Shown here: positions 1 through 64,000 of the stretch, one piece after another | Layout: every line of letters starts with the position of its first letter | Position numbering within the stretch: position 1 is the first letter of the stretch | Assembly (NCBI GenBank): GCA_965116475.1 | Contig: OZ220691.1 | Location: forward strand, 512,001 to 576,000 | Reading direction: 5' to 3' | Source of the DNA: Gemmatimonadota bacterium | GTDB lineage: Bacteria > Gemmatimonadota > Gemmatimonadetes > Palauibacterales > Palauibacteraceae | Length of the DNA: 64,000 nucleotides | Notes under the pieces: generated by a model | The model's input: the letters and a program-made list of their open reading frames with translations, nothing else | Told to the model about the DNA's origin: nothing | Databases searched by the model: none | Program-made: the position numbers and the translations under genes

Positions 1-239
1 AGCAGCCCGAGCCCGAGGCGGGCGCTCAGGTCGAGTGGGCCCTCGACCGCGGCGCCGTGCGCGCCGCCGCCCAGGAGCACGCCCGCCGCGGCGAGCGCCG
101 CGATGAGCAGGAGGACGGCGAGCGTGAGCGGCGCCCCGTCCGTCACGAGGAGGAAAATGCCCGAGGCGCCGGCGCCCAGCGCCCCGACCCGCCACAGCAA
201 GCCCGACCGTGCCGCCGAAGCCACGCCGCTCTCGCTCAT
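1..239 (-). CDS. Membrane protein, 5' part only (runs off window start)
   Basis: ATG at 239 overlaps the stop of the enoyl-CoA hydratase (ATGA). Manual translation MSESGVASAARSGLLWRVGALGAGASGIFLLV...LTLAVLLLIAALAAAGVLLG is hydrophobic and open to base 1. Confidence 0.6.
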   Translation of the reverse strand, partial: MSESGVASAARSGLLWRVGALGAGASGIFLLVTDGAPLTLAVLLLIAALAAAGVLLGGGAHGAAVEGPLDLSARLGLGL

Positions 240-1009
240 GCTCTCTCCCCCTTCAGGAACCGGCGGATTCCCGCCTGGCAGTCGTCCGTCATGCGGGCCA
301 GCGCGTTCACGCGGGCGCCGGTCGCGATCGCCGCCTCGAAGCTCTGTCCTTCCGTGCCGTACAGCAGCTTCTTCGTGAGCGCGAGCGCGGACGCGCTCCG
401 CCCCGCGAGTTCGGCCAGGAAGGCGGCACTCTCCGCCTCGAACTCCGCGTCCGCGTAGATTCGGTTCACGAGGCCGAGCCGCGATGCCTCCGCCGCGTCG
501 ATCGTGTCCCCGAGCGACATCAACTCGAAGGCGCGCTTCTCGCCCAGGTTCCGGCGCAGGATCGCCGTCACCATCGCGGGCACGAAACCGAGCCGCACCT
601 CCGGGTAGCCGAAGCGGGCGCTCTCGGCCGCGAGCACGAGGTCGCACGCCGTCGCGAGACCGCACCCGCCCGCCAGCGCCCGGCCGTGCACGATGGCGAC
701 GACCGGCTTCGAGAGCTTCCGCAGGAGCGTGAACAGTTCGCCCAGCACCTCCGCCTCGCGCAGGCTGGCCATGATCCCTTCCTCGACCGAGGCCTGCACC
801 TCCGCCAGGTCCGCGCCCGCGCAGAAGTCCGGCCCGCGCCCTCCGATCCCCACCACGCGCACGCGGGCGTCCGCCTCGGCGAGCGCGAGCGCCTCCTTCA
901 TCTCCGCGACGAGCGCCCCGCTCAGCGCGTTGCGGCGCTCCGCGCGGTCGAGACGGATCCGGTTCACGCCGGTCCGTTCGTCGATCTCGATCTCGAGGTA
1001 TTCGAACAT
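236..1009 (-). CDS. Enoyl-CoA hydratase/isomerase (methylglutaconyl-CoA hydratase-like)
   Basis: Crotonase motifs RRNAL, FCAGADL, KPVVAIVHGRALAGGCGLATACD, FGYPEVRLG. Confidence 0.9.
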   Translation of the reverse strand: MFEYLEIEIDERTGVNRIRLDRAERRNALSGALVAEMKEALALAEADARVRVVGIGGRGPDFCAGADLAEVQASVEEGIMASLREAEVLGELFTLLRKLSKPVVAIVHGRALAGGCGLATACDLVLAAESARFGYPEVRLGFVPAMVTAILRRNLGEKRAFELMSLGDTIDAAEASRLGLVNRIYADAEFEAESAAFLAELAGRSASALALTKKLLYGTEGQSFEAAIATGARVNALARMTDDCQAGIRRFLKGERA

Positions 1010-1036
1010 GGGCCTCCCGGGTGCCCGAACCGCGTC

Positions 1037-1375
1037 TCAGTCGGCCCGGTTCAGGAGATGGTCCGGCACGTCGATCTCCATCCTCAGCAGGGCGGTGGCG
1101 AACGTCTTTCCCTGGGCGTCGAGCATGAGCGATACGGTCCCGCCGCCTCCCAGCGACCGGTGGAGCAGGAAGTTGAGCGCCCGCAGGTTGGGAAGCTCGA
1201 AGCGCTCGACCTCGCCTTCGCAGATTCCCTTGAAGTGATACTTCACACGTTCCGCCGTAACTTCCTTCACCAATATCGGATAAATAGACGACCGGAAAGC
1301 GATGAGACCCACGTTCGCCGTGTCTCCCTTGTCGCCCGAGCGGGCGAACGCGATCTCCCTCAGCTGCACTTTCAC
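1037..1375 (-). CDS. AtuA-related small protein (AtuA C-terminal-like domain)
   Basis: ARSGDKGDTANVG...LGGGGTVSL.LDAQGK matches the AtuA C-terminal domain; coupled to the AtuA gene. Confidence 0.8.
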   Translation of the reverse strand: MKVQLREIAFARSGDKGDTANVGLIAFRSSIYPILVKEVTAERVKYHFKGICEGEVERFELPNLRALNFLLHRSLGGGGTVSLMLDAQGKTFATALLRMEIDVPDHLLNRAD

Positions 1376-2841
1376 AGCTCCATCGTCTCCACTTTCACGT
1401 TGCCCTCCACGACCCCGCGGTCGATGAGCGCGGGCCAGTAGGCCACGACCTCCTGCACGCGGGGACGGCCGCCCGCGAAGCCGGTCACGGTGGGCGGGCC
1501 CGCGAGGATGAGGGGCGCGACTTCCCGGCTGAAGCGCGACACGGCGTGGCGGTCCGGGCTGCGGACGCCGACCCGCAGCGTGACCTCGGGCAGGTCGTCG
1601 GAAGGGGCGCCGGCCAGCGGCCCGTGACAGGCGCCGGCCCCGACGATCTCCGTCCGGATCTCGTCGAACTCGAGCCCCAGGTGCCGCAGGCGGGCCCGGA
1701 GGATCTCGTCCGCGCGCCGCGCCTTGTCCACGGCGTCAGGCCAGGCGTAGGTCAGCGCGCCCACCGCCTTGAAGCCATCGTGGTACGCGATGGAGACCTT
1801 GAGCTTGTCCGTGCGCGAGCGGCCGGCCACGCCTTCGACCCGGACCCGGTCCCGGCCCAGGTCGCGGAGGCGGATGGTCGAGAAGTCCGCGATCACGTCC
1901 GGCGTGATGTACTCGCCGGGGTCGCCGAGTTCGTACACGATCTGCTCCGCCACGGTCGCCCACGTCACCCGCCCGCCGAGGTCCGGGTGCTTCGTCACCA
2001 CGAAGGTTCCGTCCTCCTCCGCATCGATGATGGGATAGCCCGGCAGCGCGAGGTCGATTTCGCGCCAGTCGACGAGCGAGTTTCCGCCGGAAGCCTGGCA
2101 GCCGCATTCGTTGATGTGTCCGGCGACGACCCCGTGCGCGAGCCGGTCCCAGTCGTCGGCCGGCCAGGAGAACTCGTGCATCAGGGGCCCGTAGGTGAGC
2201 GCCGTGTCCGTCGAGCGCCCGGCCACGACGATGTCGGCCTCCTGCCGCAGCGCTTCGATGATCGGTTCGGCGCCGAGGTACGCGTTCGCGGCGGCCACCC
2301 GGTCGCGCACGGCGGAGAGCGGCTCGCCCGTCTCCATGTGGCGGAGTTCGTGTCCCGCCGCGAGGAGGTCGTCGAGCGAATCCATCAGGTCGTCGCCCGT
2401 GATCACCGCCACGCGCGGCCGGCGCGGCAGCGACTCGTCCGCGAACGCGAACCCGAGTTCGGCCCGGCACCCCTCCGGGTTCACGCCGCCCGCGTTCGAG
2501 ACCACGCGAATCTCGTTCTCGAGGAGATCGCGGATGAGGTCGTCCATCAGGGGCACGAAGTCGCGCGCGTAGCCGGCGGCCGGGTTCCGGTCCCGCTGCT
2601 TCTGCATGATCGACATCGTGATCTCGGCGAGGTAGTCGAGCATCAGGTAGTCGATCGATCCGCGCCGCACCTGCAGCTTGGGCGCCTCCTGCCAGTCTCC
2701 CCAGAACCCCTGCCCGGAGGCGACGCGCACCCGGCGGCCGCCGTTGCGCCCGATGCGGGCCGGGCGCGGCCGTTCCTCGAGGCCCACCGCGGCCGGCGCC
2801 TCTTCGAGCAGGGCTTCCGGCGCCCCGGGCTGCGCGTTCAC
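1372..2841 (-). CDS. Acyclic terpene utilisation AtuA family protein (DUF1446)
   Basis: GQGFWGD, DYLAEITM, NAGGVNP, ANAYLG, GHINECG..SGGN, EQIVYE.GDP..YITPDV. Start placed at GTG 2841 overlapping the upstream stop. Confidence 0.88.
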   Translation of the reverse strand: MNAQPGAPEALLEEAPAAVGLEERPRPARIGRNGGRRVRVASGQGFWGDWQEAPKLQVRRGSIDYLMLDYLAEITMSIMQKQRDRNPAAGYARDFVPLMDDLIRDLLENEIRVVSNAGGVNPEGCRAELGFAFADESLPRRPRVAVITGDDLMDSLDDLLAAGHELRHMETGEPLSAVRDRVAAANAYLGAEPIIEALRQEADIVVAGRSTDTALTYGPLMHEFSWPADDWDRLAHGVVAGHINECGCQASGGNSLVDWREIDLALPGYPIIDAEEDGTFVVTKHPDLGGRVTWATVAEQIVYELGDPGEYITPDVIADFSTIRLRDLGRDRVRVEGVAGRSRTDKLKVSIAYHDGFKAVGALTYAWPDAVDKARRADEILRARLRHLGLEFDEIRTEIVGAGACHGPLAGAPSDDLPEVTLRVGVRSPDRHAVSRFSREVAPLILAGPPTVTGFAGGRPRVQEVVAYWPALIDRGVVEGNVKVETMEL

Positions 2842-4448
2842 AGGCTGTCCGGGAGGGTGAAGGGTCCGAGATGAGGGCCCGGGTTGCCGAGCGAGCACCG
2901 GAGCGCGAGCGACAGCACCGCCCGCGTGTCCTCCGGGGTCACGATCGCGTCCACGTAGCCGCGCGCCGCCGCGTATTTCGCATCGAGCTGCTCCTCGTAG
3001 TTCTCCCGCGTCCGTTCGATCGCCGCCGCCGTCTCCTCATCCATCTCTCCGCCCGCCGCTTCCTCGAGCTTGCGCCCGAACGCGGCCTGCACGGCGGCCT
3101 CCCCCTCCATCACCCCCATCCGTCCCGTCGGCCAGGTGAAGATGAAGTCGGGGTCGAACCCCTGCGCCGCCATCGCGTAGTACCCCGCCCCGCTCGCGTG
3201 GTTGACCGTGAGCACGATCTTGGGCACGCGGGCCGTCGCCATGGACTCGACCATGCGCGCGCCCGCCCGGATGATCCCGGACTGCTCCGCCTTCGGCCCG
3301 ACCATGAACCCGCTCACGTCCTGCACGAAGAGGAGCGGCGTGTCGTGCCGGTCGCACAGCTCCATGAAGTACGCCACCTTCTCCGCGCTCTCCGTGTACA
3401 CGATGCCGCCGAACTTCGGCGGCTCGCCGGCCTCGCCCCGGAACATGCCCCGCCGGTTCGCGATCACCCCCACGCGGTAGCCATCGAGGTGCCCCGTTCC
3501 CGTGAGCATCTCCGGCGCGCGGTCCGCCTGGAACTCCTCGAACGGACCCTCGTCGAGGATGGTATCGAGGACCGCTTCCATGTCGAAGGGCTGGCGGTGG
3601 TCGCCCGGCAGGAGCGCGTAGGCCTCCTCCGCGGCGCGGGCCGCGTCCCGCGCTTCGGCGGCCGGGTCCGGGCGCAGGCCGACGGGGAGGCCGGCGACGA
3701 GCGCGCGGACCTTCTCGATGCACGCGCGGTCGTCCTCCACCCGGTAGTGCGCCACGCCGCTCACGCGGTTGTGCATGAGCGCCCCGCCGAGTTCCTCGGC
3801 CTCGACCTCCTGCCCCGTCGCCCCCTTCACCAGGTTCGGCCCCCCGAGACCCATGAAGCTCGTCCCCTCGACCATCACGATCACGTCCGACAGGGCGGGC
3901 AGGTAGGCGCCCCCCGCGATGCACTGGCCCATCACGGCGGAGATCTGCGGCACCTCGAGGTAGTGTCGCATGATCGAGTTGTAGTAGAAGATGCGGCTGG
4001 CGCCGTACTGTCCCGGGAAGACGCCGCCCTGATACGGCAGGTTCACGCCGGCCGAATCCACGAGATAGACGATGGGCACGCGGCACCGCATCGCGACCTC
4101 CTGCGCCCGCAGGATCTTCGTGATCGTCTCGGGCCACCAGCTCCCGGCCTTGACGGTCTGGTCGTTGGCGACGATGACGACCTCGCGCCCGCAGACCTCC
4201 CCCACTCCGGTGACCACGCCGGCGGCCGGCGCCTGGCCGTCGTACCGGTCGTGCGCGATGAGGAGGCCGATCTCGAGGAAACCGCCGCCCTCGTCGATGA
4301 GGAGGTCGACCCGCTCGCGGGCCGTGAGCTTGCCCTGGGCGTGCTGCCGGGCCACGCGCGCTTCCCCGCCGCCGCGCTGGATCCGGGCTTCGAGCTCGCG
4401 CAGTTCGGCGACGAGCGCGCCCATCCGGCTGTCGTCGTTGTCGCTCAC
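2838..4448 (-). CDS. Acyl-CoA carboxylase carboxyltransferase (beta) subunit
   Basis: [56 protein letters not shown]. Confidence 0.92.
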
Positions 4449-4912
4449 GATTCGCGCCCGTGCTCCTCGAACCAGGCGCGGATGTAGTCGACGGCGTCGG
4501 AGGTGGCGGTCCCGGGACCGAAGAGGCGGCCGACGCCGAGGTCGTGCAGCGCCTCCATGTCCTCGGCGGGGATGATCCCTCCGCCGGTGAGCAGCACCCC
4601 GTCCATCCCCTGGCCTTCGAGGAGCGACTTCACGCGCGGGAAGAGCGTCATGTGCGCCCCCGACAGGATCGAGAGCGCCACGACGTCCACGTCCTCCTGG
4701 AGCGCGGTGGCGGCAATCATCTCCGGCGTCTGGTGGAGGCCCGTGTAGATGACCTCCATCCCCGCATCCTGGAGGGCGGCCGCCATCACCTTCGCGCCGC
4801 GGTCGTGGCCGTCGAGGCCCGGTTTGGCCACAAGCACACGGATCTTCGGTTCGATCAAGCGCTTCTTCCCGGCAGTTCGTTTCGGGAGTTCATCCCGGAA
4901 GTTCTCGGTCAC
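4445..4912 (-). CDS. Cobalamin-binding domain protein (methylmalonyl-CoA mutase small-subunit type)
   Basis: [14 protein letters not shown] (DxHxxG), GLHQTPE, SILSGAH, GGIIP, FGPGT. Confidence 0.92.
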
Positions 4913-5025
4913 GAGGGGACGGTCGAAAGTATCCGGGGAAAGGCGCGCACTGCAACGACGATCCGGCGCCCATGCGGTCTGTCTCCGGGGTTGCCCCGAC
5001 CCGCTCCGCTCCGCACCCTCGTCTC

Positions 5026-6147
5026 ATGCGCGACGACGCGACACGAGTACACCGGACCCTTCTGAACCTGGCGGCCTTCGTCATCATCGTGGCCGGCATG
5101 CGGGCCGCGTCCGCGCTTGTCGTCTCGTTCGTGCTCGCCCTCTTTCTCACCATCCTGTGCTCGACGCCGCTGCGCTGGCTGACGGACCACCGGATCCCCA
5201 AGTCCGTCGCGGTCCTCGCCCTGGTGCTCGTCATCCTCGCCCTCGGAACGGTGGCGGGGAGCCTGCTCGCGACCCCCGTCGTCGAACTCGGACGCTCGGA
5301 AGCGCAACTCGACCGCCTCTTCGCGGAGCAGATCGAGGCGGTGGAGGCCACGCTGAGCGACTACATGGTGCGTTTCGGGCTCCAGTCCCCCCTGCTCGAC
5401 ACCAACGAACTCATCTCGATCTCGCCGAGCTGGATGCTCGGCCTGATGCGGCAGCTCGTCGAGAACCTGGGGTTCATCCTCGCCAACGGGCTCCTGATCA
5501 TCCTCACGATGGTCTTCATGCTGCTCGAGGTGTCGAGCTTCCCCACCAAGGTGCGGGTCGCCCTCGGCGAGGCCGAAGCGACGGAGGCACGGGAGAACTG
5601 GGAGAAGGTCGGGAGCGCGATCCGGCGCTACGTCGTGCTCAAGACGATCGTCAGCCTGGGGACCGGCCTCTGCGTCGCGGGCCTCATGGCGCTCCTGGGC
5701 GTCAACTACCCGATGCTGTGGGGCGGGCTCGCGTTCCTGCTGAACTACGTGCCCAACATCGGGTCCTTCATCGCCGCCATACCGGCCGTGCTCGTCGCGT
5801 GGCTCACGGTCGGGGTCGGAACGGCGGTCGCCGCCGCCGCCGGGTTCCTCGTCGTCAACATCGTCTGGGGCAACCTCATCGAGCCCAAGGTCATGGGGTA
5901 CAGCGTGGGCCTCTCCACGCTCGTCGTGTTCGCTTCGCTCGTCTTCTGGGGCTGGGTCCTGGGACCCGTGGGGATGCTGCTGTCGGTGCCGCTCACGGTG
6001 ATGTTCCGCATCGTGCTGGGGACGAACGAGTCCACCCGCTGGATCGCGGTCCTGCTGGGCTCGGAACGCTCCGACGAGATCACGGCCGCGATCGAGGCCG
6101 AAGTCGCCGGCGCGCTCGGGATGGAGGGCCAGGCGGGCACGCCCTGA
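5026..6147 (+). CDS. AI-2E family transporter
   Basis: Multi-TM protein with FLLNYVPNIG and GNLIEPKVMG..VGLS...SLVFWGWVLGPVGMLLSVPL. Confidence 0.9.
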   Translation: MRDDATRVHRTLLNLAAFVIIVAGMRAASALVVSFVLALFLTILCSTPLRWLTDHRIPKSVAVLALVLVILALGTVAGSLLATPVVELGRSEAQLDRLFAEQIEAVEATLSDYMVRFGLQSPLLDTNELISISPSWMLGLMRQLVENLGFILANGLLIILTMVFMLLEVSSFPTKVRVALGEAEATEARENWEKVGSAIRRYVVLKTIVSLGTGLCVAGLMALLGVNYPMLWGGLAFLLNYVPNIGSFIAAIPAVLVAWLTVGVGTAVAAAAGFLVVNIVWGNLIEPKVMGYSVGLSTLVVFASLVFWGWVLGPVGMLLSVPLTVMFRIVLGTNESTRWIAVLLGSERSDEITAAIEAEVAGALGMEGQAGTP

Positions 6148-6163
6148 GCGGCGGGACGGGCTG

Positions 6164-7255
6164 CTAGGCCGCCGCCGCGCGGAAGATGTCCAGTGCTCCC
6201 GCCACATCGTCATCCGTCGTGTGGAGGTGGGGGATGACGCGCAGGTCGCGCCGGCTGTAGGCGTTGAGCAGGACACCGTTCTCGCGGCAGCGGGCCGCGA
6301 ACTCCGGCGCGTCGACCGCCGTCGTCCGGAAGCGCACGATGTTCGTCTCCACGCCGTCGACGTCCACCTCGAGGCCGGGGATTTCGGCGAGTCCACGGGC
6401 CAGCCGCCTCGCCCGGGCGTGATCCTGCGCGAGCCGCTCGCGGTGGTGCCCGAGCGCGTACAGGGCGCCGGCGGCGACGATCCCCGCCTGCCGGAAGCCT
6501 CCGCCGTAGAGCTGCTTGAAGCGGCGGGCGCGCTCGATGAGGCCGGCCGGGCCGGCGAGGGCGGAACCCAGCGGGGCACCGAGCGCCTTGGAGAAGCAGA
6601 CGTTCACCGTGTCGAAGCCCGCCGCGAACTCGGCCTCGGGGATGCCGGTGGCGGCGGTCGCGTTCCACAGCCGGGCGCCGTCGAGGTGGGTCGCGAGGCC
6701 GGCCTCGCGCGCGGCGGCGAGCATCTCGCGCAGGAGGTCCGGCGGCCACACCGCGCCGCCCGCCCCGTTGTGCGTGTTCTCGGCGCAGACGAGGCGCACG
6801 GGCGACTGCATGCGCGCGCGCACGGTTCCCATTTCGAGGTTGAGCGCCGCGCGCAGCGTCGCCGCGCCGAACATGCCGCGTTCGCCTTCGAGCGGCCGGA
6901 TGACGACCCCGGAGATCGGCGACGGCGCGCCCCCCTCGCCGAACCAGATGTGCGCTCCCGGGCCGATGAGGACGGCGTCGCCCGGCTCCGTGTGCGCGCG
7001 CAGGGCGAGCTGGTTGCTCATCGTCCCGGTCGGCACGTACATGGCGGCTTCCTTGCCGAGGATCTCCGCCGTCCGCCGCTCGAGTTCGAGCACCGTCGGG
7101 TCGTCCCCGTAGCAGTCGTCGCCCACGGGCGCCGCGGCCATCGCCGCCCGCATCGCCTCCGTCGGGCGCGTCACCGTGTCGCTGCGGAGGTCAATCATCT
7201 TCCCCGCCCCGTGCGCGGCTCCGTGCGCAGCCTCGTTTCCGGGCGCGGGGCTCAC
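6164..7255 (-). CDS. ltaE: Low-specificity L-threonine aldolase (PLP)
   Basis: IDLRSDTVT, GDDCYGDDP, PTGTMSN, ENTHN, HLDGARL, CFSKALGAP. Confidence 0.88.
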   Translation of the reverse strand: MSPAPGNEAAHGAAHGAGKMIDLRSDTVTRPTEAMRAAMAAAPVGDDCYGDDPTVLELERRTAEILGKEAAMYVPTGTMSNQLALRAHTEPGDAVLIGPGAHIWFGEGGAPSPISGVVIRPLEGERGMFGAATLRAALNLEMGTVRARMQSPVRLVCAENTHNGAGGAVWPPDLLREMLAAAREAGLATHLDGARLWNATAATGIPEAEFAAGFDTVNVCFSKALGAPLGSALAGPAGLIERARRFKQLYGGGFRQAGIVAAGALYALGHHRERLAQDHARARRLARGLAEIPGLEVDVDGVETNIVRFRTTAVDAPEFAARCRENGVLLNAYSRRDLRVIPHLHTTDDDVAGALDIFRAAAA

Positions 7256-9009
7256 GAGGCGAACTGCGGCGGTCGCCGCAGGTGGTGCTCCGTCGCGTCC
7301 TGCACCGCCTTCGCGAGCCGCAGCGCCTCCGCGTCGCCGAACAGCTTCCCGACGAACGAAATGCTCGTCGGCGTCCCGTCTTCCGAGCGGTATCCGTTGG
7401 GGATCACGACCTGCGGGTGGCCGGTGAGGTTCGTGAGCAGGAGCATCGACCCCCCGAAGCTCGGCGTGACGACGACATCGATCCCCTCCATCGTCCGCGC
7501 GAAACGGTGCATGGCGATCGTGCGCAGCCGGTTCGCCTGGATGTACTCGGACGCGGGGATCATGCGACCGGTGCGCATGATGTTGGGGCGCGCGTTCTCC
7601 CCCTGCAGCACGAGTTCATCCTCGCGCCCGCTCAGGATCAGGTCGTCGAACGCCGCCCCCTGCTCCGCGCTGAGGATGATCCGCATCGCGTCGTAGGGGA
7701 GGTCGTCCGGCAGTTCCAGCGGCACCGGATCGATCCCGAGCCCGCGCACGACCTCGAGCGACGCCTCATCGAACGCCCTCCACTCCGCGTCCTCCCGCTC
7801 CGCCTCGAAGGCCGAGGGCACCCAGGCGACCCGCAGGTCCGAGAGGGGTCGCGCCGGGTCCCAGTCGAAGGCCACGTCGCGCGCGGTCGGATCCTGGTCG
7901 TCGGACCCCTGGATCGCATCGAGCACGATCGCGCAGTCCTCCACGCTGCGGCAGATCGGCCCCAGCTTGTCCATCGACCACGAGAGGGCCATCGCCCCCG
8001 CCCGGCTCACGCGCCCGAAGGTGGGCCGGAGCCCCGAGGCGCCGCAGCGCGTGGACGGAGAAACGATCGAACCCAGCGTCTCGCTCCCGATCGCGAACCC
8101 GACGAGCCCCGCCACGACCGCCGCCGTGGACCCGGCGGAGGACCCGCTCGACCCCTGCTCGAGGTTCCACGGGTTCCGCGTCAGCCCCCCGTACCACACA
8201 TCCCCGCGCGCCAGCGCCCCCAGCGTGAGCTTCGCGACGAGCACCGCGCCCGCCTCCTCGAGCTTCCGGCCCACGGTGGAGTCTTCCGGGATGTACTGGT
8301 CTTCGTAGGGCTTGGCGCCCCACGTCGTGAGGGTCTCGTCCTCGGAGAGAAGGTCCTTCGCCCCCCAGGGGATCCCGTGCAGCGGCCCCCGGTAGTATCC
8401 CCGCGCGATCTCGGCGTCGGCGCGCGCCGCCTGTCGCATGGCGAGGTCCTCCGTAAGCGTGATCACGGCCAGCAGCGTATCGCCGTGGGCGCGCAGCCTG
8501 CCCAGGTACATCTCGGTGAGTTCGGTCGACGTCACCTGCCGGGAGCGGACCAGCTGGGCGAGGTCGGTCACCGGCCGGAACGCGAGTTCCTCGAGGTTTG
8601 CGGGCCGCTCGAGGCCCCGGGGACGCGTGTAACGGAAGACGGTCGACGCGGATGGGGCGGGATAGGAAGTCCCCGGAAGCACGGGATTGAAGTGGAGAGC
8701 GGGGACGACGGCGTTCGGCATCCCCATCGTGCGGAGTTGCGCGTACCGCTCCCGCATCGCGTTCACTTCCTCCACCATGAGTTCGACCTCGTCCTCGCTG
8801 AAGTCGAGCCCGGCGACGCGCACGGCAGCGCTGATGTCAGCCCGGGTGACAGCCTCCTGCCCCTGGTTGGTGCGCGCCCACAGCGCGGCCGGCAGCGCCG
8901 TCCCCCCCAACCCGAGCGCCGACAGCGACGCCATGAACGCCCGCCGATCCAAGCGTCCAGCGTACAGGGGTCGAGATTCTCTTCGCTGGTCGTGGGACAT
9001 GATCATCAC
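7252..9009 (-). CDS. Amidase-signature family enzyme with Tat-like signal
   Basis: GPLHGIPWGAKD, GSSGSSAG, IGSETLGSIVSP, GLRPTFGRVSR; N-terminal DRRAFM twin-arginine motif. Confidence 0.9.
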   Translation of the reverse strand: MMIMSHDQRRESRPLYAGRLDRRAFMASLSALGLGGTALPAALWARTNQGQEAVTRADISAAVRVAGLDFSEDEVELMVEEVNAMRERYAQLRTMGMPNAVVPALHFNPVLPGTSYPAPSASTVFRYTRPRGLERPANLEELAFRPVTDLAQLVRSRQVTSTELTEMYLGRLRAHGDTLLAVITLTEDLAMRQAARADAEIARGYYRGPLHGIPWGAKDLLSEDETLTTWGAKPYEDQYIPEDSTVGRKLEEAGAVLVAKLTLGALARGDVWYGGLTRNPWNLEQGSSGSSAGSTAAVVAGLVGFAIGSETLGSIVSPSTRCGASGLRPTFGRVSRAGAMALSWSMDKLGPICRSVEDCAIVLDAIQGSDDQDPTARDVAFDWDPARPLSDLRVAWVPSAFEAEREDAEWRAFDEASLEVVRGLGIDPVPLELPDDLPYDAMRIILSAEQGAAFDDLILSGREDELVLQGENARPNIMRTGRMIPASEYIQANRLRTIAMHRFARTMEGIDVVVTPSFGGSMLLLTNLTGHPQVVIPNGYRSEDGTPTSISFVGKLFGDAEALRLAKAVQDATEHHLRRPPQFAS

Positions 9010-9104
9010 CCTTCGCGGCGGCGCTCGTCCAGTTGATCTGAGGAATGTTGTCGGCAGGTGGGGTGCGACCAGACCGGCCGCCGCAGGGCGGCTACGGCAG
9101 TTTG

Positions 9105-9317
9105 CTATGCCGGCACGTCGACCGACGCAACCGAAGTCTGCGGCTCCGGGATGGGGTCGCCGAGCTCTCGAAGGGATTCAACATGGAGGGCGACCGCATC
9201 GCGGAGCAGTTTCTCCGTCTCCTCGCATGAGTCTCCGGCGGCGACACACCCGGGCAAGTCAGGCACATAACCGGAGTAACCATTCGTGGTCTTCTCGATG
9301 ACGGCCGCGTATTTCAA
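9105..9317 (-). CDS. hicB: HicB family antitoxin
   Basis: (M)KYAAVIEK...YSGYVPDLPGCVAAGDS.EE...H.ESLRE.GDPIPEP; TTG start preceded by GGAGG. Confidence 0.85.
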   Translation of the reverse strand: MKYAAVIEKTTNGYSGYVPDLPGCVAAGDSCEETEKLLRDAVALHVESLRELGDPIPEPQTSVASVDVPA

Positions 9318-9394
9318 TGCAACCTCCCCTGTCCAATTCCCGCTTGTTTCAGGATACTCCGCCACGTTCCAAGGGCCAAGTCTTTGCTGCCCAC
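9314..9394 (-). pseudogene. hicA: 3' remnant of HicA toxin
   Basis: Manual translation VGSKDLALGTWRSILKQAGIGQGRLH* matches the HicA C-terminus (DL..GT..SILKQAG). Its stop overlaps the hicB start and the N-terminal half is missing. Confidence 0.75.
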
Positions 9395-9409
9395 CTCTAT
9401 CAACGGGCC

Positions 9410-10636
9410 TCAAGACTGGCAGCGAGGACGCCTTCGGACGACCTCCGGGCGTTGTCCCCTGATCCGTCTTCCCGCCCAGTCCCGCGCGGCCTCCGCGACG
9501 CGGTCGATGTCGGACTTGTCGTTGTAGACGCCGATGGAGAAGCGGAGCATGCCGGTGCGGATCGCGAGGCGGATGCCGGCCGCGGTCAGGTGGTCATGGA
9601 GCGCGTTCATGGCGGGGTCGTCGGCCGTGTAGTGGCGTCCGCCGCCGCTTTCGCCGACCGAGACTATGTGGGCGAGATGGGGACCGGGCCGCCCGCCGAC
9701 GACCGGGAGGCCGAGGTCGAGCAGCCGGCTCGCCAGGTCGGCCGCCAGGCCGCGTACGTGCGTCTCGACGCGCTCGACGCCCCAGTCGGAAAGCAGGTCC
9801 AGCGCCGCGTCCGTCGCCGCCGCCCCGAGGTAGTTGTAGTTGCCCACGTCGAAGCGGAGCGCGCCCGGGCGGAAGCGGAGTTCGTCATCCGAGTACGCCG
9901 TCTCGTGCGCGTCGAGTTCGATCCCGAACCGAGCCACGTGGACCGGCGTCAGCGTCTCGGCCACCTCGCGCCGCACATACAGGAAGCCGAATCCGTACAC
10001 CGACAGCAGGGCCTTCTGCGCCGCGACGGCCAGCGCGTCCACCCCGAGTTCTTCGACGTCCGTCCGGTGGGCGCCGACCGACTGCGCCGCGTCCACCAGC
10101 GTCAGCGCCCCGACGCTCCGGGCCGCCGCCGCGATCGCCTTCATGTCCGTCACGAACCCGGGGGCGAACGTGATGCTCGGGATCGTCACGAGCCGCGTGC
10201 GTTCGTCCATCGCCGCGGCCATCGCTTCCACCGGAACGTGCCCGTCCTCCGGCGCGACCGGCCGCACCTCGATCCCGTGCGTGCGGACGAGGCTGTACCA
10301 GAGGTAGATGTTGTTCGGGTGCTCCAGCGCCGGACACAGGACCACGTTGTCGCCCGCCCGCCACGGGAGGCTGGCGCCGAACAGGTTGAGGCCGTCGGAG
10401 ACGTTCTTCGTGATCGCGACCTCGTCGGGACTCGCGCCGATGAGGGACGCGAAGGAGGCCCGCGCGCGATTGACCGTGGCCACCATCGCCGTCTTGTCGC
10501 CCCGCCCCGAGGTTCTCGCCCCGAGGTGGCGCTCGATCGCCGCCCGCACCGGCTCGGCCATCAGCGAGTTCGCGGAGATGTCGAAGTAGGGCTGCTCGCC
10601 CGCGCCGGGGAAGAGCGCCCTCACATCCGGGTTCAC
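9410..10636 (-). CDS. Class V PLP aminotransferase / cysteine desulfurase-like protein
   Basis: VAITKNVSDGLN, LEHPNN, VDAAQSVG, AQKALL; GTG start overlapping the upstream stop. Confidence 0.85.
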   Translation of the reverse strand: MNPDVRALFPGAGEQPYFDISANSLMAEPVRAAIERHLGARTSGRGDKTAMVATVNRARASFASLIGASPDEVAITKNVSDGLNLFGASLPWRAGDNVVLCPALEHPNNIYLWYSLVRTHGIEVRPVAPEDGHVPVEAMAAAMDERTRLVTIPSITFAPGFVTDMKAIAAAARSVGALTLVDAAQSVGAHRTDVEELGVDALAVAAQKALLSVYGFGFLYVRREVAETLTPVHVARFGIELDAHETAYSDDELRFRPGALRFDVGNYNYLGAAATDAALDLLSDWGVERVETHVRGLAADLASRLLDLGLPVVGGRPGPHLAHIVSVGESGGGRHYTADDPAMNALHDHLTAAGIRLAIRTGMLRFSIGVYNDKSDIDRVAEAARDWAGRRIRGQRPEVVRRRPRCQS

Positions 10637-11865
10637 GCTCGCCTCGCTTCGGAGCGGGCGACGAGCGCCGCGCCGACCATGTCGCCCATGATGTTCACCG
10701 TCGTGTTGCTCAGGTCCACCAGCCGGTAGATCCCGCCCACGATCGCCGCGACCTCGATCGGCAGGTTCAGCGCCTGCACGTAGATGAGCGCGACCACGAA
10801 CCCGCCGCCGGGAACTCCGCCCGTCCCGTGCGAGAGCAGCATGCCCAGGAGCAGGATCGTGACGAAGTCCGCCGGAGAGAAGGTGACGCCGGCCGCCTGC
10901 GCCGTGAAGAGGAGGACCGCAGCAAGCATGACCGAGGTCCCGTCCTTGTTGAGTTGCGCCCCGAGGGGGAGGACGAAGGAGTAGACGCGCCGCGGGAGGT
11001 CGAGCCGCCCGGCCGTCTCCAGTCCGACCGAGAGCGAGGCGAGGCTGGACGTCGTGGCGGCCGTCGTCGCCCACAGCGATCCCGTGGCGCGCAGGAAGCG
11101 GGCCGGCCGGAAGTCGCTGAAGAACCCGAGCAGGAGCATGTACCCGGTCACGATGACGATCTGCGCCCCCCAGAGTCCCGCGAGAAACCGGGCCATCGGG
11201 CCGATCAGGTCGGCCCCGTAGCGGCCCACCGTGACGGCGACGAGGGCCCCGATCCCCACCGGGGCGATCCACAGGATCATGTGGACGAGCCGCCGGAAGA
11301 GCCCCGCCAGGTCCTCGAACAGGGTGGCGAGGCGCGCGCGCGGCCCGTCCCCCAGCGCCATGGTCGCGATCCCCAGCACCAGCGCGAGGATGACGATTTG
11401 CACCACGTTCCCATCGGCGAACGCGCGGAAGACGTTCGTCGGGATCATGTCGAGGAGGACATCGCCCACGGACGGCGCCTCGCCCACGGTCCCCGAGACC
11501 GGCTCCGAGACCGGCTCCGTGCCCGGCCCCGTGACCGTCTCCGTGGCCGTCTCCGTCAGCCGCAGGCCGACGCCGGGACGCAGGAGCGCCATGGCGCCCA
11601 GCCCGAGCGAGAGCGCGACGAGTTCCGTCGTGAGGAAGAACCCGACCGTCTTGCCCGCGAGCCGTCCCAGCGTCCGCAGGTCCGTGAGCGAGGTCAGACC
11701 CGCGAGGAGATTGAAGAAGACGAGGGGCGCGGCGGCCAGAATCAACAGGGTGATGAAGAGGTCGCCCAGCGGCTGGATCGCGGTGACGCGCTCGCCGAGG
11801 ACCGCCCCCAGGACGACGCCGGCGAGCATCCCGATCAGGATCCGCCCCCCCGGCCCCACCTTCAT
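10633..11865 (-). CDS. Dicarboxylate/amino acid:cation symporter (DAACS)
   Basis: IPTNVFRAF, AATTSSLASL, LPLGAQLNKDGT, GVPGGG, TTVNIMGD. Confidence 0.9.
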   Translation of the reverse strand: MKVGPGGRILIGMLAGVVLGAVLGERVTAIQPLGDLFITLLILAAAPLVFFNLLAGLTSLTDLRTLGRLAGKTVGFFLTTELVALSLGLGAMALLRPGVGLRLTETATETVTGPGTEPVSEPVSGTVGEAPSVGDVLLDMIPTNVFRAFADGNVVQIVILALVLGIATMALGDGPRARLATLFEDLAGLFRRLVHMILWIAPVGIGALVAVTVGRYGADLIGPMARFLAGLWGAQIVIVTGYMLLLGFFSDFRPARFLRATGSLWATTAATTSSLASLSVGLETAGRLDLPRRVYSFVLPLGAQLNKDGTSVMLAAVLLFTAQAAGVTFSPADFVTILLLGMLLSHGTGGVPGGGFVVALIYVQALNLPIEVAAIVGGIYRLVDLSNTTVNIMGDMVGAALVARSEARRA

Positions 11866-11875
11866 CGGCGGCGAG

Positions 11876-13087
11876 TCACGGCTTGCGTTCGAAGCGGACG
11901 CGGGCTGCGCGCTCCACGCCGAGTTCGTCGGTGGTGATGCCGTAGAGCGCCGTTTCCGTGGCCCAGGGCACTGATCCCGGATCCACGCGGCGCGGCCAGC
12001 GGTAGCGGGCTACGAGGGTCGCCCCCTCGTAGACGTCCGCCTCGGCCATCTCCGCGCCGTCGGCCGCGGCCTTCTCGACCCACAGCCGGCCCGCCTGGTC
12101 GAAGAAGATGTCGGCGACGGGCCCCTTCCTCTCGGGAATTTCGAACGCGGGCCCGTCGAGATTCCCCCGCTCCATGTCGCGCTCCAGGCGGCTCCGGGCG
12201 TTTTCCCGCTCCTCCGGGCTGAGGGGCGGGCCCGGGTCGGGCGGACCGATGATCTCGGTCACGGAACCGTCGGCGGCGTGAAGCTCGACCGCGTAGAGGG
12301 AACGCGAGCCGCTGGCCCAGGCGCCACCGGGCCCGTGGGCCCGCAGCCACAGGGGCCCGTACGGCTGGTAGAGGTACAACTGGGCGGTGCCGCTGAAACC
12401 TTCCGCGAACCCGCTCATGTCGACGACCACGGTCCGGTGCCCTTCCGCCGCGGCTTCCGGCTCCCGCAGGACGACCGTGTCCGGGCTCCCGTCCGCGTTC
12501 ACATGGACGCGACCGTGGACGAACGCCTCGCCGGAACTCCGGAGCGAACCGATGTCGACGAGCCTCCCTTGGGCGTCGAACGTGACGGGGGCGGCCCCTC
12601 CCTGCCCGCCGAACGGCCGCTGCTGGACACGCAGGTAGGTGGCGGCCGCGTCGCCCAGTTCGAAGGCCGTGTAGCGCGCCTCCTGGCGCACCCACAGTTC
12701 GCCCTCCGGCGAGAACCCGAGGCAACAGGGACCCCTGAACTCCTCGGGTCCGTCCCCTTCCCCGCCGAGGCCGAAGAGGAACGAGCCGTGCGGATCGAAG
12801 ACACGGACCTCGCTCGCCCCCCGGTCGACGACCAGGATCCTCCCCAGCGGATCCTCGGCCACCGAGGCGATGCGACTGAACAGATACGCCTCGTCCCCGT
12901 CGAGTTCCCCGATCTCCAGGTCTACGGTTCCTTCAAACGTGGGGACATCGACCTCCGGCTCCGGGGCGTCGCCATCGGTGCAGGCGCTGACCGAGATTAG
13001 AATGGCCGCGCACAGGGGAACGGCGACCCATGGGACGGATCCGCGCGCCCATCGTGGCTTCGGGGAGGGAAACGATGCATCCGGCAT
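11876..13087 (-). CDS. 6-bladed beta-propeller lipoprotein
   Basis: Lipobox-like ISVSAC; LEIGELDG..YLFSRI..VAED..GRILVVD...EVRVFD..G.FL..LGG.GDGPEEF. Confidence 0.72.
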   Translation of the reverse strand: MPDASFPSPKPRWARGSVPWVAVPLCAAILISVSACTDGDAPEPEVDVPTFEGTVDLEIGELDGDEAYLFSRIASVAEDPLGRILVVDRGASEVRVFDPHGSFLFGLGGEGDGPEEFRGPCCLGFSPEGELWVRQEARYTAFELGDAAATYLRVQQRPFGGQGGAAPVTFDAQGRLVDIGSLRSSGEAFVHGRVHVNADGSPDTVVLREPEAAAEGHRTVVVDMSGFAEGFSGTAQLYLYQPYGPLWLRAHGPGGAWASGSRSLYAVELHAADGSVTEIIGPPDPGPPLSPEERENARSRLERDMERGNLDGPAFEIPERKGPVADIFFDQAGRLWVEKAAADGAEMAEADVYEGATLVARYRWPRRVDPGSVPWATETALYGITTDELGVERAARVRFERKP

Positions 13088-13100
13088 GACAAGACTCCGT

Positions 13101-13301
13101 TCAGGGCGCCACCGCCCGGCAGCCCGTGTGCGTGATCGCGACCGGCGCGCCGGAAGCGTCGATCCCATCCAGGCAGGTCCGCTCACCGCTGTGGCTGAGG
13201 TCCACCAGCGTCCGCGTGGCGTTGAGTTCGGCAACCACTTCCCGCCCGAAGTCCGTGAGCCCGCCGTTCTCCGGCACCATCGACCCATGCCCGAGCTGGT
13301 T
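13101..13301 (-). pseudogene. Internal fragment of a membrane dipeptidase (M19)
   Basis: NQLGHGS...GGLTDFGREVVAELN....LVDLSHSG......PVAITHTGCRA; only ~65 codons remain. Confidence 0.75.
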
Positions 13302-13491
13302 GACGGCGACCCGCCCCGCGTCGTCCCCCATCATGGCCCGGCGGGCGATGAGCGTGGGGCTCGCAGTTTCCATGTTCTCTACAGTAGGAAGACGGAGACG
13401 CCGGAGCACGCCTGTAGGGTCGCGTCACGGCCATTGGGACATGCGCCGCTTGGGCCTGGGCGCCTGGCGTTGGCGGCGGCGGTCCGGGGCC

Positions 13492-14571
13492 CTAAGTCGT
13501 GGCGGGGATTCGCGTTCTTCCGTCCATGAACGCCGCTACGAGCGGCACCATGAGGGTCACGGCCGCAACCGCCGCGGCCGCCAGCAGGTCGCCGCACATG
13601 GTTTCGCAGAGGCCCAGGTCGCGGGTCGGAGGCACAAGAAGATGGATGACGACCAACATGTAACAGACACCGATCCGGATGCGCAGCCACGCTTCCAGGC
13701 GCCCGCCGTCCGAGGCGAACGATAGTGTTTCGCCGACGATGCGGTGTTCTTTCGCGAGCCCCTCGTCCGCGGCCGTCGCGATGGTCCGGTATCGATGATA
13801 CAGGACTTCCCGGACTACCAGCATCATCGCCATGCAGATCACCGCCGGGCCGATGGTCCGCGAGTTGTAGACGTAGAGGGGAATGGAGCTTCCCCAGGCG
13901 AACGCCCCGATCGCGGTGCGTCGGTCCGCTCGACACCACCGCAGCAGGGTCCCGCCCAGCACGTACACGATGGCGAGCAGGAGAAACAGCGCCAGCGCCG
14001 CGGCCGCAGGACCGCGTTCCGCAAGCGCGGCAGCGACCGATGGGGCGTTCGTCATCGCGATGGCGAACGCCATGACCGAGGTTGCGGCGCCGACGGCGAG
14101 GGCCTGGCCGACCCCCCTGTTGCGGAGGACCCGGATTCCGTCCCGCAGGCCGGCGACCACGGAGCCGATGTCCCTGCGTTCGCCCGTTTCCTGGCTCTCG
14201 AGAAGCAGAAGTCGCTCGTCGATGAACGCTTTGCGATTGCGCCTCCGAATCGTTTCCACGTCGTCGAGATACCTGCGTCGAGTGAGCCTCACCCGCACGA
14301 CCAGCCACAGTCGCGCGAAGAACCGGTTGAATGCGGCGCCGACGCCCCGTGCCGAGGCGTCGCGCGCCGCCGCCAGCTTCTCCGTGGCTGTGTAGCTGAG
14401 CTTCAGCCATGACTCGAGTCTGACGCTCGTCCGCCGAACATTGGACAGGCGTGTCGCGGAGTTGACGAAGATCGCGACGGCGGCCATACCGATCATCAGC
14501 ACGGGCAGTACGATGCCGAGGATCCGATATGGATCGCCTCCGGCGAGCCAGTCCTGCGGTTCGAACGCCAC
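13492..14571 (-). CDS. Hypothetical multi-pass membrane protein
   Basis: Several hydrophobic segments; GTG 14571 with GGAG upstream; family not recognised. Confidence 0.55.
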   Translation of the reverse strand: MAFEPQDWLAGGDPYRILGIVLPVLMIGMAAVAIFVNSATRLSNVRRTSVRLESWLKLSYTATEKLAAARDASARGVGAAFNRFFARLWLVVRVRLTRRRYLDDVETIRRRNRKAFIDERLLLLESQETGERRDIGSVVAGLRDGIRVLRNRGVGQALAVGAATSVMAFAIAMTNAPSVAAALAERGPAAAALALFLLLAIVYVLGGTLLRWCRADRRTAIGAFAWGSSIPLYVYNSRTIGPAVICMAMMLVVREVLYHRYRTIATAADEGLAKEHRIVGETLSFASDGGRLEAWLRIRIGVCYMLVVIHLLVPPTRDLGLCETMCGDLLAAAAVAAVTLMVPLVAAFMDGRTRIPATT

Positions 14572-14599
14572 GTCGCCGACTCCCGGCCCGAGCCCCGTG

Positions 14600-15379
14600 T
14601 CAGTCCCCGGCGTCAGGCGGCGGCGCGTCGAGAAGCGGGGCGAAGTGCTCCAGGGCGAAGGCGGAGAGGAGTTGGTGCGGCGGGATGCGTTCAAGCTCGA
14701 TGAGATTGCAGCCGAGCCACCTCGTCGCCTTGCGGCGGAGGGTTTCTCGCGGAAGTCCGAGTTGCGCGCTCACGTCCTTCCACTTCGAGCCGGTGGCTCG
14801 CAACTGCTGCGCCCTGAGGAGGACGAGCGCGCCGAGGAAGCGGTTGAGCGTCGTCCGGCCGCGGGCGCGGGCCTGAAACTGCTGAAACAGCGTCACGGGA
14901 GAGCAGTCCACCGCCGCCGCGAGTTCCTGCACGTTGCGCACGGGAGTGCGGCGGGCCTCCCGGAGGCCGTGTGACAGGGCGGAGCGGAGGGCCGGCGGCG
15001 CCGTCGACCGCCGGATCCTGTCCGCCATTTGCAGCAGGGCCGACCCGCTGCATGCGGATTCGATACGCGAGGCGAGCTGACGCTCGACATCCTCGAACCA
15101 GACGAGATCCGCCACCTGCACTCTGGTCAGAAGGCGCGCGATGGAGATTGTCCGATCCGTCACGAGGATCACCGGAACCCACGGGATTTTCCGCTCGACC
15201 TCGCGCAGGAGCGAGATCCTCTCCGGCAGAAGCTCGCTGCGGCTGCTGAACACCAGGCACTCGATGTCGAGGTCGGCTGCCGTGAGGTCGGCTGCCGCGT
15301 GGATCACGCGCACGCCGCCGGCGACACCCCGTCGCATGAGTTCCGCATCGTGTGGCGTGTCCGCCAGGATGCCGATCAT
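14600..15379 (-). CDS. Atypical receiver-like domain + AraC-type HTH regulator
   Basis: N-terminal alpha/beta segment (PWVPVILVT); C-terminal VQELAAAVDCSPVTL...KWKDVSAQLG double HTH pattern. Confidence 0.65.
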   Translation of the reverse strand: MIGILADTPHDAELMRRGVAGGVRVIHAAADLTAADLDIECLVFSSRSELLPERISLLREVERKIPWVPVILVTDRTISIARLLTRVQVADLVWFEDVERQLASRIESACSGSALLQMADRIRRSTAPPALRSALSHGLREARRTPVRNVQELAAAVDCSPVTLFQQFQARARGRTTLNRFLGALVLLRAQQLRATGSKWKDVSAQLGLPRETLRRKATRWLGCNLIELERIPPHQLLSAFALEHFAPLLDAPPPDAGD

Positions 15380-15392
15380 TCCACGATCCCGG

Positions 15393-16127
15393 TTACGCCA
15401 GCGATCGTCTGGGCGATCGTCCGGGCGATTCCCCGGGCGATTCTCTCAGCGGGGGCGAGATCCACTCGCGGCCGCGCAGCCACAGGGCAGCCGACACGAG
15501 CGCGAAGGAGGCCGACCACGTCCAGTAGGAGGGACCCAGGTGACCGTACGCGACGAGTTCGGCATCGACGGGGATCGGGATGGGCCGGAGCAGGTTGAAC
15601 GCTCCCAGTCCGAGGGCTGTCGCGGCGATGACCCCAACCGCGCCTCCCACCCACGCGTCGACCGAGCGCCGGACACGCCCCAACGCCAGGGACGTGGACA
15701 TCATGACCAGGGCCGAGAACGCCCCGAGGACCCAGACGGAGATCGGCGCGGGCGCCAGAAGCTCCCGCCACGAGACCGACATCCTGAAGTCCGGGTGCAA
15801 CGGCTCGAACGCCACGCTGCCGAAATCGGACAGGAACAACGACAACGCGTACAGACCCCACCCCGCCAGGAGGAGATTCCGCCACGCCGGAGCGTCCTGC
15901 TTCGCGAACTCACGGGAGAGTGCGGTCGGATCGCCGAGTTCTTCACGGGCGGCGGCCTCGACCGCGGAGGGGGAGGCCGGCGTGGCATCCCGCGCCGGTT
16001 CGTCGGCCGCGTGGGCCCGCAGGTGGTCCTCGAGTTCGGCCAGTTCGCGTCGCGAGAACCGCCCGCCGGCCTCCAGACCCCTGCGCCACGCCCGGATCCC
16101 GTCATCCAGCCGGGACATCGCCGCCAC
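15393..16127 (-). CDS. Permease-prefix-domain membrane protein
   Basis: IRAWR......ELAELEDHL....AREELGDP..LSREFAK followed by TM segments; lies downstream of PadR. Confidence 0.75.
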   Translation of the reverse strand: MAAMSRLDDGIRAWRRGLEAGGRFSRRELAELEDHLRAHAADEPARDATPASPSAVEAAAREELGDPTALSREFAKQDAPAWRNLLLAGWGLYALSLFLSDFGSVAFEPLHPDFRMSVSWRELLAPAPISVWVLGAFSALVMMSTSLALGRVRRSVDAWVGGAVGVIAATALGLGAFNLLRPIPIPVDAELVAYGHLGPSYWTWSASFALVSAALWLRGREWISPPLRESPGESPGRSPRRSLA

Positions 16128-16452
16128 GCCAGGAAAGTTCCAGCACTCCGTACATGGCCCGCCAGCTCTTCCGGTCGGTGGCCAGCTGCCGCCGCCCGCG
16201 GGTCGTCAGGCTGTAGTACTTGCGCGGCCGCCCTTCGTCGGTGGGTTCCCAGTAGCCTTCAACGAGGCCGTCCTTCTCCAGCCGGTGCAGGAGGGGATAG
16301 AGCATCCCGCCCGACCACTCCAGGTCGCCGCCGGAGAGCCGCTTCACCTGCTTGATGATCTCGTAACCGTACGTGTCGCCGGCTGCGAGGATCGAGAGCA
16401 CCAGGGGGCGCGACGAAGCCGCCACCAGCTCCTTGTAGATCGACTTCTTCAT
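16102..16452 (-). CDS. PadR family transcriptional regulator
   Basis: LVLSILA..DTYGYEII...GMLYPLLHRLEKDGLV...GRPRKYYSLT..GR. Confidence 0.92.
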   Translation of the reverse strand: MKKSIYKELVAASSRPLVLSILAAGDTYGYEIIKQVKRLSGGDLEWSGGMLYPLLHRLEKDGLVEGYWEPTDEGRPRKYYSLTTRGRRQLATDRKSWRAMYGVLELSWRGGDVPAG

Positions 16453-16461
16453 CCGCCCTTC

Positions 16462-16503
16462 GATATGTATAGATGTACGATGTAGATTGTATCACTACAT
16501 ATC
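16462..16503. promoter_or_regulatory. Putative PadR operator/promoter
   Basis: AT-rich patch just upstream of padR with ATGTAG-N9-CTACAT (16480-16500) and GATATGTA...TACATATC inverted repeats. Confidence 0.45.
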
Positions 16504-17325
16504 ATGGGAGACGCGAGATGGCAACCGTCGCCGGCGCTTTCTCCGGAGTCGTGCGACCAGGTATCCCAGCAGGCCGAGGATGAGGGTCGCCACGGCACTT
16601 CTCGTCGTCAGGGACTGAAGGAACCGCGCCCGTACCGCCTCCCGGCGCGCTTCCTCTTCCCGCAACATCGCGGCCAGGCGCGCGTCCCTGGCGCGTGCCG
16701 TGGGGGTAAGGCCACCCTCGGTCTCCGCGGAAAGGTCGGCGCCGTGCCTGATCAGCACGTCCACGACGGCCGGATTCGGGTCTCCCATGGAGCCGTCCCG
16801 GATCCTTCTGGCAGCGTCGTGCAGCGGCGTCCCCTCGGTGTGCGTGCGGACGTTGATGTCGGTCACGCCGGCGAGTACCTCCACGACGACCGGGTTCTCG
16901 TTGTACAGGGCGGCCAGGTGAAGGGGTGTGCGTCCGTGCCGGGTCGCGGCGTAGACGTTCGCACCGTATTCCAGCAGCGCCCTTACCACCGCCGGGTTCC
17001 GGTTGTACCGGGCCGCCCAGTGCATGGGCGTCCGACGCGCGCGGGTCGGGGCCTCCAGGTCGGCCCCGGCCTCGACGAGCACCCCGATCACGTCGGGATC
17101 ATCGCTGGACCGCGCCGCCCAGTGCAGGGGGGTCCGCTCGCCGGGGGAGGACACAGCGTCGACGCTGTATCCGGCGGCGAGGCATGCCCTCACGGTCGTC
17201 GGATCCGCCGTCTCCCAGAACGGTCCCGTCAACCAGCCCTCGCACGGGGCCTGGACCGGCGCGACGGCAGCCGAGGCCAGAACCGGAAGCGCAAGAAGCG
17301 CCGACGTCAGCGACGGCTCCGTCAT
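16495..17325 (-). CDS. Exported ankyrin-repeat protein with C-terminal TM anchor
   Basis: Four TPLH/TPMH-xAA repeats, signal peptide, and a C-terminal hydrophobic helix followed by RRKRRRR. Confidence 0.88.
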   Translation of the reverse strand: MTEPSLTSALLALPVLASAAVAPVQAPCEGWLTGPFWETADPTTVRACLAAGYSVDAVSSPGERTPLHWAARSSDDPDVIGVLVEAGADLEAPTRARRTPMHWAARYNRNPAVVRALLEYGANVYAATRHGRTPLHLAALYNENPVVVEVLAGVTDINVRTHTEGTPLHDAARRIRDGSMGDPNPAVVDVLIRHGADLSAETEGGLTPTARARDARLAAMLREEEARREAVRARFLQSLTTRSAVATLILGLLGYLVARLRRKRRRRLPSRVSHDM

Positions 17326-17756
17326 TCGGCGCCCTTGCCGCCGGCGTCGACGGGTCCGGCCGCGAGGGCCGCCTCGAGATCGAGCCAGAACGGCTCCCAG
17401 ATGTGCCCGTCCGGGTCCGAGAAGGCGCGCGCATACATGAAGCCGTAGTCCATCGGTTCCCGCGGTTCATCCGCCCCGTGCGCAAGCGCCGTCTCCATGA
17501 AGCCGTCCACTTCGTCGCGACTCTCCAACTGGAGCGAGACCAGGACCTCCGTCGTCTCGCGCGCATCCGCGAGGGGCCGCGGCGTGAACGTCCCGAACCT
17601 CTCATGCGTCACGAGCATGCAGTAGCAACTCCCGTCGATCTTCATCCCGAGCGTCGCCTCGTCGCTGAAGTCGTCGTCGAAGGCGAAGCCGAGGGCCGCG
17701 AAAAAGGCCCGCGAGCGAGCGAGATCTTCCACCGGGAGGTTGATGTAGACGTTCAT
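17322..17756 (-). CDS. VOC/glyoxalase family protein
   Basis: INLPVEDLARSRAFFAALGF...DYGFMYARAFSDPDGHIWE. Confidence 0.9.
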   Translation of the reverse strand: MNVYINLPVEDLARSRAFFAALGFAFDDDFSDEATLGMKIDGSCYCMLVTHERFGTFTPRPLADARETTEVLVSLQLESRDEVDGFMETALAHGADEPREPMDYGFMYARAFSDPDGHIWEPFWLDLEAALAAGPVDAGGKGAE

Positions 17757-17962
17757 GGGAGGTTCCTTAACGACCTGAGCGAGGCCGGAACGTAGAGATT
17801 TCATGGTGTCCGCATCCGAAGGCTAGCCGAACGTGGCGAAAAACCGCAATCCTCCGGCTTGCTTCACGATGCGGGCCGCGATTAACTGACTGCCGGACGG
17901 CAGCTCGCGCTCCCCCGTGAGCGCCGGCCCGACCAACCCGAAGCAGCGACCCGGAGCGATTG

Positions 17963-18217
17963 ATGAACGCAGCCCAGTTGCAGCACTACAAGCAGAAACT
18001 GGCCTTCGAGACGGACTCGTGGGACCTGTTCGAGATGCTGGGCCGGGACGATCCCGTCGTCGTGGTCGACGGCCGGTCCGCGGCGGCCTACGCCCGCGAG
18101 CACATCCCGGGCGCCGTCAACCTCCCGCACCGTGAGATCGGCCCCGAGACGACGGCGTCGCTCGATCGGTCCATGCTCTACGCCTGCTACTGCGACGGGA
18201 TCGCCTGCGGCTGCTGA
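17963..18217 (+). pseudogene. Rhodanese-like protein, 3'-truncated
   Basis: ETDSWD...VVDGRS...Y..EHIPGAVNLPH; ends at YCDGIACGC*, right at the active-site loop, and lacks the C-terminal third. Confidence 0.7.
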
Positions 18218-19281
18218 GCCCGCCTCGACGTTCCCGCGGGAACGCGGCGCGGGAGTCCGCGGACTACGATCTCGTCGTGGTGGGGGCCGGGTTCGCGGGG
18301 CTCGCCTGCGCGCGGCGGGCGGCGGAGCGCGGGCTCTCCGTGCTCGTCCTGGAGCGGCAGTCCGAGCCGGGGGAGCGCATCCACACGACCGGGATCCTCG
18401 TCAAGGAAGCGTGGGAGGAGTGGGCCGCCCCGGCGTCGCTCGTGCGCCGAATCCAGCGCGTCCGGGTCTACGATCCGGGCCACCGTTTCGTCGAACTCGA
18501 GCGGGACTCCTATTTCTTCATGGCGACGGACACGGCGGGGCTTCTCCGCCACCTCGCCGACGAGACGCGCCGCGCGGGGGCCGAGATCCGGTTCGGCGCT
18601 CCCTTCGAGGGCGTGGCTTCCGGCCCGACCTGCCGTTTTCTGGTCGGGGCCGATGGGGCGCGCTCCAGGGTGGCCGAGAGTTTCGGGCTGGACCGCAACC
18701 GCCGGCTCCTCAAGGGTGTGGAGTGGGAGTACGAGCCCCGCGGCGGCGACGGAGACTGCCTGCACTGCTTCATCGATCCCGAGTGCGCGCCGGGCTACAT
18801 CGGGTGGGTCGTGCCGGGCGTCGGGGCCACGCAGGTGGGGCTGGCGCTCCACCGCGATCGGCGCGCGGACCTGCGCCGCTTCAGCGAGAAGCTCGACGGC
18901 CTGTTCGGGTTGTCCGGGAGACGGGTGCTGGAGAAGCGCGGCGGCGTCATCCCGATCGGCGGCCTGCTGCATAACTTTTATGCGGATCGGGTTCTGCTCG
19001 TCGGAGACGCGGCCGGCATGGTGTCGCCGCTCACCGCCGGCGGCATTCACCAGGCCTACCGCTTCGGCAAGCTCGCCGCCGACGCGATCGCGGATCACCT
19101 GGACGGCGGCCTCCATCCGGGCCCGATCCTCCGCCGCGCGTATCCGAACCACGCCCTGAAACGCGCCGCGCGCTGGGGGTTCGACCACCTCCCGGTGGCG
19201 CGCGCGCTGCAGGCCGGACTCCTGAGCTGGAACGTGTTCAGGCGGCTGGCCGAGACCGTATTCTTCCACCGTTCCCGGTAG
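18214..19281 (+). CDS. FAD-dependent oxidoreductase (geranylgeranyl reductase-like)
   Basis: YDLVVVGAGFAG, LVGADGARS, LLVGDAAG.VSPLTAGGI. The frame opens upstream of the Rossmann motif only at CTG 18214, which overlaps the rhodanese TGA; start uncertain. Confidence 0.82.
   Translation: MSPPRRSRGNAARESADYDLVVVGAGFAGLACARRAAERGLSVLVLERQSEPGERIHTTGILVKEAWEEWAAPASLVRRIQRVRVYDPGHRFVELERDSYFFMATDTAGLLRHLADETRRAGAEIRFGAPFEGVASGPTCRFLVGADGARSRVAESFGLDRNRRLLKGVEWEYEPRGGDGDCLHCFIDPECAPGYIGWVVPGVGATQVGLALHRDRRADLRRFSEKLDGLFGLSGRRVLEKRGGVIPIGGLLHNFYADRVLLVGDAAGMVSPLTAGGIHQAYRFGKLAADAIADHLDGGLHPGPILRRAYPNHALKRAARWGFDHLPVARALQAGLLSWNVFRRLAETVFFHRSR
18229..18244. repeat. 16-bp palindrome copy 1 (CGTTCCCGCGGGAACG)
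   Basis: Exact match. Confidence 0.95.
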
Positions 19282-19320
19282 GCTTCCGACACGCCCGACA
19301 GGATGGAGCCGCGCATGACA

Positions 19321-19336
19321 CGTTCCCGCGGGAACG
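19321..19336. repeat. 16-bp palindrome copy 2
   Basis: Exact match, intergenic. Confidence 0.95.
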
Positions 19337-19343
19337 TCCGACG

Positions 19344-19817
19344 ATGAGAAAGCTGTTTCTGAAGACGGCGTTGTTCTCCCTCGTGGTTCCCGGGACCGTC
19401 TCCGTCGTTCTCCCGCTGCTCATTGTTCGCGGGCGCCCGGCCGCCAGCGGCGTGACGTTTGGCCTGGCCCTCCTCCTGCTCGGATTCGGGGCCGCGATTT
19501 TTCTGCGCTGTGCATGGGATTTCGTCGTAGCCGGCAGCGGGACGCCGGCGCCGATCGATCGAACGAAGCGGCTCGTGATCCGGGGACTCTACCGCTACTC
19601 GCGAAACCCCATGTACCTGGGCGTGCTGAGCGTCATCGCGGGGTGGGCCGTCCTCTTCGGAGCCGGAATCCTCGCGGCGTACGCGGCCGCCTGGTTCGTC
19701 ATCTTCTCTCTCTTCGTGCGGTTCCACGAGGAGCCGTACCTCGCGCGCGAGTTCGGCGACGAATACGTGGCGTACAGGAAACGCGTCGGCCGCTGGCTCC
19801 CGCGGCGTTCCCGCTGA
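19344..19817 (+). CDS. Isoprenylcysteine carboxylmethyltransferase/PEMT family protein
   Basis: GTPAP....LVIRGLYRYSRNPMYLG...EEPYL...FG.EY..Y...V.RW. Confidence 0.9.
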   Translation: MRKLFLKTALFSLVVPGTVSVVLPLLIVRGRPAASGVTFGLALLLLGFGAAIFLRCAWDFVVAGSGTPAPIDRTKRLVIRGLYRYSRNPMYLGVLSVIAGWAVLFGAGILAAYAAAWFVIFSLFVRFHEEPYLAREFGDEYVAYRKRVGRWLPRRSR

Positions 19818-19824
19818 GCTGTGA

Positions 19825-19840
19825 CGTTCCCGCGGGAACG
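19825..19840. repeat. 16-bp palindrome copy 3
   Basis: Exact match 7 bp after the PEMT stop. Confidence 0.95.
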
Positions 19841-19944
19841 CCTGTCAATGAGATGGGGGGTGAGATGGGGTGGCGGGGACAACGGAGGGGCGAAGGACAG
19901 CGGGGGCTTCGCAAGGAGCCGCCGGGAACCGGGAGGTGATTCTG

Positions 19945-20598
19945 ATGGACGACACCGGCATGCGGCTCACCGCGAACGACAGGTTCAAGCGCGCCAGTAC
20001 GAACTTCACACGGATCGGTTTGCTGGTCGCGGTCTTTCTTCACCTGGGGCTCTTCGTCCTCGTGCGGCCCTTCGAGGCCGCGGACATGGGGTCCGTCACG
20101 ACCGAGATCGAGTCGATCCGACTCCCGCCGGAGGTGAGGATACCGCCCCCGCCGGAAGCGATCGCGCGTCCCGCGAGGCCGAGGGTCTCCGCCGTCGAGA
20201 TTTCGCCGGACATCACGATCGCGCCCACGACCCCGGACCGGGTCCCGAGGGGTCTGCCCCCGCGCCCCCGGGCCCCCGACCCCTCCGAGCGTCCGATCCT
20301 CATCCCCTACGACACGCCCCCGGTGCTGCTGAACCCGGGGGAGGTACTGCAGGTGCTGGAGCGGGAATACCCGCGGGCGCTGATGGAGGCCGGGATCGAA
20401 GGGCGCGTCGAACTGTGGATCTACCTGTCGGAGGAGGGCCGGGTCGAGAGGTCCGAGATCAAGACATCCTCCGGCAACCCGCTGCTCGACGAGGCGGCGG
20501 GCAGGGTGATCCCGGCGATGCGGTTCAGTCCGGCGAAGAACCGCGACCGGATCACCGCGGTCTGGGTCTCGCAGTGGGTGACGTTCCGGGTGAACTAG
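19945..20598 (+). CDS. tonB: Energy transducer TonB
   Basis: N-terminal TM, Pro-rich linker, C-terminal YPRAL..AGIEG.V...SSG..LLDEAA...RF.PA; GGAGGT RBS. Confidence 0.85.
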   Translation: MDDTGMRLTANDRFKRASTNFTRIGLLVAVFLHLGLFVLVRPFEAADMGSVTTEIESIRLPPEVRIPPPPEAIARPARPRVSAVEISPDITIAPTTPDRVPRGLPPRPRAPDPSERPILIPYDTPPVLLNPGEVLQVLEREYPRALMEAGIEGRVELWIYLSEEGRVERSEIKTSSGNPLLDEAAGRVIPAMRFSPAKNRDRITAVWVSQWVTFRVN

Positions 20599-20613
20599 AA
20601 TAAGATTCGGCCC

Positions 20614-22206
20614 ATGTCGACCCACTGGGCCATCGATCTCGGTACGTCCAACACCACCATCTGCGAAGACCGGTCCGGCCGGCCGCACATCGTGAACCTG
20701 CCGGACCTCGCCAAGCTGGAGCCCGTCACGCAGACCCCGGTCATGCCGTCGTGCGTGTGCGTCATGGACCGGGACGGCGAGGACGTCCTCATCGGGCAGG
20801 CCGCCGTCACCTACAACTGGGACGGGCAGGCCACGGGGTTCGCGCGCGGCTTCAAGCGCTACCTCGGCACGGAGAGCGGCCGGGCCCTGGCGCGCGCCGG
20901 CGGGAGAGCGTTCACCGCCCAGGATGTGGCGGCGCTCTTCCTGCGGGAGGTCATCGGCGCCCTCGAGGCGCGCTTCGGGGAAGAAGTCACCGACATCACG
21001 ATCGCCACGCCGAGCGGCTTCTACGAGACGTACCGCGCCGAGCTGCAGGCGATCATCCGGCGCCTGAAGCGCCGCGGCTGGTGGGCGCGCGTGTGGGCGC
21101 GGCTGCGGCGGAAGCCGGCCGGGATCGTGTTCCGGACGCTCGACGAGCCCGTCGCGGCCGCGCTCGGCTACGGCGTGGATGTCGGGCGCCCCACCACCCT
21201 CGTCGCCTTCGACTTCGGCGGCGGATCCATGGAGGCCGCCGTCGTGAGGACCCACGGCGCGCAGACCGTGGAGAGCGGGCGCGCGGAGGTGCTGGCCAAG
21301 CAGGCGGTGGACCTCGGCGGGGACGACGTCGACGGCTGGATTCTGGAGCGGTTCGTCCCCACGGCGCTGCACGACTGGCCCGAATGGGAGGTCGCGCTCC
21401 GCTGGGAGGCCGAGCGCGTGAAGCTCCTCGCGAGCGCCGGGAACGAGGGGGACTTCACCTTCCGCAACGAATCGTACGGGAAGCTGGACTATCCCGTCCT
21501 GAACGACATTCTCGCCGCGAACGGCCTCTACGTGCGGATCCGGGAACTGCTCGACGCGCTGCTCACGGAGCTGCGGACCCGGCACGGGGTCCTCGCCGAC
21601 GGCATCGACGACGTGATCCTCGAGGGCGGGTCGACGCTGCTGCCCGAGGTGCGGAACGTCGTGGGCGACGTGCTCGGCCGGGAGAAGGTGCGGGAATGGC
21701 TCCCCTTCGCGGCCGTGGCGCGCGGCGCGTGCATCTTCGCCGGCGGCGCGCACGTCGAAGACTTCATCTACCACGACTACGCGCTGCGCGTCCTGCCCGA
21801 AGACGATGCCGACGCCGAGTACGAGCTGCTCATCCCCGGCGGCACGTGCTTCCCCACGGTCGACAACTTCGCGACGCGCTACTACGCCCCCGGCCGCGAT
21901 GGCCAGCGGCACATCAACCTCTTCATCTGCGAGGTCGGACGGGTGGCCGGACGCCCCATCGACTGGAGCGAGCGCAGCAACGGCTCCAGCTACTTCGTGC
22001 CGCGGAGCGCCGGCGAGCGGGCGTTCTGCCTGTGCCTCAACGAGGCGGACCCCGCCCTGCCGCTGGATCCCCCCGGCAGGGGCACGGCGCCCCGGCTGCG
22101 CGTCACGTACTCGGTGGACGAAAACCGCTGGCTGTGTGTAACCGTACATGACCTGCACCGGAAGACGGACCTGAAAGTCAAGCACCCAGTGGTGAGATTG
22201 CGGTGA
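20614..22206 (+). CDS. Hsp70 family protein (non-DnaK, short substrate-binding region)
   Basis: AIDLGTSNT, LDEPVAAALGY, FDFGGGS, AERVK, LEGGSTLLP, AVARGA. Confidence 0.88.
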   Translation: MSTHWAIDLGTSNTTICEDRSGRPHIVNLPDLAKLEPVTQTPVMPSCVCVMDRDGEDVLIGQAAVTYNWDGQATGFARGFKRYLGTESGRALARAGGRAFTAQDVAALFLREVIGALEARFGEEVTDITIATPSGFYETYRAELQAIIRRLKRRGWWARVWARLRRKPAGIVFRTLDEPVAAALGYGVDVGRPTTLVAFDFGGGSMEAAVVRTHGAQTVESGRAEVLAKQAVDLGGDDVDGWILERFVPTALHDWPEWEVALRWEAERVKLLASAGNEGDFTFRNESYGKLDYPVLNDILAANGLYVRIRELLDALLTELRTRHGVLADGIDDVILEGGSTLLPEVRNVVGDVLGREKVREWLPFAAVARGACIFAGGAHVEDFIYHDYALRVLPEDDADAEYELLIPGGTCFPTVDNFATRYYAPGRDGQRHINLFICEVGRVAGRPIDWSERSNGSSYFVPRSAGERAFCLCLNEADPALPLDPPGRGTAPRLRVTYSVDENRWLCVTVHDLHRKTDLKVKHPVVRLR

Positions 22207-22240
22207 GATTGCGGTGAGATTGCGGTGAGATTGCGATGAG
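22191..22240 (+). repeat. 4 x 11-bp tandem repeat GGTGAGATTGC at the Hsp70/HEAT junction
   Basis: Read directly. Confidence 0.92.
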
Positions 22241-23525
22241 CTTCCTCCAGTCGCTGTTCGGACCGAGCCGGAAGGAGATCTGGCGCCAGCTCTCCCGCGA
22301 GCTGGACGGGCAGTTCCATGACGGGGGCCTTTTCGGCCACTCCGCCGTCCAGGCCCGCAGCGGCGACTGGACCCTCACGCTCGACACCTTCACATCCGGC
22401 GACGGCAAGACGAACCAGACGTTCACGAGACTCCGCGCCCCCTACTTCAATCCCGAGGGGTTCCGGTTCGACATCTACCGGGCGGGCGTCTTCAGCGGGT
22501 TCGGGAAGGCGCTGGGCATGCAGGACGTCGAGGTCGGCCAGCCGCGCTTCGACCGGGACTTCGTGATCAAGGGCAACGCGCCGCGGCGCCTGCGGCGGCT
22601 CTTCGGCAACGCTGCCGTCCGTCGGCTCATCCATGCCCAGCCCAAGATCCAGCTTTCGGTGAAGGGCCGCGACGGGTGGTTCGGCCGTTACCCGGACGGG
22701 ATGGACGAACTCCACTTCCAGGCGCATGGGGCGATCAAGGACCTCGTGCGGCTGCGGAACCTGTTCGACCTGTTCACGGAGGTCCTGTGGCAGGTCTGTC
22801 ACGGGGGGAGGACGGACGGGGACGACGTCCGGTTCCACGTCCGTCGCCTGAGCGCGCCCGGGGGCCGAATCACCAACAAGTACGTCCTCTGGGAAGGAGA
22901 CAGCCCGCGCCGCCACGCCGCCGCCGCACTCGGACGGCTCGGGGACCCCGCGGCGATCCCGGCCCTGGCCGATGTTCTCTGGGACGACGACGCCGTGCTC
23001 CGGCTGCGGGCGGTCGAAGCGCTCGCCGAGATTCGGCACCGCGACGCGATCGGGCCGCTCGTCCCGCTGCTGGGCGACGCGCGGAAGGCCGCCGGCCTGC
23101 GATTCCGCGACGGCGTCGCCGAGGCGTTGCGGCAACTGGGCAAGGCGGAGCTGGTCGTCACCGTGGGCGCGGCGCTCGGCGGCGACTTCGACGGTCTCAA
23201 GGCCTACGACGGCAGCTACCGGGCGGAGATCATCGCGGCGCTCGGCCACGCGCTCGAGGGATCCTCCGGCGCACACGCGGCGCACGCCCTCGCCGAGATC
23301 CACGCCGTGGAAGCGCTCCCCCGCCTGCGCGAGGTGCGGAGGAGCATCGGGTCACGGGACGCCACGGGTGAGGCGGTTTCCGCCGCGATCGGCAAGCTCG
23401 AAGCCCGGGCCGCCCTTCCACGCGCCGCAGCAGCAGCCGACGTCGAAGTCGACACCCTCCCCCGGTCCGCCCAGGCACCGGGCCCCGACACCGGCACCCT
23501 CCCCCGCAGCTCCCAGACCCCCTAG
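22236..23525 (+). CDS. HEAT-repeat domain protein with N-terminal DUF3137-like domain
   Basis: C-terminal AAAALGRLGDPAAIPAL...RLRAVEALAEI....AIGPLV repeats; N-terminal QDVEVG.PRFD..FVIKG. Confidence 0.7.
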   Translation: MSFLQSLFGPSRKEIWRQLSRELDGQFHDGGLFGHSAVQARSGDWTLTLDTFTSGDGKTNQTFTRLRAPYFNPEGFRFDIYRAGVFSGFGKALGMQDVEVGQPRFDRDFVIKGNAPRRLRRLFGNAAVRRLIHAQPKIQLSVKGRDGWFGRYPDGMDELHFQAHGAIKDLVRLRNLFDLFTEVLWQVCHGGRTDGDDVRFHVRRLSAPGGRITNKYVLWEGDSPRRHAAAALGRLGDPAAIPALADVLWDDDAVLRLRAVEALAEIRHRDAIGPLVPLLGDARKAAGLRFRDGVAEALRQLGKAELVVTVGAALGGDFDGLKAYDGSYRAEIIAALGHALEGSSGAHAAHALAEIHAVEALPRLREVRRSIGSRDATGEAVSAAIGKLEARAALPRAAAAADVEVDTLPRSAQAPGPDTGTLPRSSQTP

Positions 23526-23529
23526 ACGG

Positions 23530-23545
23530 CGTTCCCGCGGGAACG
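23530..23545. repeat. 16-bp palindrome copy 4
   Basis: Exact match between convergent genes. Confidence 0.95.
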
Positions 23546-23579
23546 TGTGGGCGTTGATCTCGCGCCCTTGACCCTGACG

Positions 23580-25562
23580 TTACAACGCTCCCTGGCGTTT
23601 CCGCTCGAAGATCGACACCCTCATGGTCAGGATCTTCTGTCCGACGTAGCCGGCGACCGGCGTACCGGACATGCGCGCGTCGATGTCGCGGCGGTACACC
23701 GCCGCCTTACCCTCTAGCGTCGCGCACTCCTTGAGCACGATCCGCGTCCCGTAGGTGACGAAGCTGTCTCTCGGGAGCACCCCTCCCTCCCCCACGATCC
23801 ACTCCGGCCTGCCGAGGCCATCGATCGGCCCTTCGGACCGGGGCACGCCTATCTGAGAGAACATCTGCTCGACCTTCACCGTGAGGGGGAGGTCCAGGGG
23901 CTCGCTCCATCGGTTGAGAAAGTCCACGCTCACATCGAAGCTGCAGGAGGCGGCGTCGAAGGTGCTCCTGTTGACGAGAACCGCGACCGAGTCGGTAACG
24001 TTGCGTCCGAGATCCGCGTTCCACTCGGCCCGGGTCCTGGCCGTCCCGGAGACCTCCACGGGTGCGGTATACAGCTGCGCGACCCCGGTCCGGTTGTCGA
24101 CCCATACGGGGTGGAATCGACCGTCTGCCGCAACCATCATTCCGACGTAGTCTCCCACCTCCTCGTAGGTGCGGTGCGCTCCGCCCGTGATGATCGCGAT
24201 CCAGCTGCTGCCGTCCCTGGGTCCGGGGACGGCGCCCAGGCCCGCATACCCCTCCCGTTCTCCCTCCCCTCGCGCGTAGGTGTGTGCGGCTTCGCTCACC
24301 GCAACGCTGGGCAGCACGCTTTCGCCCCCGTCCAGAGAGGCCGTGAATCGCTGGCGGAACTCCTGATTGAAGGGGTCTTCACGACGGTCGAGCCAGGTGA
24401 TCCCAACGACCCCGTCGCGGTTGACCGCGATGTCGGGCATGAACGCGTTCGGGCCTGCGGAATCGAGGGGGATGCGGGGGTCGTCGACCGGAAGGGGGCT
24501 GGCCCATTCCTCACCGTCGTCCGACCAGCTCAACATGATCTGACAGCGTCCGTACGTGTGGTCCGCGAACGCCAGGTAGGCCCGCCCGTGGAATGGACCG
24601 TCGGAATGATCGACCGCGATCTCCGGAGGACCGCCATAGGGCGTACACGGCGTGGTCTTTGCGACGTGGTGCGGTTGGTGGATGGCCCTCCCACCTTCGG
24701 TGACCGTCACGACGGAGGCGAAGTTCTTCGTGGCCGTGTCTCGGGGGGCTTCCCACCAGGGGGGGTCCCACCAGGGCGTCGGCGAAGGAGCGGGGGGTGT
24801 GGGCTGAAACGGGGGGCGGACATCGACGGGAACGAGGACCCACCCATCCGGGTGCACGGCCGGTGCACCGACCTGGCCCTGATACCAGTCCTTCGGGATC
24901 AACATGTCGACGGGACCCGCGTAGCTCCGGCCGGAGTCGGCCGAGACCACGAGCGACACATGCCGCCGCGGAAGCTCGCCCTCCTCCTCCTCGACCCGCA
25001 CGCCCACGGCGTAGACGTGCCCGTGATACGGCCCGCCCGTCCAGTCGACGACGAGATCCGCGTTGTCCACGAACGGTCCGAGCACGGGTTCGCTCCACGT
25101 GCGGCCACCGTCCGTCGAGCGGAAGAAGTGAGTGATGACGTGTGACTCGTACGCGATCCTCGGGTCCCCGCGGGCCGGTAGCGACGCGAAGTAGACCATG
25201 CCTCCCGGCCCGAAGGCGCAGGCGGGGTCCCATGTCGTGCCCCACCGCGAGATCGTGTCGTTCAACGCGATGCCCCAGGTCGCCCCCGCGTCATGGGACA
25301 CATAGATGCCCGTCGACAGCCGGCTTCGGGTGGGGTCGACGATCATCGAGCACACCGCCATGCGGGTCGAGTCCGAGGGATCGGCATGGGCGAAGTACTC
25401 CGAGTGCGCCGCAGCCGCATGATCGCCGCTGACGAGCACATTCCGCCCCACCTGGATCAAGGAGCGCCCATGGCGGGGCTGTTCAGGCGGCGCGCACGCC
25501 GGGGTCGTGAGGATGAATACGGAGACGAGGGCGAACACGGCCTCCAGGCGGGGTGCCGTCAC
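23580..25562 (-). CDS. Sialidase-like (Asp-box/BNR) beta-propeller lipoprotein
   Basis: Asp-boxes SHDAGATW, STDGGRTW, SADSGRSY, SDDGEEW, SLDGGES; GDYVGM; GTG start overlapping the upstream stop. Confidence 0.78.
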   Translation of the reverse strand: MTAPRLEAVFALVSVFILTTPACAPPEQPRHGRSLIQVGRNVLVSGDHAAAAHSEYFAHADPSDSTRMAVCSMIVDPTRSRLSTGIYVSHDAGATWGIALNDTISRWGTTWDPACAFGPGGMVYFASLPARGDPRIAYESHVITHFFRSTDGGRTWSEPVLGPFVDNADLVVDWTGGPYHGHVYAVGVRVEEEEGELPRRHVSLVVSADSGRSYAGPVDMLIPKDWYQGQVGAPAVHPDGWVLVPVDVRPPFQPTPPAPSPTPWWDPPWWEAPRDTATKNFASVVTVTEGGRAIHQPHHVAKTTPCTPYGGPPEIAVDHSDGPFHGRAYLAFADHTYGRCQIMLSWSDDGEEWASPLPVDDPRIPLDSAGPNAFMPDIAVNRDGVVGITWLDRREDPFNQEFRQRFTASLDGGESVLPSVAVSEAAHTYARGEGEREGYAGLGAVPGPRDGSSWIAIITGGAHRTYEEVGDYVGMMVAADGRFHPVWVDNRTGVAQLYTAPVEVSGTARTRAEWNADLGRNVTDSVAVLVNRSTFDAASCSFDVSVDFLNRWSEPLDLPLTVKVEQMFSQIGVPRSEGPIDGLGRPEWIVGEGGVLPRDSFVTYGTRIVLKECATLEGKAAVYRRDIDARMSGTPVAGYVGQKILTMRVSIFERKRQGAL

Positions 25563-27403
25563 CAACCGCCGGACCCCTCTTCGGCGACCGTGCTCCCGGC
25601 GGGGAGCGCGACGACCTCGATGGCAGCCTCGCGCATCGTCACCGCGAGCGTACGTCCGTCGGGGCTCACGCTCGGCTGGAGTGCGCCGAGCACGCCGGTC
25701 GTAACCTGTTCGGTCGCGCCGGTGGGGATGTCCACCCGCCAGACCTGGAAGGGCCCGAAGCCGTCGTTGCGCGAGTAGAAGAGCGATGCGCCGTCGGCGC
25801 TCCATTCGGGCGCGCTGTACGGTTCGCCATTGGCAAAGGAGACAACGGGGGTAGGGGTTCCACCCGCGGCCGGCACAGTGTAGACGGTGACGCGTCCGTC
25901 CTCGAACGAGCGTCCGTAGAAAGCCAGCCGCTCGCCGTCCGGCGAGAAACGGGCGCCCATGGCATAGCCCCGGAACCCGTCGAGCGGGACTCGGACAGGG
26001 TCGGCGACCGCGAACCCCGTAGCGGGATCGACGGCGACCGAGTACACGGACCCCGGGTTCCCCTCGAGCGGCGGGCCGTGACTGCTGAAGGCGAGCGTCC
26101 GCCCGTCCGGACTCCAATCCGGCTCACCGGTGTCCGCGCCCGGTCCGAAGTGCGTGAGACGTGTGGGTCGCTCGCTCCCGCCGGCCGGGACGAGCCAAAT
26201 GTCATCGCTCTCCCCAAGGTGCGAGTGGAACGCGAGCCACCGGCCGTCGGGCGACCACGCGGCTCCGTAGTCTTCGCCCTCCTCCGAGAGGAGCGTCCGG
26301 ACCGTGCCGGTCGGGGCGCCCTCCGCATCGAGGTCAAGGACGCCCAGGTCGAAGTCGATGGGCATGCGGACGCGTCGCCAGGAGAACGTGATGAACCCCA
26401 GCGCCTCCCCGTCGGGGTGCCAGGAAGGCAGGAAGGCGCTCGTGGAGCCTGCCGTTGTCACATCGGTGGGTTCCCCTCCTGTCACGGGAACGAGGCCCAC
26501 CGCCGTGCGCGTGTGGTAAACACTGAGAGCGACTCGCCCGTCGGCGAGCGGAGTGGCCGCGAGCACGTCACGGCCGTTGTGCTCCAGCCGTGCGGCCGGG
26601 CCTCCGTCCAGCGGCACGCGCCAGGCGACAAAGAGCGAGTCGTGGATCCCCGCTGCAGCCAGATGGAGCGCGCGGCCCGTGGAGGACCACTCCACGCGGC
26701 GGTCCCATCCGAGCTGGAGATCGGCGGCGAGCGTCCGCGTCTCGCCCGACGCGATCTCCGTAACGGCCAGGTCCGCGCGTCCGCCCGCGACGCGAAGGTA
26801 TGCGACGACGCGGCCGTCGGGAGATCGCACGGGTGCGACCCATCCCCCGGCGCCATCGACGACGACGGATGCCACGCTGCCCGGTCCCGGCGCATACGCG
26901 ACCCACGCGGTGTCGGCCCCCGCGTACCGAAGCGCGGTCACGGTCCCGTCGGGCAGCAGTCGCGGATAGTCGATGCGTGCGTCCCCCGGATCCACGATGC
27001 GCGACTCCCGGCCGGTGGTCGGGTCCAGGGTCCAGACCCCGTGACGATCGGAATGGCGGTCGACGTAAACGACGCGCGAACCGTCGGGCGACCATGTCAC
27101 TCGCGATCGTCCCCCCTGCGTCCTCGTCAGCACGCGGCCGACTCCGGTCGCTACGTCGTAGACCGTCAGCGATCTCCTGTCCGCGGCATAATCGGCGAAT
27201 ACGACCTGATCGCCGGCAGGCGACGGAATGCCCGGATAGGCGTCGTACAAGTCCGTGTGGACGTGTCGTGCGAGCACGACGTCCGAGACATCTTCAACAT
27301 CGTTTCCGCACGCCGCCGCCATGAGGAGGGGCACTGCTACGAGGCCGCGGGACGCAACCGACCGCAAACGCGGCCCACTGAGGATGAGGCTCAGCTGACT
27401 CAT
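25559..27403 (-). CDS. TolB-like PD40 beta-propeller lipoprotein
   Basis: Many WSPDG/SPDG repeats; lipobox LMAAAC. Confidence 0.8.
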   Translation of the reverse strand: MSQLSLILSGPRLRSVASRGLVAVPLLMAAACGNDVEDVSDVVLARHVHTDLYDAYPGIPSPAGDQVVFADYAADRRSLTVYDVATGVGRVLTRTQGGRSRVTWSPDGSRVVYVDRHSDRHGVWTLDPTTGRESRIVDPGDARIDYPRLLPDGTVTALRYAGADTAWVAYAPGPGSVASVVVDGAGGWVAPVRSPDGRVVAYLRVAGGRADLAVTEIASGETRTLAADLQLGWDRRVEWSSTGRALHLAAAGIHDSLFVAWRVPLDGGPAARLEHNGRDVLAATPLADGRVALSVYHTRTAVGLVPVTGGEPTDVTTAGSTSAFLPSWHPDGEALGFITFSWRRVRMPIDFDLGVLDLDAEGAPTGTVRTLLSEEGEDYGAAWSPDGRWLAFHSHLGESDDIWLVPAGGSERPTRLTHFGPGADTGEPDWSPDGRTLAFSSHGPPLEGNPGSVYSVAVDPATGFAVADPVRVPLDGFRGYAMGARFSPDGERLAFYGRSFEDGRVTVYTVPAAGGTPTPVVSFANGEPYSAPEWSADGASLFYSRNDGFGPFQVWRVDIPTGATEQVTTGVLGALQPSVSPDGRTLAVTMREAAIEVVALPAGSTVAEEGSGGW

Positions 27404-27424
27404 AATGATAAATAACTCTCATTA
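27403..27424. promoter_or_regulatory. Fur-box-like site at the start of the PD40 gene
   Basis: TAATGATAAATAACTCTCATTA (TAATGA...TCATTA dyad). Confidence 0.6.
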
Positions 27425-27546
27425 CGGTAAGGCGTCAATCGGGATGTCGTGCCCGGACGATTCCTTGCCTTGATTGGAGGAGTTCGACCACGAGCAGTAC
27501 CAGGAGGAGGTCGAGCGCTGGAGGAACCGTGCGCGTGACAGGGGCC

Positions 27547-27566
27547 GATAAGGCGTTATCATTATC
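27547..27566. promoter_or_regulatory. Fur-box-like site upstream of the fur-family gene
   Basis: Reverse complement GATAATGATAACGCCTTATC versus the classical GATAATGATAATCATTATC. Confidence 0.7.
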
Positions 27567-27614
27567 GTCCAACGGCGGTCCAACCGTGGTCCAACGGTGC
27601 GGAGGCGACCTTCG

Positions 27615-27983
27615 ATGCAGCGAGATACTCGACAACGCCGGGCGATCCGCCGCGTGTTCATGAGCGCGGGACGCCCGCTCACGCTCGACGAGATCCTCGA
27701 GTCCGGCCAGCGGATCGTGCCGTCGCTCGGCGTGGCGACCGTCTACCGGAACGTGAAGGCCCTGGTCCGCGAGGGGTGGCTGTCGCGCGTGAAGCTCCCC
27801 GGCGCCGGACTTCGGTACGAGTTGGCCGACCGTCCGCACCACCATCATTTCCTCTGCCACTCCTGCGATCAGGCGTTCGACGTCCACCGGTGCCCGGACG
27901 AAGTCGAGACGCTGGCGCCGGACGGCTTCGACGTCGACAGCCACGAGCTGGTTCTCTTCGGTCGCTGCGCGGCCTGCGCGTGA
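27615..27983 (+). CDS. Fur family metalloregulator
   Basis: TRQRRAI, SLGVATVYRN, HHHHFLCHSC, C-terminal CAAC. Confidence 0.92.
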   Translation: MQRDTRQRRAIRRVFMSAGRPLTLDEILESGQRIVPSLGVATVYRNVKALVREGWLSRVKLPGAGLRYELADRPHHHHFLCHSCDQAFDVHRCPDEVETLAPDGFDVDSHELVLFGRCAACA

Positions 27984-28091
27984 CGGACGCCTGACCCGGC
28001 CGTGCGCGTGACGAGCCGCTGACCCGGCCGCTTCCCGCGGCCCCGGGGCGGCCTGATCGGCGATCGTCGGCCCCGACCCTTGCCCCTTATC

Positions 28092-28110
28092 GATAATAAG
28101 TTATCATTAC
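28092..28110. promoter_or_regulatory. Fur-box-like site upstream of the TonB-dependent receptor
   Basis: GATAATAAGTTATCATTAC; shares TTATCATTA with the other two sites. Confidence 0.7.
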
Positions 28111-28156
28111 GGCCACGCGCAGGCATATCTCACGTCCCACTCGCACGCGGCCCCCC

Positions 28157-30223
28157 ATGACGATTCCCAGACGCTCCATTCCCAGACGCTCTTCCGTCAT
28201 CTTCCTCCTCCTCGGGATCACCCTGGCGGGCGTGCCGGCGCGCGCCGCGGGCTCGACCCCGGCCTTGCAGGAGGCTGAACAGGAGGCCGAGCAGCAGGCC
28301 GCGGACACCGTCGAGGTGGCGTCCGAGGTCACCGCCATCACCCTGCCGGACATCGTCGTCACGGCCGTCCTGCGTCCCACGGCCGTGAGCGAGGCGATCC
28401 GGCCTTCCGCCGTCTTCTCGGGCGAAACGCTGCAGCGGCAGCTCGCGGGAACCCTCGCACAGACGGTGGAATCGGTCCCGGGGGTCACCGTGACCAGCAT
28501 GGGGCCGGGCACGTCCCAGCCCGTCATCCGTGGCCTGAGCGGAGACCGCATTCTCGTGCTCGAAGATGGCCAGCGGGTGGGGGACGTCCTCAGCAGCGGC
28601 CCGGACCACGCCTCGGCGCTCGCCCCCTCCTCGGCCCGGCGGATCGACGTGATTCGCGGACCGAGCGCGATTCTATACGGCAGCAACGCGCTCGGCGGCG
28701 TGATCAACGTCATTCGGGAAGAGGTTCCGCAGGCGGTGCCTCGCCGCGCGACCGGGTTCACCTCGCTCCAGGGGGAGGGGGCGACCCGCGGCATCGGGGG
28801 GAGCAGCCAGCTCACCATCGGCATCACCGAGAACATCCCGCTTCGCGTCGAGGTCTCGAAGCGCGAGGGAGGAGATCTGCGCACGCCCATCGGGAGGCTG
28901 CCGGGGACCCAGACCGACGTGCGGAGCGTGGGGGCCGGAACCTCGTGGGTGGACGACTGGGGTTACGCGGGCGGTTCGTTCCGCTACTTCGCGAACGACT
29001 ACGGGATCCCCGGCGGCTTCGTCGGCGGCCACACGAACGCGGTGCGCACCGAGCAGGAGAGAGCCGCAGGCCGGTTTCGCAGCGTCATCCGGCCCGGGCG
29101 AGGGCTGGAGGCGATTGAATTCGATGCCGGCTACACCTGGTACCGGCACCACGAGATGGAACCCCCGGACATCCTGGGCGCCCAATACGATCGCGAGATC
29201 GTGAGCGGAGAGGCCCGGGCGCGGCACGCGGGATGGGGGCCGTTCGCATCGGGGGCCATCGGGGCCAGAGTCTCGTGGGAGGACTTCGGATTCGCGGGCG
29301 CGCTGCACACCCCGAACTCCCGGCGCAGGACGCAGGCGGCGTATGTCCTCGAGCAGATCCAACTCGATCCGGTCACGGTCGAGGCCGGGCTCCGCTACGA
29401 CCGGGTCGAACTTGAACCGGACCGGGAAGACGCGTCCTCCGACATCGGACACATCCGCGCGCGGTCCTTCGATGCCGTCTCGGGATCGCTGGGTGCGTTG
29501 CTGCCGGTGACGGGGCAGTTCACCCTCGGCGCGAGCGTGGCGCGTGCCTTTCGCACGCCGGATGTACACGAACTCTACTCGGAGGGGCCGCACCTGGCGG
29601 CCAATTCATACGACGTCGGCAATCCCTCGCTCGGGACGGAAACGGGACTCGGCATCGACGTGTTCGGGCGCGTCACGGGAGAGCGCCTGAGCGCCGAGGC
29701 GACGTGGTTCAGGAACACGATCGCGGGCTACATCTTTCCGCAGGCGACCGGTGAACTCAGCCGCGTGCGGCTCCCCATCTACCAGTTCGTGGGAGAGGAC
29801 GCCGTGCTGACCGGCATCGAGAGCCAGCTCGTGTGGTCGGTGCCGGCCGGACTCAGGCTGGAGGCGGCCGCGTCGTACGTGCGCGGCACGATCCGCGCCA
29901 GCGACGAACCCCTCCCCTTCATGCCTCCCCTCCAGGGTCGCGTCGCGATCGGCTATTCGCCGGTGAACTGGTTCGTGGAGGCCGAGACGCGGCTGGCCGC
30001 GAGCCAGGAACGGACGGGGCGGTTCGAGGCACCCACCGACGGATACGCGATCCTCGGCCTCTCCGGCGGCGTGCGTTTCACCTTCGCCGGACGGCCGCAC
30101 GTCCTGACGCTCCACCTCGACAACCTCGGCAACACCGAGTACAGGCGTCACCTGTCGCGGGTGAAGGAGATCATGCCCGAGGCCGGGAGGAGCCTGAGCC
30201 TGACCTACCGCGTCGTGTACTAG
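28157..30223 (+). CDS. TonB-dependent receptor (metal uptake type)
   Basis: TonB box DIVVTA, plug PVIRGL...RIDVIRGPSAILYGSNALGGVINV, C-terminal GRSLSLTYRVVY. Confidence 0.92.
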   Translation: MTIPRRSIPRRSSVIFLLLGITLAGVPARAAGSTPALQEAEQEAEQQAADTVEVASEVTAITLPDIVVTAVLRPTAVSEAIRPSAVFSGETLQRQLAGTLAQTVESVPGVTVTSMGPGTSQPVIRGLSGDRILVLEDGQRVGDVLSSGPDHASALAPSSARRIDVIRGPSAILYGSNALGGVINVIREEVPQAVPRRATGFTSLQGEGATRGIGGSSQLTIGITENIPLRVEVSKREGGDLRTPIGRLPGTQTDVRSVGAGTSWVDDWGYAGGSFRYFANDYGIPGGFVGGHTNAVRTEQERAAGRFRSVIRPGRGLEAIEFDAGYTWYRHHEMEPPDILGAQYDREIVSGEARARHAGWGPFASGAIGARVSWEDFGFAGALHTPNSRRRTQAAYVLEQIQLDPVTVEAGLRYDRVELEPDREDASSDIGHIRARSFDAVSGSLGALLPVTGQFTLGASVARAFRTPDVHELYSEGPHLAANSYDVGNPSLGTETGLGIDVFGRVTGERLSAEATWFRNTIAGYIFPQATGELSRVRLPIYQFVGEDAVLTGIESQLVWSVPAGLRLEAAASYVRGTIRASDEPLPFMPPLQGRVAIGYSPVNWFVEAETRLAASQERTGRFEAPTDGYAILGLSGGVRFTFAGRPHVLTLHLDNLGNTEYRRHLSRVKEIMPEAGRSLSLTYRVVY

Positions 30224-30366
30224 CGCGACCCGCGGGCGCCGCCCATCCGGCACGGCGTTCGCGCACCCCCGTTTCCGGGCCTCCTCCGGGCCTCCGTACG
30301 CAAATCCGATCGGACCCGCTATTCTGAAGCGCGAATGCGCTGAGGGTCTCGACCGGTGCGGGGGAC

Positions 30367-30906
30367 ATGACGGTTTTCGAGGACCATAGAGACGGCTTCG
30401 CGCGGGCGGAGGCGTTCTGCGGCCGGGTGGCGGCGGCGTTCGCCGTGGCCGGCGGGGTCGCGGTCGCGGTGCTGCTGGGGATCACGGTGGCCGAGGTCTT
30501 CTGGCGCTACGTCCTCAACGATTCCCTGCTCTGGATCGAGGACGTGTCGACGATGTCGCTCGCCGTCGTCGTGGCGGCGGCGGTGGCCTACGGCGCGCGC
30601 GAGGGCTCGCACGTGTGCGTGAACCTGCTCGCGCGCCTCGCCGGCCGCCGCGTCACCCGGGTCACGGACGCCATCGCCCGGCTGCTCGGCGTGGGCGCCA
30701 CCGCCGCGGCCGCCTACGCCCTGTTCGCGCACGGCAGTTGCGGCCTTCCCTGCGGCGCCGTCACCGGCAGCGTGTCGATCCCGCACCTGCCGTTCTACTA
30801 CGCGCTCGGCGCGTCGCTCGCCGCCTACGGCCTGCTGCTCGCCTCCCAACTTCTCCTGGGGTTCGCCGTGTGGAACGCGGAAGACCCCAACGAGCCGGCC
30901 GAGTGA
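30367..30906 (+). CDS. dctQ: TRAP transporter small permease
   Basis: Four TM segments; EVFWRY......WIEDVS; HVCVNLL. Confidence 0.85.
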   Translation: MTVFEDHRDGFARAEAFCGRVAAAFAVAGGVAVAVLLGITVAEVFWRYVLNDSLLWIEDVSTMSLAVVVAAAVAYGAREGSHVCVNLLARLAGRRVTRVTDAIARLLGVGATAAAAYALFAHGSCGLPCGAVTGSVSIPHLPFYYALGASLAAYGLLLASQLLLGFAVWNAEDPNEPAE

Positions 30907-30974
30907 GCGGGCGGGGCGCGTGAGCGGGTGGGGCGCGTGAGCGGGTGGGGCGCGTGAGCGGGCGGGGCGCGTGA
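30903..30974 (+). repeat. 4 x 17-bp tandem repeat GTGAGCGGGYGGGGCGC at the dctQ/dctM junction
   Basis: Read directly. Confidence 0.92.
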
Positions 30975-32278
30975 TGGACGGGACCGGCATCGCCCTCGCG
31001 GGCTTTCTCGCCCTCTTCGTCCTGCTCTTCATCCGGGTGCCGGTGGGGCTGGCGATGCTCGTCGTCGGCGTGGGCGGCATCGCGGCGGTCCGTCCGGGCG
31101 CCGTCACGGCCGTGCTGGCGGGCGAGATCTTCGCCGTCGCCTCCCGCTATCCCCTCACCATCCTGCCGCTGTTCATGCTGATGGGGAACCTGGCCGTGGC
31201 CTCCGGGATGAGCCAGGACCTGTACCGCGCGGCCCACAGTTGGCTCGGCCGCTTCCGGGGCAGCCTCGCCTCCGCGTCGATCGTCGCCTGCGCCGGATTC
31301 TCGGCCCTTTCCGGCTCGTCGCTGGCCGCCGCGCTCACCATGGGCCGCGTGTCGCTGCCCGAGATGCGGCGGTTCAGGTACGACGACTCGCTGGCGACCG
31401 GGGCCATCGCCGCCGGCGGCACGCTCGGCTTCCTCATCCCGCCCTCCGCGGGACTCGTCATCTACGGGATCGTCACCGAAGAGAGCATCGGCCGACTCTT
31501 CATGGCCGGCGTCGTGCCCGGGATCGTGCTCACGCTGCTCTTCGTGCTCACCGTCTGGATCGTCGTCCGGCGCGACCCCGACAAAGCGCCCCACGCCCGG
31601 ACGCCCGTTCCGTGGCGGGAGCGCCTGCGCGCCACCGCGAGCGCGGCGTGGATCCTGGGCATCGTCATCGTGACCATCGGCGGCATCTACGCCGGCATCT
31701 TCTCCGCCATCGAGGCGGCCGGCGTCGGCGCGTGCCTCACGCTCGTCGCGGCCTGCGCGCGGCGGGCGCTGAACCGGCGGACCGTTGTCGAGATCGTCAA
31801 CGGCACGCTGAAGGCGAGCGGCACCGCCTTCCTGATCCTGTTCGGCGCGTTCGTGTTCAAGGTCTTCCTCGGACTTACCGGGATCGCGTTCGTCGCGGCG
31901 GAGTGGGTCGGCGAGCAGGGGTTCTCCGGCGCCCAGGTCGTGGTGCTCGTGCTGCTCGTGTTCATCGTGCTCGGGACGTTCCTGGACGGGTTCGCGATGC
32001 TCGTGCTGACCGTGCCCCTCGTGCAGCCGATCCTCGAGTCACTGGGCGTCGACATGATCTGGTTCGGCGTGATGATCGTGGTCACGCTCGAGATGGGACT
32101 GATCTCGCCCCCCGTGGGGCTGAACATCTTCGTGGTCAAGGGCGTCGCCCCGGACGTGCCGGTGCGCACGATGTTCCGCGGCATCCTGCCGTTCTGGCTC
32201 GCGATGCTGGCGGCGCTGACCCTGATCGCGCTCTTCCCCCGCATCGCCACCTTCCTCCCGAACGCGATGTATGGATGA
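30971..32278 (+). CDS. dctM: TRAP transporter large permease
   Basis: LPLFMLMG, SGSSLA, GGTLGFLIPPS, SIGRLF.AG..PG, MGLISPPVGLN. Confidence 0.93.
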   Translation: MMDGTGIALAGFLALFVLLFIRVPVGLAMLVVGVGGIAAVRPGAVTAVLAGEIFAVASRYPLTILPLFMLMGNLAVASGMSQDLYRAAHSWLGRFRGSLASASIVACAGFSALSGSSLAAALTMGRVSLPEMRRFRYDDSLATGAIAAGGTLGFLIPPSAGLVIYGIVTEESIGRLFMAGVVPGIVLTLLFVLTVWIVVRRDPDKAPHARTPVPWRERLRATASAAWILGIVIVTIGGIYAGIFSAIEAAGVGACLTLVAACARRALNRRTVVEIVNGTLKASGTAFLILFGAFVFKVFLGLTGIAFVAAEWVGEQGFSGAQVVVLVLLVFIVLGTFLDGFAMLVLTVPLVQPILESLGVDMIWFGVMIVVTLEMGLISPPVGLNIFVVKGVAPDVPVRTMFRGILPFWLAMLAALTLIALFPRIATFLPNAMYG

Positions 32279-32309
32279 GGGTGTACGGATGAGGGTGTAC
32301 GGATGAGCG
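32268..32309 (+). repeat. 3 x 14-bp tandem repeat TGTAYGGATGAGGG at the dctM/NCS2 junction
   Basis: Read directly. Confidence 0.9.
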
Positions 32310-34078
32310 CGGCCGGGGGTCTCCGATACGAGGTGGAGGACCGGGTTCCGGGGCCGGTCGCGCTGGGTCTCGGCCTGCAGCTCGCCGCGATGGGGGTTAA
32401 CGGGGCCGTGCTGATACCCACGATCGTGTTCCAGGCGGGGGGTGCCGAGGAACTCGTGTTGTGGGCGGTGTTCGCCTCGGTCCTGGCGTGCAGCGTCGCC
32501 ACCATCCTCCAGGGCTGGCGCGTGGGGCGGATCGGGGCGGGGTACGCGCTGCCGCACGTCAGCTCGGCGATCTTCATCGGCGTGTGCGCGGAGGCGCTGA
32601 TCCAGGGAGGAGCGGGGCTGCTCGCCACCCTGGTCGTCATCTCCGCGCTCGCCCAGGCGGCCTTTTCCGCGCGGCTCTCGCTCCTGCACCGGGTGCTCAC
32701 GCCCGTCGTCACGGGGACGGTGGTCATGCTCCTCCCCGTCACCGTGATGCCGATCCTCTTCGGCATGCTCAACGAGTTGCCGCCGGGCGCCCCCGTGCCG
32801 GCCGCGCCGCTGAGCGCCGCCATGACACTCGTCGCCACCCTCGGGATCGCGCTCCGGACGGGAGGGACCCTGCGCCTGTGGGCTCCGGCCATCGGCATCC
32901 TCGCGGGCTCCCTGACCGGGGCCGCCTTCGGCATCTACGACACCGGCCTCGTGGCCGACGCCCGGTGGATCGGCTTCCCGGTCGGCGGGCTGCCCGCGCT
33001 GGACGTCGGCTTCGGCCCGGCGTTCTGGGGATTGCTGCCCGCGTTCCTGTTCGTGGCGCTCGTCGGCACGACCAAGTCGGTCGCCGTCGCGGTCGCCGCC
33101 CAGCGCTTGTCGTGGCGCCGGCCGCGGGCGGTCGATTTTCGCGCCGTGCAGCGTGCCGTGGCCGCGAAGGGCGCCGGGAACCTGCTCGCGGGCCTCGCGG
33201 GAACGATGCCGAACACGCTCAACGTGAACGCCGTGGCCGCCATCGAAGTCACGGGCGTCGCGGCGCGCCGGGTCGGCGTCGCGGCCGGACTCGTCTTCTT
33301 CGTCCTCGCCTTCGTCCCCAAGGCGCTCGCCCTCATTCTCGCCATTCCCGGAGCCGTCGTGGCCGCCTCCATGGCCGTGATCATGGCGACGCTGTTCACG
33401 GTCGGGATGCGCGAAGTCGCGCGGAGCATCGGCTCGAACCCCCGCAACGGCCTCATCGCGGGCGTCTCGTTCTGGACGGGCGTCGCCTGCGAGTTCGACA
33501 TGGTCTTTCCCGCGTTCTTCGCCGAGTTCGCGGGCGGGCTGTTGAGCAGCGGGCTCACGGCGGGGGGCCTGGTGGCGCTGCTGCTCACGGGGCTCACGGC
33601 GCGGCGGAAGCGCCGGCTCAGGGGTACACTCGACATGGCCGAACTGCCGCGGATCCGGGAGTTCATCCAGGCGTTCTCGGCCCGGCACGGGCTGGCGCCC
33701 GTCCTGGACCGGCTCGAAGCCGCGAGCGAGGAGGCGCTGCTGACGCTTCTGGAGTCGCGCGAGGACCCGGAGGGGGCGGAGGGGGCGGAGGGGGCGGAAG
33801 AAGCACCGGCCCCGGGGAGACGTGAGCTTCTTCTGACGGCGAGCGAGGAGGACGACGAGGCCGTGCTGGAATTCAGGGTCGGCGCCGCGGGCAGCGAGGA
33901 ACTCAACCTCCAGGACCGCCTGGCGTGGCTCGAGGCGGACACCCGGGCGGCCGACGTGGAGCAGGAGATCTCGCTCCGGCTGCTCCGGCACCTCGCCTCC
34001 TCCGTGCGGCACCGGCAGTTTCACGACGTGGACATACTCACCCTGCGCGTCTCCGCCGTCCCCGAGCGGGAGTCCTGA
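32303..34078 (+). CDS. NCS2 (xanthine/uracil permease) family protein with C-terminal degenerate RsbW/HATPase-like domain
   Basis: LRYEVEDR, LGLQ, TILQ..RVGRIGAG, TPVVTGTV, TGVAARRVG, PK......IP..V; ~160-aa soluble tail. Confidence 0.78.
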   Translation: MSAAGGLRYEVEDRVPGPVALGLGLQLAAMGVNGAVLIPTIVFQAGGAEELVLWAVFASVLACSVATILQGWRVGRIGAGYALPHVSSAIFIGVCAEALIQGGAGLLATLVVISALAQAAFSARLSLLHRVLTPVVTGTVVMLLPVTVMPILFGMLNELPPGAPVPAAPLSAAMTLVATLGIALRTGGTLRLWAPAIGILAGSLTGAAFGIYDTGLVADARWIGFPVGGLPALDVGFGPAFWGLLPAFLFVALVGTTKSVAVAVAAQRLSWRRPRAVDFRAVQRAVAAKGAGNLLAGLAGTMPNTLNVNAVAAIEVTGVAARRVGVAAGLVFFVLAFVPKALALILAIPGAVVAASMAVIMATLFTVGMREVARSIGSNPRNGLIAGVSFWTGVACEFDMVFPAFFAEFAGGLLSSGLTAGGLVALLLTGLTARRKRRLRGTLDMAELPRIREFIQAFSARHGLAPVLDRLEAASEEALLTLLESREDPEGAEGAEGAEEAPAPGRRELLLTASEEDDEAVLEFRVGAAGSEELNLQDRLAWLEADTRAADVEQEISLRLLRHLASSVRHRQFHDVDILTLRVSAVPERES

Positions 34079-35094
34079 TGGCCAACGCGAGGCGGCTGCT
34101 CGCTGTCGGCCTGCTCGTTGTCGGCCTGCTCGTCGCGGGCGGATGCGGGGATGCCTCCGACGCAAGCCGTACCCGGGAGTTGTCGCTGGCGCACTTCCTG
34201 CCGGCGGATCACGTCCTCACCGGGGACATGTTCACGCCGCTGGCGGAGAAGCTCTCGGAGCTTTCGAGCGGCAGACTCACCGTGAGACAGTTCCCCGCCG
34301 GGGCCCTGAACTCGTCGGCGCCGGCGCAGTACTCGATCCTGCGGAGCGGCGTGGCCGACATCGCCCTCGCGATTCCCGCCTACACCGCCGACATCTTTCC
34401 GAAGACCGACCTCATCGGCTTTCCCGGCATCTGCAAGACCGCGGTGGAGTGCACCGAGGCCATGCGGCACGCCCGGTCCGTGCTGGAGGCGGAGTACGAC
34501 GCGAAGGTCCTGGGACTGTGGTCCAACGACGCCCCGGTGCTGATCACGCGCGAGACACCCGTGCGGACGCTCGAGGACATGCGCGGGCTCAAGATCCGCG
34601 TGTCGACGCGGAGCCTCATCCCCTTCATCGAGGCGCTGGGCGCCAGCGCGGTCATGCAGCCCGGCACCGTGGTCCATCAGAGCCTGACCACCGGCGTCAT
34701 CGACGGCGTCGCCATCTCCCCGTCGGGAATCGTGGCCTTCCAGCTGCACGAACCCGCCGCCTACCTGACCACCTGGCTCCCCGCGTCCGGACTTCCGTTC
34801 GTCCTGCTGATGAACCGGGGGGTCTACGAGGCCCTCTCGCCCGAGGAACAGGGCTGGATCGACGAAGCCGCCGACGCCTCGCTGTCGATGGCGGGGGCCA
34901 CCGCCTACGCGCGCGCCGGCGCCGACGGCCTGCGGATGGCGGAGGAAGCCGGCGTCGAGATCATCGACCTTCCCGAGAGCGAGATCCGCCGCTTCGAACA
35001 GGCCATCGCCTCCGTCCGCGAGGCCGGCCTCGCCCGCCAGGTAGGCGACATGACCGCCGCCGACGTGATCCGCCTCTTCCGCCCGGCCCCGTAA
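34078..35094 (+). CDS. dctP: TRAP substrate-binding lipoprotein
   Basis: Lipobox VAGGC; SSGRLTV..FPAGAL; VRTLEDMRGLKIR; SLTTGVIDG; LLMN..YEAL. Confidence 0.9.
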   Translation: MANARRLLAVGLLVVGLLVAGGCGDASDASRTRELSLAHFLPADHVLTGDMFTPLAEKLSELSSGRLTVRQFPAGALNSSAPAQYSILRSGVADIALAIPAYTADIFPKTDLIGFPGICKTAVECTEAMRHARSVLEAEYDAKVLGLWSNDAPVLITRETPVRTLEDMRGLKIRVSTRSLIPFIEALGASAVMQPGTVVHQSLTTGVIDGVAISPSGIVAFQLHEPAAYLTTWLPASGLPFVLLMNRGVYEALSPEEQGWIDEAADASLSMAGATAYARAGADGLRMAEEAGVEIIDLPESEIRRFEQAIASVREAGLARQVGDMTAADVIRLFRPAP

Positions 35095-35134
35095 GCGACC
35101 GCCGGACGGGCCGAGTGCCAATGGCCGTGCCTTC

Positions 35135-35694
35135 ATGACGCTGGGACAACTTCTTGCGTTCAACGTCGCCTTGTTGTTCGCGATCGCGAGCCCGGGACCC
35201 GCCCTGCTGGTGGCCGTCCAGACCGCGCTTCGCTCCGGACGTGCGGCCGGAATCGCCATCGGGGCCGGTCTCGGTGCGATGGCCGCGACGTGGACGCTGC
35301 TCGCCGCGGGCGGGCTGGGACTGGTCTTCGAGAGGCTGCCGTGGCTGTACGGGTCCATGCGGGCCGCCGGGGCGCTCTATCTGTTCTATCTCGCGTACCG
35401 GATGTGGACGAGCGCCGCGAAACCCCCGCCAGCCCGCTCCGCCCCCCAACGGCAGGCCTTCCTCCGGGGGATGATCATCAACCTCTCGAATCCCAAGTCG
35501 GTCCTCTTCGCGGCCTCGTGATCGTCGCCAACCACTTGCTCGTCGAGATCGTGTTCTACACCACACTCGTCTTCTGCATGAGCACACAGGCGGTCGCCGC
35601 CCGGTACATGCGGGCGAGACTCTACATCGATCGCGCCGCAGCCTCGATCCTCGGCGCCCTCGGGCTCTGGATCGCGATTTCGGCCCTCGCGTAG
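35135..35694 (+). pseudogene. LysE family translocator with an internal frameshifting deletion
   Basis: SPGPALL...NLSNPKSVLFAAS* in one frame; the C-terminal VIVANHLLVE...IDRAAASILGALG continues in another frame from ~35518. Confidence 0.8.
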
Positions 35695-35724
35695 CGCCGA
35701 TTGCCACCCTCACGCCGCCATCGG

Positions 35725-37116
35725 TCACGCCGCCATCGGCCTGGTCTCGTACTGTCCCCAGAGGACCCAGAGCGCCCAGTCGATGTCCAGCGGGTCGCCC
35801 ATCCAGAGGCTGGTCGCCGTCCAGGGGTCGATCCCCTCCTGACGGTGCCAGTTCCCGAGTCCCGCATCGGCGGTTCGGGGCGCCCTGACGTCCTCGCGTA
35901 CCGGGGGCACCGCCGGTACCACGCGCCCGGCCGGATCGCGGAAGCGCGCCGCGCCCGCCTCCCCCATCTCGACGCGCCAGCCGCCCTCGTGCACGGCCCT
36001 GTGATGGAACCGGCACAGGAGGATCAGGTTGTCGAGCTTCGTCTCGCCCCCCTCGGACCAGGGGATGGCGTGATGGGCCTGCGTGTAACGCGAGCCGCAG
36101 CCCGGGAAACGGCAGCCCCCGTCCCGGACGTCGAGCGCCTTGCGCAGCCGCCACCCGACGGTGCGCTGGCGGCGGCCCACGTCCAGCACCGAGCCGTCCC
36201 GCCCGCGCTTCACCTCCACGGTCTCCGCGTCGCAGGCCAGGCGCCGGGACGTTCCCGCGGGAACGTGTGAGCCGTCCTCCGTGGCCAGGATCTCGGGGCC
36301 GCCGGCCACGGTGTGGACCACCAGTTGAGCCCTCGCCTCGGCGCGCTCCTCGAGCCACGCTCCGAGCGCGTCGTGGCGCCGCTCCGTCTGACTCGGCCGG
36401 AGCCCGGGCGTCGGCGTCGGCTGGGGCCCGGCCATCGGCCCGGCCGGCGGCGGGTCCGGCTCCCCCGTGGCGGCATCGGCCTCGCGCTCCATGGCGGCGT
36501 CGGCCTCACGCTCCATGGCGCACTCCTGCCGGTGGAGTTCGTCCACGGTGACGTCCAGCGTCTCCACGAGCAGGGCGCCCACCTCGGGCATGAGCAGGCC
36601 ACGGACCTCGTACATCCCGTCGGCCGTCATCCGGACCGTCAGGTGACGGCGGGCCGCCATCTCCGACGTCCCGTCCGGCGCCGCCATGGCGGCCTCCGCG
36701 CTCTTCGCCGCCCGCACGAAACGCTCCACCTGGCTCGCCGTGTGGTGGAGGGCGAACTCGACCAGCCGCGCCTCGTTCTCGGCCGTGGCCATGCGCGTGA
36801 GCGCCCGGACCTTGGACCAGGAGAGCCGCCCCTTCTCCATCTCGGCGGAGGTCAGCGGCAGGTCGGCGAGGCGGCGGGCCGCCCGCAGCCGCTCGCGGGC
36901 CGCGCCGAGGGAGATGCCGGCGCGCCAGTTCAGCCAGTGGGCGCAGGAGCGCCACCCGCTCCAGCGTTCCTCCTCATCGTAGCGGCGCAACAGCGTCAGG
37001 AGCCGATACTGGGCCGCGTCGATGTGGGCGCAGAGTTCGGCGATCTCGTCGCCCACGGGGTCGCCGGCCAAGGCAGCAGGGTGCGAGTCGGCGGAAGGGT
37101 CAGGCGTCTCATGCAT
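35725..37116 (-). CDS. DUF222 (REP13E12-like) + HNH endonuclease
   Basis: IAELCAHIDAA, SCAHWLNWR.G...ARE..R.AR.L..LP, G.LSWSKVRA.TR, RRLACD, LDVGRR.R, RDGGCRFPGC...AHH...W..GGET.LDNL.LLC.FHH..VH. Confidence 0.92.
   Translation of the reverse strand: MHETPDPSADSHPAALAGDPVGDEIAELCAHIDAAQYRLLTLLRRYDEEERWSGWRSCAHWLNWRAGISLGAARERLRAARRLADLPLTSAEMEKGRLSWSKVRALTRMATAENEARLVEFALHHTASQVERFVRAAKSAEAAMAAPDGTSEMAARRHLTVRMTADGMYEVRGLLMPEVGALLVETLDVTVDELHRQECAMEREADAAMEREADAATGEPDPPPAGPMAGPQPTPTPGLRPSQTERRHDALGAWLEERAEARAQLVVHTVAGGPEILATEDGSHVPAGTSRRLACDAETVEVKRGRDGSVLDVGRRQRTVGWRLRKALDVRDGGCRFPGCGSRYTQAHHAIPWSEGGETKLDNLILLCRFHHRAVHEGGWRVEMGEAGAARFRDPAGRVVPAVPPVREDVRAPRTADAGLGNWHRQEGIDPWTATSLWMGDPLDIDWALWVLWGQYETRPMAA
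36250..36265. repeat. 16-bp palindrome copy 5, inside the HNH gene (codes H-V-P-A-G-T)
   Basis: Exact match; minus-strand codons CAC GTT CCC GCG GGA ACG TCC CGG CGC. Confidence 0.95.
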
Positions 37117-37189
37117 GGCGTTCTCATCCGAATCTCAGGGTTCAAAGGGGTACGCACTCATACCCCGATCTTCGGTAAATGTTCGGGTT

Positions 37190-37237
37190 CCGTCTCAACC
37201 AGGTCTCAACGTCGGTCTCAGCGTCGGTCTCAGCGTC
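37190..37237. repeat. Four degenerate 11-12-bp units (GGTCTCARCGTC) upstream of the HNH gene
   Basis: ccgtctcaacc aggtctcaacgt cggtctcagcgt cggtctcagcgt. Confidence 0.75.
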
Positions 37238-37242
37238 CGGGA

Positions 37243-37258
37243 CGTTCCCGCGGGAACG
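37243..37258. repeat. 16-bp palindrome copy 6
   Basis: Exact match ~127 bp upstream of the HNH start. Confidence 0.95.
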
Positions 37259-37298
37259 CCGGAGGCCAGTCAACCGGTGCTGCCGCCCCGCGGGCGTC

Positions 37299-37335
37299 GC
37301 CGAATCCAGTTGCCGAATCCAGTTGCCGAATCCAG
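37299..37335. repeat. ~3 x 13-bp tandem GCCGAATCCAGTT
   Basis: Read directly. Confidence 0.85.
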
Positions 37336-37400
37336 GCGCCGCGCTCGAACGTAGAGTCCTCATCGACCTCACCTTTCCGGAATCCGAGGACGTGAGCGCC

Positions 37401-37628
37401 ATGGGCAAGTGGTCGCGCAGGTGGTCGCCGAAGCACTGGCCGAGACGGTATCGCATCGCGCTGAGCTGCTGCGGGGCCGGGGTGGTGGTCGGTGGAGTGC
37501 TGGCCTGGTTCGGGCAGGGCTGGGGGCGTTACGTGGCGCTCGCGGGCGTCATCCTTTGCGTCCTCAGCCTCATGGCCCTCGAAAGCCTGTTGGAAGACGG
37601 CCCCGACAGCCTGTCCGGCGGCGACTGA
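37401..37628 (+). CDS. Small two-TM hypothetical protein
   Basis: GAGGA RBS, ATG, two hydrophobic helices. Confidence 0.5.
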   Translation: MGKWSRRWSPKHWPRRYRIALSCCGAGVVVGGVLAWFGQGWGRYVALAGVILCVLSLMALESLLEDGPDSLSGGD

Positions 37629-37629
37629 C

Positions 37630-38229
37630 TCAGTCGGCGCGCCAGCCGACCTCCCTTGCCCATTCGTCGCGGGCGCTGGCGTACGCATCGTAGTCGGCCG
37701 GCGGGCGCTCTTCCTCGGAGGCCGCGCGGCTCCGCGCTTCCTTCATCTGCTCGGCCAGCGGCGGGAGTCCGACGGCCTGGCGGCGCTCCTCCAGCCTCTG
37801 CGGGTCCTCCACGGCGCCCGGCGAGAGATTCCCCTCGGCGTCCCAATCGAACTGCGTCCCGTAGCGTTGCGGCCGGCCCTCGAAGAACCGGATCCGGTCC
37901 TCGAGCAGCGCCGCGTGCCGCGGAGACGCCCTCCCTTCGCGCGCGGCATCCTCGAGGAGGGGGAGCGCGCGCCGGAGCAGGTCGGGCTGCGCGATCGCGT
38001 GCTGCAGGATGATCCACGCCGCGTCCGCCCCCTCGGGACCGACGAGGTCCGTTCCCGGCCACCCGACCGACTCGATGATCCGGCGAAGACGCCGCGCATT
38101 CCGCTCGTGAACGCGGGCCATCCGGGGCTCGTAGCCGCCGAAGAGTTCGCCCGAGTCCACGAGTTCGGCGCGCACCTCCTGGTCCCGACGCACCATCTCC
38201 AGCAGTTCGTCCCTGAGCGTGTCGTTCAT
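37630..38229 (-). CDS. DUF6624-like protein
   Basis: M...DQ.VR, GWPG..LVG..GA.AAW.I.QH, A.LEDR....GRPQRYGTQF. Confidence 0.8.
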   Translation of the reverse strand: MNDTLRDELLEMVRRDQEVRAELVDSGELFGGYEPRMARVHERNARRLRRIIESVGWPGTDLVGPEGADAAWIILQHAIAQPDLLRRALPLLEDAAREGRASPRHAALLEDRIRFFEGRPQRYGTQFDWDAEGNLSPGAVEDPQRLEERRQAVGLPPLAEQMKEARSRAASEEERPPADYDAYASARDEWAREVGWRAD

Positions 38230-38267
38230 CCGTAGCGTCCGGGGGATCCGCGCTATCCCCGTCGAAA

Positions 38268-38283
38268 CGTTCCCGCGGGAACG
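38268..38283. repeat. 16-bp palindrome copy 7
   Basis: Exact match, intergenic. Confidence 0.95.
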
Positions 38284-38312
38284 TCCTCAGGGGGCTCTGC
38301 ATGCGGTGGCGG

Positions 38313-38711
38313 TCAGGAATCGTCGGGGGGCCGCGCGTTCCTGGCCAGTGTGCGGAGGTGGTCGGCGATGGCCTGCTCGCTCAGCGCCTCGCGCCGCCGG
38401 CACTCGCTCGTCCAACTGAAACCCTTGTAGGCGGAGACACCCCAGGCGGCAGCCGGAAGCCCGAGTATTACGGACACCACCTCCTCACCGTCGTGCTCCA
38501 CCTCGTCCGTGGCGACGTGAACAATGGTCGAAACCATGAGCGCGCTCATTGCGGCATCCAGCACGGGCGCCAGGGCCGATGTCGCACAGGTTCCTTCGGG
38601 CAGCGGGCCGTCCCCCAGCGGAGGCCGGCTCATGAACAGCGCCGAACACCCGCTCGCGAGAACGGCCGACGCCAGGACCAGGCATGTACGGGCCGCAGGA
38701 ACGCTCCTCAT
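38313..38711 (-). CDS. Small hypothetical lipoprotein
   Basis: MRSVPAARTCLVLASAVLASGC lipobox, GGAG RBS, two further hydrophobic segments. Confidence 0.6.
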   Translation of the reverse strand: MRSVPAARTCLVLASAVLASGCSALFMSRPPLGDGPLPEGTCATSALAPVLDAAMSALMVSTIVHVATDEVEHDGEEVVSVILGLPAAAWGVSAYKGFSWTSECRRREALSEQAIADHLRTLARNARPPDDS

Positions 38712-38885
38712 TCGTCTCTCCCTTCGCGAAACAGCACTGGGGCCACGGAACAGCCACCGGTGCGCGGAGAATATCCGGCTGAATGGAGAACACCGCCACC
38801 CGGGCCGGCTCCCAGGCAGGCAGCCGGGCAGGCACCCAGACAGACGGTAGGCAGGTTCTTGTGGCGGGTGATATGATGGGCGGCG

Positions 38886-40343
38886 ATGAGACACGACACG
38901 GTGCCGGACACGACCTTCGATCGCGCGGTGGCCGACAGGCTCGAGATGTCTCCCGAGGCCATGCTCGAGCTGGCGCGGGAGGCGGCGGAGATCCTCGTGC
39001 GGCGGCGGGAGGAGCTGGCCGGGGAGGACGCCTGGGACGGGGAGTTCCGGGAGGCGCTCGAAGCGCGGCTCATGGAGGATCCGCCCGAGGAGGGACAACC
39101 GGCGTCCGACGTCATGGACCGGGCCGTCCACGATGTCCTGAAGCTCGCCCTCCGCCTCGATCATCCCGGCTGCTTCGGCTTCATCCCCTCCTCCCCGACG
39201 TGGCCCGGCGTCGTCGCCGACTTCCTCGCCTCCGGGTACAACCTCAACGCGTGCAACTGGCTGGTCGGGAGCGGGCCCAGCCAGCTCGAGTGCGTCGTCA
39301 TCGAGTGGTTCCGGCGCTGGCTCGGCATGCCGGAGACGGCGGGCGGGCTGCTCACGAGCGGGGGGTCCGCGGCGAGTCTGGACGCGCTCGTGGCGGCGCG
39401 GGAGGCCCAGGGCTACCCGGAGCGCGCCACCGTGTACATGAGCGACCAGAGCCACCCCGCCCACGTCAGGGCCGTGAAGATCGCGGGCATCCGGCCCGAT
39501 CGCGCCCGCATCGTGCCGAGCGACAGCCGTTCCCGCATCGACCTCGACGCGCTCGCCCGCATGGTGGCGGAGGACCGCGCCGCCGGGCGGAACCCCATCG
39601 CCGTGTGCGCGAACGCCGGCGCCACCGCGACCGGCGCCATCGATCCCCTGCCGGAGCTGGCCGATTTCTGCGCGGCGGAGGGCATCTGGTTCCACGTGGA
39701 CGCCGCGTACGGCGGGTTCGCCGTTGTCACGGAACGCGGCCGCAAGCTCCTGAGCGGCATCGAGCGGGCGGACTCCATCGGGCTCGACGCGCACAAGTGG
39801 TTCTTCCAGCCCTACGAGGTCGGCTGCCTGCTCGTGCGCGACGTGTCCACGCTCGAGGAGCCGTTCGGGGTGCAGCCGACCTTCCTCCAGGACTCCCTGT
39901 GGGGATCGGGCCACCCCAACCTGACCGACCGTGGACTGCAGATGAGCCGCTCCGCCCGCGCGCTCAAGATCTGGATGTCGGTGCAGACGTTCGGGATGGC
40001 CGCGTTCCGGGAGAGCATCGCGCACGGGCTGGACTGCGCGGCCCGCGCCGAGGCCTACATCGACGCGAGCCCCATGCTCGAGTGCCTGAGCCCGGCGACG
40101 CTGAGCATCGTCTGCTTCCGGGTGCGACCGGCCGGCGCGGAGATGACCGAGGAAGCCCTGGACGAACTGAACCGCGAGGTGCTGGCCCGCCTGTTCTGGG
40201 AGGACCCCGCCTTCGTGTCCTCCGCCGTCGTGTCCGGCAAGTTCGCGCTCCGGCTCTGCATCGTGAACTACAACACGACGTGGGACGACGTGCGGGCCGC
40301 GCTGGAGGCCACGGAGCGCTTCGGGCGGGAAGCGCTCTCCTAG
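38886..40343 (+). CDS. Group II PLP-dependent decarboxylase (aromatic amino acid type)
   Basis: HPGCFGFIP, LTSGGSAA, GAIDPL, WFHVDAAYGG, DSIGLDAHKWFF, RALKIW. Confidence 0.9.
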   Translation: MRHDTVPDTTFDRAVADRLEMSPEAMLELAREAAEILVRRREELAGEDAWDGEFREALEARLMEDPPEEGQPASDVMDRAVHDVLKLALRLDHPGCFGFIPSSPTWPGVVADFLASGYNLNACNWLVGSGPSQLECVVIEWFRRWLGMPETAGGLLTSGGSAASLDALVAAREAQGYPERATVYMSDQSHPAHVRAVKIAGIRPDRARIVPSDSRSRIDLDALARMVAEDRAAGRNPIAVCANAGATATGAIDPLPELADFCAAEGIWFHVDAAYGGFAVVTERGRKLLSGIERADSIGLDAHKWFFQPYEVGCLLVRDVSTLEEPFGVQPTFLQDSLWGSGHPNLTDRGLQMSRSARALKIWMSVQTFGMAAFRESIAHGLDCAARAEAYIDASPMLECLSPATLSIVCFRVRPAGAEMTEEALDELNREVLARLFWEDPAFVSSAVVSGKFALRLCIVNYNTTWDDVRAALEATERFGREALS

Positions 40344-40383
40344 TCCTGCAGGCGGCGGGCCAGCGGGGCGATCAGCGGGCCGA

Positions 40384-42705
40384 TCAGCGGGGCGGTCTCC
40401 GCGGCCTGCGCTCGACGAAGATGCGCGGCTCGCCCAGCACGATGTCCCGGCGGATGTCCCGGCTGACCTCTGCGACCGCCGTTCGGGCGGCGGCGCCGGA
40501 ACCCCGCGGCCAGGGCAGCGCCTTCGATAGGTCCACCGTGTAGCCTGCGTCCACCAGGGCGCCCAGGGAGATCGAATTGGCATCCCAACCGCCGAAGGGA
40601 CCCATGAGTTCGTAATCCACGATGTCCTCGTGCCAATGCGACCCGCAGTTTGTTTGAATGGGTACGCCGGGCAGGTCGGGATCGCCTCCCCCGGCACGGA
40701 ACGCCTCCACCGCTTGCGGACCTGTGAAGTACTCGCAGTCCGAGGTCGCGAGACCCTCCTCCGACCGCCAGGAAACCAACCCGAGGAGGTGGCCGATCTC
40801 GTGGCGTGCCAGCCCCTGGCTGGGGAACCCACCCATCACCACGTACCCGCCGCCGGGGTCGAGCGCCGGAGCGTCTCGACCGCCCCCAGCCGGGAAGAAG
40901 CAACCATCGGCGTAGCCCGAACTCCCCGTGAGCTCTTCAATGCGGGTGGCGACAAGGATTTCGTCCGCCAGGGCCCTCACCTTGCCGCCGAACGGGTCCC
41001 CATTCGGGCAGCCGGCCTCGCGGTCCGGCCACTCGGTTCCGTCGAGAATGTCGGACCACCAGTCCGCAGCCTCTGTCATGGCCCGGCCGTAGCCGAACGG
41101 CACGGGCTGGTCGACGACGATGTCGATGCCGAACGTCCCCACGGCGTCGCGCACCTCGACGTACGCGACCGCGCTGTCCCCTCCGGCCGCCGGGAGAATC
41201 GTCACGTCGGCGGATCCGCTTCCCAGGGGCGACAGCGTAAGCCAGCCATCGGCCGACGAAGCGGCCACAACCGAAGAGTCCGAGATGATCACCGCCGCAG
41301 GGGTGCGGAGGTCGTCCGGGAGCGCGAGCGACAAGCCGTTCCCGTCCTCCCGCATCAGCGCGCTTGGCAACAGTCGCAGGGTGGGATCAGGGCAGGGGGT
41401 CAGGTCGGTCTCCAAGGCCTCGAGCCTCGCGCGGATGCCGGTATCGGCCGGGGCGCAGAATCCGGCCCCCAGAAAGAGGCGCATCAGGTCGGGAAGCTCC
41501 AGAAGGAAGGCAGGGAACGCGCCCGTAAGGTCGTTGCCGACCAGGTACAGCTCGGTCAGTTCGGCAAGGTTGCGCAACTCTGTTGGGATCGGGCCCGTCA
41601 GGCGATTTGCGCTGAGGTCCAGGAATTCCAGGTTGGCGAGACCGCCGAGTTCGGGCGGGATCGGACCCGTGAGACGATTCGCGCCGAGGCCGAGCTGTTC
41701 CAGGTTCGAGAGATTCGCGAGTTCGCGGGGAATCGGATCGGTCAACTCGTTCCGACTGAGGACCAGTTCGGTAAGGTTCGGGAGGTTGCCGAGCTCGGGC
41801 GGAATCGGACCCGTGAGGTCGTTCCAGTCGAGCCGCAGGAGTTGGAGGTTGGTCATGTTCCCGAGTTCGGGCGGAATCGGACCGGACAGGCCGCTGTTTA
41901 TCAGCTGGAGGTACCAGAGGTTGGTGAGGTTGCCGAGTTCGGGCGGGATCGAGCCCGAAAGGGTGTTCCCCCAGAGCGACAAGATGCCGAGGCTGGCGAG
42001 GTTGCCCAGTTCGGGCGGAATCGGACCCGTGAGATCGTTTCCGTCGAGGACCAGCGAGTAAAGGTTGGGCAGACCGCCGAGTTCAGGCGGAATCGGACCC
42101 GTGAGGTCATTCAATCTGAGGTCCAACTTGTTGAGGTGGGTGAGGCTGCCCAGTTCGGGCGGGATTGTGCCCGACAGATTGTTCTTGATAAGAGTCAGTC
42201 CCCACACGTTACCGTCCGTACTCGCAACTCCGTACCATTCGTTCAAGGGCGCGTCGGACAACCAGTTCGTGGCATCGATCCAGTTGGGCCCGTCCGTCGC
42301 CTCGTACAGCGCCAGCAGTGCCGCGCGGTCCGGCTGATCCACCGTGATCTCCGAGTTCCCGGTAGCGGAGCCGGCGGTCGCCGAGATCGTGGCGGTGCCG
42401 TCGCCCACCGCCGTGACCAGTCCGGAGGCATCCACCGTCGCAACGGCGGGGCTGCCGGTTGACCAGGTGACCGTCACTCCGGTCATCACCTGGCCGTTCT
42501 GGTCGCGCACCTGGGCCGCGAGCTGCAGGGTCTCGCCCAGAGTCGTGAGTGCAGCCCTGGGCGGGCTGACGAACACCGCCGTCGCCCGGGGCGGCTCCGG
42601 GGGCGAGGGGGGCGGGACCGGATCGGTGGAACCGTCACCGCAAGCTGCGATCCAGGCTACACACGCCCCGATGATCGCCGAGATGAGAATCCGCGGCCGG
42701 CTCAA
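40384..42705 (-). CDS. Lipoprotein: Ig-like (Big_2) + ~10 plant-type 24-aa LRRs + leishmanolysin-like Zn protease domain
   Basis: WIAACG lipobox; VATVDASGLVTAVGDG.ATI; repeated LTGPIPPELGNL; HEIGH.LG...SHW...ELM; TTG start with AAGGAG. Confidence 0.85.
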   Translation of the reverse strand: MSRPRILISAIIGACVAWIAACGDGSTDPVPPPSPPEPPRATAVFVSPPRAALTTLGETLQLAAQVRDQNGQVMTGVTVTWSTGSPAVATVDASGLVTAVGDGTATISATAGSATGNSEITVDQPDRAALLALYEATDGPNWIDATNWLSDAPLNEWYGVASTDGNVWGLTLIKNNLSGTIPPELGSLTHLNKLDLRLNDLTGPIPPELGGLPNLYSLVLDGNDLTGPIPPELGNLASLGILSLWGNTLSGSIPPELGNLTNLWYLQLINSGLSGPIPPELGNMTNLQLLRLDWNDLTGPIPPELGNLPNLTELVLSRNELTDPIPRELANLSNLEQLGLGANRLTGPIPPELGGLANLEFLDLSANRLTGPIPTELRNLAELTELYLVGNDLTGAFPAFLLELPDLMRLFLGAGFCAPADTGIRARLEALETDLTPCPDPTLRLLPSALMREDGNGLSLALPDDLRTPAAVIISDSSVVAASSADGWLTLSPLGSGSADVTILPAAGGDSAVAYVEVRDAVGTFGIDIVVDQPVPFGYGRAMTEAADWWSDILDGTEWPDREAGCPNGDPFGGKVRALADEILVATRIEELTGSSGYADGCFFPAGGGRDAPALDPGGGYVVMGGFPSQGLARHEIGHLLGLVSWRSEEGLATSDCEYFTGPQAVEAFRAGGGDPDLPGVPIQTNCGSHWHEDIVDYELMGPFGGWDANSISLGALVDAGYTVDLSKALPWPRGSGAAARTAVAEVSRDIRRDIVLGEPRIFVERRPRRPPR

Positions 42706-42941
42706 ATGTGACTCCTTCACGCTCGGAAGACGCGGGACGACGACAAGCGTCAAGCTACGCCCTGCCGAGATGGCAGGACAGACCCTAAGTATATGACTGG
42801 AAGGCATATCGGACGACGGAGACACATTGTGGATGCACCGTGGATGCACCGTGGATGCCGGCCGAACGCTTGACGATGGACTCGACGTGAGCTATTGACG
42901 CGCTGCGAAGTTCGCGCCCCTTACGCCAGGAGATCCGCAAG

Positions 42942-45125
42942 ATGCTGCCAGCGTCCCTCGCCCCCGCTCGCGCGGCCGCCCCGCTGCTGTTCGCCGTCGT
43001 AACCGTCGTACTTGCGGCCGGCCCCGCCCAGGCGCCCGCGCAGGAATCCGCCCAGGAGCCTACGCTGACCGGCTTCACCGCGGCCCGCGCCGTCACGCAG
43101 CTCGCCTGCGAGGCCCGGTTCCTGGATCTGCCGCGCTCCGAGTCGTTCCGCGAGCACCTGCGCACGGTCACCGAGAATCCGCACCCGGCGGGGTCCGAGG
43201 CCCAGGTGCGGGTCGGCGACTACCTCGTCCAGGCCATGGAGCAGGCGGGGCTGGCGGTGACGCGCCACGCCTACGACGTCTACCTCCCGGAGCTGACCGA
43301 CGACGTCGAGGTGCACATCGTGACCCCGGTCGCGATGCAGCTCTCCAACCGCGAGCCCGCCCTGGCCGAGGACCGCTTCTCCGGCCACCCCGACCTCCTC
43401 AACGGGTGGAACGCCTTCTCCGGCTCGGGCGACGTCACCGGCGAGGTCGTCTACGCCAACTACGGCCGCCGCGAGGACTACCTGGCGCTGGACGAGATGG
43501 GCGTTTCCCTGGCCGGGAAGGTCGTGATCGCCCGCTACGGCGGGAACTTCCGCGGCTACAAGGTGAAGTTCGCCGAGGAGCGCGGGGCCGTGGGCGTCAT
43601 CATGTTCAACGACCCCGGGTTCTCGGGACTCGCCGCCTACCCCGAAGGCCCGATGATGAACGGGGAGACGATCCAGCGCGGCTCCGTCCTCACCCTCCCC
43701 TGGACCGGCGACCCGCTCACCCCGTTCGAACCCGCGCTGCCCGTCGACGGCACGGCCGGCGACCGGAACGGCGGCCGGCCGGTGGAGCGCCTCGACCCCA
43801 GCGAAGTGGAGCTGCACAGCATCCCCGTCCTGCCCATCGGCTACGAGGCCGCCACCGAGGTCCTGTCCCGCATGACCGGCCCCGAGGTCCCGCCCGGCTG
43901 GGCGGCGGGGATGGAGGTGGACTACCGCGTCGAGGGCGGCCCCGACCTCACGGTGCGCGTGCGCGTCAACCAGCCCATGAAGCTCACCCGCGCGACCAAC
44001 GTCGTGGGCACCGTGCGCGGCAGCGAGTTCCCGGACGAGTGGTTCATCCTCGGCGCGCACTACGACCCGTGGGGCTTCGGCGCCATCGACCCCAACGGCG
44101 GCACCGCGATGCTGCTGACCCTCGCCGAGGCGCTGGGCGAGCTGGCGCGCGACGACGAGTGCCGGCCGCGCCGCTCGATCATGATCGCGCACTGGGACGC
44201 GGAGGAGTACGGCATCATCGGGTCGACCGAGTGGGTCGAGGAGTTCCGCGAGGCGCTGGAGGCGAACGCGATCGCCTACATCAACGCCGACGCCGCGGTG
44301 TCGGGCGCCAACTTCGGCAGCTCCTCCTCTCCGTCGCTCAAGGGACAGATCATCGAGGCCACGAAGGCCGTGACGTACCCCGGCACCGGCGAACCGCTGT
44401 ACGACTGGTGGCTGGAGCGCGCGGGCGAGGGGGCGGCGGAACCCGGCCTCGGCAACCTCGGCGGCGGCTCCGACCATGTCGGTTTCTACACCCACGCGGG
44501 CGTGCCGTCGGGCTCGCTCTCCTCCGGCAACCCCGGCGGCGTCTACCACTCCAACTACGACAACTTCGCGTGGTACGAGCGCTTCGGTGACAGCACCTTC
44601 GCCCACGGGCCGATGATCGCCCGGGCCGACGGGCTCCTCGCGCTCCGCTTCGCCAACGCCGACGTGCTCCCCTACGACGTGGTCCGCTACGCGACCGACA
44701 CCCGCACCCATGTCGAGACGCTGTACGACGTCGCGGCCGAGCGCGGCCTGAAGGTCGACCTGTCGCGCCTCGTCGAGAGCACGCGGGAGCTGGACGACGC
44801 CTCCGCGGCGCTGGTGGCGGCGCGCGATGGCTGGCTCGGTTCGGGCGAGGTGGACGCGGCGCAGGCCGAGGCCGTGAACCGGGCCCTGATCGGCCTCGAG
44901 AAGGCCTGGCTGAACGACCGGGGCCTGCAGGGCCGGCCCTGGAGCCGCTCGATCTACGTCTCGCCCGATCCCTTCAGCGGCTACGCCTCGTGGATGCTGC
45001 CGGGCCTCCGCTATGAGATCGAGACGGACGACCGCGCCGACCTGCCCGGCTGGGAGCGCGTCTACATCGGCGCCGTCCGGAACCTGGCCGAGCGCATGCG
45101 GGCCGTGGCCGAGATGATGCCGTAG
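42942..45125 (+). CDS. M28 peptidase (glutamate carboxypeptidase II-like, PA + TfR dimerisation domains)
   Basis: VYANYG, GAHYD.W.FGA.DPNGG, WDAEEYG.IGSTEW, YINAD, GSDH..F, YHSNYD. Confidence 0.92.
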   Translation: MLPASLAPARAAAPLLFAVVTVVLAAGPAQAPAQESAQEPTLTGFTAARAVTQLACEARFLDLPRSESFREHLRTVTENPHPAGSEAQVRVGDYLVQAMEQAGLAVTRHAYDVYLPELTDDVEVHIVTPVAMQLSNREPALAEDRFSGHPDLLNGWNAFSGSGDVTGEVVYANYGRREDYLALDEMGVSLAGKVVIARYGGNFRGYKVKFAEERGAVGVIMFNDPGFSGLAAYPEGPMMNGETIQRGSVLTLPWTGDPLTPFEPALPVDGTAGDRNGGRPVERLDPSEVELHSIPVLPIGYEAATEVLSRMTGPEVPPGWAAGMEVDYRVEGGPDLTVRVRVNQPMKLTRATNVVGTVRGSEFPDEWFILGAHYDPWGFGAIDPNGGTAMLLTLAEALGELARDDECRPRRSIMIAHWDAEEYGIIGSTEWVEEFREALEANAIAYINADAAVSGANFGSSSSPSLKGQIIEATKAVTYPGTGEPLYDWWLERAGEGAAEPGLGNLGGGSDHVGFYTHAGVPSGSLSSGNPGGVYHSNYDNFAWYERFGDSTFAHGPMIARADGLLALRFANADVLPYDVVRYATDTRTHVETLYDVAAERGLKVDLSRLVESTRELDDASAALVAARDGWLGSGEVDAAQAEAVNRALIGLEKAWLNDRGLQGRPWSRSIYVSPDPFSGYASWMLPGLRYEIETDDRADLPGWERVYIGAVRNLAERMRAVAEMMP

Positions 45126-45156
45126 GAGGCTCGGCGACGCGGGGATCGCCGACCTC
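45126..45156. terminator. Hairpin between convergent genes
   Basis: GAGG-C-TCGGCGA...TCGCCGA-CCTC stem. Confidence 0.5.
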
Positions 45157-47875
45157 AGAAATCGTAGCGCAGCCTCACCAGGGCCAACCGCCCCATCTCC
45201 GGCGCCCCGACGAACTCCCGGTGCCGATTGTCGAGCAGGTTGTACACCGTCAGCTCCAGGCGTGCGTTGGGCTGGAAGGGAAGCTGATACGAGGTCGTCA
45301 CGTCCAGGACGTGGTAGGCGTCCACGGGCCCGGCGAACACGCCCGACCGCATGTCGAACCCATCCGAGAAGCGCCAGCGCCCGTCGAGCAGGAATCCCCG
45401 GGCGCGGTCGGTGAACGCGAACCCCAGCGAGCCCTTGTGGCTCGGGGCATTGAGCGCCAGGTCGTCGCTTCCGGGGCAGTCCCCGTCCTCGTCGAAGTCG
45501 AAGCACTCCCTGCTCTGGAAGGAGTAGCCCGCGGTCAGGCTGACCCGGTCGGAGACGATGTACTGGGTGGAGAAGTCGGCGCCCCAGTAGCTGGCCGAGC
45601 CGAAGTTGCGCGAGGCCATCAGCAGGTCCGGCGCGTCGAACTGGTCCGGAGTGACGGCGCCGACCGGAACCGACGCCAGGCCTTCGGCCAGTTCCGCGAT
45701 CTGTTCGGCCGTGACCGCGCCGGCCTCGACGAGCGGCCCGAGACGGCTCGCCAGGAACGCGCCCGTGGAGGCCGGGTCGAGGAAGACGTTGGGCGATTCG
45801 ACCTTCAGCGCGCCGACGAAATTCTCGACGTTGGCGAAGTACACGTCGACGGCCAGCCGCAGGCGGTTCCGGATCAGTCCCTTGTAGCCCGCCTCGATGC
45901 TGTTGAAGACGGTCGGCAGGAGTTCGGGCAGCTCGAGGGGACCCGAGGCGAGCGGGAACGCCTCTCCACCGGCCGGTCCGAGCGCGTCCGTATTGAGACG
46001 CCGGAAGACCGTACCGAGCGCGGGATCGGTGGGCCGCGCTCCGGGTGCCAGCAGGAAGGACCGCAGCGTCGCGGGGGCGAACTGCTCGACCAGCGCGTCC
46101 CAGAACAGCCCGGCGTTGGCGGGGAGCTGGCCCGGGAGGAACGGGGAGCGCATGCAGTGGCCCATGAATCCCCCCTGGCACCGGTCCGAGAAGGTGAGTC
46201 CCCCGGAAGGAACGCCGCGCGCGCGCAGCGTGTATGCGACGCCCGGCGCGATCGGGACCCGGCCGGTCGGGATGTCCAGGAACAGGGCAGACGTCGAGGG
46301 CGTCGCGTACGCCTGGTTGTAGGTCAGCCGCAGGTTGTGGCCCTCTGCGGGACGAAACACGAGCGCGGCCCGCGGCGAGAGGTTGAGTTCCGCCAGGCGG
46401 TTGTGGTGGTCGACGCGCAATGCGGTCACCAGGTCGAACCGGTCGCCGAGACGCGTCTCGGAGTGCAGGTAGGCGCCGGTCTCGACCAGCAGATCGTCGT
46501 CCTCGTTGCGGCCGTAGATCGTGCCCTCGGACCGCGGCTCGGTGCGCTGCCAGTCGAACCCGTAGGTGAAGCGCTGCCGCGGGCCCCAGTCGAACCCGTG
46601 CTGCAACTGGGCCGCCATGGCGCGCGACCGGTCGACGATCAGGTCCCCGGTGCGCAGCAGGTAGCTGTTGTCCCCCGAGTGCGTCTGGTTCACGAAGAAC
46701 TGCGCGAACAGCCGGCCTTTGAGCACCCGCGCCTGCCCGTAGCGGTACTGCCAGTCGTGCGTCTGCGCGGACCCGACGCTGGTCAGGTTGATGCTGCTCA
46801 GCGAGTTGTTGAGACCCCCCGACAGGATGAATTCACCGTCGTCGGAGAACCGGAAGTCGGTGCGGACGTCGGCGAAGTAACGCTCGTTGACCGGGTCGCG
46901 CACACCGATGCGCGGCTGGCCGGGGCTTGCCTCGCGCGCCGCCACCTCCCACGGGTCCACGTACTCCCAGTCGTTCCCCCGCAGGTACTGGCCGGAGACC
47001 TTCAGCCCGAAGCGCTCGGACGCGGCGTGCGCGCTCCGGAAGAGAAGCTGGAAGACGGACCGCTCCCCGCCGCCCATCGAGACCGTCGTGCCCGGCCTGT
47101 CGATCGGCGAGGCCGTGATGATGTGCATGACGCCCTCGGCCGCGTTGGGGCCGTAGAGGGCGGCCCCCGGTCCGCGCGCCAGCTCGATCCTCTCGATGTC
47201 CATGTCGGTGGTGGGGATCATGTTGATGGCGTTGATCCTCAGCGCCGGGATGCGCGCATAACGGTTATCCACGATGCTGAGCAGCCGTCCGGACGAGACG
47301 TTGTTGAATCCCCGCACCACCACGTAGCTCTGCGTCAGTCCCGTCGCGGCGAGGTCGACCCCGGGCAGGGTCTTGATGTGGTCCGCCGGCGTGCGCGCGA
47401 TGATCCTGGACAGTTGCTCGCCCGTCAGGGTCGAGATGGATGCCGGAGCGTCGAGTTCCTTCTCCTCGCGGCGCGACACCGTGACGACGAGCTGGTTGAG
47501 GGCCAGGGCCCGGGAGCGGAGTTCGATGGCCACCGACACCGTGTCTCCCGCCCCGACGCGCACTCCGTCCGTGCGCGACGTCTCGTAGCCGATCCGGGTC
47601 ACGAGGACGGAATGCGTGCCCGGCGGCACCGAGAGGCGGAAGGCGCCCGATTCGTCGGTGGCGACCCGCCCGTCCGACAGCCCGAGCACCCGGACGGCGG
47701 CGGCGCTCACCGGGCTGCCCGTCTCGAGGTCGGTCACCCGCCCCGCAATGCCGGCCTGCTGGGCGAGGAGGTTCAGAGGGCTGAGTACCGCCAGCGCCGC
47801 GAGCACGACGAGCGCGTTCCCGCGCGCTCTCAGCGTCTCCCGACCGCCCGTGTGGTGCTGGTCTCCACGCGTCAT
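45155..47875 (-). CDS. TonB-dependent receptor with carboxypeptidase-regulatory-like N domain
   Basis: IAGRVTD..TG.PV, LVVTVSRR, RIELARGPGAALYG.NA..GV, C-terminal RLRYDF; ATG 47875 overlaps the upstream stop. Confidence 0.92.
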   Translation of the reverse strand: MTRGDQHHTGGRETLRARGNALVVLAALAVLSPLNLLAQQAGIAGRVTDLETGSPVSAAAVRVLGLSDGRVATDESGAFRLSVPPGTHSVLVTRIGYETSRTDGVRVGAGDTVSVAIELRSRALALNQLVVTVSRREEKELDAPASISTLTGEQLSRIIARTPADHIKTLPGVDLAATGLTQSYVVVRGFNNVSSGRLLSIVDNRYARIPALRINAINMIPTTDMDIERIELARGPGAALYGPNAAEGVMHIITASPIDRPGTTVSMGGGERSVFQLLFRSAHAASERFGLKVSGQYLRGNDWEYVDPWEVAAREASPGQPRIGVRDPVNERYFADVRTDFRFSDDGEFILSGGLNNSLSSINLTSVGSAQTHDWQYRYGQARVLKGRLFAQFFVNQTHSGDNSYLLRTGDLIVDRSRAMAAQLQHGFDWGPRQRFTYGFDWQRTEPRSEGTIYGRNEDDDLLVETGAYLHSETRLGDRFDLVTALRVDHHNRLAELNLSPRAALVFRPAEGHNLRLTYNQAYATPSTSALFLDIPTGRVPIAPGVAYTLRARGVPSGGLTFSDRCQGGFMGHCMRSPFLPGQLPANAGLFWDALVEQFAPATLRSFLLAPGARPTDPALGTVFRRLNTDALGPAGGEAFPLASGPLELPELLPTVFNSIEAGYKGLIRNRLRLAVDVYFANVENFVGALKVESPNVFLDPASTGAFLASRLGPLVEAGAVTAEQIAELAEGLASVPVGAVTPDQFDAPDLLMASRNFGSASYWGADFSTQYIVSDRVSLTAGYSFQSRECFDFDEDGDCPGSDDLALNAPSHKGSLGFAFTDRARGFLLDGRWRFSDGFDMRSGVFAGPVDAYHVLDVTTSYQLPFQPNARLELTVYNLLDNRHREFVGAPEMGRLALVRLRYDF

Positions 47876-48645
47876 GGCCAACTCCCTGGCCGCGGCTGCG
47901 ACCGGTTGATGCCGCCGGGGCCGTTTCGGCGGGCGGCGCGTTCGTCTTCCAGGGCGCGCGTCATGCCGCTGGCGATCAGGCCGGCGGGGACCGCGACGAT
48001 TCCCATGCCGCAGATGAGGACAAGGAACGTGAAGATCCTGCCTCCCAGGGTGATCGGGTAGGCGTCGCCGTATCCCACCGTCGTGAGGGTCACGACTGCC
48101 CACCAGAGGCTGTGGAACGCGGACTTGAACTTCTCCGGCTGGGCCTCGTACTCGAAGTAGTGGATGCCCATGGCCGCGATGTAGAGAAGGACGAGGGTCG
48201 CGAACAGGAAGACCAGCGCTTCGTCGCGCGCGTGCTGGACGGCCTTGCCCAGTCGAACCATCGCGGTGCTGTACTGCACCACCCTGAACACGCGGAAGAC
48301 GCGCAGCAGGCGAAGGCCCCGTACCGGGCGGAGATCGATCATGGCGGGCCACAGCAGCGTGACGAAGAACGGGACCACGGCCAGCAGATCCACCACGCCG
48401 TAGAAGCTTCTGACGTAGCCCCACCTGTCTTCCGCCGTCCAGATCCGGAGCGCGTACTCGATCGTGAAGAGGACGATGATCACCGTCTCGACCGTGGCGA
48501 GAATCGTCCTCCACGGGGGCGGCAGGTCGGGGAACGTCGACAGCGACAGCGATACCAGCGAGGCCAGGATCAGCACCAGCACGCACTTGTCGAACAGCCG
48601 GCCGGCCGCCGTATCGGAGTCCTGCACGATGCTTCGGATGTTCAC
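47872..48645 (-). CDS. Voltage-gated-type K+ channel (6TM ion transporter)
   Basis: S4 RGLRLLRVFRVFR; pore SLWWAVVTLTTVGYGD. Confidence 0.92.
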   Translation of the reverse strand: MNIRSIVQDSDTAAGRLFDKCVLVLILASLVSLSLSTFPDLPPPWRTILATVETVIIVLFTIEYALRIWTAEDRWGYVRSFYGVVDLLAVVPFFVTLLWPAMIDLRPVRGLRLLRVFRVFRVVQYSTAMVRLGKAVQHARDEALVFLFATLVLLYIAAMGIHYFEYEAQPEKFKSAFHSLWWAVVTLTTVGYGDAYPITLGGRIFTFLVLICGMGIVAVPAGLIASGMTRALEDERAARRNGPGGINRSQPRPGSWP

Positions 48646-48728
48646 GGGCGAACCTCCCTTCGGACCTATCGGGACGGAAGCTCGAGTCCGGCGCAAGCAG
48701 AATCTAGCGTGGCGTGCGACCTTGCAGC

Positions 48729-48968
48729 ATGGCTACCAGGCAAACACGAAACATCTCGCTTCCACCGCAGCACCGAAGGCTGCTCGAGAATTGGCTCTAT
48801 GAAGGCCTCAGCGACGAGGAGAGGGACCGGGTCCCGCCCGCGCTACTGGAGCGCGTCAGAGCGCACTTCCGCCAACTTGCCGAAACCGCCCTCCGCGAGG
48901 TCGAGGACGGCCGCGTGACGGACGGGCCCGCAGCCATGCAGCGGTTGAGAGAGCGAATCGATCACTGA
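48729..48968 (+). pseudogene. ParD-like antitoxin, probably internally deleted; no ParE partner
   Basis: MATRQTRNISLPP start and EDGRVTDG..AMQRLR tail, but the expected SGRY..ASEVVR core is absent. Confidence 0.45.
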
Positions 48969-48999
48969 CCCGGATCGAACCACTACACGTGCTTGAGCT

Positions 49000-49050
49000 C
49001 AGCCTGAAACGCCGACCTCGGCGAGGCCGGGTGTCAGGTGAATACCGTAT
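49000..49050 (+). repeat. Imperfect-hairpin repeat, copy A (empty IS1111 target-like site), left edge of the defence island
   Basis: 44/51 identities plus a 3-nt indel versus 63462-63515; CCTGA...TCAGG dyad. Confidence 0.85.
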
Positions 49051-49173
49051 CAGAACATCCTCAGGCACTAATGCCGGCGCGACTGGCTGTCGAGCAATTG
49101 CCTTACATTTACATTCCGTTTCATAGTACGATCCCAGACCGTCCCCTGCCCACATCACCTCTCGATAGCAATC

Positions 49174-50043
49174 TCACTTCCGTTGTCTTGACACCTTTAT
49201 CGTTCCGTCCTTCCCCTTGCCTTCTTCTTCGTTTGTATCGGCAGTTTTCCTCTGAAACATCGTACGAAAGCCTGGACCACGCACCCAACTGAATGTGGCC
49301 CCTACGAGCGCACTCGCCACTGCAGCTACCGACGTCGCTAACAATATTGTGGAATCGAAGCTGTCTCTAGCAACTGCATCTCCTACTCCGCCTAGTTCGC
49401 TACTGACGATGGCAACGGTGCCGGCGACCATCGATACTAATCCCGCCGCTGTTACAAGTCGCAAACGCTGAATCCTCGCTCTACGTTCTTCGTATCTCTT
49501 TAGTTGGTTGACCCAGCGCTGGGCCGCAGCACGTTGCGTTTCCTTTCCAAGTATCAGCGCGATCGATTGGAGTCGGTCCGGAGGTGTGTAGTCGTACATA
49601 TCGATGTGAAACATGTTACTCGCCATATCCCAGCGCTTCTCTTCCGCATATGACCGCAGACTGTGTAGCGCCGAGATTACGGCCGTCTTTGGCAATCCGA
49701 GTTTCAGCTTTGCTAGCTCATCTCTAAGGATTAGCAGACTAACCTGAAACTCGGGATCGTCATCTCGATCTTGCTCCAACAGATCCACACATTTATTCAG
49801 GAGTCCATGGAGGCGCGTAAATCGGTGACTCTTAGAGATGTACCTCATCCACAGAATATATGATGCTCTTACAATTCCAACGATTGCAGTCGCTTCAATG
49901 GCAACAACAACGTTTACAGGACCGTCTCGCCATAAACCTAATGTTAGAATATATATTGACGCCAACAACCACGAGACGGCGCGTATGCCGCGGTCCAGTT
50001 TCTCGTCGATCAGACCCGAAAAGTAGTGTTCAAGGAGACTCAT
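49174..50043 (-). CDS. Hypothetical membrane protein (two TM pairs flanking a soluble region)
   Basis: ATG 50043 with GAGG; lower GC; last gene of the co-oriented defence cluster. Confidence 0.6.
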   Translation of the reverse strand: MSLLEHYFSGLIDEKLDRGIRAVSWLLASIYILTLGLWRDGPVNVVVAIEATAIVGIVRASYILWMRYISKSHRFTRLHGLLNKCVDLLEQDRDDDPEFQVSLLILRDELAKLKLGLPKTAVISALHSLRSYAEEKRWDMASNMFHIDMYDYTPPDRLQSIALILGKETQRAAAQRWVNQLKRYEERRARIQRLRLVTAAGLVSMVAGTVAIVSSELGGVGDAVARDSFDSTILLATSVAAVASALVGATFSWVRGPGFRTMFQRKTADTNEEEGKGKDGTIKVSRQRK

Positions 50044-50095
50044 CGGCAAACCTCGTCCGTGTGTGCTTTGAGGGAATCCGCATGCGATGTTGACT

Positions 50096-50962
50096 TCATA
50101 GTTTCCACTCAGGATGGCGAATTGAATCATAGAACTCCACGCATGGAGCCGCGGGAGGGCAAAGCCCCAGTCGCTGCCGCCCACCATCCAATAGGGACGC
50201 CAGCTCGTCATAATACTGCCCTTCGCCGTCCCACGCTTCCGTCGCGTCGGCGGCCAGCAACTCAAGGCGTCGACGATAGGCGTACGAGACCGTGTCTGCT
50301 ACCTGGATGATTGGAGAATGCTCAGATTTGATCGGGAACGGCGTGTTTATGATCTGATTGAAACGGTCGTTGGTGCTCCACTCCTTCCATACCCGTACGT
50401 TGCGGCCCTTACGTCGTCTTGTGATCCTTTTCTGGTACAGGCCGTCGAACCATGGATCGCCTGCGTAAATGGCGTCCGAGAACGCTGGCATAAGGCGTTT
50501 GTTGTCGTCCATCACGACCACGGTGTGCCCCTTGTTGCGAGTGAGGAGTTGCATCTTTTTTTGTACAAGAGACATGGTGAACATAGCAGCTAGGAGCCAA
50601 GGATCTTTGTTCACCGCGGGGAAGTCGGTCGAACAGTCAAGAGCTTCCCGCGTGGCGTCGAAAGACAGTCCAATCCCGAACACCTTGCCACCGTCCGCGA
50701 CCGCTAACCCGCAGATGTCCTGAAGGAATTCCTTGCGATCAACCGCAGATATTCTCCCCCAGGCGCCGCGGCCGTTGATGAACTGACTGGTCTTGAGTTC
50801 GCTCCGTCGATATCCTGGATACCGTGCCAGCATCTCCCGTATCATTTCGCGGACGATGTGCGTCCGGAGGCGCAATTTGGTAGCATCCACCATCACTCCA
50901 CACATGACGAACACGTCACTCTGATCGGTTTGGCCACTCTCATCGACATATAGGAACTTCAT
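50096..50962 (-). CDS. DUF3800 domain protein
   Basis: LYVDESG, ELK, D(D), S.....IQVAD. Confidence 0.85.
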   Translation of the reverse strand: MKFLYVDESGQTDQSDVFVMCGVMVDATKLRLRTHIVREMIREMLARYPGYRRSELKTSQFINGRGAWGRISAVDRKEFLQDICGLAVADGGKVFGIGLSFDATREALDCSTDFPAVNKDPWLLAAMFTMSLVQKKMQLLTRNKGHTVVVMDDNKRLMPAFSDAIYAGDPWFDGLYQKRITRRRKGRNVRVWKEWSTNDRFNQIINTPFPIKSEHSPIIQVADTVSYAYRRRLELLAADATEAWDGEGQYYDELASLLDGGRQRLGLCPPAAPCVEFYDSIRHPEWKL

Positions 50963-51121
50963 CCCCTCCGAACCCTCCTCACTCGGTAGCCAGTCCGATC
51001 TCGCACAGCGAGCGTGCCGGCAGTTCGAGAGGACTCGCTCCGCCCTTCACGCCGCGGGTCGTCGAGCGACCCCAAGCCTCGCCCTTCGCACCCACAGCAT
51101 GGCACCCCTGCGACTCGTCCT

Positions 51122-53212
51122 TCACCTTCCCTCCAGTTCCAGCGCTTGTCGCACCAGTCTCAACGCCGGCCCGACATCTTCTTTACGTCGCAGGTCGACC
51201 AACACACCTCCATCGTACCTCGATCCCACGAGGAATTTCCAACGCCTCGCATCCCGTGCGATCCCGTCATCATCTTCGATCTCGTTGACCTCTGGCGCCA
51301 TTAGCAGCAACAGCCTCCCCACTCGCGGCAGCACCTCCACAAAGAACTCTTGAGCATGATAGCTGATCGACTGACCCTCCGCGATTTCCACGATCACCGA
51401 ATCCAACTGTTTGATCTCCTCTCTCACCACACCAAGCAGTTCTCGAGCGTGGCTATTCATCTTTACCTTCTCGACGCTCCCTCGCTTCGACCGCCTGACG
51501 AGATCCTCATACTTCGCCTTCTCCAGCAGCTCCGGTGCCACCGCCAGGCGCGGCCAAATCGCCAAGGTGCGGCGACACAACGTCACACCCCGCTCTCGCA
51601 TTTGAGCCGCAGTCCACACGTTCTGCTCCCTCACAAACCGATTCAAACGGACCGCACTCTCTGCGAAGCCACCCTTGATTGTCTTTTTCTCCTCGAAGGA
51701 TCGATCCGACATCTCACTGTTATACCCAGTCAATGTCAGGTTCCCGAGCCGGTGCAGCCATTCCTCCTGTATCACCTTCCAATCTGATCCGAGCATCGCT
51801 TGCCAAGCAGTGGGGAGTCGCGCGTTCTGTGGCATAATATGTTCAATCGAATACTCACTCGTATCGGTTACTTCCTTGACATTATGATTCTCCAACCGCT
51901 CCAAGAGGACGCGACAGACTCTCTTCCCGTAGATGTTCTGTTCAAGCAGCTGCGTTTCGAACTCCTGATTTTGCGGAAATCTGTAGTTCTTTGACTGGCG
52001 TGCCAATCCGACCTTGAGGCTGTCCAATGGCCCCGTGTCCTGAATCTGGTGCGCCAATCTAGCGAAGGTACTCCAATAACCTCGGGTCTGGAGTCCGCAG
52101 ATTGCACGGCGAAACACATAGCTTTCCAGCAGATCCAAAGCTTCGATGAACTCCTCAGTTCGCAGTGTCTTGAGTCTCTCGTGACAATCGTAGAGGCGCA
52201 TTACCAGGATCGCAGGAACGTCAACCAACCTCCGGAGCCGACGCAGGGCTGGGCGGAGGTTTTTGTCGATAACGCCTCTACTGAGACTGAAAGCCGCGTA
52301 ATACCGGGCATATCGAAGCATCTCCACCAGCGCCTCCTCCAAGTCGCCAGCTTCTGCGCATAGCGTATCGAAGGCGCGGCGGAACGCATGATAGATCTCG
52401 TCGGCTCGACCCTGTTTCGCCGCCTCAGTCTTAAGGGCCACGTAGTCTCGGAAGAAGCTATTCGATCGGTCGCCATGCCCCTGAAATAGCAATTCGATCT
52501 TGTGCCAGTACTGTTCATACAGTTTCGTTTGCTCTCGCTCCGGGAGCCCCATGAGAACGAAGTTTCGTATTAGATCAGAGGGGCTGAGGTCGACGCCCGT
52601 TGAATTCAAGCTCTCGAATATCGCTTGCGGGTCATCATGCGAGTGCAATCGCACATCCACCACGTCAAGACGCTTGATGCCCCTATAGATTCTCTGTGGA
52701 TCCACTTCCGCCATGCGGCCCTGAAAGTAGCTGTAGTTTTCTCGAATGCGTGCGGACTCGGTTGAGGGGGGTTCGGTCTCATCAAGGATGGCGGTCAAGG
52801 TCTCGTGGTCGTGGCGCCGGAGGACGAGTTTTGGGCGGTCGGGATCCGGCAGTGTGGGGTTACGCAGGAACTGCCTGTCCAGATTATCTCCCGTCAGGTA
52901 AGCGTCCTCATACTCGGACCGCGTTACGAGGTCCCGGAGGGCAGCCGCCATAAGGACCACGGTGGTGAAGCGCTGCTGGCCGTCGATGAGCAGCCATCGT
53001 TGAAGGGACGCCTCGGCGTCGTGCGAAGGAGCGTATACGATCGAGCCAAGAAAATGCCGTGCGTCGGAGGGAGCGTCAGCAACGGCCAAGACATCCTGCC
53101 AGAGTTGTTCGCATTGCTCCGCAGTCCAGCTGTAGTCGCGCTGGAAGACGGGGATGAGGTATTGCCGCTGGCCGTCGATTAGCCTGATCAGAGGGTTATC
53201 AGTGGCTTGCAT
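51122..53212 (-). CDS. GmrSD-like DUF262 + DUF1524 (HNH) protein with C-terminal extension
   Basis: IP.FQRDYSW, LIDGQQR, IFESLNSTG..L...DLIRN, SIEHIMPQ, LGNLTL..YN. Confidence 0.9.
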   Translation of the reverse strand: MQATDNPLIRLIDGQRQYLIPVFQRDYSWTAEQCEQLWQDVLAVADAPSDARHFLGSIVYAPSHDAEASLQRWLLIDGQQRFTTVVLMAAALRDLVTRSEYEDAYLTGDNLDRQFLRNPTLPDPDRPKLVLRRHDHETLTAILDETEPPSTESARIRENYSYFQGRMAEVDPQRIYRGIKRLDVVDVRLHSHDDPQAIFESLNSTGVDLSPSDLIRNFVLMGLPEREQTKLYEQYWHKIELLFQGHGDRSNSFFRDYVALKTEAAKQGRADEIYHAFRRAFDTLCAEAGDLEEALVEMLRYARYYAAFSLSRGVIDKNLRPALRRLRRLVDVPAILVMRLYDCHERLKTLRTEEFIEALDLLESYVFRRAICGLQTRGYWSTFARLAHQIQDTGPLDSLKVGLARQSKNYRFPQNQEFETQLLEQNIYGKRVCRVLLERLENHNVKEVTDTSEYSIEHIMPQNARLPTAWQAMLGSDWKVIQEEWLHRLGNLTLTGYNSEMSDRSFEEKKTIKGGFAESAVRLNRFVREQNVWTAAQMRERGVTLCRRTLAIWPRLAVAPELLEKAKYEDLVRRSKRGSVEKVKMNSHARELLGVVREEIKQLDSVIVEIAEGQSISYHAQEFFVEVLPRVGRLLLLMAPEVNEIEDDDGIARDARRWKFLVGSRYDGGVLVDLRRKEDVGPALRLVRQALELEGR

Positions 53213-53267
53213 GAGGGCTCCGGTCGTTGCAGTGCATTAGCGGGCCGAAGGAAAGGCCGTTGCCATG

Positions 53268-56200
53268 CTAGGTTGGGGTTCGCCGGTATGCGAGGGCAAA
53301 CACAGTATCGCCGAGCCAGCGCTTGAAGTCGGTGTTGTCTACGAACTGCTTGAACAGCTCGGTGTCGTCCTTCATGATGCTCGTCATCACGCGGGCGAGA
53401 GCGCGGTCGTGCTCGATTCGGGCGTTCTCGCGGTCCGAGTTCTCCCGGGCGTTCTTGAAGGCCGGGTCCTGCGCCACCTTGGCCGGGATCGTCTCGGTGA
53501 TCATCTCTTGGACGCGGTCATCGTGCTCCCACTCGATCGCGCCGAACAGGTCGTTGAACTCGTCGATGATCCGGGACAGGCGGTCGATCTCGGGGTCGGG
53601 GCGCCCTCCCCCGTTGACGCCGGGCACCGGCTCGATTTCGGCGTCCTCGTCGGGGAGGATGATCTTCTGCATCGCTTTCTTCTCGACGCGGTAGCTGTCC
53701 ATGTCGATCGTTTCGAGGATGCCCTTCGAGAGGTCCTCCTCCGCGGGCGCCGGCAGCTTCGGGATCAGGAAGTTCAGGAAGATCGAGCGCTCTTCCCAGC
53801 CGGGGTTGCTGTAGGGGAGGATCGAAGACAGGAAGCCGTAGGTCCGCACGAAGCCGCGGGCCTTGCTCTTGAACGCGACCTGTTCGTCTTCGTCCAGGTC
53901 CTCGATGTACACGGCGACGCACTGGTCCAGGATGGGATCGAGTTGGTCGCGGTCCGCTCCGTCCAGATAGCCCTTCACGAACGCCGTGACCTGCTCCAGC
54001 CGGTACACGTGGGCGGCGTCCAGATCCGCCTGGAGGTCGTGGAGCTTGTTGGGGTCCGTCTCGTCGGCCAGGACCGTCGCGCGGTAGTAGTCGGCGAAGG
54101 CCTCGGTGATCGTGTCCGTGTCGTTCAGGAAGTCCAGCACGAACACGTCGTGCTTCTTGGGGTGCGACCGGTTGAGTCGCGACAGGGTCTGGACCGCCTT
54201 GATCCCGGAGAGCGTCTTGTCGACGTACATGGTGTGGAGCAGCGGCTCGTCGTAGCCGGTCTGGAACTTGTCCGCGCAGATGAGGAAGCGGTACGGGTCC
54301 TCCTGGAAGGTCTCGGCGATCTTGCTCGGCGGGAAGCCGTTCAGCGTGGCCTCGCTCACCTTTTTCCCGCCGTACTCGTGTTCGCCCGAGAAGGCGACGA
54401 TCGCCCCGTAGCGGCTCTTCCGCTCCTCCAGGTAGTCGCGGATGGCGTGGAAATACTGGATCGCGCGCTCGATCCCGTTGGTCACGACCATCGCGCGCGC
54501 CTTGCCGTCGATCTTGTGCTGGGCCAGCACCTGTTCGTGGAAGTGGTCGACCATGATCTCGGCCTTGAGGCGGATCGCATGGTCGTGTCCCTCGACGTAG
54601 CGGCGGAGCTTCTTGCGGGCCTTCCGGACGTCGAACTCCGGGTCGTCCTCCACCGTCTTGGCGAGCTTGTAGTAGCTCTTGACCGGCGTGTAGTGCCGGA
54701 GCACGTCCAGGATGAAGCCCTCCTCGATCGCCTGCTTCATGCTGTAGGTGTGGAAGGCGCGGTGCCGGACGGTCCCGTCGCTCTGCGGATCCGGCTCGCC
54801 GAAGATCTCGAGCGTCTTGTTCTTCGGCGTGGCGGTGAAGGCGAAGTAGCTGGCGTTGGGGAGCAGCTTCCGCGACTCGATCAGACGGTTGATCTGGTCC
54901 TCGTACGTCTCCTCCTCCTCCGCTTCGCCCGCCTCGCCCAGCGCGCTCGCCATGGCTGCGCTGGTCTTCCCTCCCTGACTCGAGTGCGCCTCGTCGATGA
55001 TGATCGCGAAGGTGCGCCCGCGCTGCTCGTTGCCGATCTCGTCGAGAATGAAGGGGAACTTCTGGATCGTCGAGATGATGATCTTCTTCCCCTGCTCGAT
55101 GAACGTGCGCAGATCGCCCGACTTCTCGGCGTGCCCCACCGTCGAGCTCACCTGCGCGTACTTCCTGATCGTGTCGCGGATCTGCCGGTCGAGGATGCGG
55201 CGGTCGGTGACGACGATGATCGAGTCGAACACGGGCGCGCCGTCCTTCTCCAGCCGGATCATCTGGTGCGCCAGCCAGGCGATCGAGAAGCTCTTGCCGC
55301 TGCCGGCGGAGTGCTGGATCAGGTAGCGGCTTCCCGCCCCGTGCTCGCCGGCGTGGGCCAGCAGTTGGCGCACGACGTCGAGCTGGTGGTAGCGCGGCCA
55401 GATCTGGACTCGCTTCTTCCTCCCCGTCTTTCGGTCCTTTGACGCCACGACCTGCGCATAGTTTTCAAGCATGTTGGTCAGGCTCTCCCGGGCCAGCACC
55501 CGACGCCACAGGTAGTCCGTGGCGAGCCCGTGGGGGTTGGGAGGATTCCCCGCCCCGTCGTTCCAGCCGCGGTTGAACGACAGGAACCAGGAGGCCTTCC
55601 CCTTCAGGTGCGTGCAGAAGTGGATCTCGTTCTCGTCGACCGCGAAGTGCGCCAAGCAGCGCCCCAACCGGAACAGCGGCTCGCGCTGACTACGGTCCCG
55701 CCGGTACTGCCGCATCGCGTCGCTGACCGTTTGTTTCGTCAGGCGGTTCTTGAGTTCGAACGTGAAGACCGGGAGGCCGTTGATGAAGAGTCCGATGTCG
55801 AGAGACCGCTGGGTCTCGTCGCGGCTGTACCGAAGCTGGCGCGTGACCGTGAAGCGGTTCTGCTCGAAGCGCTGCCTGGCCTTGACGTTTTCGGCCGAGG
55901 GCGTGCCGTAGAAGAGGTCGAGGTCGTGCGGGCCGTGCTTGATGCCGTTGCGGAGGACATCGATGGTGCCGCGCTTGTTGATCTCGCCTTGGAGCCGGGC
56001 AAGGAACTTGCGGCGGGTGGGGCCGTCTTCCGTGAGACGGAGGGCGGCGGCGGCTTCAGGTTGCGTGATGTAGAGGAAAGTGCGGAGTTGAACGAGGTCG
56101 ACGCAGTACTCGCGGTTGTAGTCGTGATGGTTACCTTGAGACCAACCTACGCCGCCATGGCGTGCGGGCGGTTCTCGTACGGTCGGTCCTGACGGAGGAT

Positions 56201-56270
56201 CGCAGGGGTCTCCAGTCAGAGCCTTGCAAATCAACCGCTCGAAGCTCCGTTCATTCATATCGGTTGTCAT
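53268..56270 (-). CDS. hsdR: Type I restriction enzyme R subunit
   Basis: D..LFINGLP...ELKN, QHSAGSGKS, IDEAHSSQ, FTATPK, KFQTGYDEP, QTLSRLNR. Confidence 0.95.
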   Translation of the reverse strand: MTTDMNERSFERLICKALTGDPCDPPSGPTVREPPARHGGVGWSQGNHHDYNREYCVDLVQLRTFLYITQPEAAAALRLTEDGPTRRKFLARLQGEINKRGTIDVLRNGIKHGPHDLDLFYGTPSAENVKARQRFEQNRFTVTRQLRYSRDETQRSLDIGLFINGLPVFTFELKNRLTKQTVSDAMRQYRRDRSQREPLFRLGRCLAHFAVDENEIHFCTHLKGKASWFLSFNRGWNDGAGNPPNPHGLATDYLWRRVLARESLTNMLENYAQVVASKDRKTGRKKRVQIWPRYHQLDVVRQLLAHAGEHGAGSRYLIQHSAGSGKSFSIAWLAHQMIRLEKDGAPVFDSIIVVTDRRILDRQIRDTIRKYAQVSSTVGHAEKSGDLRTFIEQGKKIIISTIQKFPFILDEIGNEQRGRTFAIIIDEAHSSQGGKTSAAMASALGEAGEAEEEETYEDQINRLIESRKLLPNASYFAFTATPKNKTLEIFGEPDPQSDGTVRHRAFHTYSMKQAIEEGFILDVLRHYTPVKSYYKLAKTVEDDPEFDVRKARKKLRRYVEGHDHAIRLKAEIMVDHFHEQVLAQHKIDGKARAMVVTNGIERAIQYFHAIRDYLEERKSRYGAIVAFSGEHEYGGKKVSEATLNGFPPSKIAETFQEDPYRFLICADKFQTGYDEPLLHTMYVDKTLSGIKAVQTLSRLNRSHPKKHDVFVLDFLNDTDTITEAFADYYRATVLADETDPNKLHDLQADLDAAHVYRLEQVTAFVKGYLDGADRDQLDPILDQCVAVYIEDLDEDEQVAFKSKARGFVRTYGFLSSILPYSNPGWEERSIFLNFLIPKLPAPAEEDLSKGILETIDMDSYRVEKKAMQKIILPDEDAEIEPVPGVNGGGRPDPEIDRLSRIIDEFNDLFGAIEWEHDDRVQEMITETIPAKVAQDPAFKNARENSDRENARIEHDRALARVMTSIMKDDTELFKQFVDNTDFKRWLGDTVFALAYRRTPT

Positions 56271-57707
56271 GAGTGGGTATGGTTGAGAGCCGGAGCGGGA
56301 TCCGACTCTTCCCAGTCCTCGGCAAGAGTCGCCTTGGCATCTCGGTGGAGATCGCCTTCGAGGCTGTGGCGTCGGGGCAGCGAAGCCGCGGCCTCTCGCA
56401 CGTCGAGCTTGCCGGTGACGACATCGGCGATCAGGCGGCTGCGGTATTCTCGCAGCAACTCAACCTGTCGTTCCGCGCGGGACAAAGCCACATCCAAGTC
56501 CTGCTTCCTTCGGTGTATCTCTGTAACGAGCCTCTGCTGTTCGGCGAAAGGGGGCTTGAGCACCCGTAGCGCTCCGATGTCTTCCATGTTAAAGTGACCC
56601 ACAGTAGTTCCTTGTGTCGCTAACCGGACATGGTCTCTGGGTGGTCCCGCGTAGATCATGTAAACGAGTAGATTTGGATCATATTCGCCTCGCCTCGACC
56701 GCATTAGTACCGTGCGCTGCCCTAGGCAAACGTTTGCATCCTTGGGCACAACACATGCTTCGCCAACAGGAGCTTCTCGCGTGAAGATCACGTCACCAGG
56801 CTCCGGCTTGGTTCGCCTTGTCCACGCCTGAAACGCCTCCTTGCTGGTGCAGTAGGTGCCTTCCCATCGGAGGCTCCCTCCCCGAACAGCCGTCGTTCGC
56901 ACGACTCGATACTCGCTATCGTCAACCTCAGGCGCTGTCCTGTGCTCGCAGTCCACCAACCGGTCAAGAACCCACTTCAGGGCAACCACATCCCAATGCT
57001 CAGGTACTTTCCCCATCCACTCCACACCGGAGTCCTTGTAAGCCGGGTACGGCTGGCCGGTTCGGGCATCGATCTGGCCTGTGACGGCTTGATGGATGAT
57101 GGCCCGCTTCTGTTCCTCCAGGAGTTCGATCAACCGTTCCTTTGCGCTGACGTAGCGTCGGATGCGCCAGTCAACGTGGTCGAGGAAGCGGACGATCGCT
57201 GCTTGCTCCGAACTCGGCGGTACGGGAACCAGTTGGTCCCCGAAGGCCGCAAAGCGGAAGTCGGTCGATCGCTCCCGAACACCCCGAGAGAGAGCCGAGA
57301 TCCATTGGCTCCGAGCCATCTCGCGGATGCATGACGCGTAGTAGTGCGAGTTCGTAGCGCCGTGTCTCGGCGCACAAACCGAATACACCGGTGTGCACTT
57401 ACCATCCGAGTCGGAGACGCCGCAGGCACCGGCAAAAGCGTCCATCGTGTGGATCACGAGATCACCACGGCGAACTCCCTGATAACCAATCTCCTTCAGT
57501 GACTCCGTGAAGCCTGAAGTTCGGCGGTTCTTTCGAAGCGTCACTGTGCCATCGCGAAAACACGTGACTACGTCGTCACTCGAGGTGACCGGTCGATCCA
57601 GCTTTGCAAACAACGACTTCGACCGCATCACTGACCAATGCTCTGGCACCGTGCCAAGCCATTCCACACCGGAATCCCGGAGGGAATCGTAGGGTCTCGC
57701 TCCGCTA

Positions 57708-57715
<8 letters not shown>
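56267..57715 (-). CDS. hsdS: Type I RM specificity subunit
   Basis: Two TRDs with repeats DSGVEWLGTVPEHW / DSGVEWMGKVPEHW, PP..EQ, VTGK.DVR. Confidence 0.95.
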
Positions 57716-59849
<2,134 letters not shown>

Positions 59850-60206
59850 GTTTCCCCTGGTGGCTCCTTGGAATCGTCAAGTATGCTTGAGCGTTGCAGA
59901 TCTCACCACGACCACTCAAGGATCCGTTGGCAGATGCAGGTACGGCAGGGAATGCACCTACGGCAAGTGCCCCCCAAAAAACGGGGGGGCTGACAAGCGC
60001 CTCGTACGCGAACCAGCCCGCAGGCGAGGTTCCCATTCTCTTCTGCAAGGCAGCACAGCCCGCCAGTCCCAAACCCATCTGAAGCGCTGACCTCGGCGTC
60101 AACCAATGCCGTACTTGTACACCTAGCTAGGAGCCGCTGTTGACAACCTGCGTGGAATCCGCTTTCATGTGTGCTTCCGACGACCACCGATTCCATTCTC
60201 GACGCC

Positions 60207-61019
60207 ATGAACACCTTTAAGCCCAAGAGTCTAGCTGAATTCGTCGACAACGTGAACGAGCTCGATCAGTCGATTGACGGCCCTCTTTGGTATAGAGGTG
60301 CGTCGAAGTTATCGTACCGCCTCCTACCGAGCCTGTATCGTCCCCGTCCCACGAGCACTCCTCCGCTTAGCCTTTCCGAGCTCGAACAGCGACTCGTCGA
60401 CCGCTTTCGCGAGCGTAGCATCCCCTATCACGCACACCCTCTAGATCCTGACGATCTCGAGATCCTGTTTCTAATGCAGCACTTCGGCGTCCCGACTCGT
60501 TTGCTGGATTGGACCGAAAATCCATTCTTTGCACTCTTCTTCGCGCTTCGGCACGTGTCCTTCCGCCGGGGCACGCACGGCGACATGTTCTGCACGCACG
60601 ACGCCACCGTCTGGGTGCTTGACGCTGCCGCCTGGAACCGCGCAGCCCTGAAACACCTTAGCTATGATGTCGGACCACTTGACCCTAGTCACGAGAGTGT
60701 AATCCCTTACCGTTCCATCGGGAGCATCCACGAGCTCCCGTCACCTCCCGTAGCCTTATACGGTGCCCACACAAGTTCTCGGATCGTTGCCCAACAGGGA
60801 ACCTTTGTGCTATTTGGGAAAGAAACGCGGCCCATGGAAACGATAGCAGCCCGCTCCATGTTCCCAACGGAATGTCTAGTCCGCCTCGTTCTCACTCGCG
60901 GCGTGATTCGAGAACTCCGTCGTGCCCTCTTCCGTCACGGCATCACCGAAGCCGCGCTGTTTCCTGACTTGGAAGGTCTGGCGCGTGACCTCAAACACAC
61001 TTTTGGGTTTTCGCTATGA
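60207..61019 (+). CDS. FRG domain protein
   Basis: WYRG, MQHFGVPTRLLDWTENP..ALFFA, RIVAQQG.F, LFPDLEG. Confidence 0.9.
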   Translation: MNTFKPKSLAEFVDNVNELDQSIDGPLWYRGASKLSYRLLPSLYRPRPTSTPPLSLSELEQRLVDRFRERSIPYHAHPLDPDDLEILFLMQHFGVPTRLLDWTENPFFALFFALRHVSFRRGTHGDMFCTHDATVWVLDAAAWNRAALKHLSYDVGPLDPSHESVIPYRSIGSIHELPSPPVALYGAHTSSRIVAQQGTFVLFGKETRPMETIAARSMFPTECLVRLVLTRGVIRELRRALFRHGITEAALFPDLEGLARDLKHTFGFSL

Positions 61020-62083
61020 TTTCACCGCCTCGATTTAAGATTCGGCAACATGATGCAAGGACTCTCTCTTGGTGGCGGCATCGCCGCGATCAGATTGATA
61101 TGAACCCACCATATCAACGGCGCGGTCGGTTATGGTCTTCGGCCGATAAGGCGTATCTTGTGGACTCGATTCTAAACGAATTCGATATTCCAAAGTTCTA
61201 TGTCGCCGATTTCACGTGGGGCAACTCACAGTTGAACGAAGCTCAGCTTCCTTATGCCATCATCGATGGCAAACAACGATTCGAAGCCATCTTTGATTTC
61301 TACGATGGCAAGATTCAACTGCAAGATGATTTTGAGTATCGATCGAACCCTAAACACAAGCTGGGCGGGCTGAGCTATCGCGACCTGCGCGACAACTACG
61401 CGGATGTAGCGGAAGTATTCGACAATTTCGTCCCACATGTCATGGGAGTGTACGCTGAGGAGGAAGGCAAAATCAACGATTTGTTTGTCCGCCTGAATCG
61501 TAGTAAGCCGCTGACCGGCGCCGAGATCCGAAACGCCATGGGAGGACCAGTACCAGCGATCCTACGTGAATTGGCGAACCATGAGTTTTTTGCAGAGATT
61601 ATACGATTTAACGTGAAGCGCGGCCAAGACCTAAACGCCGTAGCTAAGATATTGTTGTTTGAATTCTATCATGAACTGCGAGATACAAAGAAACGCAACT
61701 TGGACGAGTTCGTGGAGAGCGTCGGGGCGGATAAACAAGAGCGATTGGAATTGGCGGGACGGAAGATCGTCGATGTTCTCGATGATATGCGTGATGTGTT
61801 TTTGCCGCGAGATCGGTTGTTGTCGTCATCGGGTATCGTGCCGGTGTACTATTGGTTTATGCGCGAACGAACACGTAATGAACTGCCCCGAGTTCGACGA
61901 TTTATTGTTGGCTTTGAAGAAAAGCGGAAAGAGCACCGCCGAAGACTTCGCGACCAGCCCGGGATGGAGGAGGTGGATCACGAACTGACGGAGTACGATA
62001 ACTACAACCGAAGCACGAATGACGTGTCAAGCCACCGCGGGCGAGTTAGGATCCTCACGCGGCGTTTCAAGAAGTCACCCTAA
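61016..62083 (+). CDS. Stand-alone DUF262 domain protein
   Basis: P.YQR..LW, VDSIL...IP, IIDGKQR, F.RLN..KPL...EIRNA; ATGA overlap with FRG; no HNH motif. Confidence 0.88.
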   Translation: MISPPRFKIRQHDARTLSWWRHRRDQIDMNPPYQRRGRLWSSADKAYLVDSILNEFDIPKFYVADFTWGNSQLNEAQLPYAIIDGKQRFEAIFDFYDGKIQLQDDFEYRSNPKHKLGGLSYRDLRDNYADVAEVFDNFVPHVMGVYAEEEGKINDLFVRLNRSKPLTGAEIRNAMGGPVPAILRELANHEFFAEIIRFNVKRGQDLNAVAKILLFEFYHELRDTKKRNLDEFVESVGADKQERLELAGRKIVDVLDDMRDVFLPRDRLLSSSGIVPVYYWFMRERTRNELPRVRRFIVGFEEKRKEHRRRLRDQPGMEEVDHELTEYDNYNRSTNDVSSHRGRVRILTRRFKKSP

Positions 62084-62469
62084 TACGTTGCTGTCGCTAT
62101 GCGCGAGGTTCCCGAGCCACACGTGGCCTTGTGCGCTTCGGGGCATTGATGGGCTCGCCGCGCTTCGGTGAGCGAGATTACGCTGAAGGAGGCATGGTTG
62201 ATGGATGATGAACGGAGTGATGCGCAAGTGCTGGCGTCGGACCACGGTAGGATTCAGGCTCTCTTGACATTGAATGAACTTCTCCTGTACAGAATGCCCA
62301 AGGACGATTTGCGCGCTGTACGACAGCTTGTAGACGGTTTGCGGATGGACTAGCGCATGCTCGCAACGAACTCGGAAGGGGTCCTTGAGGCACCCGAGTT
62401 CCCCCGCCACTATTATGAGGGGTACACGGAGCAGTTTGACCGCTTTATTGACCGAGTCAGCCGCTAGCA

Positions 62470-63383
62470 TGTTCCTGACCCGGAGTCGGTGCGACAGATT
62501 CACCGTCCTGACTACACCTTGTTGGCGCCGGTGACCTCCATCGGCGTCCGGCCGCGAGTCCAGCGTCCGGTGTGGGCGCGGTCCTCGTTGTAGTAGCGAA
62601 GGTATCTCTCCAGATCGCGGCGGAGACCCAGGAGGCCGGGTACGAGGTACTGGGCGAAGGCGGGCTTCCAGCACTCCTCGAGGATCGTGCCGTGCACCCG
62701 CTCCACACAGCCGTTGGTCTGGGGCCGTCCGCTGCGGATGAACCGGTGTTCCGCGCCGAGGCTCGCCACCGTGTCCCGGAACGCCTGCGCCCGGAACTCG
62801 TTCCCGTTGTCGGTCAGCACCGCGCCCAGCTCCCGGCCGAACCGCTTCAGATCTCCGGCCACCCGCCGCGCCAGACGGGAGGCGTAGCGGGCGGCCGGGT
62901 TGTGCGGTGTCACATGCAACTCGGCCCACGTATACGCGCTCCCCACGTCGATCGCCGTGTACTGCCACACCACCCCCCGGGTGCCCCTGAGCTTGCCGAC
63001 CCGGAAACAGTCCAACTGCACCAGCTCCCCGGGCTCGTCCACCTCCAGACACCACCCGCTGCTCCACCAAGGCCGGCGTGGCGTTCGGCATCCGCAGGTG
63101 CCGTCGCTCCCGTGGCCTCAGCGCCTCCGGCCCGTAACGCTCCAGATCCCGACGCCACCGGTAGAACGTCGCGGGGTGGATCCCCGAGACCTGGCACGCC
63201 TGCCGCACGTTGCCCAACCGCTCGGCCAGCGCCATCGTCCCCAATCGATACCGGTGAAGCATGTCCTCCTAGGTCATGGTGTTGCTCCTGTGGTTCTGAA
63301 ATCCTTGATCAAACTTCAAACCACCGGATGCCATCACCGCACAGGGGGATGCGCCTGTGTCGCTCCATCTCGGAATCAGGACA
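62470..63383 (-). mobile_element. Decayed IS481-family element
   Basis: TGT...ACA ends with ~26-bp imperfect TIRs (TGTTCCTGACCCGGAGTCGGTGCGACA vs reverse complement TGTCCTGATTCCGAGATGGAGCGACA); CTAG near both ends. Confidence 0.85.
62512..63277 (-). pseudogene. IS481 transposase pseudogene
   Basis: ATG-ACC-TAG nonsense at codon 3; HTH (GNVRQAC...TFYRW); frameshifting deletion near 63050; rve domain PGELVQLD...AID...TDNGNEF...PQTNGCVER...YN..R.H. Confidence 0.88.
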
Positions 63384-63461
63384 TGCTAGGTCTTCGAGAG
63401 AAGGGGACCCGGAAGCCTAGGAGGAGCCGGAAGAAGTCAACCCGGAAGGAAATGAAGACGA

Positions 63462-63515
63462 CAGCCTGGACCGCTGCCCGCGGCGAGGCCGCCGGGTGTC
63501 AGGCGACTACCGTAT
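63462..63515 (+). repeat. Imperfect-hairpin repeat, copy B (occupied by IS1111 at its 3' CG), right edge of the island
   Basis: Direct repeat of 49000-49050; similarity stops where the IS end begins. Confidence 0.85.
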
Positions 63516-63563
63516 GTGGACGCCCGGAAATGGGCGAGTACGGATTCGGAACCGAGTCGGTGG

Positions 63564-63721
63564 CAGTCGGGTCAGGTACTGTCGTATGTCCGGCCTCTTG
63601 CTGCAGCCCCTTTTTGGGCCGCGGGCCCGTATGGTGTTCGTGAGATCGGATCCAGATCGTACTTGCGGGCTCTCAGGCCCTCCGGTAATCATTGGTTCTT
63701 CCGACCCCGTCTTGCTGACTG
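63564..63721 (-). ncRNA. Predicted bridge/seek RNA of the IS1111 element
   Basis: Two internal loops closed by hairpins. Loop strands TGATTACCG/AAGTACG resemble the target; ACATACG matches the IS end and CCATACG is its paired strand. Boundaries approximate. Confidence 0.7.
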
Positions 63722-63803
63722 TGTGCCCTTACCCGTTTCTCGCGTCCTGCTGTCCACCCCTCCCTCCAGCGCCTTTGCTTTCGCTGTTTCTCTCGCCGCC
63801 CGC

Positions 63804-64000
63804 TCAGGCGACAACTCGAACTCGGTAAGCCTCCTTTCGTGTGGCCAGCGCCCAGACCCTCCGCGCCGTCCTGTTGGCGACCGCCACCGCGACCACTTTC
63901 TTCGGCTTCCGCGCCAATACCCCGGCCAGCCACGGATCCGTGATCTCGCCGCGTCGGCTCGCGTGGCTGAACGACCGCCATGGCTTCCCGTGACCAGGAG
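63804..64000 (-). pseudogene. IS110/IS1111 transposase C-terminus (two apparent +1 frameshifts)
   Basis: Manual translation LLVTG/AMAVVQ/HASRRGEITDPWLAGVLARKPKKVVAVAVANRTARRVWALATRKEAYR*, the typical IS110 A.ANK.AR..W tail. Confidence 0.82.

Follow-up and report, generated by a model that had tools for sequence, protein, structure and literature searches.

A palindrome dispersed through a Gemmatimonadota genome looks like the binding site of a DUF222-HNH nuclease's own ParB-like domain

The 3.6-Mb genome of a sponge-associated Gemmatimonadota bacterium (Candidatus Palauibacter) contains 74 exact copies of a perfect 16-bp dyad, CGTTCCCGCGGGAACG, hereafter M, which looks like the predicted binding site of the ParB-like domain of a resident nuclease. 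The nuclease is encoded by a DUF222-HNH gene that carries M within its own coding sequence. To our knowledge, no function has been assigned to the DUF222-HNH genes, a large multi-copy family that includes the mycobacterial 13E12 repeats.

Within the window, i.e., the whole 64,000-nt stretch of DNA that was analysed, M occurs seven times, and the coordinates given by the first-pass annotation are all exact (18229, 19321, 19825, 23530, 36250, 37243, and 38268). The copy at 36250 lies inside the gene and encodes HVPAGT followed by SRRLACDA, as had been claimed, and the copy upstream of the gene is located 126 bp before the ATG (approximately 127 bp had been stated). The five others, described as sitting at gene boundaries, are intergenic in a crude GC3 gene model. 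The features of the window are:

18229..18244, no strand: extragenic M, 11 bp beyond the stop of a rhodanese-like ORF
19321..19336, no strand: extragenic M, with an FAD-oxidoreductase-like ORF on one side and a PEMT-like ORF on the other
19825..19840, no strand: extragenic M, 7 bp beyond the stop of the PEMT-like ORF
23530..23545, no strand: extragenic M with convergent ORFs on either side, 4 bp beyond one stop
35702..37310, minus strand: HNH element common to the paralogues, 1.6 kb, approximate extent from repeat comparison
35725..37116, minus strand: DUF222-HNH gene P0001, 463 aa, one of 7 intact paralogues
35911..36162, minus strand: HNH nuclease domain, codons 319-402, with invariant Cys, His, and Asn positions
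36250..36265, no strand: M in the DUF222-HNH gene, where it encodes (H)VPAGT of the linker that joins DUF222 to HNH
36673..37035, minus strand: modelled ParB/Noc/KorB-type helix-turn-helix domain, codons 28-148, from structure comparison of the model
37202..37237, no strand: tandem repeat of three 12-bp units, located between the ATG and the upstream M; kept in the other paralogues
37243..37258, no strand: M upstream of the HNH gene, within the repeated element
38268..38283, no strand: extragenic M, located 38 bp upstream of a DUF6624 ORF (37630-38229, minus strand)

No further copies with up to two mismatches were found in the window, 100 shuffles of which give on average 0.18 copies and in no case (0/100) reach seven. 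On the far side of the site at 38268, 602 bp carry no called gene. The site at 18229 is present in the relative G003 and missing from G002, and the one at 19825 was found in G016, too.

Genome-wide, the commonest 14-mer is, by a wide margin, that of M. The exact copies are accompanied by 12 near-copies with one mismatch and 10 with two, while 200 control palindromes with shuffled half-sites average 0.01 exact copies, 0.46 at one mismatch, and 9.0 at two. Eight of the 74 copies fall within DUF222-HNH coding sequences (7 paralogues and 1 gene fragment, all of which carry M), six lie within copies of the region upstream of the gene, and the remaining 60 are located elsewhere, the majority of them 3-40 bp after a stop codon. 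Convergent genes enclose 21 sites and divergent genes 10. The copies are spread over the whole chromosome, some of them in clusters. Their outward flanks show T at +1 in 92/120 and C at +2 in 78/120 cases, and conservation ends at +3; the flanking bases that the first-pass annotation saw shared between copies are real, but amount to this weak preference. In an amidohydrolase-like gene, an intragenic M has arisen without a change in length and drifts between species.

The complete Pfam list for P0001 comprises DUF222 (PF02720, residues 29-332, E 4.8e-23, 82.4 bits, cut-off 24.4), HNH (PF01844, residues 335-376, E 3.1e-08, 34.1 bits, cut-off 21.4), and HNH_2. The seven intact paralogues of the genome share 67-100% identity. 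Catalytic and zinc residues of the HNH domain are invariant across 43 sequences, and the linker that contains the residues encoded by the in-gene M has a pLDDT below 50 in the structural model. The upstream M is exact in five of the seven paralogues, differs by one mismatch in another, and is truncated at the homology breakpoint in the last; the copy at 37243 may be an operator. At the downstream end, M was found in none of six of the seven paralogues, and the edges of the element do not lie exactly at M. Truncated HNH genes, e.g., paralogue c4, begin exactly at the palindrome. The multi-copy DUF222-HNH gene looks selfish.

Among 80 loci from several phyla, 42 have a perfectly palindromic in-gene 16-mer, and a further 28 retain seven of the eight pairs. 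Two-sided changes at the dyad were counted in 41 cells, against 12.4 +/- 2.6 in shuffles (0/500 reach 41) and at most 14 when the partner was slid. Covariation of codons at this site, a check suggested by the first-pass annotation, thus preserves the palindrome. The VSAET palindrome named there for homologues is confirmed, the in-gene site being palindromic in homologues from several phyla, and the reading of the S/E to P/G replacement as a compensatory change at the DNA level holds up, with paired changes keeping the dyad. The most variable and most strongly covarying pair, C:G in 41 and A:T in 23 cases, consists of two synonymous third positions (TCC GCG vs TCA GCT). It falls in the loop of the predicted hairpin, an indication that the site is read as a duplex by a dimer. 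A quick tree requires at least three origins of M and at least ten changes of the A:T variant. Judged from these paired changes, the dyad symmetry of the in-gene site is under selection.

Gene variant and dispersed variant go together across genomes. In the 24 genomes of the genus, which are related such that counts are not independent, VPAGT genes accompany M, and VSAET genes carry CGTCTCCGCGGAGACG or CGTTTCCGCGGAAACG; M is absent from eight of them. CGTCTCCGCGGAGACG is restricted to G001, G004, G005, and G018 (8, 16, 3, and 2 copies, respectively; none in 37 other genomes), which are the genomes whose DUF222-HNH genes carry it. CGTTTCCGCGGAAACG occurs in five genomes only, in G010 within one gene and upstream of the same gene. 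Copies of both variants are likewise extragenic and located shortly after stop codons. Outside the genus, 6/9 copies in G041, 13/13 examined in G042, and 3/4 in G043 do not lie in HNH genes, and the extragenic palindrome equals the in-gene variant. In the acidobacterial genome G045, all palindromes (9/9) map to HNH genes; dispersal is thus not general. The comparison of dispersed and resident in-gene palindrome that the first-pass annotation had put forward therefore yields the matching variant in each lineage tested.

ParB-parS, Noc-NBS, and KorB-OB are systems in which ParB-family helix-turn-helix proteins are paired with palindromes of 16 bp or 13 bp. In the structural model, the N-terminal part of DUF222 resembles a DNA-binding domain of this type. 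Model residues 28-148, helical and with a mean pLDDT of 71, resemble the DNA-binding domains of ParB, Noc, and Spo0J at Z 8.1-9.9 (7ng0: Z 9.9, rmsd 2.5, 101 residues; 4umk_B: Z 9.5; 6y93_A: Z 9.2 over 103/105 residues), where, as the tool cautions, values of 8-10 can reflect common helical arrangements. An unbiased scan of 48,161 chains placed the parS-bound ParB DNA-binding domain 6s6h_B at rank 1 (Z 8.1, within the same range, 104 residues), with KorB also among the matches. At the sequence level, comparisons with ParB gave no significant result (E 0.014, 0.19, and 0.11; probability <4%), and a profile search of PDB sequences did not return ParB among its matches.

Residue 127 of this domain is A in 43/43 proteins with a central C:G pair and T in 19/24 with a central A:T pair, the switches being separate in several clades. 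Exceptions in the A:T group are A in L081 and L078, V in L129 and L075, and one gapped row. The residue lies outside the positions known for setting ParB specificity, and its association with the site could be due to co-inheritance by block recombination. According to passages of a study on ParB and Noc (PMC7383237), few interface residues set the base pair that is read, including the inner position varying here.

M has the 16-bp dyad architecture of parS, the modelled fold matches that of the ParB/Noc/KorB proteins, and the sites are numerous and dispersed over the replicon like those of Noc and KorB. The DUF222-HNH protein differs in its lack of the N-terminal CTPase domain, since the ParB/Srx CTP-binding domain (PF02195) was not found in P0001 and has its sole match of the genome in chromosomal parB, and in its fusion to an HNH nuclease. 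Further differences are the selfish-looking multi-copy gene with a site in its own coding sequence, the role of M sites as recombination junctions, and the lack of significant sequence similarity to ParB.

We lean towards the explanation, as a whole, that the DUF222-HNH protein has M as its cognate, parS-like site in duplex DNA, at which DNA is bound, cut, and rejoined. The first ~120 residues of DUF222, with the modelled helix-turn-helix, would bind the 16-bp dyad as a dimer, and the HNH domain would then nick or cut at or near the bound M. Such breaks would most likely be repaired or rejoined with other M-bearing DNA, and rejoining may spread the gene, gene halves, host cassettes, and the palindrome itself.

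M sites mark junctions of insertion, exchange, inversion, and rearrangement, the HNH cassette included; these cases stem from comparisons of M sites with relatives. A comparison of filled and empty sites, as proposed in the first-pass annotation, reveals a place where G006 has one M and G000 has an HNH paralogue between two copies of M. At another place with one M in G006, G000 has M, 2.3 kb with a BlaI/BlaR1-like pair, and a 1-mismatch M. In G011, M, 498 bp, and M correspond to M, 5 kb, and M in G000. An inverted DapB segment has its breakpoints at M, and a 1.18-Mb rearrangement has one end at M (1169137) and the other 546 bp from M. Presence/absence indels of 41-44 bp include M. The earlier suggestion that M is recombined is in good accordance with these junctions, in one of which the HNH cassette sits.

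It is possible, if doubtful, that nuclease and M together form a self-propagating cut-and-rejoin system with cassette exchange, half-swapping, and site drive. Ends cut at the dyad would be compatible with any other cut M, and rejoining would regenerate M. Host cassettes (BlaI/BlaR1-like pairs, the DapB segment, the HNH cassette) would shift between M sites in an integron-like manner without an integrase, and, with M in the linker of the gene, DNA-binding and nuclease halves could be swapped between paralogues. Site drive, i.e., conversion of near-cognate sequences into exact M, would account for exact copies outnumbering decayed ones and for M having arisen in place within a host gene. A likeness exists to free-standing HNH homing endonucleases, which are selfish nuclease genes as well, and one copy occupies the uninterrupted recognition-like site of a relative. 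However, insertion of a homing gene removes its own site, whereas here, in the one filled/empty pair, M flanks the cassette and also lies in the gene; moreover, M sites are many and at unrelated loci, with no flanking homology for classical homing.

M sites outlast the nuclease gene. Exact M was found without any DUF222-HNH in G008 (34 copies), G011 (18), and G023 (26), where absence of the gene was established by protein, profile, and PF02720 searches with positive controls. The comparison of motif abundance with genomes lacking DUF222-HNH, named in the first-pass annotation, speaks partly against its reading: these three relatives keep 18-34 copies, but they have fewer M, and the set of G011 is clearly more decayed. 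The ratio of 1-mismatch to exact copies amounts to 0.12-0.25 in three genomes with the gene and to 0.29, 0.31, and 0.94 in the three without. Comparison of 22 collinear orthologous sites gave 16 with an exact M in both genomes and two more with a one-base difference, the flanks being 77-95% identical; 6/8 sites open to comparison in G011 are still exact. Sites thus remain, and may be conserved, in genomes that lack the nuclease, and these HNH-less relatives count against a strict dependence of M on it.

This persistence, together with exact conservation at orthologous places across species and the placement after stops and between convergent rather than divergent genes, would suit a host architectural or regulatory site, such as a roadblock or an operator at gene ends, bound by a non-nuclease factor; the selfish HNH gene would just carry or copy it, e.g., for regulation or tolerance. 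We regard this as unlikely. The in-gene palindrome extends across phyla in the HNH family and is thus older than the dispersal, the extragenic variant tracks the gene variant in every lineage tested, and residue 127 in the nuclease's own domain tracks the central pair. Furthermore, a single ParB-type helix-turn-helix protein was found per genome, the chromosomal ParB, also in the M-less relative G021.

The first-pass annotation favoured a REP/RAYT-like system, in which M would act as a single-strand hairpin, cut and copied by the nuclease. M is indeed a short, extragenic, dispersed palindrome at gene ends, at times clustered and tied to one multi-copy enzyme gene, and the 41-44 bp indels would fit. 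As a mechanism, however, it is very improbable. REPs are imperfect hairpins in hundreds of copies with a Y1/HUH enzyme, whereas M is a perfect duplex dyad with ~60 copies, without Y1/HUH, and with an enzyme gene that occurs in several copies and carries the site within its own reading frame. The Y1 transposase (PF01797) was not found in the genome (the control was positive in 6/14 genomes), conservation is limited to about three flanking bases, and the nuclease model has a ParB-like, presumably duplex-binding fold. Folded as single-stranded DNA, five copies of M form stems of 5-7 bp, with about -6 kcal/mol for hairpins standing by themselves, and none is outstanding against shuffles (z -0.05 to -1.9); besides, the best covarying pair falls in the loop. 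The weak hairpin and the loop pair equally speak against a terminator or 3' stabilising hairpin in the transcript, which the sites after stops and between convergent genes might suggest and which we consider highly unlikely: none of six copies in 18000-37900 was called terminator-like or has a T run, M is conserved 16/16 by sequence and not by structure, and one copy is coding across phyla. That M is the chromosomal parS, bound by the chromosomal ParB, is close to refuted: the first-pass alternative of a parS-like site stands as far as architecture is concerned (8/16 bases shared with the host parS, 12/16 for the A:T variant), but M is more likely bound by the nuclease's own domain, the canonical parS (1769086) belongs to a pair at 1.769 Mb, 69 bp apart, the second differing just at the outermost bases, next to the only parB and by parAB, the 74 copies of M are spread over the whole chromosome instead of clustering near oriC/parAB, and of the eight genus genomes lacking M the one tested, G021, keeps chromosomal ParB.

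In Pfam architecture (DUF222 and HNH) and in the multi-copy state, the genes resemble the REP13E12/13E12 family, in which DUF222 is mostly combined with HNH and which is mycobacterial and was compared by description, whereas the present host belongs to the Gemmatimonadota. Passages of a study on M. tuberculosis (PMC13061034) list REP13E12 loci among the most frequently gene-converted, without a defined function. The papers found in literature searches make no mention of the palindrome, its covariation, its dispersal, or the ParB-like domain.

With M as the cognate site of the DUF222-HNH protein, the in-gene palindrome is a DNA signal within a coding sequence, maintained across phyla through paired changes that in some cases alter two amino acids together. 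If the explanation is true, the DUF222-HNH family would gain a testable mechanism, made up of a cognate site resembling parS, a ParB-like domain that reads it, and recombination at the sites, and natural pairs of DNA-binding and nuclease domains with variant specificities may serve as tools. The system would likewise explain how uncultured sponge symbionts gain cassettes and undergo inversions and rearrangements at defined sites.

The 16-bp palindrome M (CGTTCCCGCGGGAACG) occurs in exact form at all seven window positions where the first-pass annotation had placed it, and no copy with one or two mismatches was found in the window. Shuffled versions of the window contain 0.18 matches on average, and none of 100 reached seven. 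The window comprises bases 512001-576000 of a single-contig genome (G000, Candidatus Palauibacter; 3.62 Mb, 69.4% G+C), in which M is present in 74 exact, 12 one-mismatch and 10 two-mismatch copies, compared with averages of 0.01, 0.46 and 9.0 for 200 control palindromes of the same half-site composition. Counted over both strands, M is by far the commonest 14-mer of the genome (150 occurrences; runner-up 23).

Sixty copies lie outside both the in-gene site and the upstream region of DUF222-HNH genes, most of them 3-40 bp downstream of a stop codon according to a crude GC3-based gene model. The same model assigns the 74 copies to ORFs (23) and to convergent (21), co-directional (20) and divergent (10) gaps; seven of the 23 belong to HNH genes (the copy of a gene fragment is called intergenic), and several in-ORF calls are artefacts of ORF starts placed too far upstream. 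Within non-HNH ORFs of this crude model, 10 of 15 copies read in the VPAGT frame, one of which forms the final five codons preceding a stop. The flanks show a preference at about three positions only and nothing else outside the 16 bases. At genome 1407585, 1597512-1597585, 2760488-2760551 and 2892966, M is accompanied by another short inverted repeat (GGCCAGT..CCCAACTGGC-like), located beside it or, where two M copies are about 60 bp apart, between them; HNH genes have a related stretch ahead of their upstream M. M-spacer-M units are likewise seen in contigs of public runs, where the sides of contig "joints" at M measure only 20-22 letters and derive from other M loci. No read of the single raw-read run, a Hi-C library, aligned, and these public data speak neither for nor against cutting.

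The copy at 36250 lies inside the DUF222-HNH gene and encodes HVPAGT followed by SRRLACDA, as claimed, and the copy at 37243 precedes the ATG by 126 bp (about 127 bp had been stated). The locus comprises the following features in window coordinates.

35725-37116, minus strand: DUF222-HNH gene (protein P0001, 463 aa)
35710-35739: 15-bp tandem repeat spanning the HNH gene stop codon; copy number varies among paralogues
36468-36520: 24-bp tandem repeat within the HNH gene, through which EREADAAM is doubled in the variable part of the protein
37299-37335: 13-bp tandem repeat, 2.8 copies, beyond the upstream M

Pfam assigns residues 29-332 of P0001 to DUF222 and 335-376 to HNH, the Cys, His and Asn residues of the latter being invariant in 43 sequences. 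The nearest named relatives of the gene belong to Candidatus Palauibacter, Gemmatimonadota known from sponge metagenomes, and the organism is therefore no actinobacterium. A tblastn search of the genome revealed seven intact paralogues (67-100% identity) and one short fragment, and M occupies identical codons in all eight. An exact M stands 126-157 bp upstream of five paralogues and a one-mismatch M upstream of one more; another has a truncated M exactly where its homology with the other paralogues starts, and the most diverged one carries an extra M 63 bp downstream of its stop. The element common to the paralogues measures about 1.6 kb, and a clean M boundary to it, looked for among them, was not found. 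Distant paralogues contain HVSAET twice, palindrome-encoded both times, and the twin copies flank a segment of 22-50 residues that varies between paralogues. At genome 2021414-2021551 and at a further locus (L245), orphan pieces of HNH genes, 60-140 bp in length with the palindrome at their centre, are found in isolation amid other genes.

Dyad symmetry is conserved at the in-gene site. Eighty loci were compared, drawn from Gemmatimonadota, Acidobacteriota, Rokubacteria/Methylomirabilota, Gammaproteobacteria and one Acidimicrobiia; the in-gene 16-mer is a perfect palindrome in 42, has seven of eight pairs in 28 and fewer in 10. In their alignment, 92.4% of the cells are paired. Changes on both sides were counted in 41 cells, compared with 12.4 +/- 2.6 after shuffling (0 of 500 shuffles reached 41) and at most 14 in slid controls. 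Some are synonymous, namely GTC..GAG versus GTT..GAA and TCC GCG versus TCA GCT, and one, S..E versus P..G, alters two amino acids together; palindrome-preserving covariation, including the S/E to P/G pair suspected in the first-pass annotation, is present in homologous genes. The VSAET palindrome named in that annotation also exists: distant homologues (42-60% identity) read VSAET, coded by CGTCTCCGCGGAGACG or CGTTTCCGCGGAAACG, both perfect palindromes, and close homologues read VPAGT, encoded by M. In an IQ-TREE tree from a quick search, M has at least three origins, the A:T variant of the central pair at least ten changes, CGTCTCCGCGGAGACG at least three and CGTTTCCGCGGAAACG at least seven. 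This central pair, positions 7 and 10, is the most variable (C:G 41, A:T 23) and falls within the four bases that would form the loop of the predicted hairpin; the symmetry is therefore of the kind that a dimer reads in a duplex, and does not reflect a stem. The M hairpin is itself weak (about -6 kcal/mol, z -0.05 to -1.9). In the AlphaFold2 model, the encoded peptide lies in a linker (residues 260-303) with pLDDT below 50, which fits a constraint on DNA rather than on protein.

The scattered sites co-vary with the gene. M was identified in 16 of 24 other genomes of the genus, with 7-67 copies each, whereas the 16 genomes of the neighbouring family contain no copy. CGTCTCCGCGGAGACG is limited to G001, G004, G005 and G018 (8, 16, 3 and 2 copies), which are the four genomes that have it in their genes, with no copy in 37 others. 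CGTTTCCGCGGAAACG is confined to five genomes; in one of them, G010, a gene contains it and has a further copy upstream. The variant copies of G004 and G010 are also found extragenically, directly past stops and sometimes packed beside M copies. A comparison of five further genomes, one of which (G044) duplicates the record of G006 and is not independent, extends this pattern beyond the genus. A Longimicrobiales genome whose gene carries CGTTTCAGCTGAAACG has nine copies of CGTTTCAGCTGAAACG among 13 matches to the degenerate pattern, six of the nine outside HNH genes; in a second one with a CGTTTCAGCTGAAACG-type gene the variant makes up about 23 of 27 matches, and all 13 examined lie outside HNH genes. 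A third genome, whose gene contains M of separate origin, holds five M copies, of which three of four examined are outside HNH genes and one is in a 60-bp gene fragment. Across the lineages compared, the extragenic variant is the in-gene variant, a match for which the first-pass annotation had suggested a test. Dispersal is not universal, since all nine palindrome copies of an acidobacterial genome lie within HNH genes or fragments.

Among the alternatives, a host site bound by another factor keeps real weight, and it alone does so, because genomes without the nuclease hold M. G008, G011 and G023 contain 34, 18 and 26 exact copies, and no DUF222-HNH gene was found in them by protein search (E <= 1e-10), by profile search (E <= 0.01) or with PF02720, which as a positive control gave nine matches in G000 and two in G006. 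Six of eight comparable sites are exact in both G011 and G000. These genomes speak against a dependence of M on the nuclease. Equal abundance without the gene had been named as an argument against the pairing; sites do persist. Copies are more numerous where gene matches are: genomes lacking any match have 18-34, those with a single match 31-34, with two matches 35-55, with three or four 59-67, and with nine or ten 66-74. Dividing one-mismatch by exact copies gives 0.94, 0.29 and 0.31 in genomes without the gene and 0.25, 0.12 and 0.16 in genomes that have it. Both trends fit a slow decay after gene loss, and both are weak, because the genomes are related and MAG assemblies collapse repeats. 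M can also arise in place: inside an amidohydrolase-like gene it came without a length difference from the M-less orthologue, and there it drifts by one to three bases among species.

Junctions between genomes lie at M, and one filled/empty pair concerns the gene itself. We sought in G000 the flanks of 42 M sites, all 18 of G011 (a complete genome without DUF222) and 24 of 40 of G006 (taken in coordinate order, with the two at its first HNH gene set aside and the last 14 beyond the set). Sixteen sites are collinear with an exact M and six are collinear without one (two one-mismatch copies, two clean indels of 41 and 44 bp, two larger indels); at 11 the flanks map to different places or strands, at seven only one flank maps (five of these end less than 90 bp from M in G000) and two have no counterpart. 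Alignments inside the 500-bp flanks are mostly continuous, and the breakpoint counts refer to M sites only. One lone M of G006 corresponds to M, HNH paralogue c6 and M in G000, an instance of the filled and empty sites sought in related strains. Another single M of G006 corresponds to M, 2.3 kb with a BlaI/BlaR1-like pair and a one-mismatch M, and an M - 498 bp - M arrangement in G011 to M - 5 kb - M in G000, the 5-kb segment, which has a further M in its middle, containing an S9 peptidase and another BlaI/BlaR1-like pair. The two pairs are paralogous, each is M-bounded, and the corresponding site in G011 or G006 lacks them; their genome positions are as follows.

2767001-2769231 (L228): BlaI/BlaR1-like pair (Penicillinase_R + Peptidase_M56)
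2827496-2829288 (L229): BlaI/BlaR1-like pair (Penicillinase_R + Peptidase_M56)

Furthermore, M stands at both breakpoints of an inverted DapB segment, one end of a 1.18-Mb rearrangement lies directly at M and the other 546 bp from another M, and truncated HNH genes in other genomes start directly after the palindrome.

Within the window, the anchor-based comparison yielded only one clean filled/empty case, at 18229, and the HNH locus is rearranged relative to relatives. Some further features of the window were noted. Compared with G002 and G003, the rhodanese-like ORF at 17960-18217 lacks about 141 bp, a stretch flanked by two near-identical short repeats that shortly precede the 18229 copy. 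A LysE-type translocator ORF of 128 aa (35135-35521), matching no more than positions 2-119 of a profile of 193 positions, stops shortly ahead of the HNH element; this stretch has another position relative to its neighbours in G003 and is missing in G006. From 48001 to 64000 the G+C content falls from about 0.70 to 0.57-0.62, and these last 16 kb may be an acquired island.

A candidate binder is the N-terminal part of the DUF222 protein, for which modelling suggests a ParB-like fold. The model, built from a 43-sequence alignment, has a mean pLDDT of 71. Foldseek alone gave no match to it at E <= 0.001; VIA-align, applied to the Foldseek list, placed seven ParB-family DNA-binding domains on top, over residues 28-143.

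VIA-align matches to the DUF222 model
Noc, 7ng0: Z 9.9, rmsd 2.5, 101 residues
Spo0J-parS, 4umk_B: Z 9.5
Noc-NBS, 6y93_A: Z 9.2, 103 of 105 residues
Four ParB entries: Z 8.1-9.1

A Foldseek-independent scan of 48,161 chains ranked the parS-bound ParB domain 6s6h_B first (Z 8.1, 104 residues) and also yielded Spo0J (Z 7.0) and KorB (Z 6.2 and 5.7), Z values of a size that, by the tool's own warning, can come from common helical arrangements. At the sequence level, four tries of DUF222 versus ParB were not significant, the aligned stretch always being the ParB HTH-to-SVRETE region. Two independent facts agree with the predicted fold, the parS-like site and the tracking of the site by residue 127 (motif GT[A/T]AHVER). 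This residue is A in all 43 proteins with C:G at pair 7/10; with A:T, it is T in 19 of 24, V in two, A in two and a gap in one. The switch took place separately within the Rokubacteria clade, two times in a single Gemmatimonadota clade, in one Lysobacterales row and in the sister clade of Palauibacter. For ParB and Noc, PMC7383237 describes the base pair at this inner position as one of the two by which parS and NBS differ, and the residue that reads it sits on the helix following the helix-turn-helix. Residue 127 does not align with that reader, and the parallel is therefore one of kind only. No residue recurring with the M-type change at pair 5/12 was found to be common to the three M origins.

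The likeness to parS had raised the alternative that M is a chromosomal parS. The resemblance stands, with 12 of 16 bases common to parS and the A:T variant and 8 of 16 to M itself; the chromosomal reading is rejected, as the host's own canonical parS (TGTTTCACGTGAAACA) stands at genome 1769086 beside parA and the only parB. A second parS, 69 bp away at 1769155, differs from it solely at the outermost base on each side, and these two bases are those of M. A REP/RAYT-like hairpin, the mechanism first envisaged, is rejected on the absence of a Y1 transposase from the genome together with the weak hairpin, and a terminator on the fact that none was called at the six M copies within 18000-37900 of the window.

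On balance, we lean towards M as the cognate duplex site of the DUF222-HNH protein, with nuclease action underlying the insertions, inversions and fragments. The ParB-like head would read the duplex as a dimer, and cutting by the HNH domain at M sites would give rise to insertions, inversions and gene fragments; the repair route that may follow, and the birth of new M sites, are further steps that we infer. PMC13061034 counts REP13E12 loci of M. tuberculosis among the most often gene-converted, without a defined function. The literature consulted (PMC10589994, PMC3592412, PMC13061034, PMC10123090, PMC4351075 and PMC7383237 among it) describes no in-gene palindrome, dispersal or ParB-like DUF222 domain. 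New here are the genome-wide dispersal of M and the identity of extragenic and in-gene variants across lineages, the cross-phylum covariation count and the co-variation of a residue with a base pair, the junction cases at M, and the persistence of M sites in genomes without the gene.

Follow-up and report, generated by a model that had tools for sequence, protein, structure and literature searches.

Gene content and extent of the region

The sequence analyzed here (the window) is a 64-kb stretch of a Gemmatimonadota genome, and positions refer to it unless genome coordinates are specified. GC content drops from 0.64 to 0.54 at position 49000, where the first of two related repeats of about 52 bases begins (copy A); the second (copy B) was found at 63462. 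The initial annotation had described the DNA between the copies as defense or insertion sequence (IS) DNA, with a GC drop at copy A and neither integrase nor tRNA visible. These descriptions held up: the intervening genes were assigned accordingly by Pfam and PADLOC (Table 1), no tRNA was found by ARAGORN, and no integrase and no tyrosine or serine recombinase was detected by Pfam among the 34 ORFs scanned from copy A to the fourth repeat copy.

Table 1. Features at and around the repeat copies (window positions).
Feature	Position	Strand	Evidence
Ion-transport channel gene	47872..48696	-	Pfam Ion_trans 1.2e-38
ParD-type antitoxin remnant	48714..48968	+	Alignment to intact homolog in relative G006
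Copy A, solo terminal inverted repeat	49000..49057	+	No transposase tail
DUF3800 protein gene	50096..50962	-	Pfam PF12686 1.1e-15; no PADLOC match
GmrSD-type (type IV) restriction enzyme gene	51122..53212	-	Pfam GmrSD_N 1.1e-34, GmrSD_C 1.7e-23; PADLOC Orf5 9.8e-156
Type I restriction-modification operon	53268..59849	-	Pfam and PADLOC
hsdR	53268-56270	-	PADLOC REase_I 1.2e-44
hsdS	56267-57715	-	PADLOC Specificity_I 5.1e-89
hsdM	57708-59849	-	PADLOC MTase_I 6.1e-250
FRG-domain protein (PDC-S15)	60171-61019	+	Pfam FRG 4.3e-21; PADLOC PDC-S15 3.5e-48
DUF262 NsnA-like protein	61016-62083	+	Pfam GmrSD_N 2.7e-14; PADLOC NsnA 4.1e-29
Second, different IS481-like transposase gene, 395 aa	62075..63262	-	Pfam HTH_29, HTH_28, HTH_32
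Copy B, 3' remnant of IS481-family IS	63399..63514	+	76.7% to reference 1123-1232; aligned with tail-bearing copies
Degraded IS1111-type element	63515..64000, and 435 bases past the window end	-	Weak Transposase_20 / IS110 matches on remnant ORF

Homology to the TonB-receptor locus of relatives stops at about 47901; what comes after the TonB receptor in four relatives is instead a homolog of genome positions 1493186-1494583. The ion-channel gene lies just to the right of this point and is thus part of the variable region; the segment 47930-48697 matches other loci in relatives. The remnant preceding copy A, which had been annotated as parD-like, is a real ParD antitoxin gene. Aligned with the G006 homolog, it lacks, in frame, about 30 codons that cover its ribbon-helix-helix part, and parE is absent downstream. 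The remnant itself gave no Pfam match; in 12 relatives, parD loci at other positions match its DNA at 76-92%.

To the right, PADLOC matches continue past copy B (PDC-S34, PDC-S44 and PDC-S26), and GC content remains at 0.53-0.67 up to a point about 12 kb inside locus L004. The low-GC defense region runs from copy A to the fourth copy (about 24.6 kb), until about genome position 585650-586000, and homology to relatives resumes patchily, only from about 585726. Copy B lies well inside the island, which is about 10 kb longer than first supposed. The proposal that the repeats delimit the island was therefore dropped: synteny ends 1.1 kb to the left of copy A, and on the other side both the defense genes and the low GC extend 10 kb further than copy B. 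The region is a low-GC block at a synteny break, in which IS fragments are interspersed among restriction-modification, type IV restriction and candidate defense genes. It thereby resembles the known defense islands that contain IS remnants and relics of compound transposons, and it differs in holding several remnants of one family in one orientation at block boundaries.

The repeat is dispersed and conserved in sequence

Both repeat sequences are present on the plus strand as annotated, with 44 of 51 aligned bases identical, 7 mismatches and a 3-base gap, and their core pattern occurs twice in the 64-kb window versus 0 expected from 100 shuffles. The pair is real and in the same orientation as proposed; it is neither unique nor located at the island edges. 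Further plus-strand copies lie at genome positions 579275, 585613 and 722127, the first two being 3.8 and 10.2 kb to the right of copy B, beyond the window. A diverged minus-strand copy was found at 580347-580516, and a piece with only the tail of the repeat-bearing element at 1090681. Among 35 genomes of the same genus, a 17-mer of the repeat core (at most one mismatch) was found in 21, with 1-11 copies each; the reversed pattern, used as a control, gave a single match in all 61 genomes. The initial annotation had held that many scattered copies unrelated to island edges, or island boundaries located elsewhere, would speak against its reading, and both scattered copies and displaced boundaries are what the search of this genome and the comparison with relatives returned.

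The repeat had also been described as a CCTG...CAGG hairpin. Compared with shuffled sequences, the DNA folds of four copies have z-scores of -2.0, -0.95, -1.57 and -1.42, and their minimum-energy structures differ from each other; the hairpin is weak and no more stable than shuffled sequence. Across 37 copies, pairing in the CCTG...CAGG helix reaches 89.5%, and its covariation equals that of the shuffled control, with one compensatory cell. An Rfam search with the repeat gave no match. It is the sequence of the repeat that is conserved, with 27 of 75 positions at 90% or more.

The repeat as the terminus of an IS481-family element

In relatives, the repeat forms the ends of a transposable element. 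The reference element (L035:1020-2262, 1243 bases) is bounded on the right by the repeat and on the left by part of it in inverted form. Two further near-complete copies (90%) have both ends in common with the reference and unrelated flanks, so that in all three the terminal inverted repeats border the element and the sequences outside differ. The right ends finish in ...TACCGTACTTGTACA and the left begins TGTTCTGATACGG..., i.e., the ends read TGT...ACA. The transposase gene terminates at the TGA within GCAGCCTGA, on the inner margin of the right end. The same coding tail precedes the repeat in 14 of the 28 relatives' loci listed, and reading back from this TGA yielded a transposase C-terminus (...YNRNRPH...GRTPYQVFKKGIRKP...KTAA, then stop) in nine of ten loci tried, extending over 236 aa in L008.

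The full-length transposase of the G016 copy, in which a single in-frame TAG was translated as X, scored 235 bits against the NCBIfam IS481 equivalog NF033577 (cut-off 224 bits; profile positions 2-284 of 284), and the 235-aa C-terminal part alone gave no match to this model. Pfam placed HTH_29, HTH_28 and HTH_32 in the N-terminal part and rve and rve_3 in the C-terminal part. The predicted product is a single transposase with a helix-turn-helix and an rve (DDE) domain, and both this protein and the size of the element, whose 1243 bases fall in the family range of about 1-1.3 kb, are those of the IS481 family. The copies that were read carry an interrupted gene, with an in-frame TAG in the reference and a frameshift in another copy, between the DNA-binding and catalytic parts. 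A 7-base ATCAGTG, a possible target-site duplication, is found on both sides in L035; L037 and L083 show no clear one. A 27-base hairpin insert is present in the left ends of the three reference copies, and behind at least four copies (L011, L018, L031 and the right end of L083) the last ~15 bases occur once more in degenerate form.

With one gene, a length of about 1.24 kb, TGT...ACA ends and a transposase above the NCBIfam cut-off, the element is like other IS481-family members. It differs in its long inverted repeats (~50-55 bases), of which the right one overlaps the stop codon, in the left-end hairpin insert, and in the stop or frameshift of the copies seen. Within the genus it is common and mostly decayed. 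We consider it very likely that the ~52-base repeat represents the terminal inverted repeat (~50-55 bases) of this ~1.24-kb insertion sequence, and that copies A and B are ordinary IS debris.

Remnants in this genome

Copy A matches the right end of the reference at 86% (positions 1183-1232) and the left end at 96% (25/26, positions 6-31). Its tip, GTATCAGAACA, is of the left-end type read in reverse, and the three near-complete copies share it at their left ends. The 27-base insert of the reference left ends is absent from copy A and its inner half is more right-end-like, and thus its exact origin is uncertain. Copy B retains, in decayed form, the final ~70 bases of the transposase gene, together with the right inverted repeat as far as ...ACCGTA; the remaining 8 bases of this repeat, CTTGTACA, are placed 921 bases onward, outside the window. 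Beyond it, the copy at genome position 579230 matches reference positions 1140-1243, and the one at 585453-585656 joins reference 777-876 directly to 1123-1226 by an internal deletion. Copy B and these two are right ends with 70-170 bases of dead transposase tail. By tblastn, only remnants of the element were found in this genome, with no match at E <= 1e-20; in the absence of an intact copy, all copies are fossils. The four same-strand copies lie within 25 kb, each at the boundary of a gene block. Their common orientation alone has a chance probability of 1 in 8, and the array is not explained by random decay, which leaves a mild oddity.

Copy B adjoins the second IS481-like transposase gene (Table 1), which has 34% identity to the core of the reference transposase and matches the NCBIfam IS481 model at its N-terminus only (43.9 bits, below the cut-off). 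This gene is single-copy, and neither a second copy nor inverted repeats were found for it in the genome.

An IS1111-type element inserted in copy B

The initial annotation had suggested that an IS110/IS1111-type element targets the repeat, and the insertion site bears this out. Both junctions fall within the inverted repeat of copy B, one reading ACCGTA followed by TGTGGAC... and the other ...CCATCGTA followed by CTTGTACA. The insertion base is identical in three end copies, copy B of this genome (G000) and L068 and L078 of relative G017, in one orientation. Here 921 bases are left of the ~1406 in intact relatives; the remnant has 91-93% DNA identity to the intact G017 copies, with ~490 bases missing. 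The intact G017 transposase (356 aa) scores 318 bits against the IS110 model NF033542 (cut-off 140 bits) and contains the Pfam domains DEDD_Tnp_IS110 (PF01548) and Transposase_20 (PF02371).

According to PMC11187229, IS1111 elements are recognized by subterminal inverted repeats of ~11-13 bases with short asymmetric extensions and by a longer non-coding region downstream of the transposase gene. The subterminal repeats found here, GTGGACGCCCCC and GGGGGCGTCCAC, have 12 bases in G017 and 10-11 in this genome; the extensions outside them total 10 bases, 4 of which are ambiguous, compatible with 7 + 3. The non-coding sequence of L068 has 290 bases downstream versus 47 upstream of the 356-aa gene. 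With its DEDD transposase, subterminal repeats, downstream non-coding region and fixed site, the element inside copy B is assigned by sequence to the IS1111 family.

In the non-coding region of the element, two variable segments flank a conserved stem. In three lineages these segments match the flanks of their own target and not each other's, i.e., they change with the target. Since two 3' non-coding segments are complementary to the target site, the element is probably guided by a seekRNA or bridge RNA. It shares with the guided IS1111/IS110 elements, as presented in PMC11187229 and PMC11208160, a long downstream non-coding region, segments matching both target strands and natural reprogramming of these segments between lineages. 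It differs from them in being known from sequence alone and in that one guide segment fits the occupied targets imperfectly: this 9-base segment matches perfectly only the family consensus, and each of the three occupied targets matches 5 bases exactly. IS1111-type elements in the terminal repeats of other transposable elements, the subject of a paper cited in PMC11187229, likewise have subterminal repeats, a fixed insertion base and one orientation; here the target is an IS481-family IS end in a different high-GC lineage, and the copy is degraded.

Alternative explanations and proposed history

The repeat had been read as an unrecognized site-specific recombination site (att-, attC- or dif-like), or a new repeat family, delimiting a 14.5-kb excisable island and parasitized by the IS. 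The direct orientation of copies A and B, the GC drop at copy A, and the lack of integrase and tRNA, which would fit an unusual mechanism, are in its favor. However, a transposase frame runs on into the repeat, which is found at both ends of complete IS copies; copy B lies inside the island and synteny stops outside copy A; and the conservation is one of sequence, with neither covariation nor an Rfam match. Nor is there a repeat copy near the parD loci of relatives: a single copy kept beside parD in island-free strains had been named as a check, and none was seen in the 12 genomes with a parD match, where the nearest 17-mer match lies at 21 kb in one and at least 44 kb away or on another contig in the others. 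We regard such a site as extremely improbable. Integron attC sites were rejected on the same conserved sequence, covariation no greater than in shuffles and continuity with the transposase frame. Integron cassettes are ~0.5-1 kb long and lie beside an intI gene, whereas the blocks here are 3.8-14.5 kb, with no integrase detected by Pfam among the ORFs scanned from copy A to the fourth copy. An integrase-type island with att sites was likewise rejected: the 34 ORFs scanned lack a recombinase domain and the repeats are off the insertion limits (~47901 on the left, genome position ~585726 on the right).

A different possibility is that the IS ends still work as boundaries for defense genes, either as compound-transposon-like units moved in trans or by cargo inserting preferentially beside an existing end, with blocks accreting in one orientation. 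In relative G010, two inverted tail-plus-end remnants enclose 12.5 kb with type I restriction-modification, AbiEi and PIN/DUF433 genes, but no target-site duplication flanks this unit. The PDC-S34 gene of the present genome lies between two facing ends (genome positions 579335 and 580347), although copies A and B are direct rather than inverted and the genome has no intact transposase of this IS481-type family. End clusters in G016, G024 and G020 adjoin methyltransferase, Schlafen/ATPase, and HEPN and DUF262 genes, yet the only homology between this island and the cargo of other genomes is 65-77% in the restriction-modification genes, and the four clusters examined were picked because ends cluster there, with no random-locus control. 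The second degenerate ~15-base end at four or more copies hints at insertion beside an existing end. IS elements are known to gather in defense islands without moving them, and we judge working boundaries to be very unlikely. An extension, speculative and quite unlikely, would have IS481-family ends serve as reusable docking points that organize defense islands: cargo would be added stepwise beside the right end, leaving a same-orientation "tail plus end" array, a crude transposase-driven cassette array, with the RNA-guided IS1111-type element homing to the same points.

The preferred explanation, i.e., terminal repeats left by a decayed IS481-family element, goes with a proposed history. IS insertions are tolerated and build up in variable defense regions, which may account for the repeat copies here, and the IS bodies would have been lost to later insertions and deletions; the second IS481-like gene beside copy B may be one such later insertion. 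The entry of the IS1111-type element into the end of copy B at ACCGTA^CTTGTACA would have followed, and this element is now broken too. The sequence itself shows what the repeat is, the remnants, how far the island extends, the insertion point and the match of guide segments to targets; we infer this order of events, the guidance by RNA, and that the copies would have no present recombination function.

Significance

The main value of these findings is negative: what looked like a possible new recombination site is debris of insertion sequences. IS481-family ends are an additional IS1111 target, for which no earlier report was found in the literature searched. On the positive side, the IS1111-type element modestly adds a natural example in which two guide segments track the target across three lineages, and, also modestly, IS ends are found recurrently beside defense genes in four relatives.

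The repeat is the terminal inverted repeat of an IS481-family element

Copies A and B of the repeat are present exactly where the initial annotation had placed them. Aligned as quoted, they show 7 mismatches over 51 bases and one 3-base gap, and the core pattern common to both occurs twice in the window, versus no occurrence in 100 shuffles. GC content changes from 0.64 to 0.54 at 49000, and, by gene content, the interval between the copies is indeed defence or IS DNA: a DUF3800 gene, a GmrSD type IV restriction gene, a type I restriction-modification (R-M) operon (hsdR, hsdS, hsdM), an FRG-domain PDC-S15 gene, a DUF262 NsnA-like gene and an IS481-like transposase gene. As had been remarked, neither a tRNA nor an integrase is apparent: ARAGORN reported no tRNA or tmRNA in the window and in L004 (the locus holding the window end and its rightward flank), and no integrase domain was found among the ORFs scanned. 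Rfam gave no match at E ≤ 1 in window 48000-64000, in a search whose coverage excludes attC sites.

The repeat had been taken for an unrecognised recombination site or a new repeat family. It is instead the terminal inverted repeat of an IS481-family insertion sequence, as follows from the transposase tail beside it, from copies with both ends and from the NCBIfam and Pfam matches. Within the genus, 21 of 35 further genomes carry its 17-base core (at most one mismatch), each with 1-11 copies, whereas a reversed-pattern control gave one match in total. A common coding tail precedes the repeat in 14 of the 28 printed loci of relatives, and reading backward from the TGA within GCAGCCTGA recovered an rve-type transposase C-terminus in 9 of 10 loci tried (236 aa in L008; frameshifts shorten the others). 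In the reference element, from the relative G016, the repeat forms the right end (...GGTGATTACCGTACTTGTACA) and a partial inverted copy forms the left end, which begins TGTTCTGATACGGTAATCACC.... Two more copies with 90% identity, in G032 and G014, have both ends in common and unrelated flanks. Read through its one in-frame TAG (taken as X), the complete transposase matches the NCBIfam IS481 equivalog over the full profile (235 bits versus a cut-off of 224), and Pfam places helix-turn-helix domains and rve/rve_3 in it.

Several features of this element were observed besides. The left inverted repeat of the near-complete copies in L035, L037 and L038 carries a 27-base insert, a potential small hairpin with a C-run, an A-run and a G-run, which neither the right end nor copy A contains. 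Between its DNA-binding and catalytic portions the transposase gene is interrupted at nearly matching positions, by a frameshift in G032 (L037) and by the in-frame TAG in G016 (L035); decay could account for this, or it may be a regulated recoding site. Two back-to-back ends within ~65-90 bases, with no coding sequence, look like MITE-like derivatives.

Functional constraint on the hairpin itself was rejected. The four copies differ in fold, with z values against shuffles of -0.95 to -2.0, below a convincing level. The proposed helix is 89.5% paired over 37 aligned copies because the repeat sequence itself is conserved, and its covariation equals that of the shuffled control.

Repeat copies and the limits of the island

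Copies A and B had been supposed to bracket the island, yet they are not a unique pair. In this genome (G000, where the window covers C1:512001-576000), further same-strand copies lie at genome positions 579275 and 585613, 3.8 and 10.2 kb rightward of copy B, and the copies were measured against the reference element (see table). About 50 additional upstream bases, absent from copy A, are shared by copy B and both downstream copies. There is no intact transposase of the reference IS in this genome. The single-copy 395-aa gene between copies A and B encodes a different IS481-like transposase (34% identity to that of the reference IS), for which neither inverted repeats nor an rve domain at the Pfam threshold was detected. 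This gene seems open, and its 3' end overlaps the DUF262 gene end by 9 bases.

Coordinates of the repeat copies and associated features
Feature	Location	Reference positions	Remark
Reference element	L035:1020-2262 (G016)		1243 bases
Left-end insert	L035:1045-1075		example
Copy A	genome 561000-561057	last 50 bases + left-end tip	tip 25/26
Copy B	genome 575399-575514	1123-1232	
Next copy	genome 579230-579335	1140-1243	
Inverted copy	genome 580347-580516	1070-1239	70%; diverged
Fourth copy	genome 585453-585656	777-876 fused directly with 1123-1226	internal deletion
Further same-strand copy	genome 722127		
Fragment	genome 1090681		tail only
Tandem array	window 41558-42178		eight copies
Ion-channel gene	window 47872-48696		
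parD remnant	window 48714-48968		
395-aa transposase gene	window 62075-63262 (-)		
IS1111-type element	genome 575515-576435 (window 63515 onward); L004:1515-2435		921 bases
PDC-S34 gene with facing ends	genome 579230-580516; L004:5230-6516		
Inverted remnants in G010	L083 (C1:1081500-1096500), 1071-13868		enclosing 12.5 kb
Miniature elements	L085:7884-7958 (G024:C7); L031 (G008:C47)		
Degenerate second end copies	L011; L018; L031; L083:13855-13890; L078 right flank		

The limits of the island also fall elsewhere than at the pair. On the left, homology with the TonB-receptor locus of relatives ends at window ~47901. In G012, G033, G003 and G002 the receptor is followed by a homologue of 1493186-1494583 of this genome, a segment 930 kb away here, which implies a large rearrangement, one of whose breakpoints coincides with the left margin of the variable region. 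The ion-channel gene and the parD remnant match other loci in relatives. The remnant, previously called parD-like, is a real parD gene that has lost 30 codons in frame and is not accompanied by parE. A single copy beside parD, for which a check had been suggested, was not seen in relatives: parD was matched in 12 of them, and the nearest repeat core was at least 21 kb away. We also considered the ion-channel/parD block as a transposon, and rejected it, finding no inverted partner end near the break at ~47900 (up to 7 errors). On the right, PADLOC matches to PDC-S34, PDC-S44 and PDC-S26 lie beyond copy B, low GC persists until ~12 kb into L004, and patchy homology to relatives is seen again from genome 585726. 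The initial annotation had itself named scattered copies and limits falling elsewhere as grounds for giving up its reading, and both were observed. Copies A and B are ordinary IS debris in a ~24.6 kb defence island at a synteny break. Upstream of the island, the tandem array has a 72-base period and 66-77% identity to its reference copy, and is probably a coding region with repeats.

Excision of ~14.5 kb by recombination between the copies had been envisaged. Three runs contain the stretch, or part of it, as contigs, and no reads of the one raw-read run aligned to it. Among 15 of the 64 joints, none skipped from A to B. Joints leading back from 63441 to 49002 (in X2 and X3), which seem to connect the left side of B with the right side of A, were considered as a circle, and this was ruled out: their 22 intervening letters are identical to the fourth copy at 585613, so the joints represent that copy.

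IS ends beside defence genes

The proximity of such ends to defence genes raises the idea that IS ends help to assemble defence islands, which we regard as unlikely. In its favor, same-strand remnants consisting of a transposase tail plus an end mark the borders of three gene blocks, and the HAD-like PDC-S34 candidate defence gene lies between two facing IS481-type right ends, a layout as in a decayed compound transposon. In the relative G010, inverted remnants of transposase tail plus right end surround a type I R-M system, with hsdR fused to a Schlafen/AlbA_2 domain, together with two AbiEi-like genes, a DUF433/PIN pair, DUF5655 and DUF5677; however, no target duplication was seen around this unit. 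End clusters in G016, G024 and G020 likewise border on defence-like genes, but beyond the IS ends themselves and R-M genes of weak similarity, neither their cargo nor that of G010 matches the present island, and these four clusters were picked for their clustered ends, without a control. Directly after at least four of the ends comes a degenerate repetition of their final ~15 bases (TACC..A.TTGTACA), which may reflect insertion beside an older end.

An IS1111-type element targets the IS481-type end

The initial annotation was correct in its side remark that an IS1111-type element uses the repeat as its target. A 921-base element with subterminal inverted repeats GTGGACGCCC and GGGCGTCCAC splits the end of copy B, between ...ACCGTA and CTTGTACA. 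Its intact relatives in G017 (such as L068:1501-2906) are 1406 bases long, 91-93% identical, and encode a 356-aa transposase (DEDD and Transposase_20; 318 bits versus the 140-bit cut-off of the IS110 model); the gene is preceded by 47 and followed by 290 non-coding bases. PMC11187229 gives subterminal repeats and non-coding sequence downstream of the gene as marks of the IS1111 type. Two G017 copies occupy the same base in two other IS481-type end copies, and in G011 and G008 copies of more distant relationship occupy unrelated targets.

The non-coding region contains two variable segments on either side of a conserved stem, CGGGCTC-TCAGGCCC (L004, L068, L078, L069, L072). In three lineages (G000/G017, G011 and G008) these segments agree with the right flank of their own element and with its left flank in reverse complement, but not with the flanks of other lineages. 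What the 9-base segment matches is the family-wide consensus of the end; at the three occupied sites, exact agreement is limited to 5 bases. Such co-variation with the target looks like natural reprogramming of a putative guide RNA, in a pattern, known here from sequence alone, as for seekRNA/bridge-RNA guidance. The nearest precedent is IS4321/IS5075, reportedly located in the ends of Tn21-family transposons. Published supplements may already list this target or IS; as a by-product of the analysis, the element provides a neat new case in which an IS1111-type element homes to the end of another transposable element.

What the first reader, a model, noticed from the sequence alone, without database searches (positions are those of the whole stretch)
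63504..63803. Readable bridge/seek RNA in an IS1111 end: four guide segments and a CG core
Established: IS110/IS1111 recombinases use a non-coding RNA with target- and donor-binding loops, encoded downstream of the transposase in IS1111-type elements. Seen on the minus strand, loop 1: GGTCGGA/TCCGATC stem, TGATTACCG (63691-63683), GGGC/GCCC hairpin, AAGTACG (63664-63658). TGATTACCG matches the flank at the insertion junction, CGACTACCG (63504-63512; 7/9, both differences allow G:U), and TGAATACCG at the empty site (49039-49047; 8/9). AAGTACG is complementary to CGTA(T) at the empty site. Loop 2: CCATACG (63634-63628), GGCC/GCGGCCC hairpin, ACATACG (63589-63583), the exact complement of the IS end CGTATGT (63511-63517). 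All four end in CG, implying a CG core rather than the CT of IS621. Inference: a member with a CG core and directly readable specificity, although this transposase copy appears frameshifted.
Basis: partly seen in the sequence, partly recalled or inferred. Interest (0 to 1): 0.8.

Follow-up and report, generated by a model that had tools for sequence, protein, structure and literature searches.

The report
Dead IS1111 element, readable guide RNA
A broken copy of an IS1111-type jumping gene still carries the gene for the small guide RNA that told its enzyme where to insert, and the guide letters spell out its own insertion site; such systems are already known, so this is a tidy new example rather than a surprise.

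Summary
The region is the 291-nt 3' non-coding end (window 63513-63803, minus strand) of an IS1111-family insertion sequence, and it has the two-loop layout of a bridge/seek RNA.

The far end lies 433 bases beyond the window. It reads ...GGGCGTCCAC-TCCAT-CG-TACTTGTACAC, not CCATA-CG-TATCAG as predicted. The flank CGTACTTG is the exact complement of the loop-1 guide CAAGUACG.

Evidence from relatives:
- In 88 homologous copies the loop-1 guides covary with both flanks (0 of 2000 permutations each).
- The loop-2 segments and the IS ends stay constant.
- The joined flanks occur uninterrupted 56 times in 19 of 114 related genomes.

This copy is dead. Transposase residues 71-223 are missing, 60 nt are inverted, and no other IS110-family transposase lies in the genome.

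A CG after the insertion point is tabulated for four of five studied IS1111 members (PMC13604230 Table 1), so it is not distinctive. The site at 49039 is only a half-site.

Verdict: real, correctly interpreted, a new member of a known kind. One side lead: a sub-lineage targets CA with a UG guide.

The parts
63380..63512 (+). Copy of a ~120-nt genomic repeat that is the insertion target (right target flank in IS orientation). Ends ...GGTGTCAGGCGACTAC-CG.
   Evidence: flank repeated at 4 other places in the genome. (alignment of copies). (uninterrupted form in relatives).
63511..63512 (.). CG dinucleotide at the right-end junction (the target-borne copy; a second CG lies at the far junction, L001 2533-2534).
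   Evidence: Family counts: right-end junction CG in 63 of 79 copies, left-end junction CG in 45 of 45.
63513..63525 (-). Right end of the IS: 3-bp terminal extension (ATA on the minus strand, 63513-63515) and sub-terminal inverted repeat (plus strand GTGGACGCCC, 63516-63525).
   Evidence: the reverse complement GGGCGTCCAC lies at L001 2518-2527; conserved in all aligned copies.
63513..63803 (-). 291-nt non-coding region downstream of the transposase stop codon (63804-63806); holds the bridge/seek RNA gene.
   Evidence: ORF 63804..63998 minus, stop included. (conserved in homologues).
63642..63707 (-). Target-binding stem-loop. Stems at 63707-63701 with 63649-63642 and at 63695-63692 with 63655-63652. 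[quoted passage not shown] Hairpin 63680-63666. 3' guide CAAGUACG 63665-63658 (same sense as the left flank).
   Evidence: consensus structure, 98.8% of cells paired. (guides covary with flanks). (the guides spell the repeat consensus CAAGTACGGTAATCA).
63583..63636 (-). Donor-binding region. 5' segment CACCAUACG 63636-63628 (complement of the left end CG-ATGGAG, with one bulged base and one mismatch). Two-part hairpin. 3' segment GACAUACG 63590-63583 (same sense as the right end ...CCACATA-CG).
   Evidence: Invariance of the 3' segment is partly by construction, because it lay inside the search pattern.
63804..64000 (-). C-terminal remnant of the transposase gene (residues ~250-341 of the 341-aa homologue, with a frameshift). 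It continues past the window to the left IS end at window-equivalent 64433 (L001 2534).
   Evidence: PF02371, 22.1 bits. (tblastn pieces aa 288-341, 250-283, 1-70; aa 224-243 inverted)..

Best explanation
This is the right (3') end of a 921-bp, internally deleted relic of an IS1111-family insertion sequence. The element lies on the minus strand, from window 63513 to window-equivalent 64433 (L001 1614-2534). It sits inside a copy of a ~120-nt genomic repeat.

Its 291-nt non-coding region still encodes an intact-looking bridge/seek RNA of about 135-150 nt. In an active relative the RNA would bind the DEDD/RuvC-type transposase and work as follows:
- Its first internal loop reads the target. The 5' guide UGAUUACCG pairs with the top strand at CG-GTAATCA. 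The 3' guide CAAGUACG pairs with the bottom strand opposite CAAGTA-CG.
- Its second region reads the joined ends of the excised circle: right end ...CCACATA-CG and left end CG-ATGGAG....
- Recombination then happens at the shared C(G), with no target duplication.

Shown here: the anatomy, the family membership of intact homologues, the guide-flank covariation, the existence of the uninterrupted target, and the death of this copy.

Inferred from IS621, ISEc11, ISPa11 and ISKpn4 work: that the agent is RNA, that it binds the transposase, and that a circle with a junction promoter is formed. A candidate promoter reads TTGCCC, then 17-18 nt, then TA|CGAT across the joined ends of the family consensus, read off.

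This copy cannot move. Transposase residues 71-223 are gone and no other IS110-family transposase lies in the 3.62-Mb genome.
For: Anatomy:
- A 10-bp sub-terminal inverted repeat (12 bp in the family consensus).
- A 7-bp left extension CGATGGA and a 3-bp right extension ATA. These are the lengths given for IS1111 members in PMC11187229 (Introduction passage).
- A long non-coding region downstream of the transposase gene.

Family:
- The full-length homologue (1410 bp, 92% identical) encodes a 341-aa protein with PF01548 plus PF02371.
- It scores 318 bits (cut-off 140) on NF033542, 'IS110 family RNA-guided transposase'.
- It matches the ISCro4 and IS621 transposase structures.

Covariation, over 88 unique copies:
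- 3' guide against left junction (45 copies, 23 guide classes): mean class-median contiguous identity 6.33, against 2.70 when permuted; 0 of 2000 permutations reached it.
- 5' guide against right junction (79 copies, 44 classes): 7.57 of 10, against 4.70; 0 of 2000.

Structure:
- 25 consensus pairs, 98.8% of cells paired.
- 20-51% paired when the partners are slid.
- 5 pairs show compensatory change (4 of 500 shuffles reach that).

Empty site: TGTACAAGTA-CG-GTA(A/T/G)TC(A/G)CCTGACACC, with up to 3 mismatches, gives 56 matches in 19 of 114 family genomes and 0 for the reversed control. Seven matches have no mismatch.

Boundaries: Logan contigs of related copies break away from this locus at L001 2534 and at the two rearrangement breakpoints, 2178 and 2235.

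Guide order: the top-strand guide lies 5' of the bottom-strand guide, as reported for IS1111 members (PMC11187229 section 9).
Against: - There is no direct evidence that an RNA is made here. The only RNA-library signal is a 357-nt Logan contig of a related copy covering L001 1671-2027, and it could be DNA carry-over.
- The 300-nt region as a whole folds no better than shuffles (z = -0.26).
- No Rfam family matches it; the only hit is a chance snoRNA match at E = 0.82.
- The scaffold is so conserved that stem covariation is modest: further pair types 15 against 14.8 in shuffles, with 326 of 500 shuffles as high.
- The left-end donor segment needs a bulged base and a mismatch. It cannot be tested by covariation because the ends never vary.
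- The 3' donor segment was fixed by my search pattern.
- 13 of 44 5'-guide classes showed fewer than 6 contiguous pairs with their right flank. Some of these are nested or rearranged copies.
- 34 of the 79 copies with a right junction had no left junction in the DNA held.
Confidence: 0.9

Rival explanations
1. The RNA gene is not a relic but still in use. It would be transcribed and would serve a transposase supplied in trans, or act as a regulatory small RNA, as proposed for Ssr9 next to ISPpu9 in Pseudomonas putida.
For: - Stems and guides of this copy are intact and 92% identical to those of full-length copies.
- A paper listing (PMC12288879, abstract seen) reports free-standing copies of an IS110-family-associated small RNA gene.
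Against: - The NF033542 search of the whole single-contig genome (96% complete) finds only the three fragments of this broken gene, none over the cut-off.
- tblastn with the intact homologue finds nothing else.
- The -35-like hexamer of the inferred junction promoter is changed in this copy (TCGCCC for TTGCCC, read off).
- No circle can form without the enzyme.
Confidence: 0.05
2. The short matches between the non-coding region, the flanks and the ends are chance resemblances in G+C-rich DNA. The region would be ordinary spacer or decayed sequence.
For: - Single matches are only 7-9 nt long.
- The whole-region fold is not better than shuffles.
- There is no Rfam hit.
Against: - Both guides covary with flanks across 23 and 44 guide classes, with 0 of 2000 permutations each.
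- The guides spell the consensus of an independently found repeat.
- The variable segments sit in one internal loop between conserved stems.
Confidence: 0.01
3. Target choice in this family is made by the non-coding region acting as DNA (for example a single-stranded or synapsed DNA segment pairing with the target), or by the protein. On this reading it is not made by a transcript.
For: Sequence covariation alone cannot tell an RNA guide from a DNA strand of the same sequence. No RNA data exist for this family.
Against: - Homologous IS1111 members (ISEc11, ISPa11, ISKpn4) yield RNase-sensitive 80-150-nt species from the same region. These co-purify with the transposase and are needed for transposition (PMC11187229 sections 8-9).
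- G:U-type wobble positions are tolerated in guide-flank pairs here. This fits RNA-DNA pairing, though it is not proof.
Confidence: 0.03

Closest known systems
ISPa11 (IS1111 family; inserts in Pseudomonas aeruginosa REP sequences; seekRNA shown experimentally, PMC11187229)
   Same: - Transposase followed by a long 3' non-coding region that gives the guide RNA.
- Sub-terminal inverted repeats with 7/3-bp extensions.
- Top-strand guide 5' of the bottom-strand guide.
- Target is a short genomic repeat.
- CG directly after the insertion point (GG*CG, PMC13604230 Table 1).
   Different: - Different target (CAAGTA-CG-GTAATCA in a ~120-nt repeat of an uncultured bacterium) and different host phyla.
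- No experimental data for this family.
- I did not compare its sequence with ISPa11, because no ISPa11 sequence was available from a tool.
ISKpn4 / ISPst6 / ISPa25 (IS1111-attC group)
   Same: Same architecture and guide order. CG after the insertion point (AA*CG, AG*CG). The target is a repeated, structured element that punctuates gene modules.
   Different: Their target is the integron attC site. Here the repeat punctuates a defence-gene island, and I found no integron integrase (crude ORF set only).
IS621 bridge RNA (IS110 group; Durrant et al. 2024 PMC11208160; Hiraizumi et al. 2024 PMC11208158)
   Same: - Two-part RNA that reads both strands of target and donor around a shared dinucleotide.
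- DEDD/RuvC plus Tnp-domain recombinase. The homologue matches PDB 8wt6 at E = 7e-09 over the Tnp domain.
   Different: - In IS621 the RNA is encoded upstream, in the left end.
- The guide order is reversed.
- The IS621 core is CT, with the second base nearly invariant. Here the first base, C, is the constant one and the second varies (CG mostly, CA in one sub-lineage).
- The inverted repeats are long here (10-12 bp, against 2-3 bp).

Membership tests
IS1111 group of the IS110 family | DEDD/RuvC-like N-terminal domain (PF01548) plus C-terminal Transposase_20 domain (PF02371); protein of about 330-350 aa | tested here: met
   Met for the full-length homologue L007:1798-2820:- (341 aa): PF02371 at 85.9 bits, PF01548 at 52.6 bits, NF033542 at 318 bits against a cut-off of 140. 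The window's own copy keeps only fragments: PF02371 at 22.1 bits, no PF01548 hit, NF033542 fragments of 51, 22.9 and 19.6 bits.
IS1111 group of the IS110 family | Longer non-coding region downstream of the transposase gene | tested here: met
   291 nt downstream (63513-63803). At most 45-95 nt upstream, depending on the start codon.
IS1111 group of the IS110 family | Sub-terminal inverted repeats (usually 11-13 bp) with terminal extensions of 7 bp on the left and 3 bp on the right | tested here: met
   GTGGACGCCC and its complement form a 10-bp repeat in this copy and a 12-bp one (GTGGACGCCCCC) in the family consensus. Extensions are CGATGGA and ATA. Lengths are as stated in PMC11187229.
IS1111 group of the IS110 family | Site-specific insertion without target duplication | tested here: met
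   Left flank + CG + right flank equals a repeat that occurs uninterrupted 56 times in 19 of 114 related genomes. The best uninterrupted copy in the own genome is at G000:C1:579305-579332, with 2 mismatches.
IS1111 group of the IS110 family | seekRNA/bridge RNA with a top-strand match 5' of a bottom-strand match, overlapping at the insertion point, and tracking the target | tested here: met
   The guides at 63691-63683 and 63665-63658 overlap at CG. Covariation gave 0 of 2000 permutations for each guide.
IS1111 group of the IS110 family | RNA is made from the non-coding region and binds the transposase; circular intermediate with junction promoter | not testable with these tools
   Only a related copy's contig in one RNA library (weak). 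The junction promoter is inferred from sequence, read off.
IS110 group proper (IS621-type bridge RNA) | Bridge RNA in the left end, upstream of the recombinase; bottom-strand guide 5' of the top-strand guide; very short (2-3 bp) inverted repeats | tested here: not met
   The RNA region is downstream, the guide order is reversed, and the repeats are 10-12 bp. It works like IS621 but is not of that group.
Rfam RNA families | Match to a curated covariance model | tested here: not met
   No family reaches E < 0.8 on 62900-64000, either strand.

The most novel reading that the evidence does not exclude
In this family the dinucleotide at the crossover need not be the same in donor and target, and the two junctions inherit it asymmetrically.

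One sub-lineage carries UG instead of CG at the core positions of its 5' target guide:
- Its uninterrupted target reads ...CAAGC-CA-GCCTAC... in 12 of 13 sites.
- The right-end junction is CA in 8 of 8 copies.
- The left-end junction is CG, the donor's, in 5 of 5 copies.
- The 3' guide keeps CG (88 of 88 copies).

Over the whole set the left junction is CG in 45 of 45 copies, while the right junction varies (CG 63, CA 9, GG 4, CC 2, TG 1 of 79).

If these are independent insertions, both strand exchanges in IS1111-type elements fall 5' of the second base. The effective overlap would then be at most 1 nt, the constant C, unlike the 2-nt CT core described for IS621. The second base would be freely programmable through the 5' guide alone.
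Probability: 0.3. Interest if true: 0.55.

Novelty: new member of a known kind. Interest (0 to 1): 0.33.

Why it matters
RNA-guided IS110/IS1111 recombinases are being developed as programmable genome-insertion tools. This relic adds nothing by itself.

Its family is more useful. It offers a natural series of at least 44 different 5' guides and 23 different 3' guides on a nearly constant scaffold with constant donor ends. The copies are spread through metagenome-assembled genomes labelled Gemmatimonadota, Alphaproteobacteria, Gammaproteobacteria and Acidobacteriota. That makes it a ready-made data set on three questions:
- which guide registers IS1111-type bridge RNAs tolerate;
- which wobble pairs they tolerate;
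- which crossover dinucleotides they tolerate.

For annotating this genome, the finding explains a stretch that gene callers would leave blank or call a pseudogene.

Tried and rejected
- Rfam scan of 62900-64000: only a chance snoRNA hit at E = 0.82.
- Whole-region fold: z = -0.26, uninformative in G+C-rich DNA. The local consensus structure was used instead.
I rejected this once the inverted repeat at L001 2518-2527 and the homologues fixed the end at 2534.
- Own-genome search for the ideal 15-nt target with up to 3 substitutions: no close uninterrupted site except repeat copies at 579314 (3 mismatches) and 580350 (2 mismatches).
- tRNA/tmRNA scan for an attachment-site explanation of the target repeat: none found.
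- Earlier notes of this scan: nothing to show.
- Sequencing runs: only Logan contigs could be laid, so nothing can be said about transcript ends, strand or level. Parts without cover mean nothing. Runs with small word shares were not used to name a habitat.
- Handshake-guide analogy with IS621: the two bases after the 5' guides (GA; GG) do not convincingly pair with the partner DNA, and they cannot be tested because the donor never varies. Left open.
- Supplementary figures and tables of PMC11187229 and PMC11208160 (seekRNA folds, ISfinder-wide bridge RNA predictions) could not be seen. They may already include a relative of this family.
- I ran no literature search for the CA/UG observation.

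Full report
**What is in the window.** On the minus strand an open frame ending at 63804-63806 encodes the C-terminus of an IS110-family transposase. The 291 nt from 63803 down to 63513 are non-coding. The window stops at 64000, so I located it in its genome (G000:C1:512001-576000) and read on in locus L001 (window coordinate = L001 + 61899).

**The element and its ends.**
- The near end reads, plus strand, ...GGCGACTAC-CG-TAT-GTGGACGCCC.
- The reverse complement of GTGGACGCCC lies at L001 2518-2527. It is followed by TCCAT-CG-TACTTGTACACC.
- Every homologous copy starts CG-ATGGA-GTGGACGCCC and ends GGGCGTCCAC-ATA-CG in IS orientation.
- The element therefore runs from window 63513 to window-equivalent 64433, which is 921 bp.
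- It has a 10-bp sub-terminal inverted repeat (12 bp in the family consensus), a 7-bp left extension and a 3-bp right extension. These are the lengths given for IS1111 members (PMC11187229, Introduction passage).
- The true flank, CGTACTTG, is the exact complement of the loop-1 3' guide CAAGUACG.
- Logan contigs of related copies leave this locus exactly at L001 2534. That is independent support for the boundary.

**This copy is dead.**
- Full-length relatives are 1410 bp. They encode a 341-aa protein with PF01548 and PF02371. That protein scores 318 bits on NF033542, 'IS110 family RNA-guided transposase'.
- Against such a relative (92% identical), the window's copy lacks nt 301-758 and 819-844, and carries nt 759-818 inverted.
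- At the protein level, residues 71-223 are missing, 224-243 are inverted, and there is a frameshift near residue 285.
- Logan contigs of two runs that hold the exact locus (X1, X2) bridge both breakpoints without a difference. Either run may be the source sample.
- The whole 3.62-Mb, single-contig genome holds no other match to the family model or to the intact homologue.

**The RNA.** An alignment of 65 distinct homologous regions gives a consensus structure.
- A 7-bp stem and a 4-bp stem close a large internal loop, which is capped by a short GGC/GCC hairpin.
- Then come a single-stranded stretch, a two-part hairpin, and a second single-stranded stretch.
- On my count, 98.8% of cells pair, against 20-51% when the partners are slid.
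- Five of 25 pairs show compensatory change; 4 of 500 shuffles reach that number.
- The scaffold varies little, and one measure is no better than shuffles: further pair types, with 326 of 500 shuffles as high.
- The only hypervariable columns are the two sides of the internal loop.

**Guide-flank covariation.** A pattern scan of genome contigs found 118 stretches. Together with the loci from relatives, these gave 88 unique copies.
- One spurious row (L081, second match) was dropped.
- Copies lying too close to a locus end were skipped.
- The 3' guide always ends in CG (88 of 88).
- The 3' guide matches the left flank plus CG contiguously. The mean of class medians is 6.33 nt over 23 guide classes (45 copies), against 2.70 when classes are permuted. 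None of 2000 permutations reached the observed value.
- The 5' guide matches the reverse complement of CG plus the right flank. The mean is 7.57 of 10 positions over 44 classes (79 copies), against 4.70 permuted. Again 0 of 2000 permutations reached it.
- 31 of the 44 classes show at least 6 contiguous pairs beyond the dinucleotide.
- In those 31, the guide carries CG at the core positions in 24. The register relative to the stem is 8, 9, 10 or 11 nt in 21, 7, 2 and 1 classes.
- The remaining 13 classes match poorly. Some of them are visibly nested or rearranged.

**The target.**
- Joining the two flanks gives TGTACAAGTA-CG-GTAGTCGCCTGACACC.
- A degenerate form of this, with up to 3 mismatches, occurs uninterrupted 56 times in 19 of 114 genomes of the family (16 of 35 in the same genus). 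Seven of the matches have no mismatch. The reversed control pattern gives 0.
- A recurrent form among these matches, CAAGTACGGTAATCA, is spelled exactly by the two guides. The guides fit it better than the mutated flank of this copy, which matches at 7 of 9 positions plus two G:U pairs.
- In the own genome the repeat is about 120 nt long and has six recognisable copies. Five of them lie between 561 and 586 kb.
- The copy at window 49028-49047 shares only the half on the window's left, so it is not an empty site.
- The best uninterrupted copy is at G000:C1:579305-579332, outside the window.

**The donor side.**
- GACAUACG has the sense of the right end ...CCACATA-CG.
- CACCAUACG is the complement of the left end CG-ATGGAG only if one A is bulged and one mismatch is allowed.
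- In the alphaproteobacterial copies this segment reads ...AUAUG, which keeps a G:U pair.
- Both IS ends are invariant, and the 3' segment lay inside my search pattern. The donor assignment therefore rests on position and analogy, not on covariation.

**Comparison with what is known.**
- The architecture, the guide order (top-strand guide 5') and the location are those described for IS1111 members (PMC11187229 sections 6, 8, 9, 13 read).
- Bridge RNAs were predicted for 93% of the IS1111 entries in ISfinder (PMC11208160, passages).
- A review table lists GG*CG, AA*CG, AA*CG and AG*CG as the insertion points of ISPa11, ISKpn4, ISPst6 and ISPa25, beside GC*CT for IS621 (PMC13604230 Table 1, passage).
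- A CG at the crossover is therefore usual in this group.
- The finding is a new member of a known kind.

**Side lead.**
- In one sub-lineage the 5' guide carries UG at the core positions.
- Its uninterrupted target reads ...CAAGC-CA-GCCTAC in 12 of 13 matches.
- The right junction is CA in 8 of 8 copies and the left junction is CG in 5 of 5.
- Over all copies the left junction is CG in 45 of 45. The right junction is CG 63, CA 9, GG 4, CC 2 and TG 1 of 79.
- If the copies are independent events, the second base is not part of a heteroduplex overlap. IS621 differs here, because its second core base is the nearly invariant one (PMC11208158, passage).
- Independence of the copies was not established. 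The target is itself a repeat, and some copies may be orthologous.

Noticed in passing
window 49028-64000 and on to G000:C1:585700 (L154): The target repeat punctuates a ~25-kb island of defence-type genes lying between a TonB-dependent receptor gene and a periplasmic binding-protein gene. The island genes include type I restriction HsdR-like, GmrSD, DUF3800, FRG, a second GmrSD_N/DUF262 protein, a PD-(D/E)XK nuclease and DUF429. Repeat copies sit at genome 561028, 575493, 579303, 580365 (opposite strand) and 585641. This looks like modules accreted at a repeated site. No tRNA and no integrase were seen in a crude ORF set.
   Followed up: partly
window 62512-63262, minus strand: Directly beside the IS1111 relic lies a second broken transposase: an rve/rve_3 integrase-core ORF (176 aa), with an upstream helix-turn-helix-like part in another frame. 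This is a frameshifted IS of the IS481/IS3 kind (my label, recalled).
   Followed up: no
L007 2921-3073 (G108:C4): A second, partial left end (the first 154 nt of the IS, 92% identical) lies 10 nt upstream of a full-length copy, in the same orientation. This is a tandem fragment next to an intact element.
   Followed up: no
L012 about 1378-1500 (G110:C1): One copy carries a ~75-nt insertion in its non-coding region. The insertion repeats the donor segment and an end-like GGGGGCGTCCATAGACG, as if a second right end had been captured.
   Followed up: no
L008, L051, L078, L084, L104, L105, L144, L146: Sub-lineage with UG at the core positions of the 5' guide. The target dinucleotide is CA (12 of 13 uninterrupted sites), the right junction is CA in 8 of 8 copies, and the left junction is CG in 5 of 5.
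   Followed up: partly
alignment A1, columns 79-80 (window 63657-63656): The 3' target guide is followed by AU in nearly all 65 sequences. The guide therefore matches the product left junction (flank + CG + AT of the IS) two bases further than it matches the target. Whether this is a handshake-like contact or just loop sequence cannot be tested, because the left end never varies.
   Followed up: no
loci L036-L153: Near-identical scaffolds of this IS family occur in metagenome-assembled genomes labelled Longimicrobiales/Gemmatimonadota (most), Paracoccaceae and other Alphaproteobacteria, one Gammaproteobacteria and one Acidobacteriota ('Marinacidobacterium'). Related copies are in the contigs of two runs labelled sponge metagenome that I laid (X3, X4). 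This suggests spread between phyla sharing a habitat.
   Followed up: no
window 64079-64138 equivalent (L001 2180-2239): The 60-nt segment that is inverted in this copy, relative to all 8 homologues that cover it, sits exactly between the two deletion breakpoints. A single complex rearrangement is likelier than separate events. No microhomology analysis was done.
   Followed up: no
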